NCBI GenBank assembly: GCA_021372575.1
Contig: JAJFUE010000029.1
Span: 22,646 to 86,645 of the forward strand
DNA length: 64,000 nt
Reading direction: 5' to 3'
DNA from: a bacterium
GTDB lineage: Bacteria; Sumerlaeota; Sumerlaeia; MVZB01
The position numbers and the translations under genes were made by a program. Of the stretch, positions 1-64,000 are shown one piece after another (positions within the stretch are counted from its first letter, which is position 1; each line of letters opens with the position of its first letter). The notes beneath the pieces are model-generated. The model was not told the origin of the DNA. It worked only from the letters and a program-made list of their open reading frames with translations, and did not search any database.

Positions 1-2127
1 CAGCGCCAGGTTGAACCGCACCATGCGCGACAACTCGCGCTCGATCAGCGGATCGCCGATGAACGTGATGCGGTCGATCCCGGCCGCCATGCGCCTCGTC
101 ATCATGGTGAGCCGGTCGGGGCGGAACCCGGCGGCATGCGGATAAATCGCCGTCGCGACGTAGTATTTGCGGCCCTCGTGGTGAACGTAGCGCTGCACGT
201 TGGCGATAAACGCGTCCGACTCCTCGATGTTCCAATCGATGTATCGCGGGTGCGCGGCCTGCCGCTTGAAGTCCTCGAGCGTCTTCAGGAACGGCTCGCA
301 CACCGTGGGCTTGAACCCGGCTTCGCGGCTCGCGCGCTCGATGGTCCGCCGCAGCGGCTTGAGGTCGAGCTGCTTGAGCTGCCCCAGCGATTGCTGCTGC
401 GAGCGCAGCGACGGCAGCACGGTCCGCAGCGAATCGAACGCCAGCAGGTTGTATTCGGCCTCGCCCCCATACCTGCGGATCGACTGCAGGTTCTGGTGCA
501 GTTGATCGTTGCGCTCGAGCGCCTCCTGGAGCGTGTCGCCCTCGACCACGGCCACGATCGGTCGCCCCGGCCGCGGGAACGCCGGGTCCTCGGCCGTGGC
601 CGACTGTTCCGAATTGAAAAAGAATCCGGAAATGGACGCGAACGTCGAATCGAAATCGAGCCCGCGCGCCTGCCAGCCCAGAAACACGCACACGAACAGC
701 ATCGCGCCGAGCATTGATCGCGGACTTGTGATCGCCGGCTCGTAAAGCCGCTCGAGCCCGAACCGGAACAACTCCACCGGCTTCACGCGCCCCTTCGCCA
801 GCCGGTGCTTGACCGCCGCCATGATCGGCATCACGATCAGGCACGCCGCAAGCTGGCAGATCACGCCGATCGCCGCCACGATCCCGAGTTGCGCGAATCC
901 GCGTCCCTCGCGCAACGCGCGCAGCGCCGTCTCCGGATCGTGAACGCCCCATAGTGACGTCAGCGCCAAAAAACCGAACAGCAGCGCCACGCCGAGCCCC
1001 GACGCAAGCAGCCCCCGCGCCGTCTCGGCATACGCCCGCCGCAGCGCGCGATAGTAGTTCTGGTTGGTGTACAGCTCGACCGTGAAACGGTGATACAGAT
1101 GAATGCAATACTGCCCGCCGATGGCCGTGATCACGAGCAGGAACGCGAACGTCAGCGCCGACGTGGACCCCACCGCGTGATACGTGATCGCCTGCGCCCA
1201 CAACAGCCCCATCGTCGGCGGCAACAAAATGAACAGCACCGCCTCGACCTTCCTGAACACGAGCAGGATCAGCAGCAGCGTCATCGGAATCGACAATTTA
1301 ATAATGATCCCGAGCTCGTGCTGCATTTGCTCGATGTGCCGCGCGATCGTCACGTGCGACCCCGCGTAGTCGAACGTCATCTGGTCGTTCCACGAGCGAT
1401 TGCGCTTATACAGGTCCTCGATCGTGTGGACGATCGACCGGTACGCCCGCATCGCGTAGTGCCCGTCATCGGCCGACTGCAGCGGATACGCCAGCAGCAG
1501 GATCGCGCTGCCGTCGGGGCTCAAAAAATATCCGTCGCGCGGCGTGAGCCGCGTCGGCCCGCGGCTGTACGCCAGCTGCTCGCGAATCAAATCGAGCGCG
1601 CCGAGCGGATCCTGCGGCGAGATATTCTGGAACGACGCCGGCGCGAGCGCGTTGAGCCGGTATGCCTTCAGCAGCTTGAGCCGGTCGGCGCTGTACCGGT
1701 CGCTCATCGCCTGCCGCAGCCGCTCCCAGTCCTCGTCGGTCAACAGCTGAATGATGCGCAAATCCGAAAGCGACTGGTAATAACTCTGCGCCAGCTCATC
1801 GACGCGATACACGGCCCGCGCGAAATAGCGCTTGTCGAGCGTGTTCGAAAATTCCTGGGCCGCGGCGCGCAGGTCGGCCTCATGCCCCGGCTGCTTGTGC
1901 CGGATGATCACCGTCACCGGCTCGAGCGTCTGGTAATCCCCCACGATCTCGCGGATGATTCTCTCGCGCACGCGCGTGTTGGGCAGGAAATCGACCAGCC
2001 GCGTGTCGAACGTGCTTTGATACACCACCCACGCCGCGAGCGCCGTCATGGCGATCACCAGTGGCGCCAGCCACCACGCCTGGCGAAAAATGAAAATCCC
2101 GATGAAATTGAGAAAACGACGCCTCAT
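1..2127 (-). CDS. MMPL/RND-superfamily membrane transporter (HpnN/MmpL-like), 5' end (N-terminus) complete, 3' end runs off the window
   Basis: Minus-strand frame open from an ATG at 2127 (MRRRFLNFIGIFIFRQAWWLAPLVIAMTALAAW...) to the window edge. Shows an N-terminal TM helix, a large soluble domain, then a TM block (…GIIIKLSIPMTLLLILLVF…GLLWAQAITYHAVG…). The plus ORFs 136..717 and 1090..2166 are its Arg-rich antisense images. The ATG overlaps the stop of the upstream lipoprotein gene (ATGA). Confidence 0.55.
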   Translation of the reverse strand, partial: MRRRFLNFIGIFIFRQAWWLAPLVIAMTALAAWVVYQSTFDTRLVDFLPNTRVRERIIREIVGDYQTLEPVTVIIRHKQPGHEADLRAAAQEFSNTLDKRYFARAVYRVDELAQSYYQSLSDLRIIQLLTDEDWERLRQAMSDRYSADRLKLLKAYRLNALAPASFQNISPQDPLGALDLIREQLAYSRGPTRLTPRDGYFLSPDGSAILLLAYPLQSADDGHYAMRAYRSIVHTIEDLYKRNRSWNDQMTFDYAGSHVTIARHIEQMQHELGIIIKLSIPMTLLLILLVFRKVEAVLFILLPPTMGLLWAQAITYHAVGSTSALTFAFLLVITAIGGQYCIHLYHRFTVELYTNQNYYRALRRAYAETARGLLASGLGVALLFGFLALTSLWGVHDPETALRALREGRGFAQLGIVAAIGVICQLAACLIVMPIMAAVKHRLAKGRVKPVELFRFGLERLYEPAITSPRSMLGAMLFVCVFLGWQARGLDFDSTFASISGFFFNSEQSATAEDPAFPRPGRPIVAVVEGDTLQEALERNDQLHQNLQSIRRYGGEAEYNLLAFDSLRTVLPSLRSQQQSLGQLKQLDLKPLRRTIERASREAGFKPTVCEPFLKTLEDFKRQAAHPRYIDWNIEESDAFIANVQRYVHHEGRKYYVATAIYPHAAGFRPDRLTMMTRRMAAGIDRITFIGDPLIERELSRMVRFNLAL

Positions 2128-3065
2128 AGCTGGCTCAGAAATCGATCCATGTCCTCGAGCGGATAAAGCGGGTAGTTCTGTTCGATGACGCTGGGCGCGA
2201 TGACGAACGCCTTGGACGGAATCGTCGGGCTGAACACGTAGCCCGCCTTGATCTCGACGTCCAGCGTGATGCGCGGGTGATCGCTCGAGATGCGCAGCGC
2301 GCGCGGCAGCAGGCGCGCCGGCTGATCGGCGGCCCCCTCGTCCGTGAACATGTCCCATTGCTTGTAGGTCACGTCGATGCGCGCCGACTTGCGCTGCCAC
2401 CAGTGTTTGGCGTCGATCGGCCGGCGCCAGACGGCCCCGCGCGGCAGTCCCGACGCGCGATCGAGTTCGATTTTCACCGGCGCCAGCGGTTTCTCGTTTT
2501 GCGGCGCGAGCGCGGGGCGCCGCGCGCTCCCCTTCTCCTCGAACCCGCCGGCCGCGATCATCTGGCCAATTTCAAAAATCGAGATGAGGTCCGCCGGCTC
2601 AAAGCCGAAATGCCGGCCAAACGGCGAGCCGCCGTCCATGACTTCGCCCTGGAACACCGCACCCCTGAACTTACCGCTCTTATAGAACACCACGGTCATC
2701 ACGTTGTCGTGCAGCATAACGTCGAACAGGCTTAGGCCGCCGGCGGGGGGATACGTGTTGAGCCGCAGGTTCCGCGGATCGATCCCCAGAAACGTGAACT
2801 GGATGGAGTCCTTGCCGGAAAAAGCGCCCTTGGACGCGACGATCAGGCTCTGGCCGATTTTGAGCACCGGCGGCGGCGGATTGAAAACCTTCTGATAGCC
2901 TTGCAGGCGCGTCGCCGGATCGGCCAGCAGTTTCATCTCGGCCGGGGCATTGGCCGGAACCCCCACCGGCGCCGGCCGCAGTGCGACGCATCCCATCGGC
3001 ACGAGCGCCAGAACCATCAAAACGACAACGGCGCCCGCGCGCGCAACGGCATCCATCTTTTTCAT
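2124..3065 (-). CDS. Hypothetical secreted lipoprotein (signal peptide + lipobox Cys); ORF extends to 3104
   Basis: ORF 2124..3104. The internal start MKKMDAVARAGAVVVLMVLALVPMGC has a typical signal peptide and lipobox. Translationally coupled to the downstream MMPL transporter gene. Confidence 0.5.
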   Translation of the reverse strand: MKKMDAVARAGAVVVLMVLALVPMGCVALRPAPVGVPANAPAEMKLLADPATRLQGYQKVFNPPPPVLKIGQSLIVASKGAFSGKDSIQFTFLGIDPRNLRLNTYPPAGGLSLFDVMLHDNVMTVVFYKSGKFRGAVFQGEVMDGGSPFGRHFGFEPADLISIFEIGQMIAAGGFEEKGSARRPALAPQNEKPLAPVKIELDRASGLPRGAVWRRPIDAKHWWQRKSARIDVTYKQWDMFTDEGAADQPARLLPRALRISSDHPRITLDVEIKAGYVFSPTIPSKAFVIAPSVIEQNYPLYPLEDMDRFLSQL

Positions 3066-3169
3066 GTCACGTCCATTCCTGCCGGAAATGCGGGCCGGCA
3101 ACAACGCCGGCGCACGACTTCAACATCCATTTCATAGCAGAAATCGCAAGACGTGGCAAAGAATGTCGG

Positions 3170-3493
3170 TCACATCAACCCCAAATCCAATTTCGCAGCC
3201 TCGCTCATCATGTCCCGGTTCCACGGCGGGTCCCACACGACATCGACGATCGCCTCGGTCACGCCGGGAACCGACTCGGCCATCGACTTCACCTGGATCG
3301 GCAGGTATTCGGCCACGGGGCAGTTCGGCGCGGTGAGCGTCATCTTGATGATCACGCGCCCGTCATCCTGCGGATCGATTTCGTAGATCAGCCCCAAATC
3401 GTAAATATTCACCGGAATTTCCGGATCATAAATCGTCCGCATGGCATTCACGATGCTCTCATGCAGGTCGGGGTTGTCGTTCTGGTATTCCAT
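3170..3493 (-). CDS. sufT: SufT / DUF59 (MIP18-family) Fe-S cluster assembly protein
   Basis: 107 aa. DPEIPVNIYDLGLIYEI…TAPNCPVAEYL motif typical of the DUF59/SufT family. Last gene of the suf operon. Confidence 0.8.
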   Translation of the reverse strand: MEYQNDNPDLHESIVNAMRTIYDPEIPVNIYDLGLIYEIDPQDDGRVIIKMTLTAPNCPVAEYLPIQVKSMAESVPGVTEAIVDVVWDPPWNRDMMSEAAKLDLGLM

Positions 3494-3509
3494 TTCTCAA
3501 TCGCTTCTT

Positions 3510-3552
3510 CGTGCTCGTGCTCGTGCTCGTAATCGTAATCGTAATCGAATCC
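3510..3552. repeat. Hexanucleotide microsatellite (CGTGCT)3(CGTAAT)3-CGAATCC in the sufS-sufT spacer (copy 1 of 2)
   Basis: Direct reading. A 39-nt core identical to 7230..7268. Confidence 0.8.
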
Positions 3553-3582
3553 TGCGGCGTTGTTGCCTTTAACCGCGCGTCT

Positions 3583-4836
3583 CTACCTCAGCATCTCGAT
3601 GGCCTTCTTCACGGCCCCCGCAAGCACGTCGATCTCCTCGCGCGTGTTGTAGAACGAGAACGACGCCCGCGCTGTTCCCGGCAATCCCAATCGTTCCATC
3701 AGCGGCATCGCGCAGTGGTGGCCCGTCCTGATCGCGACGCCTTCCTGGTCCAGAATCGTCGCGATGTCGGTCGGATGCGTTCCATCCACGACGAACGAGA
3801 CGACGCTCGCCTTGTGCGGCGCCGTGCCGACGATGCGCAGCCCCGGGATCTCGCCCAACCGCGCCGTCGCGTAGTCCAGCAAATCCTGTTCATACGCCGC
3901 GATGTTTTCGATCCCGATCTTGCCCATATAGTCGATCGCCGCGCCGAGCCCGATCGCCCCCGCAATGTCCGGCGTGCCGGCCTCGAACTTGTACGGCACC
4001 ACGTTGAACGTCGTCTTGTCATACGTCACGCGGTCGATCATGTCGCCGCCGCACTGCCACGGCGGCATCTCGTCGAGCAGTTCGCGCCGCCCGTAAAGCG
4101 CGCCGATCCCGCTCGGGCCATAAATCTTGTGCCCGGAAAACACGTAAAAATCGCAGCCGAGCGCCGCAACATCGACCGCCGTGTGCGGCACGGCCTGCGC
4201 GCCGTCGATCAGCACCGGGACGCCGTGCCGATGGCCCATTTCAATCATCTCATGAACCGGGTTGACCGTGCCGAGCACGTTCGAGACGTGCGTCGCGGCG
4301 ATGATGCGCGTCCGCCCGTTGATCATTTTCTCCATTTTGTCCAGGAGCAGCACGCCGCGGTCGTCGATCGGCGCCACGCACAGGCTGGCCCCCTTCCTCG
4401 CGCATAGCATCTGCCACGGCACGATGTTCGCATGGTGTTCCAGCGCGGTGATCAGGACTTCGTCGCCGGCGCCCACGTTCTGCCAGCCCCAGCTCCACAC
4501 GACAAGGTTGATCGCCTCGGTCGCGCCCCGCACGAACACGATCTCGTGCCGGTCCGACGCGCCGAGGAACCGCCGCACCTTCTCGCGCGCGTCGTCGTGC
4601 GCCGCCGTCGCTTCCTGGCTGAGCTCGTGGATGCCGCGATGGATGTTCGAATAACTCTCGAAATAAAACCGGCTGAGCGCCTCGATCACCTGCCGCGGCT
4701 TTTGCGTCGAGGCCGCGTTGTCCAGGTACACGAGCGGCTTGCCGTGAACGCGCTTTTGCAGGATCGGGAAATCGGCGCGGATTTTCTCCACGTCCAAATC
4801 CCACTTGCGCTCGAGTGTCTGCGCCGCCGGGCTCAT
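3583..4836 (-). CDS. sufS: Cysteine desulfurase SufS (class II aminotransferase)
   Basis: The ORF track shows an 813-aa ORF, but the true start is the internal MSPAAQTLERKWDLDVEKIRADFPIL… at 4836 (ATGA overlap with the sufD stop). PLP lysine motif SGHKIYGPSGIGALYG; C-terminal RTGHHCAMPLM active-site Cys loop. Confidence 0.9.
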   Translation of the reverse strand: MSPAAQTLERKWDLDVEKIRADFPILQKRVHGKPLVYLDNAASTQKPRQVIEALSRFYFESYSNIHRGIHELSQEATAAHDDAREKVRRFLGASDRHEIVFVRGATEAINLVVWSWGWQNVGAGDEVLITALEHHANIVPWQMLCARKGASLCVAPIDDRGVLLLDKMEKMINGRTRIIAATHVSNVLGTVNPVHEMIEMGHRHGVPVLIDGAQAVPHTAVDVAALGCDFYVFSGHKIYGPSGIGALYGRRELLDEMPPWQCGGDMIDRVTYDKTTFNVVPYKFEAGTPDIAGAIGLGAAIDYMGKIGIENIAAYEQDLLDYATARLGEIPGLRIVGTAPHKASVVSFVVDGTHPTDIATILDQEGVAIRTGHHCAMPLMERLGLPGTARASFSFYNTREEIDVLAGAVKKAIEMLR

Positions 4837-6185
4837 ATCAATGCCTCCGCCAGCGGATTGTGCGCGTGGAATTTCTCCGAGATGATCCGCCCCAGCTCGT
4901 TCTTCAGCGCCTCGGCGCGCACCTGGTCGAGCACCTCGCCGGCGAACGCGAACGTCAGCAGCGCCCGCGCCTCCTCGAGCCCGATCCCGCGCGAGCGCAG
5001 GTAAAACGCCGCTTCCGAATCCAGCTGCCCGACCGCCGCGCCGTGCGTGCATTTCACGTCGTCGGCGAAAATCTCCAGCTGCGGCTGCGCGTTCACCACC
5101 GCGCTGTCCGACAGGAGCAGCGCCCGGTTCCGCTGATATGCATCCGTTTTCTGCGCGTCCGGCCGCACCACGATCCGGCCCGTGAACACGCCGCTCGCAT
5201 GGTCGTCCAGGATGCCCTTGTACAGTTCGGTGCTGTGGCAGTGCGGCACCGCGTGGTCGAGCCGCGTGTGCGCGTCGGCGTGCTGTGTGCCGGAGATCGC
5301 ATACAGACCGTTCAGCACGGTCTCGGTCCCCTCGCCCGCGAGCGTCACGTTCACGTTCTGCCGCGACAGCGCCCCCCCGATCGCGAACGCGTGCGTGCGC
5401 AGGTTGCTCGACCGCGCCTGCCGCGCGTACATCGAATGCACATGGAACGCGCCGGGGCTCTCGAGCTGGACCTTGTAATGATCGACCTGCGCGTCCTCGC
5501 CGATCGCCATCTCCGTCACGCCGTTCGTCAGATAAACGCCTTCGCCGAGCCCGCCGTAGGTCCCGATGATCGTGATCTGCGCGGCCCGGCCGACGACGGC
5601 CAGGTTGCGCGAGTGGAACGCCAGCGGCTGCGCCCCCGCCGTCGCGAGAAACACCACGTGCATCGGCTTCTCGATCACGCATCCGTCCGGCACGTGCACG
5701 AACACGCCGTTCTGCAGCCATGCGGAATTGAGCGCGGTGAACGGATTCTTCGGGTCCTCGGCGCAGCGCCCCAGGTTCTCGCGAAACACGCGGTCGCCGC
5801 TGCCGATCGCCTCGCCGACCGTCATCAGGCGCACGCCCGCCGGCAGCTCGCCGACATCCGAAATCTCCGGCTGATACACGCCATTCATAAAGACGAACCG
5901 GTGCGCGTCGAGCCCCGGGATGAAATATTTCGCCGCATCGCCCGCGAGCTTGTGATACGTCCGCGCCGGGTCGGGGCTGGCAAACACCGTGTTCTCGAGC
6001 GCCTCCAGGTTCGTGAACCGCCATTCCTCATCCTTGGCCCCCGGCAACCCGAGCGCATTGAACCGGTCCAGCGCCTTCCTGCGCATCGACCTGATCCAAT
6101 CGACATCCGCCCCCATCAGCTGCGGCTCCATCCGCAGATATTCGGCGATGAAGTGATCCTTGGCGCTGCCCGTCGCGATTGCCAT
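4833..6185 (-). CDS. sufD: Fe-S cluster assembly protein SufD
   Basis: 450 aa with SufD/SufB-family beta-helix features (…VHVPDGCVIEKPMHVVFL…IGEDAQVDHYKV…). Lies between sufC and sufS. Confidence 0.85.
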   Translation of the reverse strand: MAIATGSAKDHFIAEYLRMEPQLMGADVDWIRSMRRKALDRFNALGLPGAKDEEWRFTNLEALENTVFASPDPARTYHKLAGDAAKYFIPGLDAHRFVFMNGVYQPEISDVGELPAGVRLMTVGEAIGSGDRVFRENLGRCAEDPKNPFTALNSAWLQNGVFVHVPDGCVIEKPMHVVFLATAGAQPLAFHSRNLAVVGRAAQITIIGTYGGLGEGVYLTNGVTEMAIGEDAQVDHYKVQLESPGAFHVHSMYARQARSSNLRTHAFAIGGALSRQNVNVTLAGEGTETVLNGLYAISGTQHADAHTRLDHAVPHCHSTELYKGILDDHASGVFTGRIVVRPDAQKTDAYQRNRALLLSDSAVVNAQPQLEIFADDVKCTHGAAVGQLDSEAAFYLRSRGIGLEEARALLTFAFAGEVLDQVRAEALKNELGRIISEKFHAHNPLAEALI

Positions 6186-6192
6186 TTGATTA

Positions 6193-6462
6193 AGTCCTGA
6201 GTCCTGAGTGCTGAGTCCTGATTCAATTCAAACAAAAATGCAGTCACGAGATTCACGAAATGAAGACCATGAAATTTCACGAAAATGTTTTCAGAATTCC
6301 TTTATGCCTCTAATTCGAACGCTTGTTCTTTTTCGTGCCTTTTCGTGAGAATTCTTTCGTGACTTTCGTGACTGAGTTTGTATTTGTTTCGCCGTTTCAA
6401 GGCTGTTTCCCGATCGAGACTGCCGGTTCATAAACCTCAGCACTCAGGACTCAGGACTCAGC
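6193..6462. repeat. Palindromic MITE-like intergenic element: about 27-bp terminal inverted repeats (AGTCCTGAGTCCTGAGTGCTGAGTCCTGA / TCAGCACTCAGGACTCAGGACTCAGC) flanking an AT-rich core with TTCGTG / CACGAA motifs
   Basis: Left arm 6193..6221 and right arm 6437..6462 are reverse complements. The core 6222..6436 is much more AT-rich than its surroundings. The right arm supplies the last codons (LSPES*) of sufC. Confidence 0.5.
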
Positions 6463-7211
6463 GCTTCTTCCTCCACCCATCCGTATCCTTCACGCTCCAG
6501 CTCCAGCGCCAGCTCCTTGCCGCCGCTCTTGATCACGCGGCCGTTCACCAGCACGTGCACGAAATCCGGCACGATGTAATTCAGCAACCGCTGGTAGTGC
6601 GTCACGACGACGATCCCGCGATCGCCGCCGCGCAGCGAGTTCACGCCCTCGGCCACGATCCGCAGCGCGTCGATATCCAAGCCCGAATCGGTCTCGTCCA
6701 AAATCGCCAGCTTCGGCTCGAGCACCGCCATCTGGAACACTTCGTTGCGTTTCTTCTCGCCGCCCGAGAATCCCTCGTTCACCGATCTCTTCAACAGGCT
6801 CTCGTCCATCTTGACGAGTTGCATCTTCTCGCGCACGAGCTTCAAAAATTCCTCGCTCGAAATCTCGTCCTCGCCGCGATGTTTCCGCGCCGCGTTCAGC
6901 GCCGACCTCAAAAAATACGTGTTGTTCACGCCCGGGATCTCTACCGGGTATTGGAACGCCAGGAAAATTCCCGCCCGCGCGCGGATTTCAGGTTCCATCT
7001 CGAGCAGGTTCTGGCCGTCATAGACGACCTCGCCCTCGGTGACCGTGTAGGTCTCGCGCCCGGCGAGCACGCCCGCCAGCGTCGATTTCCCCGACCCGTT
7101 CGGTCCCATGATCGCATGCACCTCACCCGGATTGACCACAAGGTCGATCCCCTTGAGAATCTCCCGATCCTCAATCCGCGCGTGCAGATTTTTGATTTCA
7201 AGCAGACTCAT
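6444..7211 (-). CDS. sufC: Fe-S cluster assembly ATPase SufC
   Basis: 255 aa. Walker [13 protein letters not shown] signature FSGGEKKR, Walker [13 protein letters not shown]. Confidence 0.9.
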
Positions 7212-7224
7212 CCGTTTGCTCCAT

Positions 7225-7268
7225 TCGCACTCGTGCTCGTGCTCGTAATCGTAATCGTAATCGAATCC
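7225..7268. repeat. Hexanucleotide microsatellite (CGTGCT)2-3(CGTAAT)3-CGAATCC in the sufB-sufC spacer (copy 2 of 2)
   Basis: The same 39-nt core as 3514..3552. Confidence 0.8.
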
Positions 7269-7302
7269 ACCGCGTTATCGCCGATCCTCTCACGCCATCA
7301 AT

Positions 7303-8744
<1,442 letters not shown>

Positions 8745-8748
<4 letters not shown>

Positions 8749-9248
8749 CCGTTCGCTCTCCCCGAAGCCCCCAACGTTGGTTCGGTAGTCTTGTCGATTG
8801 GCATCGATGCGGTCTCGGCCAGCCGGATCAATTCAGGCCCGCGCGTCGGCTGGAACATCTCGGCCAGCGTGATCCCGTCCAGCGCTCCCTGGATCGCCTC
8901 GTTGATCCGGTTCCAGCTGATCCGCAGCGGGCAATGCGTCCCCACCCCGCAGCGCGCCTGATCGGTCAGGCACTCGGTGATCGCGATCGGCCCCTCGAGC
9001 GCCTGGATGATCTCCGAGATACGGATCTGCGAGGCCGGCCGGATCAGCCGGAAGCCCCCCTTCGTCCCGCGGTGCGACGCCAGGATCCCGCCCCGCGCCA
9101 GCGCCTTGAGGATCTTGCTGACCATCGGCAGCGGCAGCCGCGTCAGGCCGGCCAGGTCGCGCGCGTTATGCGTCGTTTCCTGCCCTTGAGTGGCCATCTG
9201 ACAGAGCAGGACGATCGCGTAATCGGTGATTTTGGTCAGGCGAATCAT
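8745..9248 (-). CDS. Rrf2-family transcriptional regulator (IscR/SufR-like); likely regulator of the suf operon
   Basis: 167 aa. N-terminal [19 protein letters not shown] wHTH typical of Rrf2. Three Cys ([14 protein letters not shown]) as an Fe-S ligand candidate. Stop overlaps the sufB start. Confidence 0.8.
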
Positions 9249-9413
9249 GTTTCAGACCCAATCGGACCGTTTCAGTACTCAATCGCAAATTCAATTTACA
9301 ACTCGGTCCATTATAGCGCAAGCTTTAATTCGAACCCAACCGGTACGATATCTCCGATCCATGCACATTCATCACTGAATTTATGTCGGATATGATACTC
9401 CTAAATAAGGATC

Positions 9414-9460
9414 ACCCCACCCGAATTCAGTCGTTCGGAGTGGGGTGTCCTGTGTTTTGA
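9414..9460 (+). terminator. Candidate hairpin (CACCCCAC…GTGGGGTG) followed by a T-rich tract, between the lipoprotein gene and the suf promoter region
   Basis: An 8-bp perfect stem with an internal sub-hairpin (CCGAA…TTCGG), then TCCTGTGTTTTG. Confidence 0.3.
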
Positions 9461-9478
9461 ACCGCTTGACGAATCGCG

Positions 9479-9877
9479 TCAGCGGACCTTGATGCCCGTT
9501 CCGGCCGCCTTATCCACATAAATGCCGATAAACACGAACGGCAGGCCGGTGTAAATCTCGCTGTGCGGCATGACGTTGATCATGGCCGTCGCGCCATCGG
9601 CTTTGGCGGCCTTGCCGGCGTCGCCGAGCAACGCTTCATTGGAATACATCGGCAGCAGTTCCATGATCTTGCAAATGAGCGGGATTCCCACCGCAATCCC
9701 GACTTCGGTCTGGTCGTAACGGCCCGTCGCGGTGTAATTCTCGAACGTGCCGTCGCCGGTCGTCACGTTGGTGAGGCCGCTTTCCCGGGCCACCTGGGCC
9801 AGGTCGGTCTTGGAGCCAAGCGACATGCAGCCGGTCAACACTGCCCCCAACATGATCGCGCACATAATTGTCCGCAT
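9479..9877 (-). CDS. Small lipoprotein, TRL-like family (tentative)
   Basis: Start chosen at MRTIMCAIMLGAVLTGC (signal peptide + lipobox), with a GAGGTG RBS 7 nt upstream. The ORF track extends to 9955. Confidence 0.5.
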   Translation of the reverse strand: MRTIMCAIMLGAVLTGCMSLGSKTDLAQVARESGLTNVTTGDGTFENYTATGRYDQTEVGIAVGIPLICKIMELLPMYSNEALLGDAGKAAKADGATAMINVMPHSEIYTGLPFVFIGIYVDKAAGTGIKVR

Positions 9878-10036
9878 CGTGCCACCTCGCTTTGAGCGAT
9901 GTTTTTCGCTCGGTTTAGATTGAAACAGCTTGTGTGAGTAAAATTGATTATTCACCGATCGCGGCGCAAAATCAAAATTTTTCGCCCTCGTTCCAAATTA
10001 ATGAAATTTATCCGCGGTTGAGGTTTAGTATTCGCG

Positions 10037-11683
10037 ATGCGTCGTCGAGCCACATTTCTTTTGAACCGGTTGCCCGAAATCCTGTGCTTCGCGCTGCCGC
10101 TGGCGTATTGCGCGTTCTTTGCCGCGCCGGCGCGCGAGCTGAAGCCCGATCAGGCGTTCCTCGGTTTCCTGCACACCGATCAGGTCGTCTATTACGCCCT
10201 CGCGCGCGAGGCCTTCGAGAGCGGCAACGGCCTCGTCTATGCCTCCCCTTACAGCAACGAGCCCGCGAGCCCCCGGATCTATTCGCATTTTGGTTTTCTG
10301 GTCATGGGCTGCATCTGGAAGGCAACCCACCTTCCGCTTCCGTGGCTCGATTACCTCCTGCGCGCGGTCGTCGGCGCGGCGATGATGCTTTTATTGGTCC
10401 GGCTGTTTCGCGCGGCATTGCCGAAAGGCGCGCCGGCCGCCTTCGGCGCGGCGGCCGTGATCGCGCTCAGCGGGATCGCGTGGCTGATCGCCGGGATCCA
10501 GTTCCTTCAGGATTCGTTTCTCATGGGCGCCGGGCCGCCGAACATGGAAGCGTTCCTGCTGGCTTTCAAGCGCGTCGAGAGCGGCTATGGCGAATGGTAT
10601 CTGAACGTCTTCGGCAATCTCACGTTCGTGCACGAGCTTCTGTTCCACGTCCTGTTTTTCGGCGCGATGCTGGCGCTCGTTCGCGGCCGGGCGTGGATCG
10701 CGACCTTGATTCTCTTCCTCACGTGGTGGTCGCACCCATATACCGGGCTTCAGCTCGGCCTGATCGCCGGCGCGTTCCTGTTCCTTGAAGTCATCCTCGG
10801 CCGGCGCGCGTGGGTGCTGCCTCTCCTCGCCTGCGCGTTCATCAACTTCATCGCGCTGGCCTACTACCTTCTTTTTCTTCCGCGCTTCCCCGAGCACGCA
10901 TCGGTCTATGAGCAAATGCGCCAGTTCTCGCACCCGATGCTGTTCTCGAAGCTCCTGCCGGCCTACGGCCTGTTTCTGGCATTGCCGTTGTTTTTTGCCG
11001 GCGCGCCCGATTTCCGAAGATTGCTCAAAGAATCCCCCGCCGCGCGGCTGATGCTCGGCTGGCTCGTGATCACGGCCGCCCTCATGTTCCACGACCGCAT
11101 CCTGTTCTTCATGAAGCCGTTCCAGCCGATGCACTTCACGCGCGGCTACCTGTTCGTGCCGCTCGTTTATTTTTCGATCTGCGCACTTGGCTGGCTGCGC
11201 GACCGCTGGAATTTGTCGCCGGGAAAATATGCCATCCTGCTGGCAATTCCATTTCTGCTGCAATTGCCCGACAACCTGATCCGCACGGCCATGTTGCGCG
11301 ACGAGGTCCGCAACCGGGAATATTTATACTGGATCCCGCGCGCCGACCTGGACCTGCTCAAGAAAATCGACGCGGTCGAACCCACGCTCACGATCCACGC
11401 CGTCGGCAACGGCGAACTCGAGCGCATGATCCCGGTCCTGACGCATCACCGCGCCGTGTTCGGCCATCTCTACAACACGCCGTTCAAGGCCGAAAAGACC
11501 CGCCTCGTCTCCGAATTCGACGAGAATCTGGACATGCAATCCCTGCGCGCGATGAAAGCCGAAGCCCTTCTCCTGCCCGCATCGGAGTTGGAGAAACTCC
11601 GCGCGAACCTTGGGCCCAACGAATGCAAAATCGTTTTTCAACAGGGACACTTGTTCTTTGTGAAGATCACGTTCAAGGATTGA
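10037..11683 (+). CDS. Polytopic integral membrane protein of unknown function (more than 10 predicted TM helices)
   Basis: 548 aa, repeated hydrophobic segments, no recognisable catalytic motif. The minus ORF 10391..11263 is its antisense artefact. Confidence 0.5.
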   Translation: MRRRATFLLNRLPEILCFALPLAYCAFFAAPARELKPDQAFLGFLHTDQVVYYALAREAFESGNGLVYASPYSNEPASPRIYSHFGFLVMGCIWKATHLPLPWLDYLLRAVVGAAMMLLLVRLFRAALPKGAPAAFGAAAVIALSGIAWLIAGIQFLQDSFLMGAGPPNMEAFLLAFKRVESGYGEWYLNVFGNLTFVHELLFHVLFFGAMLALVRGRAWIATLILFLTWWSHPYTGLQLGLIAGAFLFLEVILGRRAWVLPLLACAFINFIALAYYLLFLPRFPEHASVYEQMRQFSHPMLFSKLLPAYGLFLALPLFFAGAPDFRRLLKESPAARLMLGWLVITAALMFHDRILFFMKPFQPMHFTRGYLFVPLVYFSICALGWLRDRWNLSPGKYAILLAIPFLLQLPDNLIRTAMLRDEVRNREYLYWIPRADLDLLKKIDAVEPTLTIHAVGNGELERMIPVLTHHRAVFGHLYNTPFKAEKTRLVSEFDENLDMQSLRAMKAEALLLPASELEKLRANLGPNECKIVFQQGHLFFVKITFKD

Positions 11684-12170
11684 CTGAAATCCGAAGAAGA
11701 TATCCACCAGAGCGCCGAAGGCGCGAATCATCCCAGCCTGGGGCGCAGCGAAGCGAAGCCCCAGGACGGAAGATCCCATATCTTAAAATGAGCGCTGAAA
11801 GCGCGGCAGAAATATCGATGGTCTCTAATCCCGTATTTTTTTATGCGCCTTGACCTCTGATGTGGTGCTTTTGATGCGTTTTTCTTTTTGGACCGCGAAG
11901 CGGTTCGATCTCCAAGCCCGGTCTCGTCACGATGATCAAGCCCCCATCCTCGTAACCCCGCGATTCATCGCGGGGTCCGCGCAATCCTTTCTTCGGGAAA
12001 CCGTTTCAACGGTTTCCCTTCGCATTGATCCTGTTTGAGACTTTTGAAAAATGTTCCCGCATTCATATCGCCTGAAAATCCGCAAAAATATTTTATTTTT
12101 TTTCAAATTAAGGGTCGTTAAGTTTCCTAAGGGTTCCTAAGGGAATATACAAATCAAAACATTTTGGTTT

Positions 12171-12854
12171 ATGCTCGCGACCGACCTCGGGAACGCCCGA
12201 GTCACAGAGCTTTCGGCAGAATCAACGAACATGCCAGCCGCCACCGACATCTCCAACCTCGTCTCCGGCGCCGATTCCGCCGAGCGTCTTCTGCTGGCAT
12301 GCCTTAAAACCGCGGAAACGAATGGCACGACGTTCTCCACGCTCGACAAAATGGTCACCACGCTCGCCCGCCTGACCGCCATCCGCAAATCATTGATCAA
12401 TCTTTCCGATAGCCCCGAACCCGAATCGCCTGATTCAACAGATCATTCCCATTCATCCCATCATTCCCATTCCCCCGAAAACCCATCAACTACCGATTCC
12501 ATCTGCGAGCCGTCGATACGTGAAGTCCGGGAAATCCCCGCAATGCCCCTCGACCGCATCGCCGGTGAACTCAACCGCATCAACTGTGATCTCACCGAAC
12601 AACTGCAATTCGCACAAATCGTTCGTAGTCCCGCCTTCAGGCGGAACGATCAATTCATCCAATCCGCGCAATCCGCGTTCGGCCCGAATTCCGATCCGCC
12701 CCCATCCGTTCAATCCACGTCATCCAAGTGTGGCCCGAATTCCGATCCGCCCTCATCCGTTCAATCCGCGTCATCCGCGTGTGGCTTGGATTCCGATCCG
12801 TCCCCATCCGTTCAATCCGCGTCATCCGCGTGTGGCTCGGCAGGCTATGCCTAG
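12171..12854 (+). CDS. Hypothetical Ser/Pro-rich protein with three 51-bp tandem repeats (GPNSDPPPSVQS(T/A)SS(K/A)C)x3; contains one copy of the 26-bp palindromic element
   Basis: ORF in the lower-GC patch. Tandem repeat at 12681..12833; palindromic element at 12621..12646, in frame. Confidence 0.35.
   Translation: MLATDLGNARVTELSAESTNMPAATDISNLVSGADSAERLLLACLKTAETNGTTFSTLDKMVTTLARLTAIRKSLINLSDSPEPESPDSTDHSHSSHHSHSPENPSTTDSICEPSIREVREIPAMPLDRIAGELNRINCDLTEQLQFAQIVRSPAFRRNDQFIQSAQSAFGPNSDPPPSVQSTSSKCGPNSDPPSSVQSASSACGLDSDPSPSVQSASSACGSAGYA
12621..12646. repeat. 26-bp palindromic element GTTCGTAGTYCCGCCTTCAGGCGGAA (copy 1 of 4)
   Basis: Stem CCGCC/GGCGG with loop TTCA. The same sequence occurs at 15873..15898, 15919..15944 (inverted) and 16108..16133. 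Confidence 0.8.
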
Positions 12855-12965
12855 CTGATAGCAACTGCCCAACCACGAACATATATCGAAAATAAACGAG
12901 CTCCAACGGAGCGCGGCGAGGTACAACTGTACCCATCAACCGCCCCATTGGAGCTTGTCGATTAT

Positions 12966-13033
12966 GAAGCCCGTGAACACCGCTCTCCTGAGCGGCATAT
13001 CTGCCGGGCCGAGCGGAAGATCAGCTTTCCCGA
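12966..13033. repeat. About 68-bp structured direct repeat (GAAGCCCGKGAACACCGCTCTCCYGAGCGG…), degenerate copy, upstream of gene 13114..14223
   Basis: About 85% identical to 14223..14288. Confidence 0.6.
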
Positions 13034-13113
13034 GCCTCGAAATCTAAATGGCGAATAACAGACGAGAGGTTGTCCCTGACACTTGACCTTGCGATTACGC
13101 CGCGGTTGAATGT

Positions 13114-14223
13114 TTGACGCCTTTTGAAAGGCATAAATCACACGTGAGAAAGTTCTGGCTAACACTGGCGGCCATTCTGCTGATTTTCGGGATCTGTTTC
13201 TACTTGATGCCATGTTCCGGCAATGGACGGAATCACCGGAACAGCCTGAGAATCGTGGATGTCCTGGCCGAGATCGAAATTCCCAGGGAAATCCCGCACG
13301 AGGACTTGAACAGTATCAGGCTGTCCTGTTCCACCGATTGCGAGGATATTCTGGTCACGTGCCGAAATCCCAATCCCTTTCCAGATCCGCCGAATCACAA
13401 GGTGTATGGAGTTCTTCACCGCGAACGCAGCGGGAAAATCAACTTCATCCAAAAGCCGCAAAGCGACGGGCGGTGGGTGGTGGACGGAAGAGTCGTTTCG
13501 GAAACGGGTGTGCAGGGTTTTCAAGGCGTGCAACCCAGGCCATCTCCGGAAACCGTCCGACGGTTCAAGAAGGTATATGTTGACATCGGCAAGCGATACG
13601 AGATCGAAATCGAGCAACCGGGCGGCAAAGAACTTGAGGATATGAAGGCGATTCTGCAAATAGACGGCACGCGATTTGAAAATATCTACGAGACCCCGGT
13701 TTTCCCCAGCGAGCATCTGATGCAGTATGTCTTTCATGGGGGAGGGCCGGGCAACGAAGGGCTCTTTGCTTTCTACAACAACAAGAAAATCGAAATCACC
13801 GAGCCGGCGCCAAATAATCGTTTGGACGAATTTAATTACGATCCCCTCAAGCACCGCGTCATGTATCAAGGAACCGTCTTTGATCTGGGCACAAAGGCCC
13901 GACGCGCGATTCCCGTTTTCGTCGGGAACGATTACGTGGAATTTTTTATCATCCCCGGCCACGATCTGCTTGTGCGACAACTTCGTTACAATGTGGATGA
14001 CGATCCAGAAGCGGACTACACGGATTCGGCGGGCGATCTCGAGGTGTGCAATCTATACGGCGAGCCGTTTGCGGCGTTGCGATTGCAAAAGAACCGTAAA
14101 ACCGAAAATTGGTTCCCGTTTTCAATCGCCGCATCAAAAAATCTGATCGCATACACGTTGAAGGAAAAAGACCGGCTGGTGATCAGGGTCCATGGGACAG
14201 GAGAGTTGCGCAAGACGAATTGA
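13114..14223 (+). CDS. Hypothetical membrane-anchored protein (single N-terminal TM helix)
   Basis: 369 aa with an N-terminal FWLTLAAILLIFGICFYLM helix. Flanked by about 68-bp direct repeats. The competing minus ORF 13159..13980 is shorter. Confidence 0.4.
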   Translation: MTPFERHKSHVRKFWLTLAAILLIFGICFYLMPCSGNGRNHRNSLRIVDVLAEIEIPREIPHEDLNSIRLSCSTDCEDILVTCRNPNPFPDPPNHKVYGVLHRERSGKINFIQKPQSDGRWVVDGRVVSETGVQGFQGVQPRPSPETVRRFKKVYVDIGKRYEIEIEQPGGKELEDMKAILQIDGTRFENIYETPVFPSEHLMQYVFHGGGPGNEGLFAFYNNKKIEITEPAPNNRLDEFNYDPLKHRVMYQGTVFDLGTKARRAIPVFVGNDYVEFFIIPGHDLLVRQLRYNVDDDPEADYTDSAGDLEVCNLYGEPFAALRLQKNRKTENWFPFSIAASKNLIAYTLKEKDRLVIRVHGTGELRKTN

Positions 14224-14288
14224 AGCCCGGGAACACCGCTCTCCCGAGCGGCTATCTGCCGGGCCGATCGGGAGATCGGCGTTCCCGG
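14223..14288. repeat. About 66-bp structured direct repeat, intact copy: outer stem CCCGGGAAC/GTTCCCGGG enclosing two hairpins (CCGCTC-TCCC-GAGCGG and CCGATC-GGGA-GATCGG)
   Basis: Direct reading. Paired with 12966..13033. Confidence 0.6.
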
Positions 14289-14578
14289 GGCGCGAACTCG
14301 CGCTCGATTACTGCATCAAAAAACGAACCGGAAGAAAGAATCGAGATCCACGGAACACACGGAATTAGAATTTCTCCGTTTTCTCCGTTTCCTCCTGTTC
14401 AATTCTTCTGTTCAGAAATATTCTCTGCCTCTCTGCCAAACTCTGCTTCTCTGCGACAAAAATCTTTTTCGTGTTTTTTCGTGCTCTTCTTTCGTGTGTT
14501 TCGTGTTTGCATTTTTGGGTTGCGGCTCCGCTGCGCCAAGTATTCAGTGTATTCCGTGGTTCAGAGCGACCTGCTGAC

Positions 14579-15787
14579 CTACTCTTTTCCAAGCACGGTC
14601 TTGATGAACTGGTCGCCTTCGAGGAGGCCGTAGCCGCCCTTGGCGCAGGCGGCTTCGTCGTAGCGCTCGACGGAGTCCGCCTCGATGCCGGGGCTCATGA
14701 TCGCGAACGGCACGTCGCCATGGATGTGCACGCGGCTCTCGACGGGCGTCGGGTGATCCGGCAGGAGCGCCACGACGGCGCGCTCGTGTTTCTTTTCCAG
14801 CTCGCCCAGAATGCGCCCGATCAGCCGTCGATCCAAATCTTCGATCGATTTGATCTTGCGCTCCAAGTTGCCTTCGTGGCTCGCCTCGTCGGGGGCCTCG
14901 ACGTGCAGATAGACAAAATCGTGGTCCTTGAGCGCGTTGAGGCACGCGTCGGCCTTGCCCTCGAAGTTGGTGTTCCACAGGCCGGTCGCGCCTTCGACCT
15001 TGATCACGTCCAGCCCGGCATAGACGCCGATGCCGCGGATGAGATCGACGGCCGAGATGACCGCGCCGGTGACGCCGAAACGGTCCTTGTAAGTCCACAT
15101 CGTCGGCCGGCGGCCCGGCGACCACAGCCAGATGGAATTGGCGGGGTCCTTGCCCTCGGCGCGGCGGCGCTCGTTGAGCGGGTGGTGTTCGAACAGCTCC
15201 CACGAGCGGCGCGTGATGCGGTTGAGCAGCTCGGCCGTGGCCTTCGCCTGTGAGTTCTTCGGCTTGATCATGAGGTCCTCGACGAGTTCGCCGGGGTGGT
15301 CGTGCGGCGGCATGCAGATGAGGTCCGGGCTCAGGCCGTGGCCGACGAACAGGTGCCGGTAATCGACGCCGGTGTAGAAGCTGAGGCCGTGACCGCCGAC
15401 CTCGGCGCGCAGCACGCCGAGCAACTCGTCCGACTCGGCCGAAGTGATGTGGCCCGCCGAGTGGTTCTTGATGCGCTTGTTCTCGATGCACAGGACGTTG
15501 CAGCGCATCGCCATGTCGTCGTCGCCGATCTCGACGCCCATCGACGCGGCCTCGAGCGCGCCGCGCCCGTAGCCGCACGTGCGCGCGTCGAAACCCATCA
15601 CGCCGAGGTTCGCGACCTCGCTGCCGGGAGGAAGATCGGCGGGCACCGTGCGAAACAGTCCGCAGCGCCCCTCGCGCGCGATGCGGTCCATGTTGGGCTT
15701 GTTCGCCACCTGAAGCGGCGTCTTCCCATTGAGCTTCTTGACCGGAACGTCCGCCATCCCGTCGCCGAGGATCACGATGTACTTCAT
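14579..15787 (-). CDS. apgM: 2,3-bisphosphoglycerate-independent phosphoglycerate mutase, archaeal-type (ApgM family)
   Basis: Start MKYIVILGDGMAD (alternative upstream start at 15820). Metal-binding DGMAD, HVEAPDEASHEG and LLPDHPTP motifs typical of cofactor-independent PGM / alkaline phosphatase-superfamily ApgM. Confidence 0.8.
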   Translation of the reverse strand: MKYIVILGDGMADVPVKKLNGKTPLQVANKPNMDRIAREGRCGLFRTVPADLPPGSEVANLGVMGFDARTCGYGRGALEAASMGVEIGDDDMAMRCNVLCIENKRIKNHSAGHITSAESDELLGVLRAEVGGHGLSFYTGVDYRHLFVGHGLSPDLICMPPHDHPGELVEDLMIKPKNSQAKATAELLNRITRRSWELFEHHPLNERRRAEGKDPANSIWLWSPGRRPTMWTYKDRFGVTGAVISAVDLIRGIGVYAGLDVIKVEGATGLWNTNFEGKADACLNALKDHDFVYLHVEAPDEASHEGNLERKIKSIEDLDRRLIGRILGELEKKHERAVVALLPDHPTPVESRVHIHGDVPFAIMSPGIEADSVERYDEAACAKGGYGLLEGDQFIKTVLGKE

Positions 15788-15872
15788 GACGATGCCTTTC
15801 CGAATGGACTGCCTGACCAAGCCATTTTTTCAGGAAACGAGGGAATACGGAATCGAAAAAAGTAACGTAAGG

Positions 15873-15898
15873 TTCGTAGTTCCGCCTTCAGGCGGAAT
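15873..15898. repeat. 26-bp palindromic element (copy 2)
   Basis: GTTCGTAGTTCCGCCTTCAGGCGGAA. Confidence 0.8.
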
Positions 15899-15918
15899 AT
15901 GCACGCCGCTTGGTTATG

Positions 15919-15944
15919 TTCCGCCTGAAGGCGGCACTACCAAC
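15919..15944. repeat. 26-bp palindromic element (copy 3, inverted relative to copy 2); it abuts the stop codon of the sigma54 activator
   Basis: TTCCGCCTGAAGGCGGCACTACCAAC, the reverse complement of the consensus. Copies 2 and 3 form a long inverted pair. Confidence 0.8.
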
Positions 15945-15945
15945 T

Positions 15946-16935
15946 CTATGTTTTAATCTTGTCCTGGTATTTCCTGTAATAACCGCGGAACTGGTGGTAG
16001 GTCAGGCCGAGGCACTCGGCAGCCTGACGCTGGTTGTAGTGGGTGGCCTCGAGCGCCTCGCGCAGCCGCCGCAGCTCGAGCTCGGCAATCTCGTCGGTAA
16101 GGGTAATGTTCGTAGTCCCGCCTTCAGGCGGAACAACAGGGTTGCTCGCGTGATTCGCCCACTCCGACTCGAACGGGTTGAAGATGATGTCGTCGATCGG
16201 CTCGCCGCCGCAGCGATAGACCATGCGCTCGATGACGTTCTTGAGCTCGCGGACGTTGCCCGGCCATTCGTAATCGAGCAGCATCGCCCTCGCGCGCCCG
16301 GTGAGCTCGGGGGCCTTCTCATAGCCCATCTCGGACGCCATGCGGCGCGCGAAGTGCTCGGCGAGGATCGGGATGTCGTCCTTGCGCGCGCGCAGCGGAG
16401 GCAGCGTGATCACCTCGAAGCTGAGGCGGTCCAGCAGGTCCTGGCGGAACTGGCCGTCGCGCGCCATCGCGAGGAGGTCGGCGTGCGTGGCCGCGATCAG
16501 GCGCACGTTGGCGATGATGGGCGTCGAACTGCCGACGCGCTCCATCTGGCCGTACTCGACGACGCGCAGAATTTTCTCCTGGACCGTGGGCGGGATGTTG
16601 GCGACCTCGTCGAGGAACAGGGAGCCGCCATCGGCGATCTCGAAGCGCCCCTTGCGCTGGCGCAGCGCCCCGGTGAACGCGCCGGCCTCGTGGCCGAACA
16701 GCTCGCTCTCGATCAGCGTCGGGCTGAGCGCGGCGCAGTTGAGCGTGACGTAGGGCTGGCTCCAGCGCGTCGAGAGCATGTGCAGGCGCGCGGCGGCGAG
16801 CTCCTTGCCGGTGCCGCGCTCGCCGATAAAAATCACCGGCCGGCTGGTGCGCGCGGCCATCGAAATGCGCTCCTGCAGCTCGAGGAACGCCTCGGACTGG
16901 CCAAGGGCCTGGTTGTCAAGAACCCCGTCGCTCAT
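15946..16935 (-). CDS. Sigma-54-dependent transcriptional activator, AAA+ and HTH domains only (PspF-like, no sensor domain), with an in-frame palindromic-element insertion in the linker
   Basis: 329 aa. Walker A GERGTGKE, GAFTGA loop (…ESELFGHEAGAFTGA…), Walker B, C-terminal HTH (…QRQAAECLGLTYHQFRGYY…). The peptide VVPPEGGTTN is encoded by the 26-bp element at 16108..16133. Confidence 0.8.
   Translation of the reverse strand: MSDGVLDNQALGQSEAFLELQERISMAARTSRPVIFIGERGTGKELAAARLHMLSTRWSQPYVTLNCAALSPTLIESELFGHEAGAFTGALRQRKGRFEIADGGSLFLDEVANIPPTVQEKILRVVEYGQMERVGSSTPIIANVRLIAATHADLLAMARDGQFRQDLLDRLSFEVITLPPLRARKDDIPILAEHFARRMASEMGYEKAPELTGRARAMLLDYEWPGNVRELKNVIERMVYRCGGEPIDDIIFNPFESEWANHASNPVVPPEGGTTNITLTDEIAELELRRLREALEATHYNQRQAAECLGLTYHQFRGYYRKYQDKIKT
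16108..16133. repeat. 26-bp palindromic element (copy 4), in frame inside the sigma54 activator CDS
   Basis: GTTCGTAGTCCCGCCTTCAGGCGGAAC. Confidence 0.8.
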
Positions 16936-17047
16936 GATCCGCTCCCGGGAAAATCGCGAGAAATGCCAACGTTACGGAACAAGGTAACACCAACGGCGGG
17001 TTTTTTGTGAAGCGGAAAAGGTGCACAAAAAAGATGGCAAAGGAAAC

Positions 17048-17077
17048 TTGACAATCGGGGTGCAAAATCGGTTTAGT
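17048..17077 (+). promoter_or_regulatory. Candidate sigma70 promoter for the tRNA pair (TTGACA, 17-18 nt spacer, TTTAGT/TAGTAG)
   Basis: TTGACA at 17048..17053, an AT-rich -10-like region 17 to 18 nt downstream, about 30 nt upstream of tRNA-Gln. Confidence 0.3.
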
Positions 17078-17108
17078 AGTAGTGGTTGCGGCTTTTGATG
17101 GCCAATGC

Positions 17109-17184
17109 TGGGGAGTGGTGTAGTTGGTAACACGCCTGACTCTGGATCAGGAGTTCGTAGGTTCGAGTCCTACCTCCCCAGCCA
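17109..17184 (+). tRNA. tRNA-Gln (anticodon CTG), CCA encoded
   Basis: Cloverleaf read by hand. Acceptor TGGGGAG/CTCCCCA, anticodon stem CCTGA/TCAGG with loop CTCTGGA, T-arm GTAGG-TTCGAGT-CCTAC, discriminator G, CCA. Confidence 0.8.
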
Positions 17185-17214
17185 CTTCAAACCATCGATT
17201 CCCTACCAACAGGT

Positions 17215-17290
17215 GGCGCTATCGTCTAGGGGTCTAGGACGCTGGCCTCTCACGCCGGAAACAGGGGTTCGAATCCCCTTGGCGCTACCA
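17215..17290 (+). tRNA. tRNA-Glu (anticodon CTC), CCA encoded; the integration target of the island
   Basis: Aligns with E. coli tRNA-Glu along its whole length (TCGTCTAG…AGGAC…CTCAC…AACAGGGGTTCGAATCCCCT). Anticodon stem CTGGC/GCCGG, loop CTCTCAC, T-loop TTCGAAT, discriminator A, CCA. The acceptor stem has G1:U72 and U6:G67 wobble pairs. Confidence 0.75.
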
Positions 17291-17303
17291 AACTGAATTC
17301 GCA

Positions 17304-17337
17304 AGACTTAGCTGATGAAGCTAGGTCTTTTTTATTG
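17304..17337 (+). terminator. Rho-independent terminator after the tRNA-Glu gene
   Basis: 9-bp stem AGACTTAGC / GCTAGGTCT (one G:U), 7-nt loop, followed by TTTTTTATT. Confidence 0.5.
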
Positions 17338-17375
17338 TAGTAAGACCCCACGTTACACGGGTCATGTTACACGGG

Positions 17376-18470
17376 TCACTCCGATACACCATCTTTCTTG
17401 GGCTCAGGAAGCGCGATCTCCAGGATCGGAGCGGTCGGATGACAGTAACGCTCCGTAGTGCTGATCCGGTTGTGTCCAAGCGCCGCCTTGAGCGCGAACG
17501 CATTGTGCCCAACCATCTCAGCCATCAATGTCGCGTAGGTGTGGCGAAACGAATGCCCAGTAAGCTTTTGCCCGAGTGCATCATACTTGGGGATACCCGC
17601 TTTCTTTAGAACATCATCGAACTGGCGGCAGGCAGCGAAAAGACGCTTGAATACAAACGCTGTCTTTGAACGCTTCATTTGCGATTTAAGAGGCTCGATG
17701 ACCCATTCGGGCAACGGAATCACGCGCACCTTCGGATTCGCCTTAGCTGCCCCTTGACGCTGTTTGGCTGTTCTTAGCCTGATTAGGCTGTGCTCGAAGT
17801 CCACCTCGGTCTTGAGCAGCGGTTTGTGGGTGCTCATCGGAGAAGGCACGAGTTCTGCCTGACGCGCACCGGTGGCAAGCATGAGCAAGTAAAGCGGTTT
17901 GAGTCGAGCAGGACAAGCCTCGAAAAATTTGGCGAGTTCTTCATTGGTTAAAGCACGTTGTGCGGTTACCTTGCCTGGTTTAGGAGTGGGCTTCTGCACG
18001 TGGAATCCATTTACGCGCAGCATCCGGATCATATAGATCAGTTCCCGGTTGACGGTGCCGAGAGATCTCGTCTTTAGGCGATAACGTTGGAATTTCTCCA
18101 GTAGCTCGGTTGTGATCCTTTCCAGTTTGATGTCGCCGGCGTAGTTCAGGAAGTTCTTTAGCGAGAACTCAACCCGCTCACTCTGAAGGGGCGAGACGTC
18201 TATCTTGAGCCGCTGCACCTCTGCCTTGATCGCGTTGGAGAGAGTCAACGGGTCCCTTGGGTCAATCCGATAGCTCTCCGCCATCTCTTTGAGGCGCGGG
18301 ATCTCTTTAAGCGCTCGTTTCTTGTCCGTCTGCCCTGTTGAACGGCTCCAAGTCTTGCCATTCACCTCAGTCTGATAAATCCAAACGTTTCGACCTTTCA
18401 TACGACGTAAAACCATCGACAAAGCCTCTGTTGGGCTGCGCGCCCAGGAATGTATCTGCATGCGATTCAC
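17376..18470 (-). CDS. int: Tyrosine-type site-specific integrase (phage integrase family)
   Basis: 364 aa. C-terminal catalytic motifs …GHSFRHTYAT… and …LGHNRISTTERYCH… (H-x-x-R and the catalytic Y). N-terminal SAM-like/AP2-like DNA-binding region. Confidence 0.85.
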   Translation of the reverse strand: MNRMQIHSWARSPTEALSMVLRRMKGRNVWIYQTEVNGKTWSRSTGQTDKKRALKEIPRLKEMAESYRIDPRDPLTLSNAIKAEVQRLKIDVSPLQSERVEFSLKNFLNYAGDIKLERITTELLEKFQRYRLKTRSLGTVNRELIYMIRMLRVNGFHVQKPTPKPGKVTAQRALTNEELAKFFEACPARLKPLYLLMLATGARQAELVPSPMSTHKPLLKTEVDFEHSLIRLRTAKQRQGAAKANPKVRVIPLPEWVIEPLKSQMKRSKTAFVFKRLFAACRQFDDVLKKAGIPKYDALGQKLTGHSFRHTYATLMAEMVGHNAFALKAALGHNRISTTERYCHPTAPILEIALPEPKKDGVSE

Positions 18471-18974
18471 GTGATGACTTGAAGTGAGAAACTAGCCTAA
18501 ATGCATATGGGTGGGGTCTGATCATGTTTCGCCGCCGAGCAACTTAATATTTAAGTGAAGGTGCATAAGATTCAGAAACCTCGATGCTCATGGCGCGTCC
18601 AGCGGATTCGGATTTCTCGGAGTTCTTTGATCGCCGCCGATCTGTGCAAGATCACGCGCGGACACGACAGACCTCTACACCAAGCGCGCCGACCAAAGCG
18701 CACTTGATCCCCTATGGACTCCACAGCAATCTGTAGAGCCCCTACTATGTTGGTGTACTTCGAACCCTGACCACCTACACAACGGGCTCGGCACGAGGGG
18801 GTGGTTTCACAACTTTCGTTGTGTAAGTGCCGGAAAAGAACGTTGGGTCCCAATTCATTTAATTCAGGCAAGTCCAAAAGTTTCGGTCGCGCTGACATGA
18901 TGCACGGATCAGTTTGATTCATCTGATGATGAATCGCATCTCGTCCCCTCTCCAAACGCCAGCTTGTGACGGCT

Positions 18975-19205
18975 TCACGAAGAAGGTTTCATATCCAGGT
19001 GACTATACCGAGAAATCATCTCGATTGTGGAATGACCGAGGAGTTGCGCTACGCTGTATATGGGAGTTCCATTCATGACGAGATGTGAGTCATAGGCGTG
19101 TCTGAGGTCATGGACACGCACATTAGGCAAACCTGCATATTTCAGACTTTTTGAATTTGGTGCGGAAGTTTGTATCTTCACCATAGACTGCCTCTCCCGG
19201 TTCAC
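18975..19205 (-). pseudogene. C-terminal fragment of a tyrosine recombinase (remnant)
   Basis: The 76-aa ORF encodes only …VHDLRHAYDSHLVMNGTPIYSVAQLLGHSTIEMISRYSHL, the box II catalytic region, with no N-terminal domains. Confidence 0.5.
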
Positions 19206-19237
19206 CTTTTGCCATGCCCGCGAACAAAGTTCCAGGG

Positions 19238-21847
19238 TTAATCTTGAGCCTTTTGTTGCAGAAAATCAGACAACTCTTTCTTCACAAGTACTGGCATATC
19301 CACATCGCGCCATGTTTCTTGTTTTATCCAATCAAGACATTCTTCTTTTGTCAGTGAATCATTCGCAATTAAAGATGATATTTCTAGAGTCGTTGTTCGC
19401 GACAAGCCCATAGCAACCAATGCAAGTTGGGTTTTCTGTGAAACACCAAATTCCAACATATTGCTTATCTCTGGTATCTCAATGACAAGGTCTTGGCGTT
19501 CTTTACTACGGTAGAATAGATTTAGCATATCAATGTAGCATGCGAAATATTTGGGGGCTTCAAAGCGAGCATATTGTTCAACATCTTTCATTACATCCCG
19601 TATTACTTTGGCAACATGTTCCGGATGGCTCTTGAGCCGTTTGGATATCAGGACAGCCAACGGCATACCTCTCATCCAGAGAAGAATCAGATATGATATT
19701 TGGTAAATACGTTTTTCTGAAGGACCGAACGTGTTTGACAGGAATTCGTTAATAATTTTTATAATCCTTGCGTATACATCATACGCATCTCGACTTTCAG
19801 GCATTACAGGCTGCAATTGCGTTATGTCACCAGAATACGATTCGAAATACTTGACCAGATTTTCCATCGCATACGGACTGATGCCAGGGTGTTTTATAAT
19901 CATATTTTCAGGTATCGCAATCTTATTATGCGCTTCATCTATAAGCTCACTTAATAACTGAACTTTTTCAGGATTGATTCGTTTTGCCCACGGAGCTTTC
20001 TCGATTGACCCATACCGTGTTTTGTTCCACATTAGATACGATAATAAATAATCATATTCAGGTTTTTGACGAGCTATATTCCTTGGAGTTCTTTCATTCA
20101 CATAGGATATAAAATCATGTGCATCATTCATTATTCTGTCACTTGATCTCTCGATCATATACTTCTCTCTTATGCGTGGCGCACCACCCTCCCATACGTT
20201 TTCCTCTCTTGCGTCTATACAAAATATGTTTCCTTGGAATTCTTTTCCCCATCTTCCTGCTCGACCGGCTAGATTCCAAAAGTCCGCCGCACTCATTATG
20301 TTTCCATTGCCACGCTTAGGACCGCGCACAAAGATGTTTTTACAAGGAAGATTTACACCCTCCAGCAATGTAGATGTTGTGAATAAATACTTAATAACAT
20401 TCTTTACAAATAACCTCTCGATATTCATGCGTATTAGCAATGGCATATTGCCATAATGAAAAGCTATACCTTTTCTTAATACCGTTGCCAACAAGTAATG
20501 TTCATGTATAGTCTTTTGTACCAACTCAATCAATTCCCTCAACTCTCCATCAAGTTCCATTTCAGGCATAAGGTCGTACAACACGAATGATTCCTTTTCG
20601 GCGACCGCCGCCCCATTAACATAAATGAGATTGCCACCATCTGAACTTCCCAACCTTTCCGCAATAAAGGGGACCTTCTTCATTACACCGACCGGGCGAA
20701 ACAACAATTCGATAGTTCCCAGTGGCAACTCGCATTCTTGCACACATAATTCAAGCTTATATATTTTGGAATTGCGTGGTATTTGCGATATCCATATTAG
20801 ATTCTGGTTTACTGTAATTTGTTCGCTTGGAATTGATTTATTATTATCTTGCCTGGGTGCATCCTCAAAGAATATTTCTGGGTTTTGGGTGAGTGGGCTT
20901 GCAAATATGATCTTAATTTGCTCATTGATGGCACAACAATAGTCTAACACCTGTTGCAAAAGAGTCCCGCGATACCCATCACTAATCTTATGAGCTTCAT
21001 CAACGATGATTAGGTCTATTGTTCGATCCCTGAGTTCCATCAAAAGCAAATGAAGTCTCTCTTGGGTTAGAATGAACACATTGTGTTTACTGTTCGACAG
21101 TTCCACATTTAAGGGCATCTGGGAAATGATGACATTGGCAGATAAACCATTATCCTTCACCATAGCAAGACAATCCGATTCTACCTGTGTAATTAACGCA
21201 CGCGTCGGAACCACATAAACAGCACACATCATCCTATCGGATTTGCTGATTCGATCCATCAACCAATTTAACAATATATAGGATTTACCTGATGATGTCG
21301 GAGCCGATACGCTGAGCCAATCAATTTGCTCGGCTTCTTTCCACACCGATAATTGTAGGTCATTTAACGTAAGTACATTTCCATTTGCCATACCCACAGT
21401 ATGCTCAATGTTGTTATGTATCCATTCACAAGCAAGTCCCAGAGGAAGACGCCTTTCAAGATTCGTTTCCAAATAGCATCGATGAACTGCCAGATTAATT
21501 GCTGGGTAGTTCGCAAGTCTTTGCAATATAATCGCTGCTGTTTCCTTTTGTATTTTGGATGTATTCTCGTCAATCATGCAGGCTTGGGCTATCCGCAAAG
21601 CTGCATCCTGTTGTGATTCTTTATTAGATTGACACAAAATGCTGGCGCAAAATAATAAATATTTCCAGTCATGCTCGATCTCATACACGTTCTTTGTTAG
21701 ATTGGGGAACTGCGACATAACGGATTTAGCGGTCAGAAACGATAGCCGTTGCCGAAAATCCGTATTGTTCAATATCCATTCTTGTATTTTAACTAACCCC
21801 ATTTCCCCCCTCCAATTCTCTGCGAAACGATGTTCTAAAATCATCAA
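19238..21847 (-). CDS. Superfamily 2 DExH-box helicase, HamB-like (putative Hachiman helicase component)
   Basis: 869 aa. Motif I SAPTSSGKS, motif II VDEAH, motif V-like TSTLLEGVNLP, motif VI LAGRAGRWG. Sits immediately downstream of, and overlapping, a 340-aa partner gene, in an AT-rich island. Confidence 0.65.
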   Translation of the reverse strand: MMILEHRFAENWRGEMGLVKIQEWILNNTDFRQRLSFLTAKSVMSQFPNLTKNVYEIEHDWKYLLFCASILCQSNKESQQDAALRIAQACMIDENTSKIQKETAAIILQRLANYPAINLAVHRCYLETNLERRLPLGLACEWIHNNIEHTVGMANGNVLTLNDLQLSVWKEAEQIDWLSVSAPTSSGKSYILLNWLMDRISKSDRMMCAVYVVPTRALITQVESDCLAMVKDNGLSANVIISQMPLNVELSNSKHNVFILTQERLHLLLMELRDRTIDLIIVDEAHKISDGYRGTLLQQVLDYCCAINEQIKIIFASPLTQNPEIFFEDAPRQDNNKSIPSEQITVNQNLIWISQIPRNSKIYKLELCVQECELPLGTIELLFRPVGVMKKVPFIAERLGSSDGGNLIYVNGAAVAEKESFVLYDLMPEMELDGELRELIELVQKTIHEHYLLATVLRKGIAFHYGNMPLLIRMNIERLFVKNVIKYLFTTSTLLEGVNLPCKNIFVRGPKRGNGNIMSAADFWNLAGRAGRWGKEFQGNIFCIDAREENVWEGGAPRIREKYMIERSSDRIMNDAHDFISYVNERTPRNIARQKPEYDYLLSYLMWNKTRYGSIEKAPWAKRINPEKVQLLSELIDEAHNKIAIPENMIIKHPGISPYAMENLVKYFESYSGDITQLQPVMPESRDAYDVYARIIKIINEFLSNTFGPSEKRIYQISYLILLWMRGMPLAVLISKRLKSHPEHVAKVIRDVMKDVEQYARFEAPKYFACYIDMLNLFYRSKERQDLVIEIPEISNMLEFGVSQKTQLALVAMGLSRTTTLEISSLIANDSLTKEECLDWIKQETWRDVDMPVLVKKELSDFLQQKAQD

Positions 21848-22811
21848 CAGATGGAAATGGCAGGCAAAAGACTTCTATTTTGAAATTCTCAAGGTTCTCA
21901 TCTTTAATCCTAGCGCGTATCCGTTCGTGCCAATATGGGACCAACTCTGTCATTTCTTTAATGATTATTCCAATTTCCTTTTCATGGTTGACTAGTGGAT
22001 ACTTGTCAGAATCAAAACCGACTAAACATACGCCGCAATAATCATAGCGCAAGTAATTTGCGCTTCGAGGGTCTAGGTAGCTTATTAGTGCTCTTTCAAG
22101 CGCAGCGTCATTCAAATCCATATCACTTCGCAACAACTGCAAATCACGTTCCTGAGTTGCTCGTGATGATCCTTCATCCAATAAGAACGGAGCAAGACTG
22201 CTAAAGCACTCGCGAACTGAAGTGGCGGTATCCTTATGAAGCTTCGATTCCCCCCAATATAACTCCAATCTTCCAGTGTCCTCAACAACCATCGCATGAA
22301 CACCATCGCATCCGTGATAGTGCACTTGGGGGTTCGTCTTTAATGACATTTTCGATATTATCTGAGGCAAACCCAGGACGGATTCTGTCATCATCGATAA
22401 AAGAAGTTCCCCGCCTTCACCCGAAGTCTCAACGTTGGCAAACAAGTTTCGGGCTTCTCGTTCCAACCGGCAAAGATAACTTGATGATCCGGATCGCGCT
22501 CGAATGTTAATTGCGTCTTCGATTTTAGATCGGGGAATTGCATAATCCAATCGATCGTCGAATATCTTCATTATCAGATTGCCGACACAGGGAAGACCAT
22601 TCGGTCCATTTTTAAGCACATGGCAATACGCACGGGCTTTAGTGCCATCGACCTCGATTTTCACATCAAGCGATTCGAATAGCGTATCAACTTCGTATCG
22701 CTCATGCCGAACAAGACGTCTCAAGTGTGATGCAAGTAGTGGAGCGTCCGTCTGTAGATCTTTCGGTTCATAACTAGGAAGTGCGTCAGGACTCATGATG
22801 CCCCCGTTCAT
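21789..22811 (-). CDS. Hypothetical protein, candidate HamA (DUF1837)-like partner of the SF2 helicase
   Basis: 340 aa, co-directional with the helicase gene, which overlaps it by 59 bp. Family assignment rests on size and synteny only. Confidence 0.35.
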   Translation of the reverse strand: MNGGIMSPDALPSYEPKDLQTDAPLLASHLRRLVRHERYEVDTLFESLDVKIEVDGTKARAYCHVLKNGPNGLPCVGNLIMKIFDDRLDYAIPRSKIEDAINIRARSGSSSYLCRLEREARNLFANVETSGEGGELLLSMMTESVLGLPQIISKMSLKTNPQVHYHGCDGVHAMVVEDTGRLELYWGESKLHKDTATSVRECFSSLAPFLLDEGSSRATQERDLQLLRSDMDLNDAALERALISYLDPRSANYLRYDYCGVCLVGFDSDKYPLVNHEKEIGIIIKEMTELVPYWHERIRARIKDENLENFKIEVFCLPFPSVDDFRTSFRRELEGGNGVS

Positions 22812-22957
22812 ATATGAATCTTGAATTCACATTCATGACCACATCTATCAGACATTATCACTTTTTATAAATAACTCATCATCTAAAGTGGCTTACAGCA
22901 ACCGATATGTTATCAAAGTGATTATAGAAAGCAAGCCCAGTGGTGCTCCCAAATGGT

Positions 22958-24247
22958 TTAGAACAAATCTTTCAATCCTTTGGGTCTCGCTTTTGGCATA
23001 TCAGTGACAGGGATCTTCCGGTCGATCGTCGCTTCCTCGTCCAGTTCACCGATAAAGTCGTTCTTGATTCTGGATACTTGCATGGATATGCATTTCTCTT
23101 TGACCAAAGGCTTGATCTGATCCAGTTGCGGCAACTCGCGCCCTCTTTGGGTGCTCATGTAAACCCATCGTGTCGCGCGGGTAATCCCAACGAACAGCAA
23201 ATTCCGGATACGGTCAGGACTCATCTTATCGAAAAGCACTGGATCGAGCTTCGGCAGGAAAACCGAATCGAAGGTAAGTCCCTTGGCGCTGTGATATGGC
23301 ATCAGCTTGGGGTAATCGCTTCCAAAGTCCAAACCACGATACGTCGATTCTTTATGTCCCGCCTTCACTGGGACTTCCACTTCCAGACCAGCTTCCATGA
23401 GTGCTTTCGCGTAGCCATACACAAAACGTTTTTGCGGGAAGAGAATCGCGATGCGATCCCCCTTTTGCTGACGCGTCTTAATGGCTTCGATCAGACGATC
23501 TGTTTCTTCATCCTTGTCTGTCGCCAGGACGATCAAAGGCGTTTCCCGTTCGCCTTGCGACGTTTTAGTCTGACGAAGGTAGGCTTCGCGCTCTTGCGGA
23601 TCATCGATGAAGGTTGAAGCGATTTGAGAGATATAAGGGCAGCAACGATACGCTTCGAGCAACGACAGGTTCCGTTTGCGCAGTCCCAAAGCTTTCAGTA
23701 TGCCATCCTCAGAGGAACCGTGATCATAGATCTGCTGTTTATGATCCATGCAGACAGTCACGTGTTTGGCGATTTTTCTGAGGATTCCAAATACTGTGGG
23801 GGATAGATCCTGCCCTTCATCGACCAGAACGAAATCATAGGGGTGATTTTCAAAGCCTGGCATCTGGAGCTTCTTGAGAACGCCTTCCCGAATCGCTGTG
23901 AAATCAGGAGATTTACTTGTTTCATTCCACGGCGGTCGCTTGTTGATATGAACCGTATAGAAATCTCTGCACCATGCGTCAAAACTGATCACACACCCCG
24001 GATGTATGTTCAGCAGATCAAGCGCGCCATGGATGTAATCCTTGAGCGCATTGGTGTATACGAAAATGCGAAATCTGTCTGGCTCGATATTGTAGTTGTC
24101 GAGCAAGAAACGGGCGCGGTGAATCAGCGTCAAGGTCTTCCCCGACCCAGGCGCACCGAAGATCACCTTGTGCTCGTTCATCGGCATTTCAACTGCCCGA
24201 ATCTGATCGGGCGTCAATTCTTCCCTGGGAACCAGCCAGCTACTCAT
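22958..24247 (-). CDS. Short UvrD/Rep-like SF1 helicase (GajB-sized, about 430 aa)
   Basis: Walker A GAPGSGKTLTL, motif II VLVDEGQDLS, motif VI VGITRATRWVYMS. Start overlaps the stop of the upstream Hsp70-like gene (ATGA). Confidence 0.75.
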   Translation of the reverse strand: MSSWLVPREELTPDQIRAVEMPMNEHKVIFGAPGSGKTLTLIHRARFLLDNYNIEPDRFRIFVYTNALKDYIHGALDLLNIHPGCVISFDAWCRDFYTVHINKRPPWNETSKSPDFTAIREGVLKKLQMPGFENHPYDFVLVDEGQDLSPTVFGILRKIAKHVTVCMDHKQQIYDHGSSEDGILKALGLRKRNLSLLEAYRCCPYISQIASTFIDDPQEREAYLRQTKTSQGERETPLIVLATDKDEETDRLIEAIKTRQQKGDRIAILFPQKRFVYGYAKALMEAGLEVEVPVKAGHKESTYRGLDFGSDYPKLMPYHSAKGLTFDSVFLPKLDPVLFDKMSPDRIRNLLFVGITRATRWVYMSTQRGRELPQLDQIKPLVKEKCISMQVSRIKNDFIGELDEEATIDRKIPVTDMPKARPKGLKDLF

Positions 24248-26694
24248 TGCCGGTCCTCCTTATGCGCCCGTTCGGGGAGTTCCCCCGTGACACCTAGTGC
24301 CTGGGTCTTCAGCTTTCGCGATTTTCTCGTTCTATCTACCTCGGCTATTCGCTTCGCATCGTTTTTCATGCGCGAGGCGCGCTCATACCATAAAAGCTCC
24401 CATTCCGTCATCGTCTCAACAGATTGAAATAGCTCAAAAGCCATTTCGAGGGACTGGTCGCGTGTCTTCGCTTCTTTCATCGAATCCGCGATCTGGGCTT
24501 TTAGGACAAGATAGGCAGGAGCTACTTGAACGTCCAGCGCTTCATCAATTGCTTTGGCAGCTTTATCCAGCAATCCCCGACTGCGATAACTCAAAGCAAG
24601 GTTGAAGAGCGGTCCGCCCCAATTCGCAAAGCGAGCCGATTCCCGGAGGAATTTTTCCTCACGGTTGTAATCGCCCATCTCACCAGCCAGCAGCCCCATC
24701 TTGTTCAGGATTTCCTCGTCCTGCCCGCCGCGCACTCGTAACATCTGGCTATAAAGATGCATCGACTTGTCCCGCTGTCCAAGTTCCGAGCAAAGCCCGG
24801 CAATTTCCATCACGACTTCTTCCTGCTTGGCTTGGGACATCTTTTTGCTGCGCATCTGCTCTTCAAGCTCATCGATCCGTATTTTCTTGCTGTTTGGATT
24901 GACGATATTACTCAAGGGGTTTTCGATCGTGGCGTCGAATCCCTGGTGCCCCTGATTGCTTTGCGTATCAATCCGCAAGTTGATGATCTGATTTTCATCC
25001 ATGTGATACTGGAGGACTAATCGCTCACCTTGAGTTGGTCGGGTTTCCATGTTCCAGACACCGGAGAATAAACTCTGCCCTTTCTCACCCACCAACTCCA
25101 CATGCAACTGCAAAGGCGACCGGCTGCTTCCCTTTGGCACAACCAGGGAGTCGTTTTCGGACCATTCACCTTCAGCCGGATAGGGCAATCGCGCCCCACG
25201 AGGAATCAGCTCAAGCGGCTCGTCCGCTGTTTTAATGGACACGCTTTCAGCGCATACCGGACGTACCAATCCATGCCCGCACATTTCCAACATCAAGGCA
25301 TGGTAAGCTGCACCTTTGGCGACCGCAGTCTGGATATCATCCTGCGAGTCGTAGCTCAAAACTTCAGCCAACCCAAAGTATTCCGAGACCGCCTCAACGA
25401 CCTGAGGAATCAGGCAACTCCCACCAACGAGCAAACATAAATCAATGTCGTCGCTCGTCAGAGATGCCCGATCGAGCCCGTCGGCAAGCGGGGCGAAGAT
25501 TGAACAAGTCATTCGGTATTCGGATTCCCGATGGAAAACAAAATCCGAGTCGAGGAACGGAGTTAAGACGGTGTCCAGTTGGATCGCGCTCAGACGAGGC
25601 GATTGAATCCGAAGTTCCCGCCCATTGGGCAGCTTGCAGGTGTGAACGCCGGGCTGGATCTTAAACGTCTCGCTTTTGCGTGCCTCATCGTATTTTCCAA
25701 ATCGTTTGAGTGTTCGGATTTCACTGCACAACCCTATTTTCAATGACTCAGCGAGACTAAGGAACGCCGGTTCAAGCTGATTCTTCTTCGTGTCGAAATC
25801 CAGATCGTGAGCGCACAAGCCGTTTTGTTCAATGATCTGCGGGATCAGCACTTCGTAGAGGATTGACGAATCGATGTCCCCTCCGCCCAGGCGATGATAG
25901 CGCGATACGGAGAGCGGTGAGATCTCAAGCATAGCCTCGTCTTCGGCGATGCCTATTCTGAAGATCGCAACGTCACATGTGCCGCCACCGAAATCGAACA
26001 CCAGGAGATTCTTCGTTTCGCCGGGTTCGAGGATCGTGCTGAGGTCGTGGGTTAAGACGTAATCCAGGAACGCGGCGATCGGCTCGTCAAGCAGATCTCC
26101 GCCACGCACATCGTATCCAGCCAGACGTGCGGCATCGAGCGTGTCCTGGCGCTGAGCGGCTTGGAACGAGGCGGGAACGGTGATCACGGTCCGAGCCACT
26201 GGTTCGTCCTGGTCTGACGAGCTTTGAGTTTTCAGGAAGGCGAGGACCTTGGAGGCGATATCCTTGGCGGACTGGAAGCCATCGGGGGCACGGTGATAGG
26301 TCTTATCGAGCCCCATGTCGTTCTTGCAGTCCCAGAAGATGTTGCGGTTACGCGCGAGACCGTAGTCGGGATCGGCGGCTTTGCCCCTGAGTCGCTTGGC
26401 ACCCTCGCCGACGAAAAGCTGCCCATCATGAACGGCAACAACCGAGGGGACAAGCGAATGGGTGTATCGCCCTTCCAGGGTTCCCTGGTCGATCTCGACA
26501 CATCTGGCGGCTGCCTCTTCCTCGTCCTTGGGATTAAACACAACCTCGGCGACCGTCGAGTTGGTTGTCCCCAGGTCAATGCCGATGACCCGAATGGGTT
26601 GCTTCGATTTTCGTGCTCCAGCCCCCCGCAACAGGTTGGCGATCTTCATTCGACAGTTCCTTCCTGAGCCGAAATGACCCGTAAGCTCGTGCAA
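24244..26694 (-). CDS. Hsp70/DnaK-like actin-fold ATPase (nucleotide-binding domain) fused to a C-terminal TPR-like helical domain
   Basis: 816 aa. Phosphate-1 IGIDLGTTNSTVA, connect-1 LLVFDFGGGTCDVAIF, adenosine motif, then a C-terminal roughly 250 aa with TPR-like repeats. No Hsp70 substrate-binding-domain signature is evident. Confidence 0.7.
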   Translation of the reverse strand: MHELTGHFGSGRNCRMKIANLLRGAGARKSKQPIRVIGIDLGTTNSTVAEVVFNPKDEEEAAARCVEIDQGTLEGRYTHSLVPSVVAVHDGQLFVGEGAKRLRGKAADPDYGLARNRNIFWDCKNDMGLDKTYHRAPDGFQSAKDIASKVLAFLKTQSSSDQDEPVARTVITVPASFQAAQRQDTLDAARLAGYDVRGGDLLDEPIAAFLDYVLTHDLSTILEPGETKNLLVFDFGGGTCDVAIFRIGIAEDEAMLEISPLSVSRYHRLGGGDIDSSILYEVLIPQIIEQNGLCAHDLDFDTKKNQLEPAFLSLAESLKIGLCSEIRTLKRFGKYDEARKSETFKIQPGVHTCKLPNGRELRIQSPRLSAIQLDTVLTPFLDSDFVFHRESEYRMTCSIFAPLADGLDRASLTSDDIDLCLLVGGSCLIPQVVEAVSEYFGLAEVLSYDSQDDIQTAVAKGAAYHALMLEMCGHGLVRPVCAESVSIKTADEPLELIPRGARLPYPAEGEWSENDSLVVPKGSSRSPLQLHVELVGEKGQSLFSGVWNMETRPTQGERLVLQYHMDENQIINLRIDTQSNQGHQGFDATIENPLSNIVNPNSKKIRIDELEEQMRSKKMSQAKQEEVVMEIAGLCSELGQRDKSMHLYSQMLRVRGGQDEEILNKMGLLAGEMGDYNREEKFLRESARFANWGGPLFNLALSYRSRGLLDKAAKAIDEALDVQVAPAYLVLKAQIADSMKEAKTRDQSLEMAFELFQSVETMTEWELLWYERASRMKNDAKRIAEVDRTRKSRKLKTQALGVTGELPERAHKEDRQ

Positions 26695-26725
26695 GCAGGC
26701 ATTTGGGTCCGCGACATCCGATCGT

Positions 26726-27355
26726 TTATCGCATGATAACGTCGAAGTTTTCAGGAATCAATGGTTTAGCCCCGAGGTTGAGGAGATCAGCGTTTGCCGG
26801 CGCGTCGAAGGTCCAGACGGGCTTTCCTTCACGTATGATCTCCTGGGCTAAGGCGAAGGTATGGCTGGAGGGTTCGGAGTGGATGATCAGGCAAGCCGAG
26901 CTGAGGGCGGCAGCGAAACGGTTTCGCTCCTGAGCGGTTTCCTTGCAGACGCGTTGTTCATTCTCGGCGAAGCAGGAGAGGAGTAACATCCGACCTTGGT
27001 CGATGGGTTTGCGCCAGGGCTGTGGGATACGCATCCCTTCCAGACTCCGTGCGACACATACGATGATCGATAGGCTTCCCCGCAACAAGACCTCCAGGCA
27101 CTCCTTCTCGACGGGGCTATGAAATCCGCTGATGACTGTGACGCTTTGATCTCGTAGCCCTTTGGCGAAGTCGTGGGCTTGCAGGATAAGGCTGGCGGGG
27201 CATTTTGAGGAGCAGAACAGTCCGATTTTCCGATGCTTGAGAATTTCGAAATTGCCAATGCCTCTGGAGGTATTGTTATATCTCATAAATTCATGTTTAA
27301 CATCCAGATGAAGAACTGAATCAAAAGGGCGAATATGAAAAATACCAGATGTCAT
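26726..27355 (-). CDS. DprA/Smf-like Rossmann-fold (SLOG superfamily) domain protein
   Basis: 209 aa. VISGFHSPVEKECL…SLSIIVCVARSLEG…GRMLLLSCF…RNRFAAALSSACLIIHSEPSSHTFALAQEIIREGKPVWTFD follows the DprA pattern ISGxAxGID…TIAV…LLSE…RNRIIAGLS…VVEA…SG…A…G..VFAVP. No SAM or WH domains. Confidence 0.55.
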   Translation of the reverse strand: MTSGIFHIRPFDSVLHLDVKHEFMRYNNTSRGIGNFEILKHRKIGLFCSSKCPASLILQAHDFAKGLRDQSVTVISGFHSPVEKECLEVLLRGSLSIIVCVARSLEGMRIPQPWRKPIDQGRMLLLSCFAENEQRVCKETAQERNRFAAALSSACLIIHSEPSSHTFALAQEIIREGKPVWTFDAPANADLLNLGAKPLIPENFDVIMR

Positions 27356-27361
27356 GTTGGT

Positions 27362-28039
27362 TCAGTCCAGTGCATCTCGATCTTCTCGAAGATAGACGAT
27401 CACCTCTGTCTCAAGAATTCCAAATGTTTTCAATAGGCGTCTAATATTATCCCGAAGACTGTTTGCCGAAAGATTGACCTCGGCATAAAGCTTTTCAGTG
27501 ATTTTCATCGAAGAACGGAGTTGACCAGGATCTTGTGCAAATGAGCGATTACCACGACTGGATTCAAAATCAGGATTGTTGGGTAGTTGTTCCATCAATC
27601 GTCGATTTTTAACCAGCAAATGTTGGCAGACCAATTCATAGACCCGCTTCCAAGTGACTTGGTCTTTGTAAGCCTTGCCTTGGATTACAAACCCATATGG
27701 ACGCTTGTAACGATAATCCTCCGATAGCGAATGTGGCGTCTCCTTGTCCAATTCACGTATGATACGCTGGTTTGCTTCATCATTTCGTGCATGTATTTCA
27801 TTCTCAACAGGTCTCTCCAGGGAAACGGATGTAAATTTTTGGATCAGCGTTGATAGATCAGTTGCCACACGGTCAAATTCCATCATCTTCTCATTGTATT
27901 TGCGTTTGAACTCGACTCCGGCGTCTAGCGCTTTGGAATTGTTATGGTCGATACTTAGCCATATATCGTCTGAAAGGGATAAAAGATTTTCCTTGGTACG
28001 CTCTAACTCGCTTAAAATGGCATGTATTTTATTTTCCAT
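27362..28039 (-). CDS. Hypothetical protein (predicted coiled-coil N-terminus), first gene of the four-gene operon
   Basis: 225 aa. Ends 7 bp upstream of the DprA-like start. Same strand and same AT-rich compositional block. Confidence 0.45.
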   Translation of the reverse strand: MENKIHAILSELERTKENLLSLSDDIWLSIDHNNSKALDAGVEFKRKYNEKMMEFDRVATDLSTLIQKFTSVSLERPVENEIHARNDEANQRIIRELDKETPHSLSEDYRYKRPYGFVIQGKAYKDQVTWKRVYELVCQHLLVKNRRLMEQLPNNPDFESSRGNRSFAQDPGQLRSSMKITEKLYAEVNLSANSLRDNIRRLLKTFGILETEVIVYLREDRDALD

Positions 28040-28176
28040 GCGTCCACCGCTCCTTGTCTTTCCTATTAGTTATCACTGTAGCTTTCATCATTCGATCCCA
28101 TTCGATACTTTATTTCATAGTTTGTACATGCTCGATGTTTTTGAGACACATTTTTTTGGAAACCGGGTAACACGTT

Positions 28177-29259
28177 TCACCCCCGCGCCAGTTTGATGAT
28201 TCCATTTTGTTCCATCCAGTGTTGCGCGGCCAGGCGCCAGGCCTGGGCTGCGCTGACCCGTCGCGGGCCGCTCTGCGACTTTTCCACGATCTGCGCTGCC
28301 ACCGATTCGATCCACGCACACACCTCCCTTCTTTTACGCCGAGTATAAATCCGGGCCTGTTGACAACCAAGTGAAAACACGGCGCACGGGGTTTGCCGGC
28401 CGAGGCACGGGCGCGGCCGATGATTGAGTCGGTCGGCCGCCCGTTCGACCAGCTGATCGCCCGCGGCACCACCGTTTTCCCCCAGTTGTTTGACAAATTC
28501 CTCCTTGATCTCGCGCTGGGCCCGCTCCATGGCGCCGTTGTAGGGCGGGTAATAGGGCGGGCTGTTGAGCGGCAGGACCAGCGCGCGCGCCATGACCTCA
28601 TCGACGCTCCCGCCGTTCAAGTTGCCATGATTGTCGCGCTTCAAAAACAGCGGCGCCCCGAAGCGCCGGAACAATGAATCCAAATGCTCGGCGACGGCCT
28701 GGCCGTCCGCCAGACGCGTTCCTACCAGTGGCGGCATCTTGAACCGCGCCCCGACGTCCTCGACGGCATGCACGTGGAGCTTGCCGCCGCCGTTCTCGTT
28801 CGAGATCTCGAGGTCGTCCATCGACCAGACAACGCCGGCCTTGAGCCAATCGATCCGCTCCTTGGATGCCCGCGCCTCGGCCGTCGCCCGGGCGCGGGCA
28901 TCGTGAATCACGCGCATCAGGTCGCGCCGCGAAATACAGTCACGGTTGCGCCTGTAGAGCGCGCCCGTGCCCGCCGTTCGGTGCCGGCCGTGACTAAGTG
29001 CGATGATCTCCTCGTTGAGCCGGTTCCAATCAAGCCACCGGCCCTTGGCCGGTCCGGGCCGGCGCACGGCCGGCTCGCCGCGCTCGATGCGGCCCTTCCA
29101 GCGCATGAGGCTCGAATATGCCACGGCGCAGGCGAGGCACTGCGCGCGCAGCGACAGCCCAACGTGTTTTTTCAAGCCGCTCATGCGCTTAACGATCATC
29201 GTGCGGATCTCGTTCTTTTTTTTTCGTCGCCGGGCCGGGGGCGGTGTCTCGCGATTCAA
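28177..29259 (-). CDS. IS3-family-like transposase OrfB (DDE / rve integrase core)
   Basis: DDE triad candidates WSMDD, KRDNHGN and NGAMERAQREIKEEF. Overlaps the upstream orfA by 71 bp in the -1 frame. Confidence 0.7.
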   Translation of the reverse strand: MNRETPPPARRRKKKNEIRTMIVKRMSGLKKHVGLSLRAQCLACAVAYSSLMRWKGRIERGEPAVRRPGPAKGRWLDWNRLNEEIIALSHGRHRTAGTGALYRRNRDCISRRDLMRVIHDARARATAEARASKERIDWLKAGVVWSMDDLEISNENGGGKLHVHAVEDVGARFKMPPLVGTRLADGQAVAEHLDSLFRRFGAPLFLKRDNHGNLNGGSVDEVMARALVLPLNSPPYYPPYNGAMERAQREIKEEFVKQLGENGGAAGDQLVERAADRLNHRPRPCLGRQTPCAVFSLGCQQARIYTRRKRREVCAWIESVAAQIVEKSQSGPRRVSAAQAWRLAAQHWMEQNGIIKLARG

Positions 29260-29578
29260 TCTTTTCGATCGCCTGTTGAATGCCGGCGCGCTGCTCGGCC
29301 AGCAGCACCCGGCGTTTGAGGCGCTCGTTCTCGCGCCTCAGGCGCGTCCGCTCCTCGTCACGCGGCGCCTTCGGCCGGCCGCCCGCCCTCGCGTCCAGCG
29401 CTTTCATCAGCCCGGCCAGGCCCCGCTGCTCCCATTTGTAGTAGGTCTTGCGGCTCACGCCCAGGCGCCGGGCCGCCTCCGCCGCCGTCATCGTCCCGCT
29501 GCGCACCTGGACGATCAGCTCCGCTCTCACCCGCTGCATCTCTTCCGACATCTGCTGCTGCTTCGGCTTGCCCGCCAT
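29189..29578 (-). CDS. IS3-family-like transposase OrfA (HTH)
   Basis: 129 aa. HTH …TAAEAARRLGVSRKTYYKWEQR… and a leucine-zipper-like C-terminus. A poly-A slippery run (A9 G) lies in the orfA/orfB overlap at about 29207..29225. Confidence 0.6.
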   Translation of the reverse strand: MAGKPKQQQMSEEMQRVRAELIVQVRSGTMTAAEAARRLGVSRKTYYKWEQRGLAGLMKALDARAGGRPKAPRDEERTRLRRENERLKRRVLLAEQRAGIQQAIEKIESRDTAPGPATKKKERDPHDDR

Positions 29579-31223
29579 CGCATTCGCTCCTCAATGCCGT
29601 CAGATCGTTCAACTGGATGTCTTCGCCATCGGTTCCTTCGCCTCGGCCGGCTTCGCCGCACTCACCGGCGGCCGTCCCTGCTGCAGGCGCGCCAACCGCT
29701 CCTGGAAGCGGATCATCTTGCCGCTGCGCGAGATCGCCTTGCGCTCGAGCAACTGCTGAAGCCGCGGCCCCAGGATCGGCCCCTTCTCCTCTTCCTCGCG
29801 TGTTCTCGGTTCCAAGGCTTTCAGCATACCCTCCATCGCCTGGTCCTGCCACTGATTGAGCTGGCCCCACTGAATCCCCAGCTCCTTGCACACCTCCGAG
29901 GGCTTGCGCCGCTCGGCCCAGATCGACAGGATCGCCTGGCATTTCTCCCGCGCCGACAAGTGATTGCGCGGCGCGCGCCGCTTCGGCTCCGCCGCCGTCT
30001 TGGCCTCCGTTTTCATTGCTTTCGTCCTCCTTCATTTCATAGACCAGTTCGCGCGGCTCGTCCTCCCCGTCGCTGCCCACCGTCATGCGCAGCTTGCCCT
30101 TTTCGGCCCGGATCACCACCGACTGCTCGCCCATGCGCCCGACCATGTAGAACGGGTCGCGCGGCTTGCCGCGCAGCGCCATCTCCAAAAGGTTCTCCTG
30201 CATGCCCTGCTCGATCGTCTGGCGCAGCGCGTGCTGGATCTCGTAGAAGCGATCGGCCGGGCACAGGCCCCCGATCCCCTGGTGCGGGCGGCGGTGGTTG
30301 TAGTATTGCACCCACATGCGCGTGCGCTCGGCCGCCTCCTCGAACGAGCCGAACTGCGCGCGGCACAGATACTCCGTCCAGATCGTCTTCCAAAAGCGCT
30401 CGACCTTGCCGAGCGTCATCGGGTGGTGCGGCGACGAGCGAAAATGGTGGATGCGGTCCTTGGCCATCTCCTGCTCGAAGCGCGTCTTGCCGCGCCAGTT
30501 CGTGTACTGGCGGCCGTTGTCGGTCAGCATCTCGCGCGGCACGCCGTATTCCGTCACCGCGCGGCGGTAAACTTCCAGGACGTGTTCGGCCGTCTGGCTG
30601 TGAAACAGCCCGAGGCCCGTCACGTAGCGCGAGTAGTCGTCGACGAAGCCGATCAGGTAGGCCTGGCGCCCGCCGAGGCGAAACGTGAAGATGTCGCTCT
30701 GCCACATCTGGTTGGGAGTCGAGCGCTCGAAGAAGCGCGGCTTGGGAGGGTTGCGCGGGGCCCGGTCCCGTCGCGGCTCGATGAGCTTCTCCTCGTGCAG
30801 CGTCCGGCGCACCGTCTCGGCGCTGGCCGGCAGAAAAAACCAGCGCCGCAAGAGCTGCGAGATGCGCCGCACGCCCAGCCCGCCGTCGCGCCGCTTCATC
30901 TCGACGATCCGCTCGCGCACGGCCGGAGCCAGCCGCGGCTGGCTCCGGCCATGCGCGGACTCCAGCCCCGCCGCGCCATGCTCCCGCCAGCGCCGCACCC
31001 ACAGGCTCACCGAGCTCACTCCTACCCCCAACTGCTCGGCCACCAGCTTGACCGGGTAGCCGTCCTCCACGTGGAGATTCACAGCCCGGAGCTTGAGCTC
31101 GTGCGAATGCCGCACCCTGCGGCTACGCCCGGCGTTACCCCCGCGCCGCCGCTCAGATTTGCTTCTCTTTTTCTTTGTGATTTCTTGTTCTTGATCTAAC
31201 TGCTGCTCATCCATGGTAGACAC
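29358..31223 (-). CDS. IS481-family transposase (HTH + DDE). The true 3' end is probably near 30050-30100; the ORF reads through into the neighbouring IS
   Basis: N-terminal HTH, DDE motifs MWQSDIFTF, GFVDDYSRY, TDNGRQY and HPMTLGKVERFW (IS481 signature). The C-terminal roughly 200 aa is low-complexity Gly/Ala-rich and overlaps two HTH ORFs in other frames. Confidence 0.7.
   Translation of the reverse strand: MSTMDEQQLDQEQEITKKKRSKSERRRGGNAGRSRRVRHSHELKLRAVNLHVEDGYPVKLVAEQLGVGVSSVSLWVRRWREHGAAGLESAHGRSQPRLAPAVRERIVEMKRRDGGLGVRRISQLLRRWFFLPASAETVRRTLHEEKLIEPRRDRAPRNPPKPRFFERSTPNQMWQSDIFTFRLGGRQAYLIGFVDDYSRYVTGLGLFHSQTAEHVLEVYRRAVTEYGVPREMLTDNGRQYTNWRGKTRFEQEMAKDRIHHFRSSPHHPMTLGKVERFWKTIWTEYLCRAQFGSFEEAAERTRMWVQYYNHRRPHQGIGGLCPADRFYEIQHALRQTIEQGMQENLLEMALRGKPRDPFYMVGRMGEQSVVIRAEKGKLRMTVGSDGEDEPRELVYEMKEDESNENGGQDGGGAEAARAAQSLVGAGEMPGDPVDLGRAAQALGGVQGAGDSVGPAQSVAGPGDGGYAESLGTENTRGRGEGADPGAAASAVARAQGDLAQRQDDPLPGAVGAPAAGTAAGECGEAGRGEGTDGEDIQLNDLTALRSECDGGQAEAAADVGRDAAGESGADRPGAQRDDDGGGGGPAPGREPQDLLQMGAAGPGRADESAGREGGRPAEGAA
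29609..30016 (-). CDS. Transposase-associated HTH protein (OrfA-like), belonging to an adjacent or nested IS
   Basis: 135 aa HTH (…SAREKCQAILSIWAERRKPSEVCKELGI…). Confidence 0.4.
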   Translation of the reverse strand: MKTEAKTAAEPKRRAPRNHLSAREKCQAILSIWAERRKPSEVCKELGIQWGQLNQWQDQAMEGMLKALEPRTREEEEKGPILGPRLQQLLERKAISRSGKMIRFQERLARLQQGRPPVSAAKPAEAKEPMAKTSS

Positions 31224-31318
31224 TCCTTCAAGAGATCTTCAAAAAACCTCTTTACGAAGTGTTACCCGTTTCCGTTAAATGGGGTGTCTCAGAATCTGGT
31301 TGCTAGGACAGGCACGCG

Positions 31319-31660
31319 ATGCGTGGCGCCGATATCGCGTTTTATCTCATCCATCCTGAGGAGTTGGGTGTCGGCGACACCGTGGATTGCTGGCGCGTGG
31401 AGGGCATCGAACCCGATTCCCTCCTGCGTCTCTGGTCGGAAATGAGGCTGCCCGGGCGCGCATGGCTGCAATTCGAGGTCGATCGTGAAGGCGCCGGATC
31501 AATCATTCGACAGACTGCGATCTTTGACCCTTGCGGCCTGGGCGGTTTGATCTATTGGTATGCATTGTATCCCATGCACCGATTGGTTTTCGTCGGAATG
31601 CTCCGCGAAATCGCGCGCCTGGCCCAAAACGAGGTGCGAGGATCGCGGGGGCCTGAATAG
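31319..31660 (+). pseudogene. 3' fragment of a gene (DUF2867-like C-terminal domain) apparently truncated by the IS insertion
   Basis: The 113-aa ORF starts about 90 bp after the IS481-like end and lacks an N-terminal domain. The assignment is from sequence memory only. Confidence 0.3.
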
Positions 31661-31777
31661 GGTTGCGGAAAATTCCGTTTTTAAGCATTGATTGACAAAT
31701 AATTTTCGATCCTTGATACATTAGTTCAGAAGTCCGGGTGCAATATTATGATTTAGAGCAAGGGTGGAACCCGATCG

Positions 31778-32800
31778 ATGGTCCGTGAGGTTACTCCCGC
31801 ACCGCCCCCAAGCCCCTCCGTATGGAGCGAGGCGACATGGGATCATCTGGAGTGCGCACTGCGCCGCAAGGCTTTGAATTCGCCAACGGACGATGCCGCC
31901 TGGCTGTCGATCGTTCGCGCCTCGCGAAGAATCATGGCGCGCTACACGACAAGTTTTTTCATCGTCAGCCGTTTTCTGCCGCTATTCAAGCGCCAGCGGG
32001 TCGAGGTCATTTACGCGGCCGTGCGTTATCCGGATGAAGTGGTCGATACTTTCCCCCTGAGTGCCCAGGATCGTGGCGCGCGCCTGGCTCGCTGGGCGGA
32101 GGCATACGAACGCGGGCTGAACTGCGCCGGTTTGCGCGAAGCCCTCAAGGCCGAGGTTCCCGCGTTTCTGGCTGCCTTTACGCGCGTGGTGCGCGAGTAT
32201 CGAATCCCCCCGGAACACTACCGCTCATTTCTGACGGCGATGCGCCGCGATATCTCGCCGCGCCCGTTTCAATCGCTTGAGGATCTGATCGAGAACTACG
32301 TCTATGGCAGCGCGGTTGTTGTCGGCTACTTTCTGGCTTATGTTTACGGCCACTCAACAGGGAGCCGGATGGACGATGCGCTGGCCTGCTCGCGGGATCT
32401 GGGCATTGCCCTGCAACTAACGAATTTCCTGCGCGACGTGAAGGAAGACCAGCGGCGCGGGCGACTATACCTGCCGCTGGACCTGTTGCGCCTGGCCGAA
32501 GCCGATCCTGACGATCTGGATGAACCGGCCAACAGACGCAAGATCCTGACGGTCATCGGGCAAATGACCGATATCGCGGATCGGTATTATCAGCATGCCG
32601 CCATGCGGCTGGATGTCTTCGCGCCGGACTGCCGGGTGGCGATCAAGGCCTGCATCGACGTTTATCGCAAACTCAACGGCCGGATCGCGGCCAGCCCCGA
32701 TTGCATCGGCTGCCGCGAGTCGGTTCCCATGCGCGAGAAACTCGCCGCATTGCCACCGAACAAATACTGGCGTTTGCCCCTGTCGCTGCTAGGGTGGTGA
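31778..32800 (+). CDS. crtB: Phytoene (squalene) synthase family, CrtB-like
   Basis: 340 aa. Trans-IPPS head-to-head motifs (…YAAVRYPDEVVDTF…, …LQLTNFLRDVKEDQRRGRLYLP…). Confidence 0.75.
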   Translation: MVREVTPAPPPSPSVWSEATWDHLECALRRKALNSPTDDAAWLSIVRASRRIMARYTTSFFIVSRFLPLFKRQRVEVIYAAVRYPDEVVDTFPLSAQDRGARLARWAEAYERGLNCAGLREALKAEVPAFLAAFTRVVREYRIPPEHYRSFLTAMRRDISPRPFQSLEDLIENYVYGSAVVVGYFLAYVYGHSTGSRMDDALACSRDLGIALQLTNFLRDVKEDQRRGRLYLPLDLLRLAEADPDDLDEPANRRKILTVIGQMTDIADRYYQHAAMRLDVFAPDCRVAIKACIDVYRKLNGRIAASPDCIGCRESVPMREKLAALPPNKYWRLPLSLLGW

Positions 32801-32804
32801 ATCA

Positions 32805-34301
32805 ATGGGCCCTGGCCAAACAAGTAACTTGCGACGCGTCGCGGTGGTCGGGGCGGGGCTCGGCGGGCTCAGCGCCGCGATTCATCTTCGTCTGCGCGGA
32901 TTCGACATCACGCTCTACGAAGCAGGGGAACAAGTTGGCGGCCGCGCGAATCGGATTTCCGAGGGCGGGTTCACCTTTGACACGGGTCCGACCCTGCTCA
33001 ATTATCCCTGGGTCTTCGAACAGCTTTTCGCGGACGCCGGCAAAAGGCTTGAGGATTATGTGGAATTGCTGCCGGTCGAACCCTCCATCCGATATCTGTG
33101 GCCCGGGGGCGAGAGCCTGGGGCTGACGAGCAATCTGATCGGACTGGTGCGGGAATTCCAACGCCTGGAGCCGGGGTCGGGACCCGGGCTGTTCGCCTTT
33201 CTCGACGATGCGGCCGAAAAGTACCGTTTCTCATTCGACAAAATGGTCTGCTGCAATGTCGACAACCCGCTGCGATGGCTGGGCGCCTTAACCCCGCGGG
33301 AAATGCTGCGCTCCGGAATCTGGCGCAGCCTCGACCGGGAACTGGCGCGGTTTTTCCGCAGTCCGCTGATTCGCGAGGCGCTCGGGTCCTATGGCATGTA
33401 TCTTGGCGGTTCCCCGCATCGGCTACCCGGGATCTTCTCGATATTGCCTTACGGCGAGCTGGCGATGGGGCTCTGGCTGCCGCGCGGCGGGATCTACGGT
33501 CTGGTTCTTGGGATCGAAAAATTGGCGCGCGAAATGGGCATTCGCATTCTCACCAGACAGCGGATCCAGCGCATCATCCAGCGCGCCGGCGCCATTGCCC
33601 AGTTGGAGTTTGCCGATGGCCGAATCGAGGACTGGCCGCTGGTCATCGCCAATGTGGACGTCCCCACGGTCCAGCATCGGCTCCTGGCCGGCGACGGCTA
33701 CCGGCCGCCCAAACCCCTGAAGATGACCCCCGCGGTCATGACCTTTTACTGGGGTGTTCAAGGCGAGATCGGCGGCGCCGGGCATCATACGGTCTTCATG
33801 CCTCAGGATAGCGCGCGCGCTTATCATGAACTCATCGTGCGCCACCGGATCCCCGAAGTACTTCCGTTTTACATGAGCATCGCTTCGGCGACCGATCGGG
33901 CGCTGGCGCCTCCCGGCGCTTCAACCGTGATGATCCTGGTCCCCTTGCCTCAGCCGGCCCATTTGCAGGGTATCGACGAAAGCCGACTCAAGGACGATAT
34001 CAGGCAGCGGGTTCTTGACAGACTGGGACAACATCGAATCGAAATCCCGCGGCAGGCCATCGTCATGGAACGGATCATGGCACCGGCGCAATGGGGCGAA
34101 CGCTTTGGACTTTTTGAGGGCTCCGCATTCGGCGCGGCGCACACTCTTTTCCAGATGGGCGCGTTCCGCTACCCCAATCGCGAGCGGGGCGTCCGGGGAT
34201 TATACTACACCGGCGCCAGCACAACGCCCGGAACAGGATTGCCCATGGTGGTCCTCAGCGGAAGAATGACCGCGGAAAGGGTCTGCTCGGATGTTTGTTA
34301 A
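32805..34301 (+). CDS. crtI: Phytoene desaturase family FAD-dependent oxidoreductase (CrtI-like)
   Basis: 498 aa. N-terminal dinucleotide fold VAVVGAGLGGLSAAIHL…EAGEQVGGRA. CrtI-family length. Confidence 0.7.
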   Translation: MGPGQTSNLRRVAVVGAGLGGLSAAIHLRLRGFDITLYEAGEQVGGRANRISEGGFTFDTGPTLLNYPWVFEQLFADAGKRLEDYVELLPVEPSIRYLWPGGESLGLTSNLIGLVREFQRLEPGSGPGLFAFLDDAAEKYRFSFDKMVCCNVDNPLRWLGALTPREMLRSGIWRSLDRELARFFRSPLIREALGSYGMYLGGSPHRLPGIFSILPYGELAMGLWLPRGGIYGLVLGIEKLAREMGIRILTRQRIQRIIQRAGAIAQLEFADGRIEDWPLVIANVDVPTVQHRLLAGDGYRPPKPLKMTPAVMTFYWGVQGEIGGAGHHTVFMPQDSARAYHELIVRHRIPEVLPFYMSIASATDRALAPPGASTVMILVPLPQPAHLQGIDESRLKDDIRQRVLDRLGQHRIEIPRQAIVMERIMAPAQWGERFGLFEGSAFGAAHTLFQMGAFRYPNRERGVRGLYYTGASTTPGTGLPMVVLSGRMTAERVCSDVC

Positions 34302-35073
34302 GCAATATGGATCGGGCGATCGGCTCTTTCTTTGCCTGCATGGCTGGGGTGGCGACCACCGGGAGTTTGCCCCCCTGGCATCTCGACTGCCCGAAGGCGC
34401 GTGTCTGCTGAGCGTCGATTTGCCGGGCTATGGACAAAGTCCCAGACCGGCTGAGTGGACGATGGATTCCATCGTGTCCGGGTTGCGTGGCGAGCTTGAC
34501 CGCCGCTCGGATCAACCCTGGACGCTTGTCGGATTCTGCAGCGGCGCGATCCTGGCTCTGCTTATCGCCACGCAGGCCCCGGAACGGGTGCGGCGTGTTG
34601 TCCTCATCGATCCGTTCGCATTCGTCCCGTGGTACTTCCGGATATTCCTGGCCGGCGAATTCGGCCGCCGCGCATATCACACAACCTTCCAGACCCACGC
34701 GGGCCGCGCGCTCACCGATTGGGTGCTCAAACGATTCCAGACCGCCGATGCCGACTTCACGCGCTCCTTCGTCAACCTGGATCACGAAGTCACCCTGCGC
34801 TACCTGGAATTACTCGGCACCGTTGAAATCCAACAGTTCCGCGGCCTCTCGATGGCCATCGACATCATTCATGGCAAGCACACATTCCGTGCCGTCCGCC
34901 GCTCGGTCGGGATTTACCGCAAGCTCTGGCCGCACTCGCAGGTGAGGATTCTGCCCGGCGTGGGGCACCTGCCGATGATCAAGGGTGCCCGGCAATTGGC
35001 GGCAATCATTTTCGGATCTCCCGACGGCGAGGCTGCCGGCAGTCAACCGTTGCGGGACCCATCGTCAAAATGA
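34291..35073 (+). CDS. Alpha/beta-fold hydrolase/acyltransferase with a GxCxG (Cys) nucleophile elbow
   Basis: 260 aa. HGWGGD oxyanion region, nucleophile elbow VGFCSGA, C-terminal GVGHLPM His region. Confidence 0.55.
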   Translation: MFVKQYGSGDRLFLCLHGWGGDHREFAPLASRLPEGACLLSVDLPGYGQSPRPAEWTMDSIVSGLRGELDRRSDQPWTLVGFCSGAILALLIATQAPERVRRVVLIDPFAFVPWYFRIFLAGEFGRRAYHTTFQTHAGRALTDWVLKRFQTADADFTRSFVNLDHEVTLRYLELLGTVEIQQFRGLSMAIDIIHGKHTFRAVRRSVGIYRKLWPHSQVRILPGVGHLPMIKGARQLAAIIFGSPDGEAAGSQPLRDPSSK

Positions 35074-35212
35074 ACCGATGGACCGGGGCTTGGATAATCT
35101 TTGGGCTTTTCCCACATGGGTGCGATGATGTAAAAAGAAACGGTCAACGAGTAGAACATTTTTATCAGCGTCAATCGGGTCATAACCTTCTCCGTCGTGT
35201 GAGTGATGCAAG

Positions 35213-36157
35213 GTGTCCATGATGAGCCGTGAACTTGCGGAATTCCTGGCGCGCTATGGCAAGCAACTCGAAATGAGCCTGGTTGAGTGGCTGCCGCGAT
35301 CGGACCGGCCCGGAACCGACAGGTTCAACGAGGCGCTGCATTACGCCCTGTTTCCCGGCGGAAAACGGATGCGTCCGCTTTTTTCGCTGCTCGCGGTCAA
35401 TACGGTCGGCGGCGATCCCGAAGCCGCCCTGCCGATGGCCTGCGCCATGGAATATCTGCATACCTGCTCATTAATATTTGACGATCTGCCGGCCATGGAC
35501 AACGCGCCGCTGCGTCGCGGCCGCCCTGCCGTCCATGCGGCCTTCGGCCAAGACGTTGCCATCCTGGTTGCATTGGCCCTGTTCAATCAGACCTATGCGT
35601 TGGTTCATCAGGCCGGGTGCAGGGGCTCCGACACGGCACGGCTGGCGCGCCTCATGAATGAGCTGGCCGTCTGCATCGGGCCGGACGGCATGATCGGCGG
35701 GCAGGTGGTGGACCTCTGGTTGAGAAGCCATGCGGATGAGCGTCTCCGGCCGATCAGTTACCTGAAGACGACCGCTCTGATGCGCCTGATGCTCATGGCG
35801 GGCGGGATCGTCGCCGGGGCACGCGAGGATCAATTGGAAGCGCTGTTGAAATATGGCGAAAACCTTGGCATGGCTTATCAGCTCCTCGATGACATCGTCG
35901 ATGAGGCGGAAGATCCCGCAACTTCGGCCCATGGCGCGGGCGTCGATGCCGCCGCATACCGGAGGAACGCCGACGCATATCTGGCGGAAGCGCGCCGCGG
36001 ACTCACCGATCGCCTGCCGCATGCCCAGACGAAGCTGCTCCTGGAATTCACGGACCTGATATTTGAACAGCTCAAAGCGCAAGCCATCCCCACCCTGGAA
36101 GGTCTGTCCGCATCACCCATGGTCAATTCCCCGGCCGCCCAAAGCCCCGCATGGTGA
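35213..36157 (+). CDS. crtE: Polyprenyl (geranylgeranyl) diphosphate synthase, CrtE-like
   Basis: 314 aa. FARM LIFDDLPAMDNAPLRRG and SARM YQLLDDIVD. Confidence 0.75.
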   Translation: MSMMSRELAEFLARYGKQLEMSLVEWLPRSDRPGTDRFNEALHYALFPGGKRMRPLFSLLAVNTVGGDPEAALPMACAMEYLHTCSLIFDDLPAMDNAPLRRGRPAVHAAFGQDVAILVALALFNQTYALVHQAGCRGSDTARLARLMNELAVCIGPDGMIGGQVVDLWLRSHADERLRPISYLKTTALMRLMLMAGGIVAGAREDQLEALLKYGENLGMAYQLLDDIVDEAEDPATSAHGAGVDAAAYRRNADAYLAEARRGLTDRLPHAQTKLLLEFTDLIFEQLKAQAIPTLEGLSASPMVNSPAAQSPAW

Positions 36158-36164
36158 GCAGTTC

Positions 36165-37331
36165 ATGGAAATCGTCCTGATACTGCTGCTGTTCACCAAC
36201 CTGGGAATCCTTGCTCTGGTCGTCTGGAACAGCCTGGCCTGGCCCAAAGCGGGAATATCCATCGAAAACCGGAACGAGACGGGGGAAACCTGCTCGATTC
36301 TGATTCCGGCGCGAAACGAGGAAAACAACATCGGCGCCTGTCTGGACGCGGCGATGGCCCAGGCGAGCCCCGTGCGCGAAATCATCGTCTGTGACGATCA
36401 TTCCGAAGACGCCACCGCCGCCCTCGCGCGCGGATATGCCCTGCGGGACTCACGCATCCGGCTGATCGAGGCGATGGAACTTCCCGAGGGCTGGTGCGGC
36501 AAGCCATTCGCCTGCGCCACGCTCGCCGCGGCCGCCCGATGCGACTGGCTTCTGTTTATCGACGCCGACACGCGTCTGGCGACCGGGGCCGCCGAGCGGA
36601 TGATGGACGAAGCCATCCGGAAAAAGCTCAGCTTGCTTTCCTGCTGGCCGGGCCTGGTTCTGGAGGGTTTCTGGGAAAAGACGTTGATGCCCATGCTGAA
36701 CTTCGTGGTCTTCACGCTTTTCCCGGCCCCCCTCTCGCTTCTGCGCCCCGATCCCTCGCTCGGCCTGGCCCATGGCGCCTGTATCCTGATCCGGCGAGCC
36801 GACTACGAAAAAAACGGCGGCCATCGCCTGGTGTCCGATCGATTATTCGAGGATACCGCGCTGGCTCGCGCCTGGCGCGCCGGCGGCCGGCGCAGCCTCT
36901 GCCTGGATGGCCAGGACCTCGTTCGCGTTCGGATGTATGATTCGCTGGATGGAATCTGGACCGGATTTCAGAAGAACTTTTTCCCCGCGTTCAGGAAAAC
37001 GCACGGCTTCTGGATGTTCATCCTGCTGCATATGGTCGTATTTTGGTTTCCATTTATTGCCTGTCTCCTGTCCGCCATCCTGGGTTGGGGGTTCCGGCTC
37101 GCCGCAGCAAGCGCCGCGTGCGTCCTGGCGATGCGAGCCGTCCAGGCCTGGCGTTTCCGCTATCCGGCCTGGTCCGTGTTGCTCCACCCACTTGCTGAAG
37201 GGATGCTGCTTGCGGTTGGACTCAGTTCCTGGTGGCGCTGCCGGAGCGGGCGTGGCGTAACCTGGAAAGGCCGGATCTATTGCCCATCCAGAGCCCCGGG
37301 GGGTATGAAGCGGAGTCCCATGCATGAATAA
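36165..37331 (+). CDS. Family 2 glycosyltransferase (carotenoid glycosyltransferase CruC/CrtX-like)
   Basis: Start MEIVLILLL at 36165 (ORF track begins at 36063). N-terminal TM helix, GT-A motifs ILIPARNEE, CDDHSED…, DAD. Confidence 0.6.
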   Translation: MEIVLILLLFTNLGILALVVWNSLAWPKAGISIENRNETGETCSILIPARNEENNIGACLDAAMAQASPVREIIVCDDHSEDATAALARGYALRDSRIRLIEAMELPEGWCGKPFACATLAAAARCDWLLFIDADTRLATGAAERMMDEAIRKKLSLLSCWPGLVLEGFWEKTLMPMLNFVVFTLFPAPLSLLRPDPSLGLAHGACILIRRADYEKNGGHRLVSDRLFEDTALARAWRAGGRRSLCLDGQDLVRVRMYDSLDGIWTGFQKNFFPAFRKTHGFWMFILLHMVVFWFPFIACLLSAILGWGFRLAAASAACVLAMRAVQAWRFRYPAWSVLLHPLAEGMLLAVGLSSWWRCRSGRGVTWKGRIYCPSRAPGGMKRSPMHE

Positions 37332-38796
37332 ACCCCACGCCGCTGTTATTGGTGGAGGCCTCGGCGGATTGGCCGCCGCGTTGCGCTTGGCCGTCCGCCA
37401 CTGGGATGTGACTGTCTTTGAGCAGGGAAACATGCTCGGCGGCAAAATGAATCGCTGGTCGCGGGACGGTTTTCAGTTCGATACCGGACCCTCGCTAATC
37501 ACCATGCCTTGGATTTTCTCGGAACTCTTCGCGGCCGCGGGCGAAGACTTGCGGGACCATCTCCAATTGCAGCTTGTCGACCCGCTCGCCAATTATATCT
37601 TTGATGATGGCGTTCGGTTTCAGGTTGCGGCGTCGCTGCCGAAGTGGCTTGCGACCCTGCGTCGGCTTGAGCCTCGCGGCGACCGCCATTTTCTCGAATT
37701 CATGCAGCATGGCTCGCGAATTTATGAGCTTTCCGCGCGCACCTTTTTCCGCCGCCCGCCCACCGAGCCCCCCGATCTGGCGGGACTGGCCGCGTTGCGC
37801 TTTTTCCCATTGCGTCGCGCCTGGGGCCGATACGACCGGGCCGTGGAGTCCTTCTTCAAGAGTCCCCACCTGCGCCAGTTGTATCAGCGTTTTTCCACCT
37901 ACGTCGGCTCCTCCCCCAGCCGCATTCCGGCCATGCTGCTCCTGATTCCCTACCTCGAACACGCTTTCGGCGGATGGTATGTTCCGGGCGGACTCTATCG
38001 TATCATCGAGAGCCTCACCGCCCTGGCGGAGCGGCGGGGAGTCAGCCTGCGCATGAATCAGCGCGTTGCGCGGATCGTTTCCCGCGCCGGCAAAGTCGTC
38101 GGCGTTGAACTGGGAGACGGCTCGTTTCACGCCTGTGACGTGGCGATCATGAACGGTGACGCCTCGATGGCGCAAGTTCTGCTCGGTGAGAAGAACGCCG
38201 CCCCGCTGCCCGAATCCCAACGCTCGCTCTCGGGCTTCGTGATGCTGCTGGGCATCAGGCGGCGGCTTGCGGACCTTGGGCATCACACGGTTTATTTTTC
38301 CGCGGATTATCGGCGGGAATTCGATGATCTTTTCACGCGCCGCCGCTTTCCCGCGGAACCGACGGTCTATGTCAGCATGCCCAGCCGCAGTGATCGATCG
38401 ATCGCGCCCGAAGACGGCGAAGCGCTGTTTATCATGGCCAACGCTCCGGCCAACGATTGCGACGCATGGGACGATCATGCTGTCGGCGAGGCCCGCCATC
38501 GCATTTTTGAACGGTTGCAAAAAGGCGGTTTCCCCGAGATTGAGCGGGATATCGCCGTATCGAACATCTGGACACCCCGACGCATGGCGGCCGCATATGA
38601 CATGCCCGGCGGCGCGATTTACGGCTCGCACTCCCACGGCTGGCGCCACGCCTTTCTGCGTCCGCCCAATCAAGATCGGCGCCATCGCGGCCTTTACTAC
38701 GTGGGGGGGAGCGTTCATCCCGGCGGCGGAACGCCGACCGTTCTGATGTCGGCCCGCATCGTCAGCGAGATGATTTGCAAAAATGAAGCCCAGTAA
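37324..38796 (+). CDS. Phytoene desaturase-family enzyme, CrtD-like (carotenoid 3,4-desaturase) candidate
   Basis: 490 aa. AAVIGGGLGGLAAALRL…FEQGNMLGGK. Second CrtI-family paralog in the cluster. Confidence 0.65.
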   Translation: MNKPHAAVIGGGLGGLAAALRLAVRHWDVTVFEQGNMLGGKMNRWSRDGFQFDTGPSLITMPWIFSELFAAAGEDLRDHLQLQLVDPLANYIFDDGVRFQVAASLPKWLATLRRLEPRGDRHFLEFMQHGSRIYELSARTFFRRPPTEPPDLAGLAALRFFPLRRAWGRYDRAVESFFKSPHLRQLYQRFSTYVGSSPSRIPAMLLLIPYLEHAFGGWYVPGGLYRIIESLTALAERRGVSLRMNQRVARIVSRAGKVVGVELGDGSFHACDVAIMNGDASMAQVLLGEKNAAPLPESQRSLSGFVMLLGIRRRLADLGHHTVYFSADYRREFDDLFTRRRFPAEPTVYVSMPSRSDRSIAPEDGEALFIMANAPANDCDAWDDHAVGEARHRIFERLQKGGFPEIERDIAVSNIWTPRRMAAAYDMPGGAIYGSHSHGWRHAFLRPPNQDRRHRGLYYVGGSVHPGGGTPTVLMSARIVSEMICKNEAQ

Positions 38797-39514
38797 GTTA
38801 CTGCTTTCAGTGCTGATCGCGGCCTACGCCGTTCTATGGGTGGGCGGCGTGATCAGTTATGTTTTTCGAGGGACTCCACCCTCCGATAGCCGATGGACCG
38901 CGCCGCTCTTTCTGGCCCTAGCCGCCGCGGTTGCGCTTGTCCTGACAGCGCCATCATTTCGCCTTTCCCTGCTAAATGTGGGATTGATCGGACTGGCCGC
39001 CGAACTTGCCGGGGTGCGCTGGGGGTATCCGTTTGGCCGCTACACATACACCGGAACGCTGTCTCCCCAAATCATGGGCGTGCCGGTCGTCATGGGTTGC
39101 GCCTGGTTGTTGCTGTTTGCCTATGTCAAGACGATGCTTCATTTATGCGGGATGAACCGATCGTGGCAGCCGATTTACGGCGCGGTCTGGATGCTCGCGC
39201 TGGACCAGCTGATCGATCCGCTCGCCTCCGGCCCTCTCGGCTATTGGATCTGGCTGGATCAGGGGTGGTACTACGGCATTGCCCCGATGAATTTCGCCGG
39301 CTGGTTTCTAGTCGGTCTTGTCTTGTTTGTGATTTTTCGCGGCCCGTGGCCGTATCGCTCCGGAATCGCCAGGGTGGGTCTTAGCATCATTATATTTTTC
39401 TCCTTGATCGCCTTGGCCCGCGGCCTTTACGGCCCCCTGCTGGTTGGCGTTGCCTTGTGCCTGCTGCATGGATACCTGCGGCGGCGTTGGCGGAGTCGGA
39501 CGAGCGGACTTTAA
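38783..39514 (+). CDS. Integral membrane carotenoid biosynthesis protein (CruF / carotenoid 1,2-hydratase-like family), tentative
   Basis: 243 aa, 6 to 7 TM helices, Trp/Tyr-rich GYWIWLDQGWYYG segment. Last gene of the carotenoid cluster. Confidence 0.45.
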   Translation: MKPSKLLLSVLIAAYAVLWVGGVISYVFRGTPPSDSRWTAPLFLALAAAVALVLTAPSFRLSLLNVGLIGLAAELAGVRWGYPFGRYTYTGTLSPQIMGVPVVMGCAWLLLFAYVKTMLHLCGMNRSWQPIYGAVWMLALDQLIDPLASGPLGYWIWLDQGWYYGIAPMNFAGWFLVGLVLFVIFRGPWPYRSGIARVGLSIIIFFSLIALARGLYGPLLVGVALCLLHGYLRRRWRSRTSGL

Positions 39515-40042
39515 TCCATCGATGACGGCGTAAAGCTGTTGCAGCGACGCCGGGACAGCCTGGCTCAATGTCCGGTGTTGAATCAACCCGTCGGGATTCA
39601 TCACCACAACGAATGCCTTGCCCCCGGGATATTCGTATTTTCGAGCCACATCGCCAAGCCAATCGAGCATGACCGGAAACTTGATGTTACACCTGAAAAG
39701 ACCCTTCACGAGGGGTCGAATCCTGACAGGCACATTGCCCAACTGGGCCACGCCGAGGATAACAATCGTATCCTTGTATCGCTCATAGAGCGGTCGCACC
39801 CAACTATCAACCTGGGCGCTGCCAGTTTTATCGGCAAAAACGAGCACGCATACTTTTTCCTGGGGATAATGAATCTCGTAGCGCTTGCCATATTGGTCGT
39901 CCAGGCTGAAGGAACTGGCCAGCGTGCAAGTTGTCTGGGCTGAAACCGCGAGCACGGGCGGAAAGATCGGAAACAGTCCAATCCACATCATACAATGGAT
40001 TATTCCTCGCAGCTTCATCGTGAATTCCCGGCATTTCTTCAT
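39308..40042 (-). CDS. Secreted thioredoxin-fold / redoxin-like protein (tentative)
   Basis: Signal peptide MKLRGIIHCMMWIGLFPIFPPVLAVSA. Convergent with cruF and overlapping its 3' end. Low-complexity C-terminus. Confidence 0.4.
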   Translation of the reverse strand: MKKCREFTMKLRGIIHCMMWIGLFPIFPPVLAVSAQTTCTLASSFSLDDQYGKRYEIHYPQEKVCVLVFADKTGSAQVDSWVRPLYERYKDTIVILGVAQLGNVPVRIRPLVKGLFRCNIKFPVMLDWLGDVARKYEYPGGKAFVVVMNPDGLIQHRTLSQAVPASLQQLYAVIDGLKSARPTPPTPPQVSMQQAQGNANQQGAVKAAGQGDQGEKYNDAKTHPGDSGAIRPRAAKNHKQDKTD

Positions 40043-40247
40043 GGTGTTCGGAATGCGTGAATTTATTTTATCGTGTATCAGGCAGAAATCAAAATCGAAT
40101 CGGAACAGATAATTAATCGCATCCTGACTTCGACATCGGTTCCCCATTGTGGTTCCCCATTGGCCATGATTTTACTTGTTCAAATGAATCTTGATGACGC
40201 ATAACAGCGTTGTAATTAATCATCTTGCGAAATATTGAGAGCCCGTT

Positions 40248-40295
40248 TGGCCTTTCACGCCGGAAACAGGGGTTCGAATCCCCTTGGCGCTACCA
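40248..40295 (+). repeat. 48-bp direct repeat of the tRNA-Glu 3' half (attR-like); carries anticodon TTC instead of CTC
   Basis: TGGCCTTTCACGCCGGAAACAGGGGTTCGAATCCCCTTGGCGCTACCA matches 17243..17290 at 47 of 48 positions. The upstream sequence does not continue the tRNA 5' half. Confidence 0.7.
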
Positions 40296-40721
40296 AAATG
40301 AAACTAAAGCACTTACGGCCCGGAGCTCACCCTCCGGGCCATCTTAACGTACACCGGCAGCGTACACCGGATGGGGGCGAGCCGCCTAGCCCATTCGATG
40401 CGTCTTTATCTAACTCCCACGGGATATCGAGGTTGATCGTCGGTATCTGAGTATGAGCTGGTAGCCGAAACGAGCGCCAGCTTTATGAATGGAAAAGCTT
40501 CTCGCATGGTTATGCGCCCATACCTACCATAATGAAAAAATCGAAGGAAAATATTAAAGTTATTCAGAATACAGATAAAGTTTATAAAGTTTCTTGACAA
40601 CAGCGAGGATTTCATGCTTTCTGTTGCCAGCTGTAGCTGTAATTACCGTCAAAAATGAGTCGAACGGATCAGCGGTGAGGTCGTTTTTACCCGCCGATGC
40701 CCCAATTTGGAGGTAAACGAG

Positions 40722-41789
40722 ATGAAAATGCCGTTCTTGCGTTTGTCGCAACTCCTATCTCTGGCTGTAACAATTACATTCTTGTTATTGGCTTGCAACA
40801 AACCAAGTGACACAACGAATCAAAATAGCAATGCGACGCAAACAGCAAGCGGCGGCAATAGCAAAAACGAACTCACCAAAGTCAGTGTTCGTTTCCCAAT
40901 TCCGATCGTCGAATCCGGCCAGACCACGTTTTATGTGGCGCAGGACAAGGGCTTTTATGCCGCCGAAGGATTGGACGTCAGTTTCGGCATGGGGTCGCGT
41001 GAGCTGAATCCCATTAAGACAGTTGCGACAGGCCAGGACATGTTCGCCATCGTCGGCGGACCGGATACATTATTGGTCGCACGTTCCAAAGGCCAGCCGG
41101 TGAAAGCGATTGCGGTCCTCCACCGAAATTCGAATTTTCCGTGCCTGCTGACGCTAAAAAAATCCGGCATCACAAAAGTACAGCAATTGGAAGGGAAAAA
41201 GGTCGGATTCAACTATGGGCACATCTCGACGGACGTGTTGCGCAATCTATTCCGAAAGGCCAATGTCAAGGTCACCGAAGTCGATAGTGGATTCGACTAT
41301 AATCAGTTGATCACTGGGGGAGTGGACGCGGAATGGGCGTTCACGGTAACGGCTGGTCTGGACCTTCCCGCCAAGGGTGTCGAGGTCAACGTGATTAGTC
41401 CCGCCGATTACGGGATCGTCACGAACGGCTATACAATCTTCGCCACCGACAAGACGATCGCCGAAAAACCAGACATCGTTCTGAAATTCCTGCGCGCCAG
41501 CCTGCGGGGAGTCAATTACGCCGTCGAGCACCCGGAAGAGGCGAACAAGAGTCTCATTAAGCGTGATCCCAAACTTGATGAGGCACTCAACCTCAAACGG
41601 CAGCTGGCTTACAACACGGTGACCAGCAGGGCCGATCCGTATCCGGCAGGCTATATGGACAAGGAGATGTTCCAGACCACCTACGACCGCCTTGTCCAGG
41701 AAAAAGTCATCGAAAAGCCGTTTAACGTCACTGACGCGTATACGACGAGATTTCTTGAAGAAATCTATCGCCGGCCCTTTACGAAATGA
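40722..41789 (+). CDS. ABC transporter substrate-binding lipoprotein, NMT1/THI5-like (sulfonate/nitrate/bicarbonate family)
   Basis: Start MKMPFLRL with a GGAGG RBS. Lipobox LLAC. SsuA/TauA-like fold. Confidence 0.7.
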   Translation: MKMPFLRLSQLLSLAVTITFLLLACNKPSDTTNQNSNATQTASGGNSKNELTKVSVRFPIPIVESGQTTFYVAQDKGFYAAEGLDVSFGMGSRELNPIKTVATGQDMFAIVGGPDTLLVARSKGQPVKAIAVLHRNSNFPCLLTLKKSGITKVQQLEGKKVGFNYGHISTDVLRNLFRKANVKVTEVDSGFDYNQLITGGVDAEWAFTVTAGLDLPAKGVEVNVISPADYGIVTNGYTIFATDKTIAEKPDIVLKFLRASLRGVNYAVEHPEEANKSLIKRDPKLDEALNLKRQLAYNTVTSRADPYPAGYMDKEMFQTTYDRLVQEKVIEKPFNVTDAYTTRFLEEIYRRPFTK

Positions 41790-41796
41790 TTGAATC

Positions 41797-42546
41797 ATGA
41801 CCGCTCATGAACAGATCGTTGAAGCGGTAAACCTGTCGAAGACTTATCCGGACGGCAAGGTTCAGGCCCTGAAGGATATTTCCTTTAGTGTGGCCAAAGG
41901 CGAATTTATTTCGATTATCGGTCCGAGCGGGTGCGGAAAGAGCACCCTGATCAAGATTCTCGGCGACATTACCGAACCCAGCATGGGAACCGTACGCGTC
42001 AACGGATTGAACGCCCGTCAGGCCCGCCTGAAAGGCATGTTCAGCTTCGTGTTTCAGAATCCCGTCCTGCTGCCGTGGCGGCGTGTGATCGAGAATGTCT
42101 CGCTGCCGCTCGAGATCCTGCACAACGGCACGCGCGATCCCAATAGCCTGCTCCGCGTGTTCGGCCTCGAGGGATTTGAGAACGCGTATCCGGCACAACT
42201 GTCCGGCGGAATGAAACAACGTGTTGCGCTGGCGCGCGCCCTGACGTTCAACCCGAAAATTCTGCTGATGGACGAACCGTTCGGCGCGGTCGACGAACTC
42301 AATCGCGCCGCATTGGACCTGGACCTCGCCCGTATATGGCAGGAAATCGGCGTAACCGTTTTTTTCGTCACCCACAGCATCAGTGAGGCCGTGTTTCTGG
42401 CCGACCGCGTGTTCGTGCTTTCGGCCCGACCCGCTCGTTTAAAGACCGTCTTGAACATAAGTTTCCCCCGGCCAAGGAACAAGGAATTGCAGGAAACGGA
42501 ACCTTTTCAGGAGGTCGTACGGTGTCTGCGCAAGGAATTGGAATAA
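41797..42546 (+). CDS. ABC transporter ATP-binding protein (NitT/TauT family)
   Basis: Walker [10 protein letters not shown], signature [15 protein letters not shown], Walker [12 protein letters not shown]. Confidence 0.85.
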
Positions 42547-43283
42547 GACCGGTCGTCGTTCCGGCGGTTGCGCTGGTCGTCTTGCTGGGTGTTTGGCAGG
42601 CGGCGCATCGCATATTCCATTTCAACAGCATCGTCCTGCCGGCGCCGACCGAAATCGTGGCCGCTTTCGTGAAAAACGCCGGAAGCATCCTGACCGAAAC
42701 GGGATTGACGATGTTCGAGTCTGTGATGGGATTCATCATCGGATGCGGCGCAGCTTACCTCCTCGCCATCGCCTTTGTCCACTCGCGCACCGTGCAGCAG
42801 GCTGTCTATCCATATGCCGTCGCGTTGAAATCCACGCCTCTGATCGCGATCGCCCCGCTCCTGGTGTTATGGTTCGGCAACGGCATCGCGTCCAAAATTG
42901 TCATGTCGGCGCTGGTCGCATTCTTCCCAGTGCTGGTCAATTCCGTAAGCGGCTTGACGGCTGTGGACGCCGAGGCGCTGGATCTAATGAAATCCTACTC
43001 AGCGACGCGACGGCAGGTCCTCCTCAAGATCCGCATTCCGAATTCGCTGAGCTATCTCTTTCCCGCGTTGAAGATCGCCAGTTCACTTGCCGTCGTCGGA
43101 GCGGTGATTGGCGAATTCACCGGCTCCACGCGAGGCATTGGGCATTTAATCAATACATCATCTTATTATCTCGACACAGCCCTGGTTTTCTCGGCAATTG
43201 GGAGTATTTCACTCGGTGGGATTCTTTTCTTCGGCTTTGTCGCATGGTTTGAAAAACGGATCGTATTTTGGCAGAAAGCATGA
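42522..43283 (+). CDS. ABC transporter permease (NitT/TauT family)
   Basis: 253 aa, 6 TM helices, EAA-like loop (…[26 protein letters not shown]…). Confidence 0.8.
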
Positions 43284-43318
43284 ATTTTTTTCATCAGCAC
43301 CATTAAAGGGGCGCACTA

Positions 43319-44434
43319 ATGAACGCAGATATTATTTCACTAAGTGAAATGCTTGATGTTCATGCGGACCGCTGTTTTTCAGAATTACCAGTTGACGGCG
43401 TTAACGGTGTCTTTGGAAAGGAGCAATTGCAGTTTTGTTTCGGGGCCGGTATTTGTCGTGGAACCTACATGCGGCATCGCTCGCAACCGGTAAAGGGCTC
43501 TTGCTTAGTCATCGGAAAATCCAGGTCAGATTTCCCATCTTCTCAGCCATTCCAACCAATTACGCTGCACGAAGAACCTGTTGTTTGGATTGCGAAACAG
43601 TTTGCACAGCCGTTCTGCGAAGATGTAAGACTTAGCGAGCATCTATGGCCAGATTTGGCTGACTTGGAATACGCTCTCTCTGGCGACCACCATTGTGCCC
43701 CACACAAGATTATACCACCGGAGTTGATTAATAAGTACGTGACCGTCCTTGCACCAGACTGTTTTGAGTTTACAAATCTTGCCTACACGGAGAATCATGC
43801 AATACATTGGTGGACCAGACTCCGCAATATCGAGGAACAAAGAAAGAAAGAAAGGGTCAAGGTGGTTGGGATTTATGGCGAAGGAACAAGCGTGGTGCTC
43901 GATGATCTTGTATCGATCCCTTTTATGACGCATGCGAATGGAAATCCCCCCATTATGCAAGGCCTTTTCAATCTAAATAATCCACATGAGTCTGTATTTC
44001 AAGTTCCTCAAGTTGAAAAACTGGTGTTTGATAAGGCGTTCACACTGGTTGAAAACCTCCATCAATGGCTTGCTACATTTTCCGTTGACTTGTCGACCCG
44101 AAGGCCGGACGAGGTGGAGTTGTGCACTGTTCGAAAAGCGGACGAACACGAACTGCTGGGAGCAATAGAGCAATTGGCTATTATTTTGGCGAACACTGAC
44201 ACCGAGGAATCGCTTGCAAAAGCTAGAGAGATGAAGGTGAAGTCTTCGCAGCCACAGCTCACAAAACTACGGAATCAAGTTGTGAACAGACTCACTGCCG
44301 AAAAGGAATCAATAGACTGCCTGGTCAAGGAGTTGGGTTTAGGCCATAAACGAACTCGTGCAATGGTCATGGGTTTTGCCGGGATTATGGTAGTGATGGC
44401 AATCGAAACAATATTGGTAATGATGCACAAATAG
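43319..44434 (+). CDS. Hypothetical protein
   Basis: 371 aa. The C-terminal roughly 25 aa are hydrophobic (TM anchor). No recognisable motif. Confidence 0.4.
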   Translation: MNADIISLSEMLDVHADRCFSELPVDGVNGVFGKEQLQFCFGAGICRGTYMRHRSQPVKGSCLVIGKSRSDFPSSQPFQPITLHEEPVVWIAKQFAQPFCEDVRLSEHLWPDLADLEYALSGDHHCAPHKIIPPELINKYVTVLAPDCFEFTNLAYTENHAIHWWTRLRNIEEQRKKERVKVVGIYGEGTSVVLDDLVSIPFMTHANGNPPIMQGLFNLNNPHESVFQVPQVEKLVFDKAFTLVENLHQWLATFSVDLSTRRPDEVELCTVRKADEHELLGAIEQLAIILANTDTEESLAKAREMKVKSSQPQLTKLRNQVVNRLTAEKESIDCLVKELGLGHKRTRAMVMGFAGIMVVMAIETILVMMHK

Positions 44435-44449
44435 GAGGAGGGAAACGAA

Positions 44450-44818
44450 ATGAGCACTGCAATTTCTGATCTATTAAGAATTGGCTTGGAAAAGTTGTCT
44501 GACGAAATCTGGGTGTTTGAAGTGATTTGTCTCTTCGTTTTCTTGACAGTTCTTTATCTATTGCGTGCTGAGGAGAAGATCCGGCCAACGGCAGGCCAAG
44601 TTTTTACAATTAGCAGCCGTTACTATTGGAAAGACCGGCAGAGCAGAAGATTAACATATTTAGTTGGTTGGATTTGCACTTTTATAATTGCCTTAGGAGT
44701 AAGTATTTTCTTAATTAGTGTTAACCCTGCGCCGAAGCCGTCGAAAGGGGCTGTGTCTCATGGAGATGTCACAATCATCCCCAGTGTAACGGGTTCAGGA
44801 ACAAGCAAGATCGAGTAA
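44450..44818 (+). CDS. Hypothetical small membrane protein (2 TM)
   Basis: 122 aa. RBS GGAGGAGGG upstream. Confidence 0.35.
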   Translation: MSTAISDLLRIGLEKLSDEIWVFEVICLFVFLTVLYLLRAEEKIRPTAGQVFTISSRYYWKDRQSRRLTYLVGWICTFIIALGVSIFLISVNPAPKPSKGAVSHGDVTIIPSVTGSGTSKIE

Positions 44819-44862
44819 TTAACCCTTGATTCTTCACGCCAAAGGCAAATTGAGAGCGAAAC

Positions 44863-46698
44863 ATGGAGAATAAGATTATGAGCGATTGTAGATATGGAAC
44901 AAATGGATGGATTCTCGGCATCAACTCCGCGTATCACGAGCCTGCCGCATGTTTGATTCGCGACGGCGAGATAGTCGCCGCTGCGGAAGAGGAACGATTC
45001 AACCGGATCCGGCATGGGAAACGCGCGGATTTGCTGAATCCGCATGAGATTCCCGTGAACTCGATACGATATTGCATGGATGTCACCGGGATTTCGGCGA
45101 AGGATCTGGACGCCATCGGGTTTTCGTTTCTCCCGGACAAACGGTTGCAAGCCAACGCCGCACTGGACCCGGACCCCGAACCGGGTTGCGCCGGCACACG
45201 CGACGGCGAGGAACGGTTCCATCAGTTGCTCCTGACTGTCCCCCGGCGCCTGGGCGATTTTCTGGGCGAGGACGTCACGTCACGATTCCATTGGATCGAA
45301 CATCACCTGTGCCACGCCGCCAGCGCGTATTTCGTCTCCCCGTTTGATGAGGCGGCGATCCTGAGCGTCGATGGCATCGGAGAAACGACGAGCGCGTGGC
45401 TCGGCGTGGGACGCGGCAACCACATTTTCCCACTGAAGGAAATCGCCTATCCGAATTCGCTCGGCTTTCTCTGGACCAAGGCATCGCGCTTTCTCGGATT
45501 CGGCGAATACGGGCAGTGGAAAGTGATGGGGCTGGCGGGGTTTGGCGATCCCGACCGCTACTACGGCGCGTTCCGTGAGTTTGTATCTTATGACGAGGAC
45601 GGAAACTTCTCCGTCAACAATGGCGTGTTGCAATTCCGCGCGAATCGATACGACGGATACGAACAACTCTTCGGTCCGCACCGTCTTCCCGGCGAGGACA
45701 TCGAGGAACGGCATCGGGACATGGCGGCGGCGCTTCAAAAGATCACAAACGAGGTTCAATTGGCCCTCGCACGCTATCAGCATCGCGCGACGGGACTCAA
45801 ACGCCTCTGCCAGGCGGGCGGCGTTGCGCTGAACTGCATCGCCAACCGCGTCATCCTCGAGGAAGGGCCGTTCGATGAGGTCTTCATCCAACCGGCGGCA
45901 AACGATGCGGGAACGGCGATGGGCGCGTGCTTTTATCTCTGGAATCACGAGATGAATCGGCCCGAACGCTCGCAACTTTCGCATGTTTATCTGGGACCGG
46001 AGTTCGATGCGGACGAAACCGCCGCAAAGTTGTTCCCACACGCTCAAAAATCGAACGATATCGCCAGGGATGTTGCGGCGCTGCTGGCGCACGGCGAGAT
46101 CGTTGCATGGTTCCAGGGACGAATGGAATGGGGACCGCGCGCGCTGGGCAATCGCAGCATTTTGGCAGATCCGCGTCGGGCTGATATGGTCCACACCCTG
46201 AACGAGAAGGTCAAACACCGCGAGTTTTTCCGCCCGTTCGCGGCGAGCGTGCTGTCGGAAAAGAGTAGCGAATGGTTCGAGTTCGGCAAGCATGCGCACG
46301 GCGACGCATTCATGCTTTATGCACGCAGGATTCGGCCGGATAAAACGGGCCGAATTCCGGCGGTGACGCACATCGACGGCACAAGCCGGATTCAAGTTGT
46401 GGAAGCTGCGGCGAATCCATCCTTTCATCGCCTGATCGCGGAATTTAATGAACTCACCGGCGTTCCGCTCCTGTTGAACACCTCGCTCAACGACCGTGAA
46501 CCTATCATTTGCACGCCGCGGAATGCCGCGGAAACATGCCACCGGGCCGGGATTCGATACCTGGCAATCGGGGATTGCCTTGTGGATTTCCAGCAAGAGG
46601 GAGTCATGACAGAAAACAGGTGGACGGCAAGTTCTCTCGACAACTTCGAAACCGAGCTCTTGAGCCAACCGCTTGAACTGACGTTCCGGAGCCGGTGA
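44863..46698 (+). CDS. Carbamoyltransferase, NodU/CmcH/TobZ family (Kae1-like N-domain + YrdC-like C-domain)
   Basis: 611 aa. N-terminal GINSAYHEPAACLIRDGEIVAAAEEERFNR (ASKHA/Kae1-like). Characteristic family length. Confidence 0.75.
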   Translation: MENKIMSDCRYGTNGWILGINSAYHEPAACLIRDGEIVAAAEEERFNRIRHGKRADLLNPHEIPVNSIRYCMDVTGISAKDLDAIGFSFLPDKRLQANAALDPDPEPGCAGTRDGEERFHQLLLTVPRRLGDFLGEDVTSRFHWIEHHLCHAASAYFVSPFDEAAILSVDGIGETTSAWLGVGRGNHIFPLKEIAYPNSLGFLWTKASRFLGFGEYGQWKVMGLAGFGDPDRYYGAFREFVSYDEDGNFSVNNGVLQFRANRYDGYEQLFGPHRLPGEDIEERHRDMAAALQKITNEVQLALARYQHRATGLKRLCQAGGVALNCIANRVILEEGPFDEVFIQPAANDAGTAMGACFYLWNHEMNRPERSQLSHVYLGPEFDADETAAKLFPHAQKSNDIARDVAALLAHGEIVAWFQGRMEWGPRALGNRSILADPRRADMVHTLNEKVKHREFFRPFAASVLSEKSSEWFEFGKHAHGDAFMLYARRIRPDKTGRIPAVTHIDGTSRIQVVEAAANPSFHRLIAEFNELTGVPLLLNTSLNDREPIICTPRNAAETCHRAGIRYLAIGDCLVDFQQEGVMTENRWTASSLDNFETELLSQPLELTFRSR

Positions 46699-47954
46699 CG
46701 GTGGACGGCACAATAACTCCAGCCGCGGGAAAGCATGTCCTCGGCCGTGGCAATCCCAAGGAATTGGGCGCCGATCGAGTCGGAATGTATCCGTATTCCG
46801 GGAAGGTTTGGCCGCCGACGGATTTTGTCGCTGAATACGCGACCGTGCTGAGCGGCCACGAGCAAGCCTTACTACGCCGCCATGCCGTCGCCTTGGCCGA
46901 CGCCCCGGCGGTAATGTCCCTTCCCGCTGAACTCACTCATTGTCTGGCGCGTTCGCCGGAATCGGAATCGGCGATCCCGGCGATGGTCATCAAACGCAGC
47001 GGAGGTCGATCCGCCTTTTGGCCCGAGCGGAAACTGAAATTCAAAGGCTGTCGTCCGGTGCTGGACGGCGCAACGTATCCGCTCGAGGTTCTGGCCCCCG
47101 GTTCACATTGCATAGAACACACCGCCATCCCGTTCGGGACGCTTGGCCCCGAAGGAGTGATGCGTGAAGTACTGGCATGGGCATTCTGCCGCGAACACGG
47201 TTTGCCGGTCCACGCGATACCAGTGCTCGTCTTCGAGTATATCGTGGATGGCCGTTCGGTGGGCTGCTGCCTGATCTCGGAAACTTGCGGCGAGGAGCGT
47301 ATCGAGGCACACATTGAATATCCCCGGTGCACAGTGCAGGACCTCATTGAAGCCAAGCGCAAAGGAACCGCATCGGTCGGAGGGGTGCCTATTGGGTCGG
47401 AATTACAACTGCGCGACTTGAATCTGTGGCAATATGTGGAAGACAAAAGCCGTCTGCTTTGCGATATGCATTTCCAAGGTGGGTTTCGAGGAATCCTGAA
47501 TAGCAATATCGGCAATGACGTACTGCAGCGCGTGTCGAATGAATATTTTAAATTATGCCTTTGCGATTTTGATTCTTTCCGCATCGTGCGGATTCCCGAT
47601 CGGCCATGCCAGGATTTTCTGAACGATTTCGTCCTGCGCACCATGATCGAAGTCATCAAGGGTAGTTTATCCATCTGCGATTACGTGGTAATTCCGGAAG
47701 CTGCAAATGTATCGGAAACCGCGGAGAAGCTGGGGACGGCGTACTTCGCGAAAAGCAGCCTATGGCACGCTTACTCGCGTCGATTCGGAAACGCGGCAAA
47801 AGCTGGGGGTTGGGATATGAAATGTGTTTATGAAGCGTTTGTTCGTGCGAAACGAACCGAAGCCGCCGCCGAAGTGTTGGCGTCGTGCGTCATTAACAGC
47901 CACTATCTCCGCCGAATGAGCGGCGATCGAAACGTATTCTATCCGCATAACTAG
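46695..47954 (+). CDS. Hypothetical protein with protein-kinase-like/phosphotransferase-like motifs (tentative)
   Basis: GTG start overlapping the upstream stop (GTGA). A catalytic-loop-like FRGILNSNIGND and a DFD (DFG-like) motif. Confidence 0.35.
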   Translation: MTVDGTITPAAGKHVLGRGNPKELGADRVGMYPYSGKVWPPTDFVAEYATVLSGHEQALLRRHAVALADAPAVMSLPAELTHCLARSPESESAIPAMVIKRSGGRSAFWPERKLKFKGCRPVLDGATYPLEVLAPGSHCIEHTAIPFGTLGPEGVMREVLAWAFCREHGLPVHAIPVLVFEYIVDGRSVGCCLISETCGEERIEAHIEYPRCTVQDLIEAKRKGTASVGGVPIGSELQLRDLNLWQYVEDKSRLLCDMHFQGGFRGILNSNIGNDVLQRVSNEYFKLCLCDFDSFRIVRIPDRPCQDFLNDFVLRTMIEVIKGSLSICDYVVIPEAANVSETAEKLGTAYFAKSSLWHAYSRRFGNAAKAGGWDMKCVYEAFVRAKRTEAAAEVLASCVINSHYLRRMSGDRNVFYPHN

Positions 47955-47978
47955 GGCTGGTCTCGGGCTGCATGTCAT

Positions 47979-48938
47979 ATGAGAACGACGCTTCCCAGAA
48001 CGTCTGAATTCGTATTCCCGGTCCGCGTGGATCAGAACGGATTCCGGCCCGTTTATAAACTCGGCAATGAAGGGGGTTATTGTTCATTTGGCTGCGAGTT
48101 TTGCGGCGTCGGCAAATCCCGGCGTGTTACATCCGCGGAGAACATCTCGCTGTTTGACGAGTTGCACGCCAAATATTCGGTCGATATTGCCGGCCCCTAT
48201 CATCCAGCCATTTTTAATCGTGGCAACGTGACCGATCCGAAAGCGTTTTCGCCGGCGACGCTCGATCATATCCTCGGCGTTTTCGAGAAAGACAAACGTG
48301 TCACGTATCTCTCGCTGAATTCGCGCGAAGCCACCGCGACGGCTGAGGTATTGGACCGTTTGGCTGAACGGCGTCTGCCTTTTCCGATTCATTTCATTTT
48401 CGGGCAGGAAAGTTTCAGCGAAACGGCCCCGCAGATTCTAGGCAAGAACAATCGAGGCGAGTTGCATCGTTTTATCGAAAAACTGGAACCGTATAATTCC
48501 GCCACCGGACTCAAACACGAAAAAAGATATGTCTTCGGGTTGGATGTAAACCTGATTTACCTGCCTGAGTTGTATCTCAAAGCCGACGAACCGAGGATTG
48601 GTAACGAGTCCATGATAGCCACGGGACTGGCCAACGAGCTTCGAACGTTGCTCGCTCATTGCAGTCCATTGGTGCCCGTCGAGGTGAACATCCATCCATA
48701 TTACGAAGTCGAGGCGTTGACTCACAAAAAGGCGGATCTGTTTCTCTTGATGCGGATTCTCCCGCAGCTCAGACAAATCGTCGAGGAACATAATGCGAGG
48801 TCGGGAATGCCGAGGACGCATGTGTTCATCGGAGTTGTGTTTCTCGATTTTTACCAATCCAACTTGAACACAATTCAATCCAAAAAATTGGTATGGCTTC
48901 AAACCGCAATCAACGATTTCAATCGAACCGGCGTCTGA
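47979..48938 (+). CDS. Radical SAM domain protein
   Basis: 319 aa. CxxxCxxC cluster motif GGYCSFGCEFCGV near the N-terminus. Confidence 0.6.
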   Translation: MRTTLPRTSEFVFPVRVDQNGFRPVYKLGNEGGYCSFGCEFCGVGKSRRVTSAENISLFDELHAKYSVDIAGPYHPAIFNRGNVTDPKAFSPATLDHILGVFEKDKRVTYLSLNSREATATAEVLDRLAERRLPFPIHFIFGQESFSETAPQILGKNNRGELHRFIEKLEPYNSATGLKHEKRYVFGLDVNLIYLPELYLKADEPRIGNESMIATGLANELRTLLAHCSPLVPVEVNIHPYYEVEALTHKKADLFLLMRILPQLRQIVEEHNARSGMPRTHVFIGVVFLDFYQSNLNTIQSKKLVWLQTAINDFNRTGV

Positions 48939-48963
48939 ACAAGCAAACGTTTCGTGGAGAGGA

Positions 48964-49206
48964 GTGAAAATAAAAATGAATTGTCCTGACTGTGGCCATG
49001 ATTCGGACAAGGGCAACTGTGAGCTGTGCGGGGGAACTGGGATCATAGATTGTTTCGGCATGAATCTTCTTATTGGCAGCGGAATGATTTCGGTCGATAA
49101 ATCATGTCCAAGATGTGGAGGGAGTGGCAAATGTCAGACATGTGGCGGATCGGGTGTGGTATGCACTGATTGTCATACGAATGCGAACTCTGAACAAGAG
49201 AGCTAA
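48964..49206 (+). CDS. Small Cys-rich protein with three CxxCGG(T/S)G repeats (DnaJ-type zinc-finger-like)
   Basis: 80 aa. CPDCGHDSDKGNCELCGGTG…CPRCGGSGKCQTCGGSG…CTDCH. Confidence 0.45.
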   Translation: MKIKMNCPDCGHDSDKGNCELCGGTGIIDCFGMNLLIGSGMISVDKSCPRCGGSGKCQTCGGSGVVCTDCHTNANSEQES

Positions 49207-49281
49207 TGCTTAATGAGAATATCAGGGACGGAATACGGAATATCAAGGAGGCGCACTTGATTATGATTTATACCATATAGC

Positions 49282-50154
49282 CTATATCCCCTCGCCCATG
49301 ATGTTTTCTGGATCGTTCGGATCTGGTTCTCCCACGATTTCCGTGAGATCCATTGAAAGATCGGGGATTTTGGCTTCGACGTAGATGGCTGTCGTGGATA
49401 TCTGTGAATGGCCCAGGGCTTCCATAAGGGTGAACACGTCACCATTCGCGCGGGTATTGGCGTGGGTTGCATACGTGTGGCGGAAGCAGTGTGCAGTGAT
49501 TTTGCGGCCTAATTCGTCAACCAGTTTGAGCCCGGCCCTTTTGGCGATCAGGCGAAAGAGACGGAACAGGTTCGTTCTGTATCGAAACACATACGGCCAT
49601 CTTGCTGGCGTCTTTTTACATTCCTCCACAAGCAGGTTCATCAACATCTGGGAGACCGGCACACTGCGGATTTTGCCCGTTTTCCCCGGCAAAAGTTTGG
49701 ATGGGCGGATCAGGACTCGTTGTTCCTTGACCAGGACCTCACTCTTAAGCAGCGGCTTGTGAGTAGATTTTTTGGAAAATAGAACTTCGGCCGGACGGGC
49801 GCCGGTTGCAAGCATGGTGAGGAACATGGTTTTGTAACGCCCCTCATCTCCCTGCGGATACTCGTCGCAGGCCTTAAAGAATGCCTGTAATTCTTCGGTT
49901 GTAAACGGCCGTTGTTTCGTTTTGATGCCGGGTTTGGGATCGGGCTTAATGACGAGGTAACCGCATTTTTTGAGGGCGCGGATCACATAAATCAGCTCTT
50001 TATCCACCGTGGCTTTTGCGCGGATTTTGAGACGCGCCCGCTGGAAGTTCTCAAGCAGAGCGGTCGTGACTTCCGTAATCGGGATGTCCCTGCCGACCCA
50101 TCTGGCGAAGTTGTTCAGTGCAAAATCGATTCGCTCGGATTGCGAGACAGACAC
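49282..50154 (-). CDS. Tyrosine-type integrase, N-terminally shorter paralog of the island-1 integrase
   Basis: 290 aa. HCFRHTYATH… and LGHSQISTTAIYVEA catalytic motifs. Aligns to Int1 from residue about 75 onward, so it is possibly truncated. Confidence 0.75.
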   Translation of the reverse strand: MSVSQSERIDFALNNFARWVGRDIPITEVTTALLENFQRARLKIRAKATVDKELIYVIRALKKCGYLVIKPDPKPGIKTKQRPFTTEELQAFFKACDEYPQGDEGRYKTMFLTMLATGARPAEVLFSKKSTHKPLLKSEVLVKEQRVLIRPSKLLPGKTGKIRSVPVSQMLMNLLVEECKKTPARWPYVFRYRTNLFRLFRLIAKRAGLKLVDELGRKITAHCFRHTYATHANTRANGDVFTLMEALGHSQISTTAIYVEAKIPDLSMDLTEIVGEPDPNDPENIMGEGI

Positions 50155-50405
50155 ATCGGTCTTGATGCGCTCGACTTCGCGATCGAATGCCGCGGACAGT
50201 CTGAGTTTTCCGTTCCCATCGCCGCCATCATCAGGTTTTCATCCGCCTTCCGGCCTGGCACGGCATCGGGCCGGGGATGCGCCGGCTTTTGACTGGTTTT
50301 CGGATGCAACCGTCTCTTTATATTCGCCCGCCATTCGTGTATATTGAAACAATCAAGGTTTAATCAGAAACCACTTCGAAAAAAATCGACCCATGGTGAA
50401 CCGGG

Positions 50406-51587
<1,182 letters not shown>

Positions 51588-51680
51588 TTGCTCAAGCCGG
51601 AACGGCATGTCGGATACAATATGAGCAAACCCAAGACCCCTTGAATCGACTTGTAAAATTCGAACCGCCGGAGGATTCCA

Positions 51681-52142
51681 TTGAATCCCATCGCGACCAT
51701 CATTTCGCGGCAGCAGTTCTTCGCCGGCATGGACGATGCGCTGATCGAGCGGATCGCCGGGTGCGCGGCTGAGAAGCAATTCGACCAGGACGAAGTCATT
51801 TTCCGCGAAGGCGAGTCGGCCGACCGCTTCTTCGTGATCCTGGAAGGCCAGATCGCGGTCAAGATCCACGGGGTGCAGCGTGGAGACATCATGATCCAGA
51901 CGCTCGATGCGGGGGATGTGCTCGGCTGGTCGTGGCTCGTGCCGCCGTACCAGAAGCAGTTCTCGGCGCAGGCCACGCTGCCGTCGCGCGCGCTCGTGTT
52001 CGACGGCGCGATTCTGCGCCGCATGTGCGAGGGCGACCACGATCTCGGCTACGACATGCTCAAGCGTTTCATCCGCGTCATCGCGGCCAGGCTCCAGGCG
52101 ACCCGGCTGCAGCTGATCGACGTCTATGCGAGCGAAAAATAG
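51681..52142 (+). CDS. Stand-alone cyclic-nucleotide-binding (CAP effector) domain protein
   Basis: 153 aa. cNMP-binding beta-roll signature (…FREGESADRFFVILEGQIAVKI…). No HTH or other output domain. Confidence 0.6.
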   Translation: MNPIATIISRQQFFAGMDDALIERIAGCAAEKQFDQDEVIFREGESADRFFVILEGQIAVKIHGVQRGDIMIQTLDAGDVLGWSWLVPPYQKQFSAQATLPSRALVFDGAILRRMCEGDHDLGYDMLKRFIRVIAARLQATRLQLIDVYASEK

Positions 52143-52151
52143 GGGCATCCT

Positions 52152-52991
52152 ATGGCCAGCAACGCCGTTGCCGATCCGTTGGTTTCGCGGCCGTGGCGCG
52201 TCAAGCGCAGGATTCGCGAGGCCCACGACACGTTCACGCTCGAAATCGAATCCCGCGCCGGCGAGTCGTTCCCGTTCACGGCGGGCCAGTTCAACATGCT
52301 GCACGTGCACGGCGTCGGCGAGGTCCCGATTTCGATCAGCAGCAACCCGGCCGAGACGGCGCTGATCCGGCACACGACGCGCGAGGTCGGCCCCGTCACG
52401 AAGGCGATGCGCAAGCTCGACGCCGGCGACACGATCGGCGTGCGCGGACCGATGGGGGTCGGCTGGCCGATCGAGGCCATCGAGGGGCGCGACGTGGTCC
52501 TGGTGGCGGGCGGCATCGGCCTGGCGCCGCTGCGCCCCGCGCTGTACCGGCTCATCGCCGAGCGCGAGAAATACGGCAAGATCGTGCTCCTCTACGGCAC
52601 GCGCTCGCCGCAGGACATCCTGTTCAAGCACGAGCTTGAGCACTGGCGCGCGCAGTTCGACCTGGAAATCCACGTCACCGTCGATCGCGCGATCGGCACG
52701 TGGCGCGGCCACGTCGGGGTCGTGACGACGCTGATCGCGCGCGCGCCGTTCGACCCGCTCGAGACCGTCGCGCTGGTGTGCGGCCCGGAGATCATGATGC
52801 GCTACACGCTGATGGAACTGGGGCGGCGCGGCGTCCGCGAAAGCGACATGTACCTGTCGATGGAGCGCAACATGAAGTGCGGCATCGGCACGTGCGGCCA
52901 CTGCCAGATGGGCCCGTTCTTCGTCTGCCGCGACGGCCCGGTCTTCAACTACGCGCAAATCAAATGGCTGCTCGGAAAGGCGGAGGTGTGA
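52152..52991 (+). CDS. hydG: FAD/NAD(P)-binding + [2Fe-2S] oxidoreductase subunit, hydrogenase gamma-like (HydG/AsrB-like)
   Basis: 279 aa. Flavin-binding region, NAD(P) fold [13 protein letters not shown]-terminal [10 protein letters not shown] cluster motif. Confidence 0.75.
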
Positions 52992-52994
52992 CCG

Positions 52995-53792
52995 ATGGGG
53001 CGCAAGCATCCCAAACCCAAGCTGGCGGTGTGGAAGTTCGCCTCGTGCGACGGGTGCCAGCTCAGCATCCTCGACTGCGAGGACGAGCTGCTCGACATCG
53101 CGGGAGCCGTCGAGATCGCGTATTTCCCGGAGGCCACGCGCGCGGTCGTCAAGGGCCCCTACGACATCTCGCTCGTCGAGGGCTCGGTGACGACGCCGCA
53201 CGACGCCGAGCGCATCCACAAGATCCGCCGGGCCTCGACGGTTCTGATCACCATCGGCGCATGCGCAACGACCGGGGGCATCCAGGCCCTGCGCAACTTC
53301 ACCGAGGTCGCTGACTACGTCCGCGCCGTGTATCCGACGCCGCAATACATCGAGACGCTCAGCAAATCGACGCCGATCACCGACCACGTGTTCGTCGATT
53401 TCGAGTTGCGCGGATGCCCGATCAACAAACTTCTGCTGCTGGAGCTGATCAGCGCGTACCTCAACGGGCGCAAGCCGGTCGTTCCCGAATACGCCCTGTG
53501 CCTGGAATGCAAGCGCCTCGGCAACACGTGCGTGATGGTGGCCCATGGCGCGCCGTGCATGGGGCCGGTCACGCAGGCCGGGTGCGGCGCACTCTGCCCG
53601 TCGTACAACCGGCCTTGCTACGGCTGCTTCGGCCCCAAGCGCACGCCCAACACGGGGTCGCTCGCCGAGTGGTGGCGCCATCACCGGGACATGAGCGAAG
53701 AGGAACTGGTGCGCGCGTTCCGCGGCTTCAATGCCTGGTCCGAGGCGTTCCGCCGCGCCAGCGAAGCGCACGAGCAAACCACCATGAAATGA
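52995..53792 (+). CDS. hydD: NiFe hydrogenase small subunit, group 3 (delta)
   Basis: 265 aa. N-terminal [12 protein letters not shown] proximal-cluster motif. Additional Cys clusters in the C-terminal half. Confidence 0.8.
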
Positions 53793-53796
53793 TCGG

Positions 53797-55118
<1,322 letters not shown>

Positions 55119-55122
<4 letters not shown>

Positions 55123-55616
55123 GTCCTGTTTCATCCAACTCGCGCCCCCTGGTCCTCGGCATCGGCAATCGGCTTCGCGGCGATGACGGCGCGGGCGGGA
55201 TGGTTGCCGCGCGTCTGCGCGCGGCCATGCCGACCGATGCCGTCGATTGCCGAACGCTCGACGGCGAAGTCGCCTCGATCATCGACGCGTGGGCGGGACG
55301 CCGCCTTGCGATCGTCATCGACTGCGCGGTCTCGGGCGCGCCGCCGGGCTCGATCCGGCGATTCGACGCAACCGCTGCGCCCATTCCCGCGCTCTTCGCA
55401 AAGACGTCCACGCACGGCATCGGCCTGCCGGAGGCGATCGAACTGGCGCGCGCGCTCGGCCTGATGCCGGGGCGCCTCATCGTCTATGCCATCGAGGGGA
55501 AGCGGTTCGGGATGGATGGGCGGGTCTCGCCCGAAATCGAACAGGCGCTCATCAAATTGACCGGAATGATCGAAGAAGATGTGGAGAGCAACAACAGGAG
55601 GGGCGGCGATGCATGA
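55119..55616 (+). CDS. Hydrogenase maturation endopeptidase (HycI/HyaD family)
   Basis: Start overlaps the hydA stop (ATGA). [20 protein letters not shown] and HGIGL motifs. Confidence 0.8.
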
Positions 55617-55872
55617 GTCGTCGATGATGACCGGCCTGATGCGGCAGATCGAGTCGATCGCGCGCGTGCAGGATGCCACGCGCGTCGTCGGCGTGACGCT
55701 ACGCATCGGGGTGATGACCAACATTTCGCCGGACCATTTGCGCGAGCATTTCGCCATGGCCGCGCGCGGAACGATCGCCGAGGACGCCGACCTCAGCATC
55801 GTCGAGGAAGAAAATCCGGCGAGCCCGTTCGCAAACCAGATCCTGCTTGAAGCCATCGACGTCGCAGGCTGA
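55609..55872 (+). CDS. hypA: HypA-like nickel-insertion protein, N-terminal (MHE nickel-site) domain only; lacks the Cys4 zinc finger
   Basis: 88 aa, AGGAGG RBS 7 nt upstream. Aligns with the HypA N-terminus (MHE…RV.GV.L.IG…). No cysteine anywhere in the protein. Confidence 0.5.
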   Translation: MHESSMMTGLMRQIESIARVQDATRVVGVTLRIGVMTNISPDHLREHFAMAARGTIAEDADLSIVEEENPASPFANQILLEAIDVAG

Positions 55873-55873
55873 C

Positions 55874-58144
55874 ATGACGCTGACCAGGACCAGATCGCCC
55901 GTCGAGCGCGTGCGCGTGCACATCAGCGGCGCCGTGCAGGGCGTGGGCTTCCGGCCGTTTATTTATCGAATCGCCCATGAGTTGAGGCTGGCCGGCTGGG
56001 TCGGCAATTCGTCGGAAGGAATCGTGATCGAGCTCGAAGGCCCGCGCGCGGCGATCGAGTCGATGTGCGACCGGATTCATCGCGAGCGTCCGTCGCCGGC
56101 CGAAATTCATTCCATCCAGTTCGAGCCCGCGATCGCCACCGGCGAGCGGGGCTTTCATATCGCGCCGAGCCTCGGCGGGAAGCCGACCGCGCTCGTGCAG
56201 CCCGACCTGGCCACCTGCCCCGACTGCGCGCGCGAAATCCTCGACCCCGCGAACCGCCGTTATCGTTACCCGTTCACGTGCTGCACGGCGTGCGGACCGC
56301 GCTTCAGCATCGTCGCCGCGCTGCCTTACGACCGCGCCAACACGACGATGGCGCGCTTCGAGATGTGCCCGGCCTGCCGCGCCGAATACAAGGACCCCGC
56401 CGACCGCCGATTCCACGCCCAGGCCAATGCGTGCCCCGCATGCGGCCCGCATATCGAGCTTTGGGATGCGGCCGGAAATGTGATTGCCTCGCACGAGGGC
56501 GCGCTGAGACTGGCCGCGCGCGCGATTGGCGAAGGCAGGATCGTCGCGCTCAAGGGACTCGGCGGATTTCAGCTTCTGTGCGACGCGCGCAACGGCGATA
56601 CACTTGCATCACTGCGCCACCGCAAGCGGCGTGAGGCGCGGCCGTTCGCGGTGATGATGCCGGCGATCGGCGACGCCGCGCGCGCCTGCCTGGTATCGCC
56701 GGAAGAAGCGCGGCTTCTCGCCTCGCCCGAGGCGCCGATCGTGCTCATGCGCCGCGCCGAAGGCGGGTTTATCCATGAGGCCGTGGCGCCGGGCGTGCCC
56801 GACGTGGGCGTGATGCTCCCGACCACGCCGCTGCATCACCTGCTGATGGCCGAACTCGGATTCCCGATCGTCGCCACGAGCGGCAACCAGAAGGACGAGC
56901 CGATCTGCACGGACGAACGCGCCGCGCTCACCCGCCTCGCCGGCATGGCCGACCTGTTCCTCGTGCACAACCGGCCGATCCTGAATCCGGTCGATGATTC
57001 GGTGGCGCGCGTTGTGGATGGCCACGTGCAATTGTTGCGCCGCGCGCGCGGGTTCGCGCCGCTGCCGGTCGGACCGCTGCTGAATCCCCCCGCAAGGCGC
57101 GCGGTTTTGGCCGTCGGCGCCCAGCAGAAAAACACGGTCGCGCTGGCGGCGGGCGAATACATTTTCATCAGCCAGCACCTGGGTGATCTGCAATCCGCCG
57201 AAACGCTGGACGCGTTCAATCACGCGATTCATCATCTCGAAAATCTATTCGACGCGAAGCATGAGTCACTGGCCCGCGACCTGCACCCCGACTATTTGTC
57301 TTCCGTGCATTGCCTGAATTCCACGGCGCCGGTCCTTGGCGTTCAGCATCATCATGCGCACGTGCTGGCCGCGATGGCCGAGCACGATCTCGCCGGTCCG
57401 GTGCTGGGCGTCGCATGGGACGGCTCGGGGCTCGGCACGGACGGAACAATCTGGGGCGGCGAGTTCCTGCGTGTCGATCGGCGTGGATTCGAGCGCCTGG
57501 CCTGGCTGCGCCCGTTCGCGCTGATCGGCGGAGAAGCGGCCGTTCGCGAGCCGCGCCGCGCCGCCCTCGGATTGATTTTGGAACTGACGAATCCGGAGCG
57601 GTTTGAGCCCGACCTGCTTGAACTGTTTTCTGCCCGCGAATTATCGATCTTCAAAAAGATGGCCGCGGGCAAACTGAACTCGCCGTTCACGAGCAGCGCC
57701 GGCCGGCTGTTCGACGGCGTCGCCGCATTGGCAGGGCTGCCACCGCGCGTCTCGTACGAAGGCCAGGCCGCGCTGGCGCTCGAGGCGGCCGTCCTCGGCG
57801 TCAACGCGCCCGCGTATCCATTTGAATGCGTCGATGCCGCGATCGATTGGCGCCCAATGATCGAGTCCGTGCTGGATGACCGCCGCGCCGGCGCAACCGT
57901 GGCCGCGATTTCGGCGCGGTTCCACGCCACGATGATTGAAATGGTCATCGACGTGGCGCGGCGCGCGGGCCTTGACGACGTTGTCCTGTGCGGCGGGTGC
58001 TTTCAGAATCGCGTTTTGCTGGAAGGCGCGATCAGTCGCCTGCGCCACGAACAATTCCGCCCGTGGTGGCCGCGCCTCGTTCCGCCGAACGACGGCGGGA
58101 TCGCGCTCGGCCAGGCCGCCGCAGCCCTGTGGAGTGAACGCTGA
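55874..58144 (+). CDS. hypF: Carbamoyltransferase HypF
   Basis: Acylphosphatase domain, two CxxC…CxxC zinc fingers (CPDCAREI…CCTACGPRF; CPACRAEY…CPACGP), YrdC and Kae1-like domains. Start MTLTRT at 55874. Confidence 0.9.
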   Translation: MTLTRTRSPVERVRVHISGAVQGVGFRPFIYRIAHELRLAGWVGNSSEGIVIELEGPRAAIESMCDRIHRERPSPAEIHSIQFEPAIATGERGFHIAPSLGGKPTALVQPDLATCPDCAREILDPANRRYRYPFTCCTACGPRFSIVAALPYDRANTTMARFEMCPACRAEYKDPADRRFHAQANACPACGPHIELWDAAGNVIASHEGALRLAARAIGEGRIVALKGLGGFQLLCDARNGDTLASLRHRKRREARPFAVMMPAIGDAARACLVSPEEARLLASPEAPIVLMRRAEGGFIHEAVAPGVPDVGVMLPTTPLHHLLMAELGFPIVATSGNQKDEPICTDERAALTRLAGMADLFLVHNRPILNPVDDSVARVVDGHVQLLRRARGFAPLPVGPLLNPPARRAVLAVGAQQKNTVALAAGEYIFISQHLGDLQSAETLDAFNHAIHHLENLFDAKHESLARDLHPDYLSSVHCLNSTAPVLGVQHHHAHVLAAMAEHDLAGPVLGVAWDGSGLGTDGTIWGGEFLRVDRRGFERLAWLRPFALIGGEAAVREPRRAALGLILELTNPERFEPDLLELFSARELSIFKKMAAGKLNSPFTSSAGRLFDGVAALAGLPPRVSYEGQAALALEAAVLGVNAPAYPFECVDAAIDWRPMIESVLDDRRAGATVAAISARFHATMIEMVIDVARRAGLDDVVLCGGCFQNRVLLEGAISRLRHEQFRPWWPRLVPPNDGGIALGQAAAALWSER

Positions 58145-58380
58145 TGTGCCTTGCAATCCCCGGCCTTATTGTCGGCATCGAAGGCGACGACGCGCTCACG
58201 CGCACCGCGCGCGTCAGCTTCGGCGGCATCGAAAAAACGGTCAGCCTCGCCTGCGTCCCCGAGGCGCGCGTCGGCGATTACGTTCTGGTCCACGTCGGGT
58301 TTGCGTTGCAGCGCATCGACGAGGCCGAGGCCGAAACCATTTTTGAAATGCTTGAACAATCGGATGAGGCCAAATCTTGA
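58144..58380 (+). CDS. hypC: Hydrogenase assembly chaperone HypC
   Basis: 78 aa. N-terminal MCLAIP motif. Confidence 0.85.
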
Positions 58381-59468
58381 GATTCCTCGATGAATACCGC
58401 AACCGCGACGCGGCACTGAAACTCGCCGGCGAGATCGCGCGCATCGTGACGCGGCCGTGGTCGATCATGGAGATCTGCGGCGGTCAGACGCACGCGATCC
58501 TGAGGTTCGGCATCGACCAGCTCATCCCGGCGGGCGTGGCGCTGCTTCACGGACCGGGCTGCCCGGTCTGCGTGACGGCCATCGAGACGATCGACGCCGC
58601 GATCAAACTGGCCTCGCGGCCCAATATCATTTTTTGTTCGTACGGGGACATGCTGCGCGTTCCCGGCAGCCGCGGCGACCTGATCGGCGCGCGCGCAGCC
58701 GGCGGCGATGTGCGGCTGGTTTATTCTCCGCTCGACGCGCTGCGCATCGCCCGCGAAAACACGCGGCGCGAAATCGTGTTCTTCGCGATCGGATTCGAGA
58801 CGACCGCGCCCGCGAGCGCCGCCGCCGCGATCCAGGCGCGCCGCGAAAACCTGGCGAATTTCTCGATGCTCGTGGCGCACGTGCTGGTGCCGCCCGCGCT
58901 CGAGGCGATCCTGTCCGACCCCGCCGCCGGCGTGCAGGGCATCCTCGCCGCCGGCCACGTCTGCACGGTCACGGGCTGGCGATTGTACGAGCCCATCGCG
59001 GCGCGCCGCAGGGTCCCGATCGTCGTCACCGGATTCGAGCCGATCGATCTCCTGCGCGGCATTCATCGCTGTGCCGCGCAACTCGAAGCGGGCCGCTTCG
59101 AAGTCGAAAACGCCTACGAGCGCGCCGTCCGGCCCGACGGCAATCCCGCCGCGCGGCATATGATCGATGAAGTCTTCGAGGTCACCGACCGCCGCTGGCG
59201 CGGGATGGGCGCAATCCCGTCGAGCGGCCTCGCGCTCAACGATGCGTATTCCGGGTTCGACGCCGGGCGCCGATTTGAGTTACGCATCGCGCCGTCCACG
59301 GAATCCGATGCCTGCATGAGCGGCGCGATTCTGCGCGGCGCGGCCAAGCCGTCGGAGTGCCCGGCGTTCGGCGGAAGCTGCACGCCCGACCACCCGCTCG
59401 GTGCCACGATGGTCTCGAGCGAAGGGGCCTGCGCCGCCTATTTCAAATACGCGAGGTCAAACGCATGA
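58377..59468 (+). CDS. hypD: Hydrogenase maturation factor HypD
   Basis: 363 aa. [14 protein letters not shown] and FAIGFETT motifs. Confidence 0.9.
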
Positions 59469-60511
59469 GCGACACGAACCTCACCTGCCCCGCGCCGGTT
59501 GCCGACCCGACGCTCGTCACGATGGCGCACGGCGGCGGCGGCCGGCTCATGCACCAGTTGATCGAGCGCGTTTTCATGGACGTTTTCAAAAACGACTATC
59601 TCGATCGCCGCCATGACGGCGCCGTTCTGCCAAATCCCGGCGCTGCGATCGCGATGACCACCGACAGCTACGTCGTCCGGCCGCTGTTTTTTCCCGGCGG
59701 CGACATCGGCTCGCTCGCGGTGAACGGGACGGTCAACGACCTCGCGATGTGCGGCGCGCGGCCGGCGTGGCTGTCGGCGGGGTTCATCATCGAGGAAGGG
59801 TTCGCGATCGAGGACCTGCGGCGGATCGCGGGTTCGATGCGCCGCGCGGCCGATGAAGCGGGCGTCGCGATCGTGACCGGCGACACGAAGGTGATCGAGC
59901 GCGCGCGCGGCGACGGCGTCTATATCAACACGGCCGGCGTCGGATTCACGCTGACCGCCGACCCTGTCGAGCCCGCCGCCGTGCGGCCCGGCGACGCCGT
60001 GATCGTGAGCGGCGACATCGGCCGCCACGGGATCGCGATCATGGCGCGCCGCGAGGGACTCGAGTTCGACACGCCGATCGAAAGCGACTGCGCGGCGCTG
60101 AACGGCCTTGTCGAAACACTTATCCGGAATCGTGTCGCGATCCATTGCCTTCGCGACCTGACGCGCGGCGGGCTGGCCGCGGCGCTCGTCGAGATCGCGC
60201 AGGCCTCCGCGCTTCATATCGAGATCGACGAGCCCGCCGTCCCGGTCCGCGAGCCCGTGCGCGGCGCGTGCGAACTGCTCGGCCTCGATCCGCTTCACGT
60301 CGCCAACGAAGGCCGCATGGTTGCGTTCGTCGCGCCGGAGCATGCCGGCGAAACGTTGCGCCTGATGCGCGCAAATCCGCTCGGAATTGATTCGGCCATC
60401 ATCGGCGTTGTCGCCGAATCCGGCACCGGCCGGGTCATTTTGCGCGGAATGCTGGGCGGCCGCCGCATCCTCGACCTGCCAACCGGCGAGCAGTTGCCGA
60501 GGATTTGCTAG
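59465..60511 (+). CDS. hypE: Hydrogenase maturation factor HypE
   Basis: Start MSDTNLTCP overlaps the hypD stop. PurM-like fold. C-terminal …PRIC (HypE C-terminal Cys). Confidence 0.9.
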
Positions 60512-60617
60512 GCGCCGGCAGAACCATTGACGATGATTCCCGGAATGTTTAAAAGTGAGCCGTGTCGTTGTTTTCAATATGGCACGTTTGCATTTTGCAT
60601 TGGCAAAGGATTGAGCC

Positions 60618-61139
60618 ATGACCCGAATTCTTTTCGTTTTGATGCTTGCGTCCATGCTGACCCTGGGATGCGGCAAAAGCCATCAGGAAAAGACGATCGA
60701 AAACGCCATCGAGAACCAGACCGGCGGCAAGACCGACGTGAATCTCGACAAACAGAAGATGACCATCGAAACCAAGGAAGGCGATAAGATGGAAATCGGC
60801 GGCGGAGAGGAAGGAATCAAGCTTCCCGCCGATTTCCCGAAGGATATTTACGTCTATCCCGGCGCGAAGATCGAGGCCTCGTTCAAGAACAACGACAGCC
60901 ACCAGCTTCACCTGGTCACGGCTGACGCCGCCGCGAAGGTGATCGCGGAGTATCAAACCCAGTTGAAGAAGAACGGCTGGAACGAGAAGACCGTCACCCG
61001 GACCGGCGAGTTCTCCATGCTGGAATACGCGAAGGACAACCGGACCGTCGTCGTCAACGCATCGCCCGAGGGCAAGCAGACGAAGGTCATGATCGTGATG
61101 ACGAAGGAAGAACAGGCCGAACAAAAGCAGGAACAGTAG
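60618..61139 (+). CDS. Hypothetical lipoprotein
   Basis: Signal peptide + lipobox MTRILFVLMLASMLTLGC. Lys/Glu-rich. Confidence 0.5.
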   Translation: MTRILFVLMLASMLTLGCGKSHQEKTIENAIENQTGGKTDVNLDKQKMTIETKEGDKMEIGGGEEGIKLPADFPKDIYVYPGAKIEASFKNNDSHQLHLVTADAAAKVIAEYQTQLKKNGWNEKTVTRTGEFSMLEYAKDNRTVVVNASPEGKQTKVMIVMTKEEQAEQKQEQ

Positions 61140-61250
61140 AAGCCGCCGGTTGTCGGCCGATCAAAGCCCGCGTAACGACGAACAAGAAAACGCCGGTTGA
61201 GGCTCAAAGCTGCGATGCCTCAACCGGCGAATGTTTACTGACGCGGGCAA

Positions 61251-64000
61251 TTATTCGTACAGCTGCCACCATTCGGCGGCGTTCGAGTTCGCGATCCTGA
61301 CGGTGACGGCCGTGGCGTTGACCGTCTGGGCCACCGCTGCCGGCGTGGCGATCAGCGCGTCGCGGACGCTGATCTTCGTCGGGCCCACGGGCGCGTTCGG
61401 CAGGGCCTTCAGCGTAAACATCAGGACCTTGCCCTCGCCGCTGAAGCCCGTAAGCGAACCGCGGACAATGCCCGAGGTGCACGACTGCGAGGCCGGCCCG
61501 ACGTCGGTCTGCACGCGAAGCGGATCGCCGCTTTCGCCCCGGCTCAGCAGGTTCAGATCCTGCCAGCTGATGTAGCTCAGGCATTTGTCGTCGAACGCCA
61601 GGCCGAGCTGGACCGCGCCGATCGTGTAGCCCTTGAGATGGACCGCGACGGTGAATGTCTCGCCCTGCCTGACGACGGGGCTCGAGGCCAACAGCGTGAC
61701 GTCCGCCGTGAACGTGGCCTGCGGCCGCGGCGAGGCGGCCGTCCGCTGCGGGTAGGTCGTCTGCCCGAAGCACAAGACCACCATCTTCCAATCGGCCGAG
61801 TCGATCTTGCCGTCGTGGTTCAGGTCGTAACGCGCGTCGTAGGGCTTGCCCTTGCTGGTGAAGTGGCTGAGGATGATCAACAGATCGAGCACATCGACCT
61901 TGTTGTCGCCGTTGAAGTCGGCCGTGAGCGGAGCGGGCCAGCGGGCATCCAGAAGCAGGTCCGCGTAGCCGGTCTGCGAGCCGTTGTTCACCACGAGCCG
62001 CAGCTTGTAGTAGCCGGCCATGTCGGTCTTGAGCGTGGCCTTGGACGACGTCGCGCCGCCGAGGACCGGCTTGCTGCCGGCGGGCGACTTGACGATCGAC
62101 CACTGGTAGGTCAGGGCGCGGCCGCGCGGATCGTAGCTCGACGAACCGTCAAGCGTCTCGGTGTGGCCGACGCAGATGATGTTGTCGGAATACGGCGCCT
62201 TCGCGATCGCGACCGGCAGGAACAGCTGGTTGACGGTCACGGTGACCGTGGCCGTGGCGCTGCCGCCGCGGCCGTCGCTGATCGTGTATTGGAAGCTGTC
62301 CGTGCCGTAGTAATTGGTGACCGGCCGATACGTGATCGTGCCGTTCACGTTCGTGAAGGTCGTCCCGTGGGCCGGATTGGTCACGGATGTGATCGACAAC
62401 GGATCCCCGTCGGGGTCGCTGTCGTTGGCCAGGACGGGAATGGTGAGCGCGGTGTTCTGCGTCGTGGAGACGGACTCATTGACCGCCTTCGGGCTGCGGT
62501 TGAGCACGAGGTCATCGACGGGGCAGGCTCCTATCACGTCAAGCACCAGCGATGCCGCGCCGAGCGTGCCGCCGCGGGCCTCGACGATCAGCTTGTCGCC
62601 GTTCGAATAGCTGAAGAACGACCCGCCGCCCGAGGCGCGGATCGAGCCCAGCGGCACGCACCAGTAACCGCCCTCGGTCACGAGGGCCGACAGCATGCCC
62701 GAGCGCCCGGCCGTGCCGGCGCCGTTCTGGTCTTCAACCTGGACGTGAACGATCGTGCCGTAGGCGAGATTAACGTGGTTGTAAATATAAACCTGGCCGT
62801 ATGCGTTGCCGAACGGCGGCAGGCCGATGTCGGCCCCGGTCATGACCGAGTAATGCGCGCCGCCGTTGTTGTCGCGAACGCCGTTGGTGATCACGTCGAA
62901 GTAGTAGCGCGTGTTCGCTTCAAGCCCCGTCACATTGACGAAATGCGTGCTGGAGCTGGTTGCGACGCCGCGGACATCCGTTGCGGAGCGGCCGAGCCCC
63001 GCCGTGGTTCCGAATTCAACGGAACCGGTCGCGTTGGCGTCGGTCGTCCAGGACACCGTAAACGAATTCTGCGTGACGTTGCTCACCTGGACGGGCGTCG
63101 TCGTCGCGACCGGCATGACGCCGGCCGGCTCGGAAACCTGCGGCCCGGTTTCGGTTTGGGCCTCGGGTTCCGCCGCCGGTTGCGCCTGCGCCGGAGCGGT
63201 CAACGTATATGTGGAACTGCCGGTGCATTTGACGATGTAACACACGCCGGGGTTGACGTCGAAGTTGCTGAACGGCCGCCCCATGATGTGCGATTGCCAC
63301 AGGCCCGTCTCGCGGACGAAGCGGATCACTTCGGTGACGGAGCCGCCCTGCTGGTTGATCGCGATGCCCAGCGCCTCGGCCTTGGTGTTCGGAGCCCAGC
63401 CCGGAAGCGCGATCGGGTTATATCCGGCAGCCAGGCCGATCAACAGCGGGCTGGTGATGGCGGGGCTTTCCTGGATCCACTGGCTGGCCGTGCCGGTCTT
63501 GACAAAGTAACCGGCGCCATTCTGGATGTTGAAGTTGTTGGAGGACGAGCCATCGGCATGCGACTGCCAGCCGCCCGTGCCCAGGTAACGGTATGCGTTC
63601 ACGGCCGTGCCGCCATCGGAATTGATATCGTCGATGAGGCCTTGCGCGGTGTAGCCCACGTTGACGGCCGGGCCGACCGGGTTGTAGCCGGCGCCCAGTT
63701 CGATGACGAAGCGGCTGCCGGGGGTCGATCCATACGTCGCATATGCGGTGGCGTTGCCGCTCTCGGTGATCGCGACGGTCTGGTCGGCCGGCGTCACCCA
63801 GCCGGTCTTGGGCTGGAACGTGAGCGTATAGGTGCCGGCCGGATACGCGACCGTCGCCCCGCCGTTGTGCCAGACGATCGGGTTGGGCGCCTCCTCGCGG
63901 CCCTTCAGGTGCCATGAGGCCGAGGAGCAGGCGGGGGGATTGACCGTGACGGTCAGGTTGCCGTTGCGCGGGTTGTAGATCCCGACCTTGGACTGCTGGA
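61251..64000 (-). CDS. Large secreted multidomain surface protein (dockerin-like, PKD/Ig-like, FN3-like repeats); the N-terminus probably lies beyond the window
   Basis: C-terminal dockerin-like DVLDLLIILSHF…DLNHDGKIDSADW. Ig-like/cadherin-like segment (…SFQYTISDGRGGSATATVTVTV…). FN3-like segment (…FTVSWTTDANATGSVEFG…TRYYFDV). About 150-aa internal repeats near the N-terminal side. The frame stays open past 63797. Confidence 0.55.
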   Translation of the reverse strand, partial: QQSKVGIYNPRNGNLTVTVNPPACSSASWHLKGREEAPNPIVWHNGGATVAYPAGTYTLTFQPKTGWVTPADQTVAITESGNATAYATYGSTPGSRFVIELGAGYNPVGPAVNVGYTAQGLIDDINSDGGTAVNAYRYLGTGGWQSHADGSSSNNFNIQNGAGYFVKTGTASQWIQESPAITSPLLIGLAAGYNPIALPGWAPNTKAEALGIAINQQGGSVTEVIRFVRETGLWQSHIMGRPFSNFDVNPGVCYIVKCTGSSTYTLTAPAQAQPAAEPEAQTETGPQVSEPAGVMPVATTTPVQVSNVTQNSFTVSWTTDANATGSVEFGTTAGLGRSATDVRGVATSSSTHFVNVTGLEANTRYYFDVITNGVRDNNGGAHYSVMTGADIGLPPFGNAYGQVYIYNHVNLAYGTIVHVQVEDQNGAGTAGRSGMLSALVTEGGYWCVPLGSIRASGGGSFFSYSNGDKLIVEARGGTLGAASLVLDVIGACPVDDLVLNRSPKAVNESVSTTQNTALTIPVLANDSDPDGDPLSITSVTNPAHGTTFTNVNGTITYRPVTNYYGTDSFQYTISDGRGGSATATVTVTVNQLFLPVAIAKAPYSDNIICVGHTETLDGSSSYDPRGRALTYQWSIVKSPAGSKPVLGGATSSKATLKTDMAGYYKLRLVVNNGSQTGYADLLLDARWPAPLTADFNGDNKVDVLDLLIILSHFTSKGKPYDARYDLNHDGKIDSADWKMVVLCFGQTTYPQRTAASPRPQATFTADVTLLASSPVVRQGETFTVAVHLKGYTIGAVQLGLAFDDKCLSYISWQDLNLLSRGESGDPLRVQTDVGPASQSCTSGIVRGSLTGFSGEGKVLMFTLKALPNAPVGPTKISVRDALIATPAAVAQTVNATAVTVRIANSNAAEWWQLYE

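Follow-up and report, generated by a model that had tools for sequence, protein, structure and literature searches.

The same tandem repeat tract occupies two intercistronic spacers of one suf operon, which raises the question of whether it serves Fe-S cluster assembly or has a more general origin and role. The operon lies on the minus strand of the 64-kb stretch of DNA analysed here (the window), whose host belongs to Sumerlaeia. Pfam matches identified an Rrf2 regulator gene heading the operon (9248-8745), sufB (SUFBD_core, 7303..8748), the ABC ATPase gene sufC (PF00005, 6444..7211), sufD (6185-4833), the cysteine desulfurase gene sufS (Aminotran_5, 3583..4836) and a sufT-type gene (FeS_assembly_P, PF01883, 3170..3493). 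Copy A of the tract is situated in the sufS-sufT spacer (3494-3582), directly upstream of sufT, and copy B in the sufB-sufC spacer (7212-7302), directly upstream of sufC, the two being separated by 3.7 kb. The sufC-sufD spacer holds heptamer arrays that form a hairpin.

A 39-nt core, CTCGTGCTCGTGCTCGTAATCGTAATCGTAATCGAATCC, occurred exactly twice in the window, at 3514-3552 and 7230-7268 (plus strand coordinates), and none was expected from 100 shuffles, even when three mismatches were permitted. Similarity between the copies extended over 45 nt at 96% identity (3508..3552 and 7224..7268). In the mRNA sense, the element reads GGAUU(CGAUUA)3(CGAGCA)3, followed by CGAA in copy A, which was taken as the reference. 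Copy B has two mismatches to it, the third CGAGCA-type unit being CGAGUG. The period of both copies is 6 nt (TRF), and they share one orientation, sense to the operon. No further direct or inverted copy of the array was found in the window. A patchy match continued for about 19 nt on the mRNA 5′ side, where ..AGGCAACAACGCCGCA (3553..3571, minus strand) aligned with ..CGGCGAUAACGCGGU (7269..7286, minus strand), weakly suggesting that the copied segment was about 60-65 nt long. The first-pass annotation had reported a composite hexamer tract, the same in two spacers between cistrons and oriented sense to transcription, and both the sequence and the Pfam-confirmed genes agree with this. Its count of two copies stands, while the starts it gave (3510 and 7225) were off by 4-5 nt. 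Its distance of 25 to 40 nt before the start codon was approximately right, since the exact core ends 18 nt before the sufC ATG and 20 nt before the sufT ATG, reaching from about -57 to -19 and from about -59 to -21, respectively.

Between the array and the AUG, the sufC leader UGGAGCAAACGG (7212..7223, minus strand) has a GGAG Shine-Dalgarno sequence at -11..-8, as read from the sequence, and the sufT leader GAAGCGAUUGAGAA (3494..3507, minus strand) has only a weak GAG Shine-Dalgarno-like triplet. Neither a promoter-like nor a terminator-like signal was found at the two arrays, and neither copy had a start codon between the preceding in-frame stop and the array. The spacers were not significantly structured (z -0.8 and -0.6). 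Isolated arrays were not significantly less folded than shuffles, with their MFE inside the shuffle range. Compared with shuffled arrays, the native array left the Shine-Dalgarno/AUG region of sufC slightly more open (the native value was reached by 7% of shuffles) and that of sufT less open (it was reached by 98.7%).

SufC proteins 100% and 94% identical to that of the window were present in the database. In the 94% relative (L090), the array was kept in the sufB-sufC spacer only (9957-9989). It was collinear with the corresponding array of the window, each having 3+3 units, and the two differed by point changes and not in unit number. No array was found in the suf operon of four further relatives (SufC identity 82-91%), and the sufS-sufT array was absent from all examined relatives possessing that spacer. 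Searching metagenomes for sufB-sufC spacers of other lengths gave no hit. The sufB-sufC copy presumably predates the split from the closest relative, and the sufS-sufT copy would be a recent intragenomic copy of about 45-65 nt, placed in the same orientation into a nearby spacer.

The tract was far from confined to suf operons. Using a 21-mer across the unit junction (GCTCGTGCTCGTAATCGTAAT) as query, we found at least 89 matching stretches in at least 43 assemblies, whose titles named about ten phyla. Planctomycetota, Verrucomicrobiota, Victivallales, Sumerlaeia, Hydrogenedentota, Riflebacteria, Acidobacteriota, Nitrospiraceae, Desulfobacterota and Bacteroidota were among the groups named. The matches listed included one complete isolate genome (CP050848) and no cyanobacterial assembly. 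A sister genome, JBDKRG01, had the 21-mer in at least 20 places beside unrelated genes. Genes adjoining arrays in other genomes included pgk, a miaB-like gene, gcvT, atpC, exbD, lgt and genes for glutaredoxin and glyoxalase. Array-bearing loci ranged from 42 to 72% in G+C and their arrays from 21 to 99 nt in length. Across the family, CGA recurs every 6 nt and the order of units is fixed, (CGATTA)n followed by (CGAGCA)m, forming a polar composite array. Only two matches were found in 2.9 million viral contigs and none in the plasmids searched. Rfam gave no relevant match in positions 3000-10000 of the window (E<=10) and no match at gathering score in 18 array-bearing loci. No description matching (CGATTA)n(CGAGCA)m was found in the literature consulted, and it is apparently an undescribed intergenic repeat. 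The suf tracts are copies of this dispersed, non-coding repeat family, which is abundant in the Sumerlaeia lineage of the window and has no specific connection with Fe-S cluster assembly.

Out of 99 non-redundant copies, 89 were intergenic, although only about 17% of the sequence was. The first-pass annotation had opposed a positional signal to a generic simple repeat scattered at random. The array does prove to be scattered genome-wide, yet it is strongly intergenic and biased towards gene ends. Strand relative to the flanking genes was not biased (28 copies same/same vs 24 opp/opp), and copies were also found after stop codons. Among solo copies, the GAGCAC end was no more than 30 nt from a gene end in 16 of 53 cases, and the GATTAC end in 5 of 48. 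Sense copies ended 2-23 nt before confirmed start codons in 11 cases (nine from other genomes and the two of the window), five of which had no other Shine-Dalgarno sequence. In other genomes, 28 of the 99 copies had an inverted partner able to form a hairpin; neither copy of the window had one. Such partners were on the AT-rich side in 28 cases vs five on the other, which places the GC-rich units at the base of the stem. Antisense arrays in several phyla were interrupted at CTC|GTG by a small hairpin of variable form, with a loop of GAA, GCA, GATA and others and a stem of 2-4 bp. In several genomes, the array also formed part of longer units. In the sister genome, for example, it was found inside a multi-copy element of about 130 nt with terminal inverted repeats beginning TTGACAAAAGT.., a terminus that is absent from the window, and in a Planctomycetaceae MAG inside multi-copy units of about 200 nt. 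An IS110-family transposase was found between arrays in one locus (L002). Inverted arrays enclosing a gene, as a full-length element would have them, were not detected.

One position could be followed among orthologues. At two loci (L026 and L083), an identical array directly precedes an orthologous glyoxalase gene, abutting its ATG, and the remaining spacer is unalignable. We considered this verrucomicrobial gene in 57 unique soil-metagenome orthologues, chosen by protein only. CGA was phase-locked at -5, -11 or -17 in 22 of the 57 (about 40%), with 13-14 occurrences per position against about 0.9 expected. Decayed units had changed by substitution, and some became AGGAG. The array persists at orthologous start codons. 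Purifying selection on it is suggested but not proven, because the ATG-adjacent block was about as conserved as third codon positions (0.60 vs 0.49-0.55, from ungapped comparison with some selection bias).

Several known systems resemble the array in part. The STRR sequences are reportedly those of Mazel et al. 1990. STRR of filamentous cyanobacteria have short tandem units and many dispersed intergenic copies, with several unit families per genome (PMC2670836). They often lie between the cistrons of an operon, inverted arrays can form hairpins, and roles in transcript stability or translational coupling have been proposed (PMC2670836). The array is likewise tandem, dispersed and intergenic (at least 20 places in the sister genome; 89 of 99 copies), and often intercistronic. 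Unlike the classical 7-nt STRR unit, its unit measures 6 nt by TRF, and two unit types follow each other in a fixed order that makes the array polar. It also occurs outside cyanobacteria, and its units are common to many phyla, unlike the lineage-specific units of STRR. REP, BIME and REPIN sequences are short intergenic repeats (a few tens of nt) scattered through the genome, occurring singly or as inverted doublets with long hairpins; REP elements lie inside operons, persist at orthologous sites and carry a GTAG or CGTC tetranucleotide at one end (PMC3733652). The array shares with them its dispersal, its intergenic position, its presence in operons and its persistence at orthologous sites; inverted partners accompany 28 of 99 copies in other genomes but neither copy of the window. 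However, a single array is not a palindrome and folds no better than shuffles, GTAG and CGTC are absent from both strands of the 45-nt element, and the tandem hexamer build is unlike REP units. The single Y1_Tnp gene encountered in the loci covered (L090, 16702-17436) is flanked by inverted GGTGACAGCTACCGAAT and not by the array.

The multi-copy units of 130-200 nt with inverted termini that enclose the array in the sister genome and some Planctomycetota recall MITEs. The copies of the window differ from these in having neither inverted termini nor a target duplication and in having unrelated flanks, and the array itself is the only part common to the phyla. Among translational leaders, Shine-Dalgarno-independent, S1-dependent enhancers include TMV omega, with its ACAAUUAC repeats, and CA multimers. 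Such repeat-leader enhancers were reportedly the subject of Gallie and Kado 1989 and Tzareva et al. 1994. The sense copies of the array are similarly repetitive and stand just 5′ of a start codon, in some cases one that lacks a Shine-Dalgarno sequence, and we take the unit CGAUUAC to resemble the CAAUUAC repeat of omega. This likeness is one of sequence and position; in contrast to omega, the array is not G-poor, its unstructuredness is not statistically supported, and half of the copies are antisense.

The array is best read as a dispersed repeat of the STRR/REP kind that would serve as a generic translation-initiation or spacer module and was recently copied within the operon. In the suf mRNA, the copies form the distal translation-initiation region of sufC and sufT, at about -20 to -60 and just upstream of the Shine-Dalgarno sequence. 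There, each would help in cis to load ribosomes onto the cistron that follows, or would be a generic leader for it. In other genomes, the array is found directly against start codons that have no other Shine-Dalgarno sequence, and where an inverted copy lies on the AT-rich side, the two arrays become the arms of an intercistronic hairpin. Both the effect on translation and the mechanism of copying are what we infer from these comparisons. The whole reading, of a locally copied dispersed repeat acting as a generic leader for sufC and sufT, is the one we put forward, tentatively and as falling just short of probable. Close relatives manage with no array in both suf spacers, the accessibility predictions are inconsistent between sufC and sufT, and a generic spacer role leaves the cross-phylum identity of sequence unexplained. 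Roughly every second copy runs antisense to its flanking genes, and therefore a pure mRNA-leader function cannot explain the family; many copies may be mere tolerated insertions. Of the three meanings proposed by the first-pass annotation, only the translational spacer is compatible with the comparative data (the start-proximal copies and the glyoxalase series), and then as a generic module, not as one specific to suf.

Two readings specific to the suf operon fared worse. The array could be an iron or Fe-S operator, with the GATTAC triplets acting as a Fur-box-like hexamer array or an Rrf2 site that adjusts the stoichiometry of SufBCD, SufS and SufT. GATTAC matches five of the six positions of the Fur hexamer NATWAT, a model said to be that of Escolar et al., and stands three in tandem, much like the GATAAT hexamers of a Fur box. 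A Fur operator has at least three NATWAT hexamers and lies at the promoter of iron-regulated genes. The genes adjoining it in the window are iron-related, and an Rrf2 regulator gene heads the operon. However, every unit has C for the last T, a mismatch at a conserved position, and the second unit, GAGCAC, has no Fur-like character. The arrays lie between cistrons inside the operon and not at a promoter, four of five relatives have none in their suf operons, and elsewhere arrays precede unrelated housekeeping genes, occur in both orientations and also follow stop codons. The operator reading is largely refuted by this wide distribution, and we give it hardly any credence. The regulator site for Fe-S stoichiometry suggested earlier finds no support, given the unrelated neighbours, the 20 or more places in the sister genome, the spread over about ten phyla and the absence from four of five relatives. 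Scarcely more credible is a contingency locus, in which slipped-strand events would alter the number of units and so switch or adjust the expression of sufC and sufT in populations. Perfect tandem hexamers are slippage-prone in principle, array length does vary from 21 to 99 nt between loci, and the contingency loci of Haemophilus and Neisseria also have short tandem repeats upstream of a gene (e.g., PMC12721329). The array nevertheless lies outside any reading frame or promoter spacer and is conserved across species rather than hypervariable. Between the window and L090, the sufB-sufC arrays align collinearly (3+3) and differ by point substitutions, and arrays of the glyoxalase series decay by substitution. 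The slipped-strand site of the first-pass annotation finds no support in this collinear orthologue, and no promoter or reading frame depends on array length.

It is a real if lesser possibility, on the unlikely side, that the repeat is selfish or neutral. The arrays would then belong, as arms or half-sites, to small mobile elements of palindromic build (MITE- or REPIN-like), or would have spread by local gene conversion, and would be tolerated between genes with no role in suf. The missing strand bias, the polar geometry with its inverted partners (28 of 99), the longer multi-copy units, the IS110-family transposase between arrays and the gain or loss of arrays among close relatives all fit this, as do the two copies within 3.7 kb. 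The variable CTC|GTG hairpin is typical of elements processed as single-stranded DNA. Against it, neither a transposase nor a RAYT was found in association with the arrays (in L090, a different repeat flanks the Y1_Tnp gene), nor was any full-length element, and the window copies have neither terminal inverted repeats nor a partner. Viral contigs and plasmids were nearly or wholly devoid of arrays. In many species, the array can still be recognised at the same orthologous start codon, and transfer of mobile elements alone would hardly yield identical sequence with unrelated flanks across phyla. Recognition by a conserved trans-acting factor would account for the invariant CGA, the strict 6-nt spacing and the recurrence of the same two units in many phyla, which call for sequence-specific recognition. 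All transcripts bearing an array would then be co-regulated or processed by this factor, and the suf mRNA would be cut or tuned at sufB|sufC and sufS|sufT; the intercistronic position in operons fits processing or differential expression. The factor could be an oligomeric protein that binds RNA or ssDNA and reads one triplet in every 6 nt, in the manner of TRAP or, on DNA, of RHH/omega proteins. It could also be an endoribonuclease with cleavage sites in the CGAUUA units, for instance RNase E, or a complementary RNA, either antisense or 3′-UTR-derived. Arrays occur in both orientations, and therefore complementary RNAs would exist in the same cell. Yet no candidate factor was found, the partner sequence is absent from the window, no Rfam family matches, and equal strand use speaks against a single RNA-strand-specific protein. 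A 6-bp period, moreover, does not put sites on one face of duplex DNA. Regulation of the suf mRNA by such a factor appears improbable to us.

A broader form of this idea is doubtful but deserves slightly more weight. The array and its GNA-loop hairpin variant may together be the recognition element of a putative common factor (a protein, an RNA or a mobilisation enzyme) in PVC bacteria, Sumerlaeota, Acidobacteriota, Nitrospirota, Desulfobacterota and others. If so, this would explain why the same 21-45 nt occur with unrelated flanks in genomes of 42-72% G+C. The family would then represent a new class of cross-phylum cis-element, either a widespread signal for translation or processing or a new kind of non-autonomous mobile DNA.

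The 39-nt core CTCGTGCTCGTGCTCGTAATCGTAATCGTAATCGAATCC was present exactly twice in the window, at 3514-3552 in the sufS-sufT spacer and at 7230-7268 in the sufB-sufC spacer. The identical hexamer tracts reported in the first-pass annotation for these two spacers are therefore real and lie where it had placed them, except that its start coordinates were wrong by 4-5 nt. No third copy of the core was found in the window at up to 3 mismatches (0 in 100 shuffles). The two copies had 45 nt in common at 96% identity (3508-3552 versus 7224-7268), beyond which a weak similarity extended for about 19 nt toward the mRNA 5′ side of both. The suf genes all lie on the minus strand, in the order Rrf2 regulator, sufB, sufC, sufD, sufS and a sufT-type gene, each confirmed with Pfam. 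In the mRNA sense the array reads GGAUU-(CGAUUA)3-(CGAGCA)3-CGAA, with CGAGUG as the final unit of the sufB-sufC copy. The AUG of sufC follows the end of the 39-nt core by 18 nt, with a GGAG Shine-Dalgarno (SD) sequence between them, and that of sufT follows it by 20 nt.

Within the 64-kb window there was no inverted copy of the array. Folding of both array spacers was not better than that of shuffled sequences (z -0.8 and -0.6) and the window arrays held no promoter-like or terminator-like sites; a hairpin, terminator or promoter role for these copies was rejected, as there was neither a significant structure nor a consensus site. Peptide coding, as (DY)3(EH)3, was also rejected, since in both copies the stretch from the preceding stop to the array contains no start codon. 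This frame was in phase with the sufS stop in one copy but with the sufC start in the other. A folding test of the array as a means of keeping the SD/AUG region open gave opposite outcomes for sufC and sufT.

The suf operons of five relatives were compared by reading their spacers for the array. An NCBI ‘bacterium’ protein matched the window SufC at 100% identity, and the SufC of the Candidatus Sumerlaeia MAG JBDKRG01, whose suf locus is labelled L090, matched it at 94%. The SufC database entry P0001 was a chimeric, duplicated SufC. The sufB-sufC spacer of L090 contained an array collinear with that of the window, of 3+3 units with point changes and otherwise different flanks, which places the sufB-sufC copy in the common ancestor of the window and L090. 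The L090 sufS-sufT spacer was without an array, and relatives at 89-91% and 82% SufC identity had it in neither suf spacer. Judging from these spacers, only the window lineage has the sufS-sufT copy, which looks like a recent local copy, being near-identical to the sufB-sufC copy, in the same orientation and 3.7 kb away. Other tandem families were found in the relatives' suf spacers, namely CACGAAA/TTTCGTG hairpins, GCAGAGA-type and GGATTT-type repeats and CTGAGTC heptamers. In L094, another Sumerlaeia relative, sufB and sufC were separated by an additional 171-aa ORF (432-947) that had no Pfam match.

The comparison bears on two of the readings considered for the suf tracts. A device controlling Fe-S assembly was not borne out, as the suf operons of close relatives work without the tracts, and a Fur or Rrf2 operator at the arrays was not supported. 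Slipped-strand variation at a contingency locus was not supported either, the L090 array being collinear with the same unit numbers. A metagenome pattern search with a variable gap for array length variants returned no match of any length.

Several other repeats were observed in the window. In the minus-strand mRNA the sufC-sufD spacer forms a highly stable nested hairpin (6186-6443, arms 6192-6221 and 6437-6466; -107 kcal/mol, z -7.2), the 5′ arm of which overlaps the last codons of sufC. Inverted heptamer arrays, (CUGAGUC)n and (GACUCAG)n, pair in its outer stem of about 25 bp, inside which lies a long inner hairpin of CACGAAA/UUUCGUG repeats. Only the inner module was found in L090 and the relatives L091, L095 and L096, and only the outer one in L094. 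No 7-mer in the window was more enriched in intergenic DNA than CACGAAA/TTTCGTG (11 intergenic versus 5 genic, for example at 14463-14510 and 6250-6370). Together with the TCTCTGCC and TTTCTCCGT arrays at 14371-14454, it indicates that the spacers in this genome are mosaics drawn from several families of short tandem repeats. A 51-nt tandem repeat (12653-12839; about 3.5 copies, 81-87% identity) lies just downstream of a His/Pro/Ser-rich low-complexity stretch. The REP-like palindromic repeat GTTCGTAGTCCCGCCTTCAGGCGGAA has four copies within 3.5 kb (12616-12646, 15867-15897, 15918-15951, which is inverted, and 16103-16133), two of them forming an inverted pair. Genes for tRNA-Gln and tRNA-Glu occupy 17109-17290. 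A second copy of the tRNA-Glu 3′ half (17243-17297) lies 23 kb downstream at 96% identity (40248-40302), which suggests that att-like direct repeats bound an integrated element some 23 kb long.

One genome per GTDB species was scanned with a 21-mer query across the unit junction, detecting at least 89 matching stretches, with at least 43 assemblies among the matches listed. The phyla named in the assembly titles among these, MAG labels being the depositors' own, were Planctomycetota (several families), Verrucomicrobiota/Chthoniobacterales, Victivallales, Sumerlaeia, Hydrogenedentota, Riflebacteria, Acidobacteriota, Nitrospiraceae, Desulfobacterota and Bacteroidota. Two MAGs labelled Bacillota and the complete isolate genome CP050848 (Planctomycetota) were also among the matches listed, and the OZ244652 chromosome is another complete sequence with the array. 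The array loci ranged from 42 to 72% G+C, their flanks were unrelated from genome to genome, and the sister genome JBDKRG01 had at least 20 array places. Viral contigs gave only 2 matches, and the composite array was absent from plasmids and E. coli by BLAST. Matches in Ralstonia CobN and E. coli RcnA were coding (GAGCAC)n tracts, encoding His-rich (EH)n, and are unrelated to the composite array. No Rfam model matched the array in the window region or in 18 array-bearing loci. The Acido-Lenti-1 motif (RF01687), found above its gathering score in a Planctomycetaceae MAG contig (L016, 3668-3713; 50 bits), is unrelated to the array. Full-text literature searches by sequence strings and by topic detected no mention of it.

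The motif was thus dispersed and not restricted to suf, where the first-pass annotation had sought its role, yet it was strongly intergenic: 89 of 99 non-redundant copies lay between genes, the intergenic share of sequence being only about 17%. It is well supported that the suf tracts belong to a dispersed family of intergenic repeats and have no specific link to Fe-S assembly. Genomic context was analysed with a purpose-written gene caller, which reproduced the deposited annotation of L090; 9 of the 10 calls tested had Pfam matches. A CGA every 6 nt was the constant feature of the array, the variable triplet being TTA, GCA, GTA or TTT, with AT-rich units first and GC-rich units last. Arrays usually opened with (T)TTCG and closed with CGA(A/C). 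Orientation relative to flanking genes was balanced (28 same/same, 24 opposite/opposite, 13 convergent and 6 divergent). Among solo copies, a gene end lay no more than 30 nt from the GAGCAC end in 16 of 53 and from the GATTAC end in 5 of 48; this gene end was a start codon when gene and array shared a strand, and a stop codon when they did not.

An inverted partner array was found within 200 nt on the AT-rich side of 28 of the 99 copies, and on the other side of 5. Such pairs give hairpins with the GC-rich units at the base, some of which fill the whole intercistronic spacer, from just past the stop to just before the next start. Antisense arrays with a small hairpin inserted between CTC and GTG (loci L001, L007, L008, L010, L016, L022, L037, L039, L041, L052, L054 and L065) occurred in Planctomycetota, Bacteroidota, Desulfosarcina and the two Bacillota-labelled MAGs. 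The inserted hairpin was A-GC-GAA-GC-G or a variant of it, with a stem of 2-4 bp and loops of GAA, GCA, GATA and others; GCGAAGC is a classic, very stable DNA mini-hairpin. A composite of about 35 nt, CGTGCTCGTGCTCAGCGAAGCGGTGCTCGTAAT, recurs in different phyla. Some array copies of the sister genome were inside a unit of about 130 nt with inverted termini. No full-length mobile element with arrays as termini was found in the array loci, and in L006 and L058 ordinary genes lay between inverted arrays. In a Hydrogenedentes contig (L002, 226-1880) an IS110-family-like transposase ORF (688-1728), identified by eye from its translation, is located between arrays, which may here be an insertion target and are more likely that than element termini. 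The idea that antisense copies following genes supply backup stop codons was rejected, as the array TAA was in frame with the stop in only 5 of 24 cases. Complementarity to 16S rRNA and Hfq (ARN), CsrA, Rho, H-NS and CcrM sites were considered as candidate readings and dropped because both strands are equally used or the motifs do not fit.

Eleven sense copies ended 2-23 nt before start codons, two in the window and nine elsewhere. The nine preceded genes for a glyoxalase, a MiaB-like protein, PGK, a metallo-beta-lactamase-fold protein, GcvT, ATP synthase epsilon and ExbD, and one gene without a Pfam match; Lgt and glutaredoxin genes had copies 36 and 39 nt upstream. Genes downstream of sense copies had no function in common, and 5 of the 11 copies had no SD besides the array. 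In two Verrucomicrobiota species (L026 and L083) an identical array abuts the ATG of an orthologous glyoxalase gene, with flanking genes 73-79% identical and the remaining spacer unalignable. A metagenome search with this protein recovered 80 soil loci (L100-L179) at 74-85% identity, with 57 unique upstream regions. In 22 of these 57, CGA was phase-locked at -5, -11 or -17 (13-14 per position versus about 0.9 expected by chance). The ATG itself was a unit variant (ACGAGC to ATGAGC), the array continued into the first codons (MSTS, MSKS, MSRS) and some decayed units now read AGGAG. The phase-locked units and the ATG variant thus indicate that the array has long been present here and constitutes the initiation region. 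Pairwise identity in the -20 to -1 block was 0.60, compared with 0.49-0.55 for third codon positions and roughly 0.3 for sequence further upstream (ungapped, with some selection bias), which suggests only a modest excess conservation of the array block. The soil glyoxalase 5′ spacers were also mosaics of further tandem families differing by clade. These included (CGTTGGA/CGTTGAG)n heptamers adjoining the hexamer array on its 5′ side, (AATCTGCG)n, and an (CATCTGTG)n family accompanied by inverted CACAGAT. These spacers also frequently carried a hairpin element, GTCATTCCGAGCGAAG..GAGGAATC.

We infer that on the suf mRNA the arrays most likely form the distal part of the sufC and sufT leaders, as generic segments that may help independent ribosome loading. 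The main rival reading makes them selfish or recombining DNA whose copies are neutral; it fits the use of both strands in equal measure, the palindromic array pairs and the turnover of arrays among relatives. A further, less likely reading is recognition of the array by a conserved trans-acting factor. This would account best for a sequence that is identical across phyla, but nothing points to a candidate.

The closest concept to the array family is that of the cyanobacterial short tandemly repeated repetitive (STRR) sequences, dispersed intergenic tandem heptamers that often form hairpins between cistrons and for which stability or translational coupling has been proposed (PMC2670836). REP/REPIN elements are the second closest (PMC3733652). 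Unlike STRR, the array has a 6-nt unit; unlike both, it has a polar two-unit architecture and the same units recur across phyla; and unlike REP/REPIN, it is without a palindromic unit, tag or RAYT. From these four differences we therefore placed it in neither family. Close to the L090 suf operon, a Y1_Tnp gene of the IS200/RAYT type (16550-17460) is flanked by inverted GGTGACAGCTACCGAAT.. / ..TAGCTGTCACCGAAAT repeats, which belong to a different family from the hexamer array.

For the suf operon the result is deflationary, since the tracts are no Fe-S control device. For annotation, arrays yield spurious ORFs and can supply start codons and N-terminal residues, such as MSTS and similar in the glyoxalase series. 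To our knowledge, short non-coding sequences identical across distant phyla are rare in bacteria apart from rRNA/tRNA genes and sites like parS. If the arrays are mobile DNA, they would be a new minimal repeat type comparable to REPINs. If they are a generic translation-initiation or intercistronic module, they would bear on ribosome loading inside operons in little-studied phyla with weak SD usage.

Follow-up and report, generated by a model that had tools for sequence, protein, structure and literature searches.

In the genome studied here, the 258-nt spacer between sufC and sufD is a compound nested palindrome made of short tandem repeats, which belongs to a widespread and barely studied kind of intergenic repeat and is not a recent insertion of a jumping element. 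Comparison of homologous junctions indicates that its inner hairpin (CACGAAA x4 ... UUUCGUG x4) descends from a stem-loop located at this junction in the common ancestor of a Sumerlaeia clade; the outer stem, a mirrored (AGTCCTG)4 pair, arose newly in this lineage. In the suf transcript the structure is predicted to contribute to translational coupling and transcript stability, a role that is proposed tentatively. Taken as a whole (structure, ancestry and coupling/stability function) this explanation is given a probability of about 0.5, and its structural and evolutionary part is considered very probable. The window, i.e., the whole stretch of DNA that was analysed, comprises 64 kb; the features of the sufC-sufD junction are listed below in window coordinates.

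4833..6185, minus strand: sufD coding sequence, 450 aa (open reading frame list), with its ATG at 6183-6185
6186..6443, minus strand: sufC-sufD intercistronic spacer, 258 nt
6192..6221, no strand assigned: outer arm adjoining sufD (3' arm on the mRNA), with AGTCCTG x4.1 tandem heptamers at 6193-6221
6194..6198, minus strand: Shine-Dalgarno-like AGGAC, 8 nt 5' of the sufD ATG, paired within the predicted 25-bp outer stem
6229..6285, no strand assigned: inner arm with CACGAG/CACGAA units on the plus strand (on the mRNA, UUUCGUG-type units of the 3' inner arm)
6286..6329, no strand assigned: apical hairpin region, not conserved in relatives
6330..6386, no strand assigned: inner arm reading TTTCGTG four times on the plus strand, at 6331, 6341, 6355 and 6364 (on the mRNA, CACGAAA x4, 5' inner arm)
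6387..6435, no strand assigned: asymmetric stretch of 49 nt that separates the inner from the outer stem on the sufC side, with no partner on the sufD side
6437..6466, no strand assigned: outer arm in the sufC 3' end (5' arm on the mRNA), with CTCAGGA x3.7 heptamers at 6436-6461
6444-6446, minus strand: sufC stop TGA, within the outer right arm together with the last five codons (LSPES)
6444..7211, minus strand: sufC coding sequence, 255 aa (open reading frame list); the protein ends ...EEEALSPES

The outer inverted repeat is 100% complementary over 23 nt (6193-6215 / 6436-6458) and 87% complementary over 30 nt when extended (6192-6221 / 6437-6466), and a second inverted repeat of 57 nt with 72% complementarity is nested inside it (6229-6285 / 6330-6386). 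A preliminary description of this DNA had rightly recognized a palindrome, with inverted repeats of about 27 bp (present, the perfect arm being 23 nt) around an AT-rich core of roughly 215 bp; exactly 215 nt lie between the 30-nt arms, and the GC content is 0.385 at 6201-6400 vs ~0.60-0.65 in the flanking genes. The outer heptamer arm occurs at only two sites in the 64-kb window when up to 3 mismatches are allowed (0.00 expected, 100 shuffles), and no further copy was found in the window or in 206 fetched loci. The arm proximal to sufD, including its GCAC variant unit, recurs in an independent Logan assembly (L329), the contig of which breaks inside the repeat. Since the variant unit GTGCTGA is mirrored exactly in both outer arms, the outer stem probably originated by repeat slippage and palindrome-templated copying.

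The sufD product is 100% identical to a protein named 'Fe-S cluster assembly protein SufD' (P0001) and matches Pfam PF01458 and PF19295; an exact look-up of the SufC sequence retrieved no record. Alignments of SufC to the NCBIfam models TIGR01978 and NF007134 cover no more than residues 3-249, which identifies the SufC tail as an extension. As stated in the preliminary description, the arm on the sufC side supplies the LSPES tail and the stop codon. The commonest sufC-sufD spacing among 78 suf loci is, by estimate, a 4-nt overlap, and spacers longer than the 258 nt of the window were found at 2 of these loci. Thus, a junction that normally overlaps tolerates an insert of 258 nt that donates the sufC tail and stop and is predicted to fold back and hide the sufD ribosome-binding site.

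A CACGAA(A/U)...(A/U)UUCGUG hairpin was found at the sufC-sufD junction of five related genomes, in all cases without the heptamer arms. Their SufD proteins are 54-81% identical to that of the window, the closest being named Ca. Sumerlaeia (by locus, L081/L082 79%, L084 73%, L083 70%, L206 67% and L205 54%), and their junction hairpins all fold well (z = -3.8 to -6.6). The inner arm at 6330..6386 and the L081 junction hairpin have, by inspection, the strings GGAAUUCUGAAAACAUUUUCGUG and GUUUGAAUU in common. Because the inner hairpin occupies the same junction in these five relatives, the MITE-like insertion put forward in the preliminary description is not supported as an event specific to this genome. 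The element varies among relatives in unit number and in spacer length (59 to 258 nt), and the units show compensatory changes in the two arms, such as CACGAAU/AUUCGUG in L205 and CCACAAAA/UUUUGUGG in L084. Among L083, L084 and L206, in which the entire 5' hairpin arm is sufC coding sequence, junction identity reaches 81-85% vs 70-75% at the four-fold degenerate sites of sufD. The stems of the relatives consist of 7-8-bp helices broken by 2x2 loops.

The SufC tails of the relatives (EETREAEI, ...GHETHEIREKT and ...GHEKHEIHEKI) differ from LSPES, and 78 other SufC tails are unrelated; the LSPES tail is lineage-specific. The preliminary idea would have been refuted by relatives sharing the tail and lacking inverted repeats, and by a core found nowhere else in the genome; the relatives' tails differ, all of their junctions carry inverted repeats, and copies of the core motif exist elsewhere. 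The more distant outgroups L327 (SufD 51%) and L328 (49%) have array-free spacers of 45 nt and 12 nt, respectively. No array was detected in ~640 kb from 80 unrelated suf loci, vs several in ~114 kb of Sumerlaeia sequence; 5 were observed against a mean of 0.035 in shuffled windows. A genome scan based on SufC reached distant lineages only (up to 76% identity) and served as negative control.

Another member of the same repeat class lies elsewhere in the window. The preliminary description had noticed a related patch at 14330-14560; the relationship holds, with four TTTCGTG units in the patch, and the placement upstream of apgM was wrong, as the element sits downstream of this gene (14579-15820, minus strand), between convergent open reading frames.

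14345..14562, no strand assigned: second compound element of the same repeat class, downstream of apgM
14345-14365 and 14542-14562: outer inverted arrays of the second element, GATCCACGGAACACACGGAAT and ATTCAGTGTATTCCGTGGTTC, respectively
14371-14395, 14422-14454 and 14467-14505: inner arrays of the second element, TTTCTCCGT x2.8, TCTCTGCC x3.9 and TTTCGTG x4, respectively

At the syntenic site of L081 (3482-3587) a CACGAAA x4...TTTCGTG x3 hairpin surrounds a terminator with a GC stem and a T run (z = -11.5).

The family is far larger than the small one guessed at first. Three-unit TTTCGTG arrays with a 9-nt period, ending in G, were found in at least 120 metagenome and at least 120 viral contig stretches, and proteins linked to some of them are named Desulfobacterium, Gallionella or Gemmatimonadales. 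Sequence comparison establishes, as the canonical form of a widespread intergenic class, a triplet of [T/A]T[T/C]CGTG units repeated every 9 nt, with G behind the final unit; by the same comparison, the arrays often form inverted, hairpin-forming pairs without target-site duplications, in which the arms alone are conserved. Among the matches listed, 140 of 209 arrays have three units, the 9-nt period dominates within a range of 8 to 10 nt, the last unit is followed by G in 87% of arrays, and the arms are conserved across the family, the loops not. The pairs listed are oriented CACGAAA..TTTCGTG in 47 cases vs 14 in the opposite orientation, and the elements listed lie between tandem genes in 45 cases, convergent genes in 12 and divergent genes in 5. 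In the viral contigs, again among the matches listed, the CCACGAAA sense tends to follow stop codons (18/35 vs 8/35). Some of the viral matches are plain perfect tandem repeats with a different period.

Across the family, the dinucleotide spacers are complementary in 58% of cases vs 49% in shuffles (shuffle maximum 65%), which is not beyond chance, and solo arrays have no overall strand bias relative to genes (13 vs 11). Together these two results suggest recognition of the heptamer sequence or a process at the DNA level, rather than selection for RNA pairing alone. Neither a gene family nor a transposase common to the array neighborhoods was found in ~120 loci among the matches listed; GxxExxY PD-(D/E)XK cassettes lie beside or between arrays in four metagenome loci. 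Rfam 15 gave no relevant match in the window, only noise for the spacer at E <= 10 and none in 20 canonical-hairpin loci, and literature searches by sequence string retrieved primers only. One could speculate, though it seems unlikely, that one undescribed cross-phylum system has as its cis-elements both the three-unit [T/A]T[T/C]CGTG nonamer arrays and their relatives, the NNNCTGA heptamer arrays, and that a conserved factor reading the heptamer mobilises the arrays or uses them as gene-boundary punctuation; candidates for such a factor are a nuclease, an HUH-type enzyme or the GxxExxY PD-(D/E)XK cassettes. A single system would account for the fact that Sumerlaeia, contigs with linked proteins named Desulfobacterium, Gallionella and Gemmatimonadales, and viral contigs all share one unit, the number of three units and the terminal G. 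Integron attC sites were considered as an identity for the arrays and rejected, since the arrays flank housekeeping genes (Era, RibF, MoaE, radical SAM enzymes). Many metagenome arrays end in GTTAAAT or GTTAAAA, and those of Sumerlaeia end in GGC, not GTT (the attC core is RYYYAAC / GTTRRRY).

At the RNA level, the very long stem anticipated in the polycistronic mRNA is predicted by folding: the minus (mRNA) strand folds at -108.3 kcal/mol vs -76.8 +/- 4.4 for shuffles (z = -7.2), which gives a suf mRNA hairpin of ~280 nt. In the minimum-free-energy structure the outer stem has 25 bp, with its 3' arm at 6191-6215, and contains AGGAC, the sufC stop codon lying in the opposite arm. No clear signature of the RNA strand was seen, with 28 G-U pairs in the sense vs 18 in the antisense and both strands folding about equally.

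In the proposed mechanism the element would be co-transcribed with the suf genes as an RNA stem-loop linking the sufC 3' end with the beginning of sufD. The outer stem, which ends 5 nt before the AUG, would pair the last sufC codons and the stop with the sufD Shine-Dalgarno, and a ribosome terminating on sufC would melt it, exposing the sufD ribosome-binding site. This unmasking would restore the translational coupling that is elsewhere mostly given by the 4-nt overlap, and the hairpin probably also blocks exonucleases, in the manner of REP elements. By the models, this genome alone has its sufD ribosome-binding site buried across from the sufC stop. The sufD site of the five relatives lies just outside the hairpin, unmasked, with a modelled probability of being unpaired of 0.5-0.7 whether or not a ribosome occupies the sufC stop; therefore, masking cannot be the conserved role. 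In the window, the modelled accessibility of the sufD site rises only from 0.36 to 0.48 with a ribosome on the sufC stop.

Other explanations of the element have to be weighed against this one. It could be a REPIN/MITE-like repeat, selfish or neutral, that does nothing for suf expression. In that case an ancestor would have acquired it in the 3' tail of sufC, which is free of constraint, and it would have been kept since this tail is dispensable and palindromes homogenise their arms by template switching, the heptamer stem being a later microsatellite expansion. The presence of like arrays beside many unrelated housekeeping genes in many lineages and in viral contigs, the variability of SufC tails in every lineage examined, the conservation of arms and not loops, the absence of an RNA-strand bias and the variation in unit number and spacer length are all consistent with it. 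However, the element has been kept at one junction down to 54% SufD identity, its unit changes preserve the pairing of the arms and the junction has changed less than four-fold degenerate sites have; moreover, target-site duplications and a linked transposase are absent, the sole REP-type Y1 gene seen (in L081; 64.8 bits on NF047646, cut-off 80) being flanked by a different repeat, GTAGCTGTCACCGAA. On balance this account is regarded as doubtful. A more improbable one is that the arrays are duplex-DNA sites for an abundant sequence-specific protein (nucleoid-associated, IHF/HU-like or ribbon-helix-helix-type), the hairpin being incidental. The heptamers are conserved and the spacers are neither conserved nor complementary, three units per array are usual among the matches listed, pairs occur in both relative orientations, solo arrays lack strand bias, and paired Geobacter metallireducens arrays were read as global-regulator binding sites (Aklujkar et al., 2009; PMC2700814). 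Against this, a period of 8 to 10 nt within the family fits fixed duplex phasing poorly, there is no candidate protein, the arrays follow stop codons and lie in operons and rarely between divergent genes, the usual location of regulators, and the units change in both arms in a compensatory manner.

Processing of the transcript could also be considered, the hairpin being a site for RNase III or another endonuclease that splits the suf transcript into sufBC and sufDS-sufT portions of unequal stability. Correia and ERIC elements undergo cleavage of the RNase III type and offer an analogy; the window has a perfect 25-bp stem, and the cleaved product could retain a 5' stem, as in 6/6 genomes the sufD ribosome-binding site closely follows the hairpin's 3' base. 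Such cleavage would, however, leave sufC mRNA without a stop codon in L083, L084 and L206, because the whole 5' arm is sufC coding sequence there, and the short interrupted helices of the relatives would be poor RNase III substrates, which makes this explanation very improbable. Hardly credible is an intrinsic terminator or attenuator, an internal promoter or a small gene in the spacer. The AT-rich core could in principle house a promoter, the L081 element downstream of apgM encloses a classic terminator and two short open reading frames of 46 and 50 aa overlap the spacer; yet a scan of both strands of 6186-6443 detected no terminator-like or sigma-70-like site, the stem has no U-tract behind it and no Rfam family matches. 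The two short frames were rejected as genes, being mere translations of the repeat, and the differing spacer lengths of the relatives preclude their conservation.

Among known systems, MITEs such as the Correia elements of Neisseria and the ERIC elements of enterobacteria resemble the element in being non-coding sequences of 100-300 bp with terminal inverted repeats, located in operons and forming long RNA hairpins. MITEs of this type can supply stop codons or change mRNA stability. The window element has the terminal inverted repeats (23 nt perfect, 30 nt at 87%); unlike Correia and ERIC, it lacks a target-site duplication, a conserved interior and a second copy of its terminal repeat, and it is vertically inherited here. 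Its flanks (...TTGATTA on one side, CTTCCTC... on the other) show no common direct repeat, so that inspection did not bear out the duplications sought, and 30 canonical metagenome pairs gave 3, 0 and 1 direct flank matches at k = 2, 3 and 4 vs 0.4, 0.2 and 0.1 in shuffled controls, values near each other. Multiple copies including the interior were not seen across the window and the 206 loci, family members have only the arms in common, their loops differing, and no gene family that could be an autonomous partner was common to the ~120 array loci among the matches listed.

In layout the arrays resemble the REP/BIME/REPIN elements of Proteobacteria: these are extragenic and often intercistronic, occur as singlets and as hairpin-forming inverted doublets, have no target-site duplication, conserve the arms only, are enriched at gene 3' ends and are rare in divergent gaps. 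REP elements stabilise the upstream mRNA and affect translation when near a stop codon. In contrast to them, the units described here are tandem direct nonamers and not small GT(A/G)G-headed palindromes, the CGTGG outer end being the only resemblance; no linked RAYT was found for the arrays, and a RAYT connection was dismissed for the window, which has no Y1 homologue. Also, REP sequences are species-specific, whereas the array heptamer spans several phyla and viral contigs. The geometry predicted for the window is that of the MS2 coat-replicase and Escherichia coli rpmI-rplT systems, in which pairing with the upstream cistron occludes a downstream ribosome-binding site until translation of that cistron frees it; unlike these, the likeness is purely inferred here, is not conserved in relatives and has a small modelled effect.

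Similar descriptions were found in the literature only in curated Geobacter lists and in a report on TAACTGA repeats, with putative functions in both. In Geobacter metallireducens, repeat classes 2 and 3 are intergenic inverted pairs of 3-5 tandem units of 7-9 nt at variable distance, the MTYCTGA x5 and TCTCCGTS[Y] x3 pairs being proposed as putative global-regulator sites, and the proB-proA gap, inside an operon, contains one of the class 3 pairs (Aklujkar et al., 2009; PMC2700814). The same paired tandem-repeat layout is seen in the window at 6193-6221 / 6436-6461 and at 6229-6386. GTCCTGA of the window agrees with class 3 MTYCTGA (CTCCTGA/ATTCTGA) at 6/7 positions, and class 2 TCTCCGTS[Y] x3 resembles, by consensus only, the TTTCTCCGT (containing TCTCCGT) and TTCCGTG arrays of the window; TTTCGTG is similar, not identical, to the class 2 consensus. 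The two systems differ in phylum, and in contrast to the Geobacter arms, which alternate unit types, the window arms are perfectly complementary, nest two repeat classes and overlap a coding sequence on one side and a ribosome-binding site on the other. The cyanobacterial STRR, the TAACTGA direct repeats (169 direct sets and one indirect repeat in the BOGUAY genome; MacGregor, 2015; PMC4679880) and the long simple sequence repeats of 5-11 nt (Mrazek, 2007, as cited in PMC4679880) are likewise short intergenic runs of tandem heptamers, often adjoining start codons and patchy across phyla, whose transfer mechanism is not established and for which a role in translation was proposed (PMC4679880). 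These repeats are described as direct only, whereas the arrays of the window are mirrored into a hairpin whose position is conserved in relatives. A stereotyped array, in which three units containing CGTG recur every 9 nt and G closes the series, thus occurs in several phyla and in viral contigs and is absent from Rfam. If one factor reads the arrays, they would open a new way to study regulation inside operons, or a REP-like mobile system, in lineages not yet cultured; if no single factor does, they would be a clear example of microsatellite-built palindromes persisting in essential operons.

The suf operon of the window lies on the minus strand, in an order assigned from the ORF list and from synteny with L081, a contig of a related genome.

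Genes of the suf operon in the window, in order of transcription
8745-9248, minus: Rrf2 regulator
7303-8748, minus: sufB
6444-7211, minus: sufC
4833-6185, minus: sufD
about 3583-4836, minus: sufS
3170-3493, minus: sufT-like gene

A spacer of 258 nt separates sufC from sufD, and its edges form a perfect 23-nt inverted repeat (6193-6215 / 6436-6458) that extends to 30 nt with 87% complementarity (6192-6221 / 6437-6466). These outer arms are tandem arrays of the heptamer AGTCCTG (x4.1 and x3.7), and their sequence occurs at these two sites only within the window, even with up to three mismatches tolerated (chance expectation 0.00). The sufC-side arm encodes the C-terminal residues ALSPES of SufC and its TGA stop codon (6444-6446). 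The core of the spacer has a GC content of 0.385, against about 0.60-0.65 for the flanking genes, and holds a nested inner inverted repeat of 57 nt with 72% complementarity (6229-6285 / 6330-6386), one arm consisting of CACGA(A) units and the other of four TTTCGTG units. The mRNA strand is predicted to fold into a single long hairpin (-108.3 kcal/mol versus -76.8 +/- 4.4 for shuffled sequence, z = -7.2). The structure noticed in the preliminary description is real and statistically unambiguous, and its coding overlap was correctly recognized there. An independent Logan assembly (L329) starts within the sufD-side heptamer array and has the same array including a variant GCAC unit, so the outer arm does not result from an error in one assembly.

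The operon also contains a hexamer-repeat element, GGATTC(GATTAC)3(GAGCAC)3GA, in two direct copies in minus-strand mRNA sense (3509-3551 and 7230-7267), located 15-25 nt ahead of the start codons of the sufT-like gene and sufC. It lacks an inverted partner, occurs as well at the sufB-sufC junction of L081 (9050-9083) and may have a role as a leader or in translation.

A protein identical to the window SufD is on record, and the next relative, labelled Candidatus Sumerlaeia, shows 80% identity. The sufC-sufD junction was compared in five further genomes, L081 (with a second contig, L082, whose junction is identical), L084, L083, L206 and L205, whose SufD is 79%, 73%, 70%, 67% and 54% identical to that of the window, respectively. 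A hairpin of the same unit type was found at this junction in all five, and each is predicted to fold significantly better than its shuffled versions (z from -3.8 to -6.6). The L081 junction reads CACGAAA x4 ... TTTCGTG x4 in a spacer of 142 nt and that of L205 is built of CACGAAT ... ATTCGTG units, while in L083, L084 and L206 each arm has three units and the spacer is 58-59 nt long, the entire 5' arm being coding and forming the SufC tail (GHETHEIREKT*, SHKMHEIHEKI*, GHEKHEIHEKI*). The heptamer outer arms are present in none of these junctions. Two more distant genomes, L327 and L328 (SufD 51% and 49% identical), have sufC-sufD spacers of 45 and 12 nt, respectively, without arrays.

By inspection, the strings GGAAUUCUGAAAACAUUUUCGUG and GUUUGAAUU are common to the window and L081, so the inner hairpin of the window is homologous to those of its relatives. 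The simplest history would be a single gain of the junction hairpin in the ancestor of the clade, followed in the window lineage by the addition of the mirrored heptamer expansion and about 50 nt of unpaired sequence. The most distant member of the clade, L205, carries a second CACGAAT/ATTCGTG hairpin at its sufS-sufT junction (8635-8707), so the suf operon has acquired such elements more than once. The reading as a MITE insertion, proposed in the preliminary description, has to be replaced: the family lacks target-site duplications and a conserved interior, and no autonomous partner was found beside its arrays. What occupies the spacer is an intercistronic hairpin made of repeats, ancestral in origin and elaborated in the window lineage, which belongs to a widespread class of paired tandem-repeat arrays.

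Changes in the units are mirrored in both arms, as in CACGAAU/AUUCGUG of L205 and CCACAAAA/UUUUGUGG of L084, and the three junctions of equal length (L083, L084, L206) share 81-85% nucleotide identity versus 70-75% at four-fold degenerate sites of sufD. Selection for pairing and self-homogenisation of the palindrome fit both observations alike. The sense strand has somewhat more G-U pairs than the antisense (28 versus 18), which is not decisive.

The data show the structure of the element, its inheritance, its family membership and the overlap described below; we infer that it acts on the mRNA. Among 78 suf loci for which sufC-sufD spacing was estimated, the commonest arrangement is a 4-nt overlap, usual for translational coupling, and the clade hairpin would reunite the end of sufC with the start of sufD. 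In the window, the element overlaps the stop codon of sufC and the Shine-Dalgarno sequence of sufD (AGGAC), which lie in opposite arms of a predicted 25-bp outer stem that stops 5 nt short of the sufD AUG, and a ribosome terminating on sufC would need to open it. Such coupling is held loosely: in the relatives the hairpin stops just short of the sufD ribosome-binding site and leaves it unmasked, and in the window the model gives only a small rise in accessibility, from 0.36 to 0.48. A REP-like barrier that stabilizes the transcript is equally plausible, as is a hairpin devoid of any role.

The related patch (14345-14562) was placed upstream of apgM in the preliminary description; it is actually downstream, since apgM (14579-15820, minus) borders it with its 3' end and a convergent ORF lies on the other side. 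The relationship itself was noted correctly. The patch is another compound element in which outer inverted arrays (CCACGGAA... / ...TTCCGTGG, 21 nt, 86% complementary) enclose tandem TTTCTCCGT, TCTCTGCC and TTTCGTG x4. In L081 the syntenic site is occupied by a CACGAAA x4 ... TTTCGTG x3 hairpin (z = -11.5) that encloses a classic terminator with a GC stem and T-run. Purine-rich GGCAGAGA-like octamer repeats immediately precede the sufT-like start codon in L081 (12620-12660) and L083 (3015-3050), and their unit recurs as TCTCTGCC inside the patch (14422-14454).

Further features of the window
11711-11765, minus: match to the Rfam Acido-Lenti-1 RNA, barely above threshold (39.7 bits, gathering score 37), in a host outside both phyla of the motif's name
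12443-12836: tandem-repeat cluster, in the stretch separating a 548-aa ORF from apgM (the two counterparts in L081 are only about 300 nt apart); among its units are one of 51 nt (x3.5, 12660-12836, 87% matches) and one of 21 nt (x2.7)
17109-17181 and 17215-17287, plus: two adjacent tRNA genes
about 19100-20000: GC 0.39-0.41 over at least 900 nt (window mean 0.58), which may be foreign DNA, structural RNA or a repeat region

Three TTTCGTG units were found in at least 120 stretches of metagenome contigs, with a search pattern that permitted gaps of 1-8 nt and demanded neither an exact count, a period, a terminal G nor pairing. Among the matches listed, 140 of 209 arrays have exactly three units, a 9-nt period dominates and in 87% the last unit is followed by G, usually as GTT or GAC. 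CACGAAA..TTTCGTG pairs, with loops mostly of 11-30 nt, number 47 versus 14 in the opposite orientation, and the gene context is tandem in 45 cases, convergent in 12 and divergent in only 5, again among the matches listed; no gene family common to these neighbourhoods was found. The CC or GG outer end tends to adjoin a stop or start codon, the palindrome reaches 2 nt past the units, conservation is confined to the arms, and 30 metagenome pairs showed no target-site duplication. Dinucleotide spacers across the family are no more complementary than expected by chance and solo arrays show no strand bias, so the heptamer sequence itself seems to matter beyond pairing. An Rfam search of the spacer and 20 family loci returned no match. 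As a negative control, about 640 kb from 80 unrelated suf loci were free of arrays, including those with only two units; several arrays occur in about 114 kb of Sumerlaeia sequence.

Proteins linked to four loci carry the source names Desulfobacterium/Desulforapulum, unclassified deltaproteobacterium, Gemmatimonadales and Gallionella. Viral contigs of IMG/VR also contain the canonical array, predominantly as singlets among the matches listed, which include ordinary perfect tandem repeats with other periods. In one viral contig (L212), a longer conserved unit (about 90 nt) is present four times (5100-5140, 5676-5700 and two more sites), each time with a canonical three-unit array and then a CAGGG...CCCTG hairpin, and with small HTH-type genes adjoining. 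Small GxxExxY genes (TIGR04256, PD-(D/E)XK-like family) lie between or beside CACGAAA/TTTCGTG arrays at four metagenome loci (L144 2714-3208, L189 1602-2196, L160 3-261, L190 4081-4650), in L189 as an array-gene-array unit that separates an ABC ATPase gene from its next neighbour; such loci may represent elements that carry cargo.

In genomic behaviour the nearest likeness is to REP/REPIN sequences, from which the family differs in that its units are not small palindromes; no RAYT linked to family elements was found. L081 encodes a Y1 transposase (15697-16540) that reaches 64.8 bits with the REP-associated tyrosine transposase model, below the cut-off of 80. Inverted repeats of 22 nt that contain GTAGCTGTCACCGAA flank the gene, with a third copy of the repeat at 20210; this looks like a separate, classical REP/RAYT system and is absent from the window. 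Heptamer direct repeats (TAACTGA) upstream of start codons, with a suggested role in translation, are known from Beggiatoaceae, Cyanobacteria and Bacteroidetes (PMC4679880), and further families of 6-42-nt direct repeats occupy 12% of intergenic regions in Geobacter bemidjiensis (PMC2996986). The best precedent found is that of the paired repeats of Geobacter metallireducens, described in its curated annotation as intergenic repeats that are paired on opposite strands over variable distances, with four GTTGCTYN (class 1), three TCTCCGTS[Y] (class 2) or five MTYCTGA units (class 3), and proposed to bind unidentified global regulators, with IHF/HU proteins as candidates (PMC2700814). One class 3 pair sits between proB and proA (PMC2700814). 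Compared with these consensus sequences as published, the window heptamer, read as GTCCTGA, matches class 3 at 6 of 7 positions, and the TTTCTCCGT array of the window includes the class 2 core.

Follow-up and report, generated by a model that had tools for sequence, protein, structure and literature searches.

GTAG-Tagged Palindromic Repeats in Coding and Intergenic DNA of a Sumerlaeota Genome Are Very Probably RAYT-Associated REP Elements

Results

The window analyzed here is a 64-kb stretch of Sumerlaeota DNA. A pspF-type sigma54 activator gene (AAA+ plus HTH_8, no receiver domain) occupies 15946-16935 on its minus strand and encodes a protein of 329 aa (NCBI MCE5228541.1). Downstream of it, across a 158-nt spacer, lies the co-directional apgM gene for cofactor-independent phosphoglycerate mutase (14579-15787, minus strand), whose start is probably the ATG at 15787, yielding 402 aa as in its orthologs. 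A conserved hypothetical gene is found at 12231-12854 on the plus strand (NCBI MCE5228538.1). Copies of one short palindromic repeat lie in pspF, in the pspF-apgM spacer and in the hypothetical gene.

Matching of the 26-bp pattern GTTCGTAGTYCCGCCTTCAGGCGGAA across the window returned exactly four copies, against none in 100 dinucleotide-preserving shuffles. All four fall within 3.5 kb (12.6-16.1 kb), and no further copy was detected in the 64 kb with up to 7 mismatches allowed; REPs usually reach tens to hundreds of copies scattered over a genome. Copy 1 (12621-12647, plus strand; 26-mer at 12621-12646) and copy 4 (16108-16134, plus strand; 26-mer at 16108-16133) have no mismatches and are identical over 27 bp, GTTCGTAGTCCCGCCTTCAGGCGGAAC. 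Copy 2 (15872-15897, plus strand) also has no mismatches; its GTAG is at 15876-15879, and it forms a hairpin with a 7-bp stem (TTCCGCC/GGCGGAA) and a TTCA loop. Copy 3 (15919-15944, minus strand) has two mismatches (GTTGGTAGTGCC...). The original prediction had claimed four copies at 12621, 15873, 15919 (inverted) and 16108; all four were recovered, with the start of copy 2 shifted to 15872. The unit is 26-27 bp long. From 5′ to 3′ it comprises GTTC, an unpaired GTAG(T) head, a G+C stem of 5-7 bp with a TTCA loop, and GAAC, which is able to pair with the initial GTTC. Folding energies of single copies range from -12 to -16 kcal/mol. It is thus a short imperfect palindrome within the 20-40 bp range of REP sequences, with the unpaired 5′ GTAG (GT[AG]G in the general form) at the foot of the hairpin, and all four window copies carry both head and hairpin. 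Two of the four lie inside genes, an unusual position for a repeat termed "extragenic". No Rfam family overlapped the window elements.

Copy 4 lies inside pspF and is read on the minus strand as VVPPEGGTTN (V267-N276), between AAA_lid_14 (residues 182-248) and HTH_8 (residues 283-316), as had been predicted for a copy between the AAA+ and HTH domains. AlphaFold assigned residues 264-274 a pLDDT below 50, flanked by confident lid and HTH domains; this model was built with 17 sequences, its AAA+ core was poor (mean pLDDT 54.8), and the C-terminal half alone was used. Comparison of homologs showed that PspF linkers are hypervariable in both length and sequence. At the orthologous linker site, copies of the element, perfect or decayed, were present in all four close orthologs (loci L119, L121, L122 and L123). 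The site holds a perfect single unit in the window, a perfect dimer in L122, a decayed single unit in L119, a decayed dimer in L123 and two decayed units in tandem in L121. The GAAGGCGGG core was invariant at this site in the five orthologs, and the GTAG of the decayed copies was mutated. No linker element was found in PspF proteins at ≤74% identity. This linker segment is therefore derived from the DNA element, in frame, as originally proposed. The expectation that alignment of orthologous activators would mark the insertion as lineage-specific held in that distant PspF proteins have none, but the insertion is common to the four close orthologs. The linker copy is thus not specific to the source genome and is older than the divergence of these orthologs, whose proteins share 79-90% identity.

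Copies 2 and 3 form a GTAG-outward inverted dimer (15872-15944, minus strand; REPIN-like, the "HH" type of Di Nocera 2013) that takes up 73 bp of the pspF-apgM spacer, with a 21-nt dimer spacer at 15898-15918. The predicted 1-nt gap between the pair and the stop was confirmed, with the last position of copy 3 at 15944 and the pspF stop codon (TAG) at 15946-15948. The predicted folding energy of the dimer RNA is -47.5 kcal/mol (z = -8.5). On the pspF sense strand, a U6 run (15856-15861, minus strand) follows 10 nt past the dimer and 2 nt past the extended stem. The opposite strand has no comparable U-run beside the dimer. A consensus terminator scan was negative at the pair; the scan admits loops of 3-8 nt only, so this outcome carries no information on a hairpin whose spacer is 21 nt. 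The earlier description of a strong bidirectional hairpin was borne out as to stability but not as to direction, since pspF and apgM are co-directional and the U6 run lies on the sense strand only. A role of the dimer as a sense-strand terminator or mRNA stabilizer is plausible from the predicted fold.

In L119, L121 and L123 the orthologous pspF-apgM spacer lacks the dimer. For L122, about 70 nt of contig follow the stop codon, and no copy occurs there. Because it is absent from three orthologous loci and no copy occurs on the short contig of the fourth, the dimer is a recent insertion after the pspF stop. The U6 run is conserved in orthologs without the dimer and is hence older than the dimer.

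Copy 1 is read in frame as VRSPAFRRN in the hypothetical gene. The original prediction had placed it in frame in a hypothetical ORF, and this ORF proved to be a genuine gene, with 12 homologs besides its own sequence. It has a Pro/Ser-rich variable tail with a 51-bp tandem repeat in 3.5 copies (12660-12836). The segment of about 16 aa that holds copy 1 was missing from the closest homolog and from 5 of the 7 other aligned homologs, so copy 1 is an insertion that most homologs lack.

The repeat extends well beyond the source genome. At least 118 stretches from GTDB species genomes contain the exact 20-mer GTAGTNCCGCCTTCAGGCGG. Among the matches listed it was found in MAGs labelled as about 15 phylum-level groups, an assignment that in many cases comes from MAGs and could include mis-binned contigs. 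Together with the four window matches, its presence in other genomes supported the predicted family of dispersed palindromic elements. A GTTY just 5′ of GTAG, which the search pattern did not demand, was conserved in most of the 157 copies listed from other genomes. Many listed copies were GTAG-outward inverted pairs with genome-specific spacers, and single units and tandem arrays were present too. About 10% of family copies (18 of 171) sit in frames that run without a stop for 100 codons or more to either side, and two of these 18 were confirmed in frame in real genes, an RND transporter and a MurC-MurB fusion. Intact copies are limited by lineage: the window has four near-consensus copies, and the sampled loci of L119 (15.7 kb; assembly GCA_032942435.1) and L121 (21 kb; assembly GCA_039683515.1) have decayed copies only.

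Stem covariation was measured on copies picked by head and loop only, leaving the stem free. This head-plus-loop anchor was used because the head-only anchor GTTYGTAGY was noisy (51 matches vs about 26 by chance). Stem cells paired in 87% of cases vs 62% in shuffles. The covariation score was 0.483 vs 0.109 in shuffles, a value reached by none of 500 shuffles, and slid controls stayed at or below 0.19. There were 43 double-sided stem changes, for example CCGCC/GGCGG, CCCAC/GTGGG and CCGGC/GCCGG. By this measure, the family hairpin is under selection.

One genome locus linked the repeat to a transposase. In L093, a 218-aa ORF matches NCBIfam NF047646, REP-associated tyrosine transposase (RAYT; 81 bits, cutoff 80), and dimers of the GTAG family lie directly upstream and downstream of it. 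Among 80 metagenome loci picked solely by homology to the L093 RAYT clade, the 20-mer core (≤3 mismatches in 20) was present in 45, with a chance expectation of 0.03 hits in total. Of 168 core hits, 148 lie within 400 bp of the RAYT gene, a 23-fold enrichment, and at 32 of the 80 loci the unit flanks the RAYT on both sides. At the family level, in loci from other genomes, the repeats therefore flank a cognate RAYT. At the remaining 35 loci no hit was obtained with up to 3 mismatches; the contigs there may be short, or the REPs may be variants. All 20 sampled RAYTs of the clade match NF047646, and the sole PDB match of the clade profile is 4ER8, E. coli TnpA-REP (E = 1.4e-7). A search of six-frame translations with strict RAYT motifs detected no RAYT in the 64-kb window, and the same motif search of the at least 118 genome loci returned one RAYT, that of L093. 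This scarcity is expected if a RAYT gene is, as described (PMC5581495), usually present once per genome. The 20-mer also occurred in 30 stretches of viral contigs. None of these 30 contains a RAYT-like ORF, and no case for a phage vector was obtained from them.

Discussion

The 26-27 bp unit is very probably a GTAG-tagged REP, non-autonomous and RAYT-associated, and the window copies are very probably insertions of such a REP. As single-stranded DNA, the unit would fold into a hairpin. A RAYT (TnpA-REP; tyrosine HUH/Y1 transposase), presumably encoded once elsewhere in the genome, would recognize and cut this hairpin together with the GTAG head. Single units and GTAG-outward inverted dimers (REPINs) would then disperse by its action. 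Inverted dimers (REPIN/BIME) are a frequent arrangement of the unit, with one in the window and many in other genomes and around RAYT genes. Two single units would have entered in frame into tolerant segments, namely the PspF linker between AAA+ and HTH and the variable tail of the hypothetical protein. Such insertions could survive as neutral decorations because the unit, at 27 bp, spans exactly 9 codons and has no stop in four of its six reading frames. The dimer would have been inserted recently right after the pspF stop, upstream of the pre-existing U-run. In the pspF transcript it is predicted to form a very stable 3′ hairpin that takes in the stop codon. It would likely act by termination or attenuation before apgM, by protection of the pspF mRNA 3′ end, or by both.

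Earlier work already covers GTAG REPs and the dimers they form, as well as their placement downstream of genes and their in-frame intragenic copies (Di Nocera, De Gregorio, Rocco 2013; PMC3733652). The unit described here resembles those repeats, especially the intragenic ones of Opitutus terrae, in having a stem-loop, an unpaired GTAG at one end, and both singles and "HH" dimers. It also resembles them in lying between co-directional genes near the 3′ end of the upstream ORF. In that study, copies in frame within real genes encode 7-30 residues, and the in-frame copies here do likewise. The published families are known from the PVC superphylum and Chloroflexi. The REP peptides of O. terrae and R. 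baltica (e.g., VGPALAAG, GTGVPPV) differ from those found here. Neither the 14-mer core nor PPEGG occurs in the supplementary text of PMC3733652, in which family consensus sequences are given as Figure 1, beyond text search, and no paper in the literature collection searched contains the core sequence. The CCGCC-TTCA-GGCGG stem/loop consensus may thus represent a family not yet described, or a family that appears only in a figure.

REPIN-RAYT systems (Bertels and Rainey 2011, PMC3116915; Bertels et al. 2017, PMC5581495) share the inverted doublets that form a long hairpin and the flanking of the RAYT by repeats. The lineage-limited intact copies would be consistent with repeat populations dependent on an active RAYT. 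Those systems come mainly from Pseudomonas and Enterobacteria and have species-specific REP sequences, whereas here one and the same 20-mer core is found with RAYTs sharing only about 50-57% identity, in MAGs that carry the labels of many phyla. As in E. coli REP/BIME with TnpA-REP (PDB 4ER8; PMC3479197, PMC8266576), the recognition unit would be a GTAG head plus hairpin. The RAYT clade is distant from the E. coli enzyme, however (the E = 1.4e-7 match); its HUH motif is HYH, and it has a conserved N-terminal RPWHSPP. In both of these motifs it resembles the small "subclass 2.8" (Quentin et al. 2018, PMC6006769). The Y-motif is NY[VI]H[HN]NP in the clade vs YIHYNP in subclass 2.8, and that work also describes HYH-motif RAYTs with GT[AG]G REPs on their flanks.

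The original prediction likened the elements to Rickettsia palindromic elements, which are also palindromic and insert in frame into coding genes, where surface or loop segments tolerate them. RPE-1 measures about 100-150 bp, and RPEs are not known outside Rickettsia. RPE-4 and RPE-6 are short and CGTC-tagged (PMC3733652), whereas the window unit is GTAG-tagged and 27 bp. CGTC repeats, including RPE-4 and RPE-6, have no associated transposase gene (PMC3733652). The likeness is therefore an analogy in in-frame colonization only; the 27-bp length, the GTAG tag and the Sumerlaeota host set the unit apart from RPEs, and its family is very probably that of the RAYT-associated REP/REPIN sequences.

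Other origins of the repeat were weighed against this assignment. The unit could be a non-mobile sequence kept for host function, such as a conserved terminator or mRNA-stabilizing hairpin or a site bound by a protein; copy 4 could on this view be a conserved PPEGGTTN motif of the PspF linker. The persistence of the element at the linker site in five orthologs with an invariant GAAGGCGGG core would fit such a function, as would the placement of the dimer upstream of a U-run, where a terminator is expected. E. coli REPs bind gyrase and IHF and stabilize mRNA, effects summarised in PMC3733652. The same DNA, however, occurs in unrelated contexts (two coding frames, both strands, non-coding DNA) and in many phyla, clustered around RAYT genes. 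PspF proteins at ≤74% identity are without it, and its presence or absence between close orthologous loci indicates insertion. The peptide varies by frame (VRSPAFRRN, VVPPEGGTTN, FVVPPSGGT), so it is the DNA or hairpin that is conserved; a conserved peptide motif was ruled out on this ground. Host function as the origin of the unit is therefore improbable, while individual copies could be exapted by the host under the REP explanation as well.

The unit could also be a MITE or end fragment of another transposon, for instance one with IS200/IS605-type subterminal hairpins and TnpB, mobilized by that transposon and not by a domesticated RAYT. The inverted dimers look like small MITEs, no transposase of any kind adjoins the window copies, hairpins also occur at IS200/IS605 ends, and RAYTs are related to IS200 TnpA (PMC6006769). 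This origin is nevertheless very improbable, given that the head is the REP-specific GTAG and that the unit-flanked genes are RAYTs of about 200 aa matching NF047646 and PDB 4ER8 and not IS200 TnpA-TnpB pairs. Singles, dimers and tandem arrays with genome-specific spacers are REP/BIME organization, not that of a fixed-length MITE. Chance or an assembly artifact has only the small copy number in its favor. With no matches in 100 shuffles, identical units in hundreds of independent assemblies and orthologous copies in independently assembled relatives, it can be practically dismissed. Readings as CRISPR-like repeats, a riboswitch or an sRNA were rejected.

The REP assignment thus describes a known sort of event that is well documented here, and no new kind of system. 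It has value for annotation, as VVPPEGGTTN, FVVPPSGGT, VRSPAFRRN and FRLKAGL are translated REP units and not protein motifs. Such REP-derived peptides occur in proteins of Planctomycetota, Verrucomicrobiota, Acidobacteriota, Sumerlaeota and other groups. The REP core flags genomes that likely carry one particular RAYT clade. One orthologous coding site offers a clean natural series (empty, single, dimer, tandem, decayed), and the dimer, freshly inserted, has replaced the hairpin region ahead of a U-run that was already there. The series and the fresh dimer can be used to study how REPs spread, decay and are tolerated in proteins and transcripts.

A more speculative idea, which we consider unlikely, is that the PspF-linker site is a long-lived REP landing pad that has been repeatedly refreshed, and that the REP core and the RAYT clade are co-conserved across many phyla. 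If true, REPs would home to REP remnants, or be gene-converted at them, even within coding sequence. Either this homing or the co-conservation of core and RAYT would bear on the mechanism of REP dissemination. The linker copies match the family consensus at 27 of 27 positions in the window and 26 of 27 in L122. The window and L122 represent deeply separated lineages; outside the linker, their pspF genes share 81.8% nucleotide identity, and 65% at third codon positions. In the sister lineages (L119 and L123 to the window, L121 to L122), the linker copies carry 5-6 mismatches and their GTAG heads are destroyed. L122 retains, directly after the perfect dimer, the 12-bp tail (GGGACGACGAAC) of an older copy.

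Identity of the repeat

Searching the 64-kb window with the pattern GTTCGTAGTYCCGCCTTCAGGCGGAA returned exactly four matches: copy 1 at 12621-12646 (+), copy 2 at 15872-15897 (+), copy 3 at 15919-15944 (-, with two mismatches) and copy 4 at 16108-16133 (+). This confirmed the four 26-mers of the original prediction, with copy 2 starting at 15872 and not at 15873. The pattern had no match in 100 dinucleotide-preserving shuffles, no further copy was found in the 64 kb even with 7 mismatches allowed, and no other repeat family of the same type was found in the window. Copies 1 and 4 share an identical 27-bp sequence. Each unit comprises GTTC, an unpaired GTAG(T), a 5-7 bp G+C stem with a TTCA loop, and a 3' GAAC able to pair with GTTC. 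Copies 2 and 3 are inverted, with GTAG heads outward and 21 nt between them. The 101-nt RNA segment holding both was predicted to fold into a single long hairpin (-47.5 kcal/mol, z = -8.5), in line with the strong hairpin proposed for the pair.

GTAG-tagged REPs, a class of short hairpin-forming repeats, are defined by a GTAG head beside a short G+C hairpin, occurring singly and as inverted dimers (PMC3733652). Judged from its sequence, the element qualifies as a GTAG REP or, as the inverted pair, REPIN. It is not a Rickettsia palindromic element, the family it had been likened to; in-frame insertion into genes is the sole trait common to both. GTAG REPs and intragenic copies of such elements are already known. 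No paper in the searchable literature contained this specific core, so a REP family carrying it may be undescribed.

Distribution and association with RAYT genes

The 20-mer GTAGTNCCGCCTTCAGGCGG was scanned in one genome per GTDB species and occurred in at least 118 stretches, so the element is dispersed and not unique to the window, as anticipated. Labels among the stretches listed were Planctomycetota, Verrucomicrobiota, Acidobacteriota, Chloroflexota, Desulfobacterota, Lentisphaerota, Kiritimatiellota, Myxococcota, Sumerlaeota, Hydrogenedentota, KSB1, Cloacimonadota and others; most source records are MAGs, and some phylum labels may come from mis-binning. Among the copies listed, GTTY upstream of GTAG was also kept, and GTAG-outward pairs were common, with genome-specific spacers. 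Head-to-tail tandem units were seen at two scanned loci, with a 30-bp period and an open frame reading the repeated peptide NRVRSTAFRR at L110:7595-7715, and with a 33-bp period at L014:1102-1154. The exact 20-mer also occurred in 30 stretches on 22 viral-classed IMG/VR contigs (L204-L233), some of them including dimers. These stretches yielded no RAYT-like ORF, and the contigs may be prophage or host-flank DNA.

A Verrucomicrobiota MAG from the scan (L093) encodes a 218-aa ORF with HUH (HYH) and Y (NYIHNNP) motifs. This ORF matched the NCBIfam equivalog for REP-associated tyrosine transposases (RAYTs), NF047646, at 81 bits (cutoff 80), and is flanked by one dimer of the element family upstream and two downstream. 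The 3' end of the RAYT gene (L093:1033-1689) itself runs into a REP copy (…HVVPASGGT). RAYT homologs were collected and 20 were aligned; all 20 matched NF047646, and the sole PDB match of their profile was 4ER8, E. coli TnpA-REP. Eighty metagenome loci were chosen solely by protein similarity to this RAYT clade. The 20-mer core (up to 3 mismatches) was present in 45 of the 80, against a chance expectation of 0.03 hits over all 434 kb, and 148 of 168 core hits lay within 400 bp of the RAYT gene. Core density was 1.40 per kb in this zone and 0.061 per kb elsewhere, a 23-fold difference, and copies flanked the RAYT on both sides in 32 of the 80 loci. The element's family is demonstrably RAYT-associated in genomes elsewhere. 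The clade resembles "subclass 2.8" (Quentin et al. 2018, PMC6006769) in its HYH motif, length of ~200 aa and Pro-rich N-terminus, but the Y-motif is not identical, so this is a likeness and not an assignment. According to that study, GT[AG]G REPs flank the subclass 2.8 genes, and relatives of these come "from other unrelated phyla" (PMC6006769).

The covariation analysis took copies from the RAYT-selected loci on the head GTAG[TC] and the loop TT[CT]A alone, so that the stem could vary freely. This gave 68 copies (~13 expected by chance), in which 87% of stem cells were paired against 62% in shuffles, with 43 double-sided stem changes. The covariation score of 0.483, versus 0.109, was reached by 0 of 500 shuffles; slid-register controls gave at most 0.19. 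The hairpin of the element is under selection.

In-frame copies

The unit is 27 bp long and open in four of six frames, so in-frame copies can survive. Of 171 family copies, 18 sit within a reading frame that stays open for 100 codons or more to either side. Verified hosts are a MurC-MurB fusion and an RND transporter whose ACR_tran match continues uninterrupted across the insertions. The AcrB-type transporter at L093:1857-5210 carries two in-frame REP dimers (…ARSPGFSRKE…AFRLKAGL…, twice). In-frame intragenic GTAG REPs have been documented, most abundantly in Opitutus terrae (PMC3733652), and are tolerated in flexible linkers or loops (PMC6006769).

Copy 1 was correctly placed in frame: its ORF is real from the Met at 12231 (MCE5228538.1). 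Besides its own sequence, the protein has 12 homologs among 1.84 billion representatives, the closest being 61% identical over the conserved N-terminal part. A gap stands opposite FAQIVRSPAFRRNDQF of the window in this homolog and in five of seven others aligned, and the insertion sits in a Pro/Ser-rich variable tail. A 51-bp tandem repeat (x3.5, 87% matches; 12660-12836) starts 14 bp after copy 1 and is translated as a 17-aa repeat (GPNSDPPPSVQSTSSKC-like) within the same tail.

Copy 4 lies in pspF (15946-16935, -), which encodes a 329-aa sigma54 activator with Sigma54_activat (11-173), AAA_lid_14 (182-248) and HTH_8 (283-316) domains and no receiver domain. The protein is identical to MCE5228541.1, [quoted passage not shown], and its nearest named relatives are Candidatus Sumerlaeia/BRC1, which makes a Sumerlaeota MAG the probable source of the window. 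Copy 4 encodes V267-N276 (VVPPEGGTTN) between lid and HTH. In an AlphaFold model good only over ~180-329, residues 264-274 have pLDDT below 50, with one confident helix running up to 263 and the next beginning at 279.

The four closest PspF orthologs show 79-90% identity by BLASTP and 82-90% in alignment. In all four, DNA derived from the element occupies the position seen in the window, just ahead of the conserved (I/M/L)xL(T/V)(D/E)E. The window has a perfect single copy; L119 has a decayed single copy (GACCCGCCGGAAGGCGGGCCGTCGAAC, GTAG lost), L123 a decayed inverted dimer, and L121 two decayed tandem copies. In L122 a perfect dimer is read as KFVVPPSGGTMNGQTAIPPEGGTTN, and behind it comes a 12-bp tail, GGGACGACGAAC, that resembles the remains of an older copy. 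PspF proteins of at most 74% identity have unrelated, often longer linkers. This distribution indicates that the element entered the linker in the ancestor of a small clade. The linker insertion of the original prediction stands as element-derived, with its specificity widened from the window genome to that clade; the orthologs retain a recognisable, partly palindromic copy and not the peptide alone.

Outside the linker, window and L122 pspF share 81.8% nucleotide identity (65% at third codon positions), and their element copies are identical at 26 of 27 positions; copies in sisters of these two lineages show 5-6 changes. This comparison, of five sequences only, suggests re-insertion or conversion at the linker in lineages with an active REP family. 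It strikes us as unlikely that REPs are refreshed site-specifically within a coding linker and that, in addition, one REP core and its RAYT clade have been co-conserved over many phyla. In L122 (~1200-1290) the element tail is nearly duplicated over 12 bp right after the in-frame dimer (GGGACTACGAAC, then GGGACGACGAAC); the second is either left over from an older copy or the product of a slippage duplication.

The dimer between pspF and apgM

Copy 3 ends at 15944, beside the pspF stop TAG (15946-15948), and apgM (14579-15787) follows on the same strand. The orthologous spacers in L119, L123 and L121 have no counterpart of the dimer (15872-15944), and L122 has no copy in the ~70 nt between the pspF stop and the contig end, so the insertion is recent in the window's lineage. 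The window is again homologous to L119 and L123 from a T-run onward (CTCTTTTTC in relatives, ACTTTTTTC in the window), with a conserved CGTTTCCTGAAA further on. The dimer stands in place of the ~30 nt before the T-run, which in relatives can form a weak hairpin only (z = -1.4). The last codon and stop of pspF also changed, from KV-TGA in relatives to KT-TAG.

Read on the sense strand of pspF, the extended hairpin of the dimer takes in the stop codon, and 2 nt separate its end from U6. This arrangement would fit a role as intrinsic terminator, attenuator or 3' stabiliser. A consensus terminator scan found no terminator. In E. coli, REPs stabilise the mRNA that lies upstream of them. A REP no more than about 15 nt from a stop codon can reportedly lower expression via ribosome stalling. 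The proposed bidirectional action is unsupported, because the two flanking genes share a strand and the opposite strand lacks a comparable U-run. The CGTTTCCTGAAA motif (window ~15822-15833, -; CGTTCCCTGGAAA in L121), between the T-run and the apgM start, also occurs in the L119, L123 and L121 spacers and may be a regulatory or promoter element of apgM.

Neighboring features

Immediately upstream of pspF (17109-18470 and beyond), tRNA-Gln and tRNA-Glu are followed by a tyrosine integrase; the L119 region upstream of pspF also holds integrases and ArdA. In the Sumerlaeia relative L121, a divergent pspA-pspB-pspC adjoins pspF, and its proteins had no tblastn match in the 64-kb window. The window pspF appears to have been parted from its usual target operon by an integrative element, or the operon was lost. 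A ~2.9-kb segment (~11700-14570; G+C 49-57% versus 60-67% in neighbours), holding the copy-1 gene and a 369-aa ORF without Pfam match, is missing from orthologous L119 and L121, where apgM adjoins the 548-aa gene, and is probably acquired DNA. At its edge, just downstream of the 548-aa gene, lies an Acido-Lenti-1 RNA match (RF01687; 11711-11765, -; 39.7 bits, gathering score 37, E = 1.6e-6). Near the suf genes, near-identical hexamer microsatellites, (TCGTGC)n(TCGTAA)n, occur 3.7 kb apart at 3509-3547 and 7231-7263.

Follow-up and report, generated by a model that had tools for sequence, protein, structure and literature searches.

Genomic islands that integrate into tRNA genes leave a partial copy of their target behind, and a difference between the two copies raises the question of which one carries the original base. 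In the window (the whole stretch of 64,000 nucleotides that was analysed), an intact tRNA-Glu gene with anticodon CTC is followed about 23 kb downstream by a second copy of its 3' part, which differs exactly at the wobble base and reads TTC. Did integration change the anticodon of the host tRNA? Our answer is that the locus is an ordinary integrase-driven genomic island with phage-defence and pigment genes, whose working tRNA was not re-coded. With a probability of about 60%, we favor the reading that the island was inserted into a native tRNA-Glu(CUC) gene by its integrase int1, with older elements of the same family beneath it, and that the T of the distal copy is a substitution that followed integration.

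The repeat and its displaced copy

The tRNA genes and the two copies of the repeat are listed here.

17109-17184, + strand: tRNA-Gln(CTG), upstream neighbour of the target, outside the island (ARAGORN; Rfam tRNA, 69.6 bits)
17215-17290, + strand: tRNA-Glu(CTC), the intact integration target (ARAGORN; Rfam, 58.5 bits)
17243-17297, + strand: attL copy of the repeat, with wobble base C at 17249 (repeat and pattern search)
40248-40302, + strand: attR, the displaced 3' tRNA fragment, with T at 40254 (wobble) and A at 40298

Beyond these tRNA-Gln and tRNA-Glu genes, Rfam found no tRNA in the window. The 41-mer located 3' of the anticodon occurs exactly twice (17250-17290 and 40255-40295), with an expectation of zero in shuffled sequences, and the repeat search extended the match to a direct repeat of 55 nt with 96% identity. 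The attL copy comprises 4 nt of the anticodon stem, the loop CTCTCAC, the remaining tRNA, and 7 nt beyond. Its tRNA-derived part is 48 nt long and has a single mismatch, C17249 vs T40254, corresponding to the wobble position 34 of the tRNA, as correctly described in an earlier note on this DNA; the second mismatch of the 55-nt repeat (C17293 vs A40298) is located 3 nt past the CCA. The distal copy has no 5' tRNA half, and the tRNA and covariance-model check suggested for both loci recognized only the proximal copy as tRNA-Glu, the distal one being called neither by ARAGORN nor by Rfam. A blastn-short search of the tRNA against the whole window returned no third or degraded att copy.

The locus thus shows the arrangement by which Islander recognizes islands: an intact tRNA gene shares its replicon with a directly repeated fragment of that gene, and a tyrosine integrase (not of the Xer or integron type) is located inside the interval, adjoining the tDNA. 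Indeed, the integrative island of ~23 kb in tRNA-Glu proposed earlier is att-bounded, and the tyrosine integrase noticed beside the intact copy is a PF00589 match at 17376-18416 (- strand), at the tRNA-proximal end. Of the 3919 islands in Islander, 2083 have anticodon-centred att sites, the largest class, and tandem arrays have been described as well (PMC4383910). Identity between attL and attR runs from the anticodon stem-loop to the tRNA 3' end, as in Islander class A (sublocation classes of Williams 2002, as cited in PMC4383910), an assignment made here from sequence, with a crossover within the loop presumed. Like class A islands, this one combines a rebuilt gene, an identity block reaching just past the 3' end, a displaced direct 3' fragment, and foreign cargo. 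Unlike typical members, it has an uncultured Sumerlaeota host, an integrase of a small family, and att copies that differ at the wobble base.

Could the difference itself be an artefact, with a contig that joins two strains or misplaces a repeat, C and T then being population variation? In favor of this, the sequence comes from a metagenome-assembled genome, and assemblies classically break at repeats of ~50 nt, as the Logan contigs indeed do at this locus. Nevertheless, on the attL side the SRR15035648 contigs from Logan are 100% identical to the window, and the points at which they stop at both junctions are precisely the branch points that two mismatches would create in a k=31 graph: the attL-side contig breaks at 17263, and the attR-side contig (L094), which shows ...TTTGGCCTTTCACGCC..., breaks exactly 30 nt past the T. 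Both att mismatches are seen in this independent assembly, whose reads are possibly those behind the metagenome-assembled genome, and the architecture at both junctions is typical of the family. An artefact or strain mixture is thus very unlikely. The Logan match on the attR side came from an exact-protein look-up with the desaturase-like gene at 37324-38796; look-ups of the same type returned no record for pspF or for either of two versions of the ORF at 39308-40147.

The native anticodon of the tRNA-Glu gene

The working gene retains the anticodon ancestral to the lineage, CTC. In L001, a Sumerlaeia metagenome-assembled genome, the same tRNA body carries CTC, and the gene of the window differs from it by 1 nt. 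The L001 tRNA is unoccupied, with no integrase, a uniform GC content (0.64-0.73), and housekeeping neighbours, but its gene neighbourhood differs from that of the window. The comparison with island-free relatives called for in the earlier note thus returns CTC for an unoccupied body. In L002 and L003, whose pspF is 90% identical to that of the window, tRNA-Glu(CTC) is identical and adjoins a different integrase of the same family (59% identity); L002 holds a different island at the orthologous tRNA-Glu site, and its contig ends inside that island. The Glu tRNAs of L009 and L018 likewise carry CTC, and the Gln-Glu tRNA tandem is common to L002, L003, and L018. In L004, pspA and no tRNAs are found beside pspF, giving no empty orthologous site; synteny with the relatives is broken on both sides of the island, and no clean empty site was obtained.

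The tRNA-Glu(UUC) gene of the L002 genome (L092) has a different body, GTCCC/GGGGAC with G1:C72; it serves as the site of a further member of the integrase family. The UUC genes of L092 and L011 show many differences from the displaced fragment in the stem, T-arm, and acceptor. When 185,579 species genomes were searched with a pattern allowing Y at the wobble position, the CUC-type 3' half was never found with TTC, and the core genes use GAG 164 times vs 73 for GAA. Judging from the tRNA genes of the relatives and from core codon usage, tRNA-Glu(CUC) with G1:U72 is a lineage trait of this isoacceptor, and neither feature is the local oddity for which it had been taken.

These observations bear directly on the proposal that a host tRNA-Glu(UUC) was given an element-borne CUC 3' part. 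An element inserting at the anticodon loop does in principle supply all sequence 3' of the crossover, and the displaced fragment has T where the rebuilt gene has C. The nearest precedent for such a swap is the tRNA-dependent lysogeny of mycobacteriophages, in which integration at a tRNA gene alters the host tRNA; their attP/attB core spans only ~10 bp, and a phage tRNA gene makes up for the loss of the host tRNA, which integration destroys (PMC10865867). Unlike in these phages, the tRNA is here rebuilt exactly, and ARAGORN detects no tRNA gene in the element. Moreover, the 5' half comes from the host under every model, and together with the 3' half it forms a GGCGCTA/TGGCGCT body that already has CTC in island-free L001 and in L002, L009, and L018, whereas the UUC gene of the related genome has the other body. 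The absence of a TTC version of this 3' half and the preference for GAG also argue against the swap, which is largely refuted and which we consider highly improbable.

The other possibility raised earlier, that the distal 48-mer is the remnant of a separate second tRNA-Glu gene and not an att site, appeals to its TTC, the commoner bacterial Glu anticodon, but is scarcely credible. The copy has no 5' half and, wobble base aside, is identical to the CUC-type 3' half, whereas the related UUC gene (L092) differs in both halves. It is also directly oriented and marks the far end of a segment that carries an integrase and is foreign in composition, and its left boundary falls at the anticodon stem-loop, like the other att sites of the family. 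Since CTC is native and the UUC body differs, the distal copy is neither a relic of a UUC gene nor evidence of an anticodon swap.

Cargo, integrases, and arm sites

The genes between attL and attR, and those of the segment that follows, are given below.

19238-21847, - strand: HamB helicase of Hachiman (PADLOC HamB1, E=0; Pfam DEAD)
21789-22811, - strand: HamA (DUF1837) of Hachiman (PADLOC HamA1, E=5.6e-106; Pfam HamA, E=6.6e-53)
22958-24247, - strand: UvrD-like helicase (Pfam, PADLOC, NCBIfam)
24244-26694, - strand: Hsp70-like ATPase, 816 aa (Pfam, PADLOC, NCBIfam)
26726-27355, - strand: DprA/PsyrA-like protein (Pfam, PADLOC, NCBIfam)
27362-28039, - strand: 225-aa ORF
28177-29259, - strand: IS481-family transposase ORF, degenerate (NCBIfam IS481, E 5e-15)
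~30254-31223, - strand: IS481-family transposase ORF, strong match (NCBIfam IS481, E 9.8e-65)
31319-39514, + strand: DUF2867 fragment, then the carotenoid cluster, between attL and attR (Pfam)
40707-48938, + strand: second foreign block (Pfam; GC3 0.47-0.70)

The cargo is foreign, with GC3 values of 0.39-0.75 vs 0.80-0.94 in core genes; tetranucleotide correlation falls across the island, and defence genes and IS elements are part of its content. The AT-rich defence module noticed earlier proves to be a Hachiman system (19238-22811, GC3 ~0.4), in which HamA and HamB are adjacent and both PADLOC matches are full length. As in other Hachiman defence islands, the pair is carried by a mobile element and has further helicase and ATPase genes as neighbours, and nothing about it is unusual. 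In L088, a 92%-related element, the Hachiman slot holds a NERD gene and a 435-aa gene, and the UvrD-like and Hsp70-like genes are conserved (82-83% nt and 89% aa identity). The block at 22958-28039 may be island backbone or a candidate defence module.

Where the earlier note had counted two or three IS elements, NCBIfam identified two IS481-family transposase ORFs, which contain the Pfam rve domain and have a host-like GC3 (0.78-0.88). The carotenoid cluster comprises phytoene synthase, two phytoene-desaturase-like oxidases, a hydrolase, a polyprenyl synthase, a GT2 glycosyltransferase, and a Caroten_synth protein. It had been thought native-looking, but its GC3 is 0.70-0.75 vs 0.80-0.94 in the flanking core genes. 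Nor does the foreign DNA end at 40295, as had been supposed: by composition, annotation, and GC3 it runs on to ~50.3 kb, with a second block that encodes an NMT1-type ABC transporter, a carbamoyltransferase, and unannotated ORFs. The composition profile along the island is a GC3 mosaic that is foreign throughout 17.3-50.3 kb, carotenoid cluster included. We also considered an IS-bounded composite transposon around the carotenoid genes and rejected it; IS481 is present on the left side only, and terminal inverted repeats were not found.

Three integrases of one family and three arm regions were recognized.

17376-18416, - strand: int1, tyrosine integrase, 346 aa from ATG, with the ORF extending to 18470 (PF00589, E 1.5e-14)
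18975-19205, - strand: second tyrosine integrase, C-terminal remnant of 76 aa (tblastn, ORF)
49285-50205, - strand: int2, third integrase, same family, 43% identical to int1
17291-17378, + strand: P' arm of island 1, with the motif CTGA...ACTTAG and two GTTACACGGGTCA repeats at 17352-17378
40138-40162, + strand: P arm of island 1, two GGTTCCCCATTG repeats, ~85 nt left of attR
40296-40372, + strand: relic P' arm of an older same-family element, with ATGA...CACTTACGG, a hairpin, and two CGTACACCGG repeats at 40348-40370

The translation of int1 contains all of the R, HxxR, H, and Y motifs, and its stop codon is 86 nt from the tRNA end. The int1 family is small (65 proteins at E<=1e-30); a protein identical to int1 is called in Logan (P0241), and P0242 is a 92% relative. 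The 76-aa remnant shows 79% aa identity (tblastn) and 83% nt identity to the 373-aa integrase of L002, and the corresponding gene is intact in L088. Int2 has lost ~75 N-terminal residues and adjoins the core hydrogenase operon, which starts at 50406; the translated upstream sequence shows a truncation only, and no att or tRNA remnant was found beside int2 on reading 48.9-50.4 kb. At the position corresponding to int2, relatives have CbiMQO; in L085-L087, reached via hydrogenase homologues, it is found upstream of the hydrogenase operon, with no tRNA.

Among metagenome relatives with 44-55% identity, most (L006, L007, L009-L015, and L018) have a convergent tRNA (Val, Asp, or Glu) just past the integrase stop, the remainder being short or without a tRNA call. 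The complete islands of L010 and L011 have perfect att repeats that start at the first anticodon-loop base, unlike those of the window, where identity begins 4 nt before the loop; L090 and L092 show no distal repeat within the available flanks. Judging from these sites, the integrase family is of the common anticodon-centred att type. As att identity starts from the anticodon loop in L010 and L011, the segment in which crossover is presumed includes the wobble base.

The P' arm of island 1 includes a terminator-like hairpin with a T run (17303-17329), and its GTTACACGGGTCA repeats, presumed to be arm-type sites, abut the int1 stop codon. Tandem repeats comparable to GGTTCCCCATTG are also found left of attR in L010 and L011. 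The P'-arm layout is kept in family members at other loci and also follows the distal copy. Indeed, an HMM of 10 other P' arms, run over the whole window, ranks 17293-17318 first and 40299-40325 second, and attR1 of L011 is a parallel case to the relic arm. Neither tblastn nor a six-frame reading of 40296-40760 revealed an integrase pseudogene after the distal copy.

The relic P' arm and the truncated integrase at 49.3-50.2 kb suggest that at least three elements accumulated at a single tRNA hot spot, and the integrase remnants (tblastn) and relic arm (HMM) bear out the nested or sequential insertions, or older att site, suspected earlier. Islander contains 125 tandems (PMC4383910), and tandem integration of SGI1 is mentioned in PMC2297512. 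As in such arrays, successive same-family elements are found at one tRNA, the newest nearest and the older att sites or arms pushed outward. Unlike in such arrays, an integrase and a fragment of its own are found for island 1 alone; of the second element there remains a P' arm of ~80 nt, possibly with some cargo, and of the third a truncated integrase without att. As only island 1 is complete, the locus falls outside the Islander definition of a tandem array: the window contains two tRNA-derived copies, and no integrase follows the relic arm.

Order of events and origin of the wobble-base difference

Neither a truly empty orthologous site nor an excised form was recovered, so the order of events is one that we infer. 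Int1 would have inserted 17291-40247 (~23 kb) into the native tRNA-Glu(CUC) gene, by the recombination in or at the anticodon loop that probably characterizes the family. Integration would have rebuilt the tRNA gene from the element's own 3' copy, the portion of 17215-17290 located 3' of the crossover being island-supplied, and would have brought the terminator and the two arm-type repeats. The prior 3' part would have been pushed out to 40248-40302; it may itself have come from an older same-family element, whose P' arm would survive at 40296-40372. Later changes to 17.3-50.3 kb probably included a swap of the defence cassette, IS481 insertions, and deletions. The T at 40254 is most likely a C-to-T substitution in attR after integration. 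Its place within the presumed 7-bp overlap suggests that it would impair excision and favor fixation of the island. Viral contigs searched with the att pattern, an integrase alignment, and the P-arm repeat contained no free or viral form. A looser tRNA-Glu pattern matched only an unrelated jumbo-phage tRNA cluster in these contigs.

A lone random substitution would hit position 34 in about 1/48 of cases and the loop in 7/48, which counts against the favored reading. The island backbone is 80-84% identical at the nt level to that of L088 (sample SRR32314418), and core genes between the two samples are 82-84% identical. Were the island of that age, more than one or two changes would be expected in a neutral attR. 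The near-perfect attR may reflect constraint acting on it, re-integration, or a T older than integration.

If the T predates integration, an attP core CTTTCAC would have been recombined by int1 with the host CTCTCAC across a one-base overlap heterology, and the heteroduplexes would then have segregated, attL keeping C and attR keeping T. The mismatch falls within the 7-nt loop where att identity begins in the family, and attR is otherwise near perfect, though the island may be old. For both Glu and Val the family has members at two isoacceptors, CUC and UUC in the first case and CAC and GAC in the second, suggesting that lineages moved between isoacceptors differing at position 34. In lambda-type tyrosine recombinases, however, heterology in the overlap strongly inhibits recombination, and the same would be expected here. 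An attP matching the CUC body at 47 of 48 positions with the wrong anticodon would also risk damaging the host tRNA, and the repeats of L010 and L011 show no such heterology. We regard this origin of the T as possible but unlikely.

A functional role of the wobble difference appears rather doubtful, and could take two forms: tolerance of position-34 heterology by int1-type integrases, or selection of the T in attR. If the first is true, the family hops between isoacceptor genes (Glu CUC/UUC, Val CAC/GAC), and integration can re-code the host anticodon in half of the progeny. If the second is true, the overlap mismatch blocks excision and thereby fixes an island with useful defence and pigment genes.

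The locus is chiefly a worked example of a striking wobble-base mismatch in att that does not signal tRNA re-coding, CUC with G1:U72 being native to the lineage and the altered base being in the dead copy. It also documents, in the little-studied phylum Sumerlaeota, a tRNA-targeting integrase family with a recognisable attP arm layout, repeated use of one tRNA, and a variable defence slot (Hachiman or NERD). If the mismatch is a pre-existing heterology or an excision block, it would be a small natural data point on the overlap and on integrase host range, and would bear on how islands become fixed.

The tRNA-Glu gene and its distal repeat

ARAGORN and Rfam call only two tRNA genes in the window, and the second of these borders the island (island 1), whose features are listed here.

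Features of the tRNA locus and island 1
17109-17184: tRNA-Gln(CTG) (ARAGORN, Rfam)
17215-17290: tRNA-Glu(CTC), intact (ARAGORN, Rfam)
17303-17329: terminator-like hairpin directly after the intact tRNA
17352-17378: two GTTACACGGGTCA repeats, ahead of the int1 stop codon
17376-18416, minus strand: int1, tyrosine integrase (Pfam, translation)
18975-19205, minus strand: second tyrosine integrase, 76-aa C-terminal remnant
Hachiman, complete: HamB (PADLOC E=0) and HamA (5.6e-106)
22958-28039, minus strand: UvrD-like helicase, 816-aa Hsp70-like ATPase, DprA/PsyrA-like protein, 225-aa ORF
In island 1: two IS481-family transposase ORFs
In island 1: DUF2867 fragment, then a carotenoid cluster of seven genes
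Between the carotenoid cluster and the GGTTCCCCATTG repeats: unannotated ORF
40138-40162: two GGTTCCCCATTG repeats, just left of the distal repeat copy

Within the window, the 41 nt 3' of the anticodon are present in exactly two places (17250-17290 and 40255-40295), where shuffled sequences lead us to expect none. They belong to a 55-nt direct repeat (17243-17297 and 40248-40302) with two mismatches, C17249 vs T40254, which is tRNA position 34, and C17293 vs A40298, three bases past CCA. A sensitive search of the window found no third copy, and neither ARAGORN, Rfam nor sequence comparison found a 5' tRNA half at the distal copy, which is not called as a tRNA. In the Logan assembly (an independent read assembly) of run SRR15035648, the distal junction carries the T and its contig ends exactly 30 nt after it, and the contig on the proximal side ends at 17263; both break points are those expected of a k=31 graph branch if both mismatches are real, which confirms the observation. 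The repeat search and these junctions thus bear out the earlier note, which described a 48-nt repeat of the tRNA-Glu 3' end, about 23 kb apart, with its sole mismatch at the wobble base; the tyrosine integrase it saw beside the intact tRNA is int1.

Flanking proteins identify the source as a Sumerlaeota (BRC1) MAG. A scan with the 48-mer carrying Y at the wobble position, covering 185,579 species by one genome each, matched only once, at a complete tRNA-Glu(CTC) gene of a Sumerlaeia MAG (L001). This gene differs by one base, in the acceptor stem, from that of the window; there is no integrase near it, and the locus shows uniform GC (0.64-0.73) and housekeeping neighbours. The close relative GCA_032942435.1 (L002/L003; PspF 90% identical) carries the same Gln-Glu tandem with an identical tRNA-Glu(CTC), and two metagenome loci (L009 and L018) have the same body type, again with CTC. 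In contrast, the tRNA-Glu(UUC) of the close relative has a canonical GTCCC...GGGGAC body with many differences from the distal copy. G1:U72 occurs in all five CUC-type genes, whereas UUC genes have G1:C72, and core-gene codons in the window favour GAG over GAA (164 vs 73) and CAG over CAA (60 vs 15). Given the CTC-bearing relatives, the distinct UUC body, and the GAG preference, the CUC isoacceptor, its body and G1:U72 are native traits of the lineage, not oddities of this locus. The two proposed origins of the mismatch, in which integration converted a UUC gene to CUC or the distal copy is what remains of another tRNA-Glu gene, both fail, since the 5' half in the window, which is host-derived under any model, is already of the CUC-type body.

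The attachment site and the origin of the T

Int1 belongs to one family with the integrase of the close relative (59% identity) and with int2 (43%), which is truncated by about 75 residues at its N terminus, and at E<=1e-30 int1 has only 65 matches among 5.8 billion proteins. In most metagenome relatives (44-55% identity, with enough flank), a convergent tRNA gene lies right past the integrase stop; tRNAs beside family integrases are Val(CAC), Val(GAC), Asp(GTC), Arg(CCT), Glu(CTC), and Glu(TTC). For two metagenome loci, the contig includes both ends of the island: L010 (tRNA-Asp) has a perfect 51-nt repeat, and L011 (tRNA-Glu TTC) has one of 44 nt, also perfect, together with an older copy of 36 nt. 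Repeat identity in both starts at the first anticodon-loop base, whereas in the window it starts 4 bases earlier, within the stem. Judging from these sequences, the att site of the family is of the anticodon-centred type, the largest Islander class (2083 of 3919 islands, PMC4383910). The tRNA-Glu(UUC) gene of GCA_032942435.1 (contig JAWDGN010000511.1; L092, 10001-11162) is also occupied by this integrase family (44% identity), in an element with an ArdC-like gene and a primase of the D5 type, so that in this genome both Glu isoacceptor genes host the family.

The wobble base comes third in the 7-nt loop, the presumed overlap segment according to inferred cleavage points. It is established that CTC is ancestral and that the T is real and lies in the non-functional copy, inside this presumed overlap. 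We favour a C-to-T transition in the dead copy after integration (probability roughly 55-60%), for which one neutral change suffices and no unusual enzymology is needed. The chance of one change hitting position 34 is 1 in 48, or 7 in 48 for the loop, and the position would be a coincidence or, alternatively, favoured through impaired excision stabilising useful cargo; with lambda-type recombinases, excision is expected to suffer when attL and attR differ in the overlap. A T already present in the attP of the element and recombined across the mismatch is conceivable, as the family occupies isoacceptor pairs differing at position 34, and it would fit an attR that is almost perfect although the island may be old. 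Nevertheless, such enzymes do not normally recombine across heterology in the overlap, and an attP with the wrong anticodon, otherwise perfect for the CUC body, would endanger the host tRNA; we consider this origin unlikely. The remaining probability falls to exotic histories and artefacts.

Composition and a probable exchangeable defence slot

The entire 17.3-50.3 kb is foreign and mosaic. Flanking core genes have a GC3 of 0.80-0.94, compared to about 0.4 for Hachiman and the 225-aa ORF, about 0.6 for int1, int2, and the UvrD-like, Hsp70-like, and DprA-like genes, and 0.47-0.70 for genes at 40.7-48.9 kb; the IS481 copies (0.78-0.88) are alone in looking host-like. The carotenoid genes, previously described as native-looking, have a GC3 of 0.70-0.75, below the core-gene range, which identifies the cluster as cargo from a moderately GC-rich donor. 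Past the distal repeat, atypical DNA continues up to about 50.3 kb, with an ABC transporter, a carbamoyltransferase, unannotated ORFs, and int2 (49285-50205), and a [NiFe]-hydrogenase and hyp operon of core-like composition starts at 50406. Within this block (40300-50300), the transporter is NMT1-type, three unannotated ORFs encode 371, 419, and 319 aa, and a small CxxC-rich ORF lies at about 48977-49206.

In a different sample, a Logan contig (L088) shows an integrase with 92% identity to int1 at this same 3' end of the tRNA, with a similar P' arm (the element DNA between the tRNA 3' end and the integrase stop); the contig also shares the UvrD-like and Hsp70-like genes (89% aa; L088 1-3462). 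The second integrase, a 76-aa remnant in the window, is intact (373-392 aa) in L002 (93-1214) and L088 (5828-7006). Between it and the UvrD-like gene lies the window's Hachiman, whose genes qualify it as a member of that system, whereas L088 has a NERD gene and a 435-aa gene. This difference at the same slot suggests an exchange of defence cassettes in which the window lineage also lost most of the second integrase, and the slot looks like an exchangeable defence-cassette site within the island. The UvrD-like, Hsp70-like, DprA/PsyrA-like, and 225-aa ORF set could form a defence or maintenance module not described before; the Hsp70-like protein matched no PADLOC model and matches TPR weakly at its C terminus. 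Between the window and L088, island genes share 80-84% nt identity, about as much as the hydrogenase operon shares between the window and a contig from L088's sample (82-84%); if both contigs from that sample belong to one genome, the island backbone would date back to the split of the two lineages.

Probable older elements, the left flank and known systems

After the tRNA, family members show (N)CTGA, about 10 bases, (A/G)NTTA(C/G) opening a hairpin, often a T run, and then two direct 8-13-nt repeats just ahead of the integrase stop. The flank past the distal copy has this layout (aaATGAaactaaagCACTTACGG, a hairpin, and CGTACACCGG twice), which is not present in the flank of the island-free L001 tRNA. 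A profile built from the 32 nt past the tRNA in ten other family members, searched on both strands of the window, gave 17293-17318 and 40299-40325 as its top two matches, with weak E-values (0.21 and 1.1) but exactly where predicted. We therefore infer that, before island 1, an earlier relative had already rebuilt the tRNA, leaving its P' arm and perhaps some cargo. No integrase remnant was found past the distal flank, and L011 likewise has the arm layout without an integrase after its first distal copy. Int2 is a further remnant, and adjoins the hydrogenase operon at the junction where two relatives (L085 and L087) carry CbiMQO, which suggests that a deletion removed CbiMQO here. The earlier suggestion of sequential insertions or an older att site is consistent with both traces. 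The region is not a tandem array as defined by Islander, because island 1 alone has both an integrase and a tRNA fragment.

Several repeats occur in the left flank. A stretch of lower GC (0.52) at 12000-14500, which has no counterpart in the syntenic DNA of L002 or of L004 (a 79% relative), contains a 51-nt tandem repeat of at least 3 units (12653-12839) and direct repeats of about 80 nt, 1255 nt apart (12965-13044 and 14221-14299). The palindromic repeat GTTCGTAGTCCCGCCTTCAGGCGGAA, about 30 nt, has four copies (12616-12646, 15867-15897, 15918-15951 inverted, and 16103-16135) around, and apparently also within, the pspF region, and looks like a REP or MITE element. A 45-nt repeat, (CTCGTG)n(TAATCG)n, at 3508-3552 and 7224-7268 (96% identical, 3.7 kb apart) is also in L004, and 11711-11765 (minus strand) matches the Rfam Acido-Lenti-1 sRNA at 39.7 bits, slightly over the gathering score of 37. 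In L004 (8942-11029), a pspA-pspB-pspC operon is divergent from pspF; in the window (15946-17100) and L002, the tRNA-Gln/tRNA-Glu pair and islands take that side, and the window shows no psp operon. A break in synteny coincides with the tRNA hot spot.

The nearest known case of a host tRNA changed by integration is tRNA-dependent lysogeny, in which the host tRNA is destroyed and a phage tRNA takes its place (PMC10865867), but the window locus is different in kind, as its tRNA is rebuilt exactly. In every feature open to checking, the locus agrees with tRNA-integrated genomic islands with an anticodon-centred att, and probably works alike. It is a further example of this known island type, in an under-sampled phylum, and what remains of note is the overlap mismatch, the repeated use of a single tRNA by the same integrase family, and the exchangeable defence slot.
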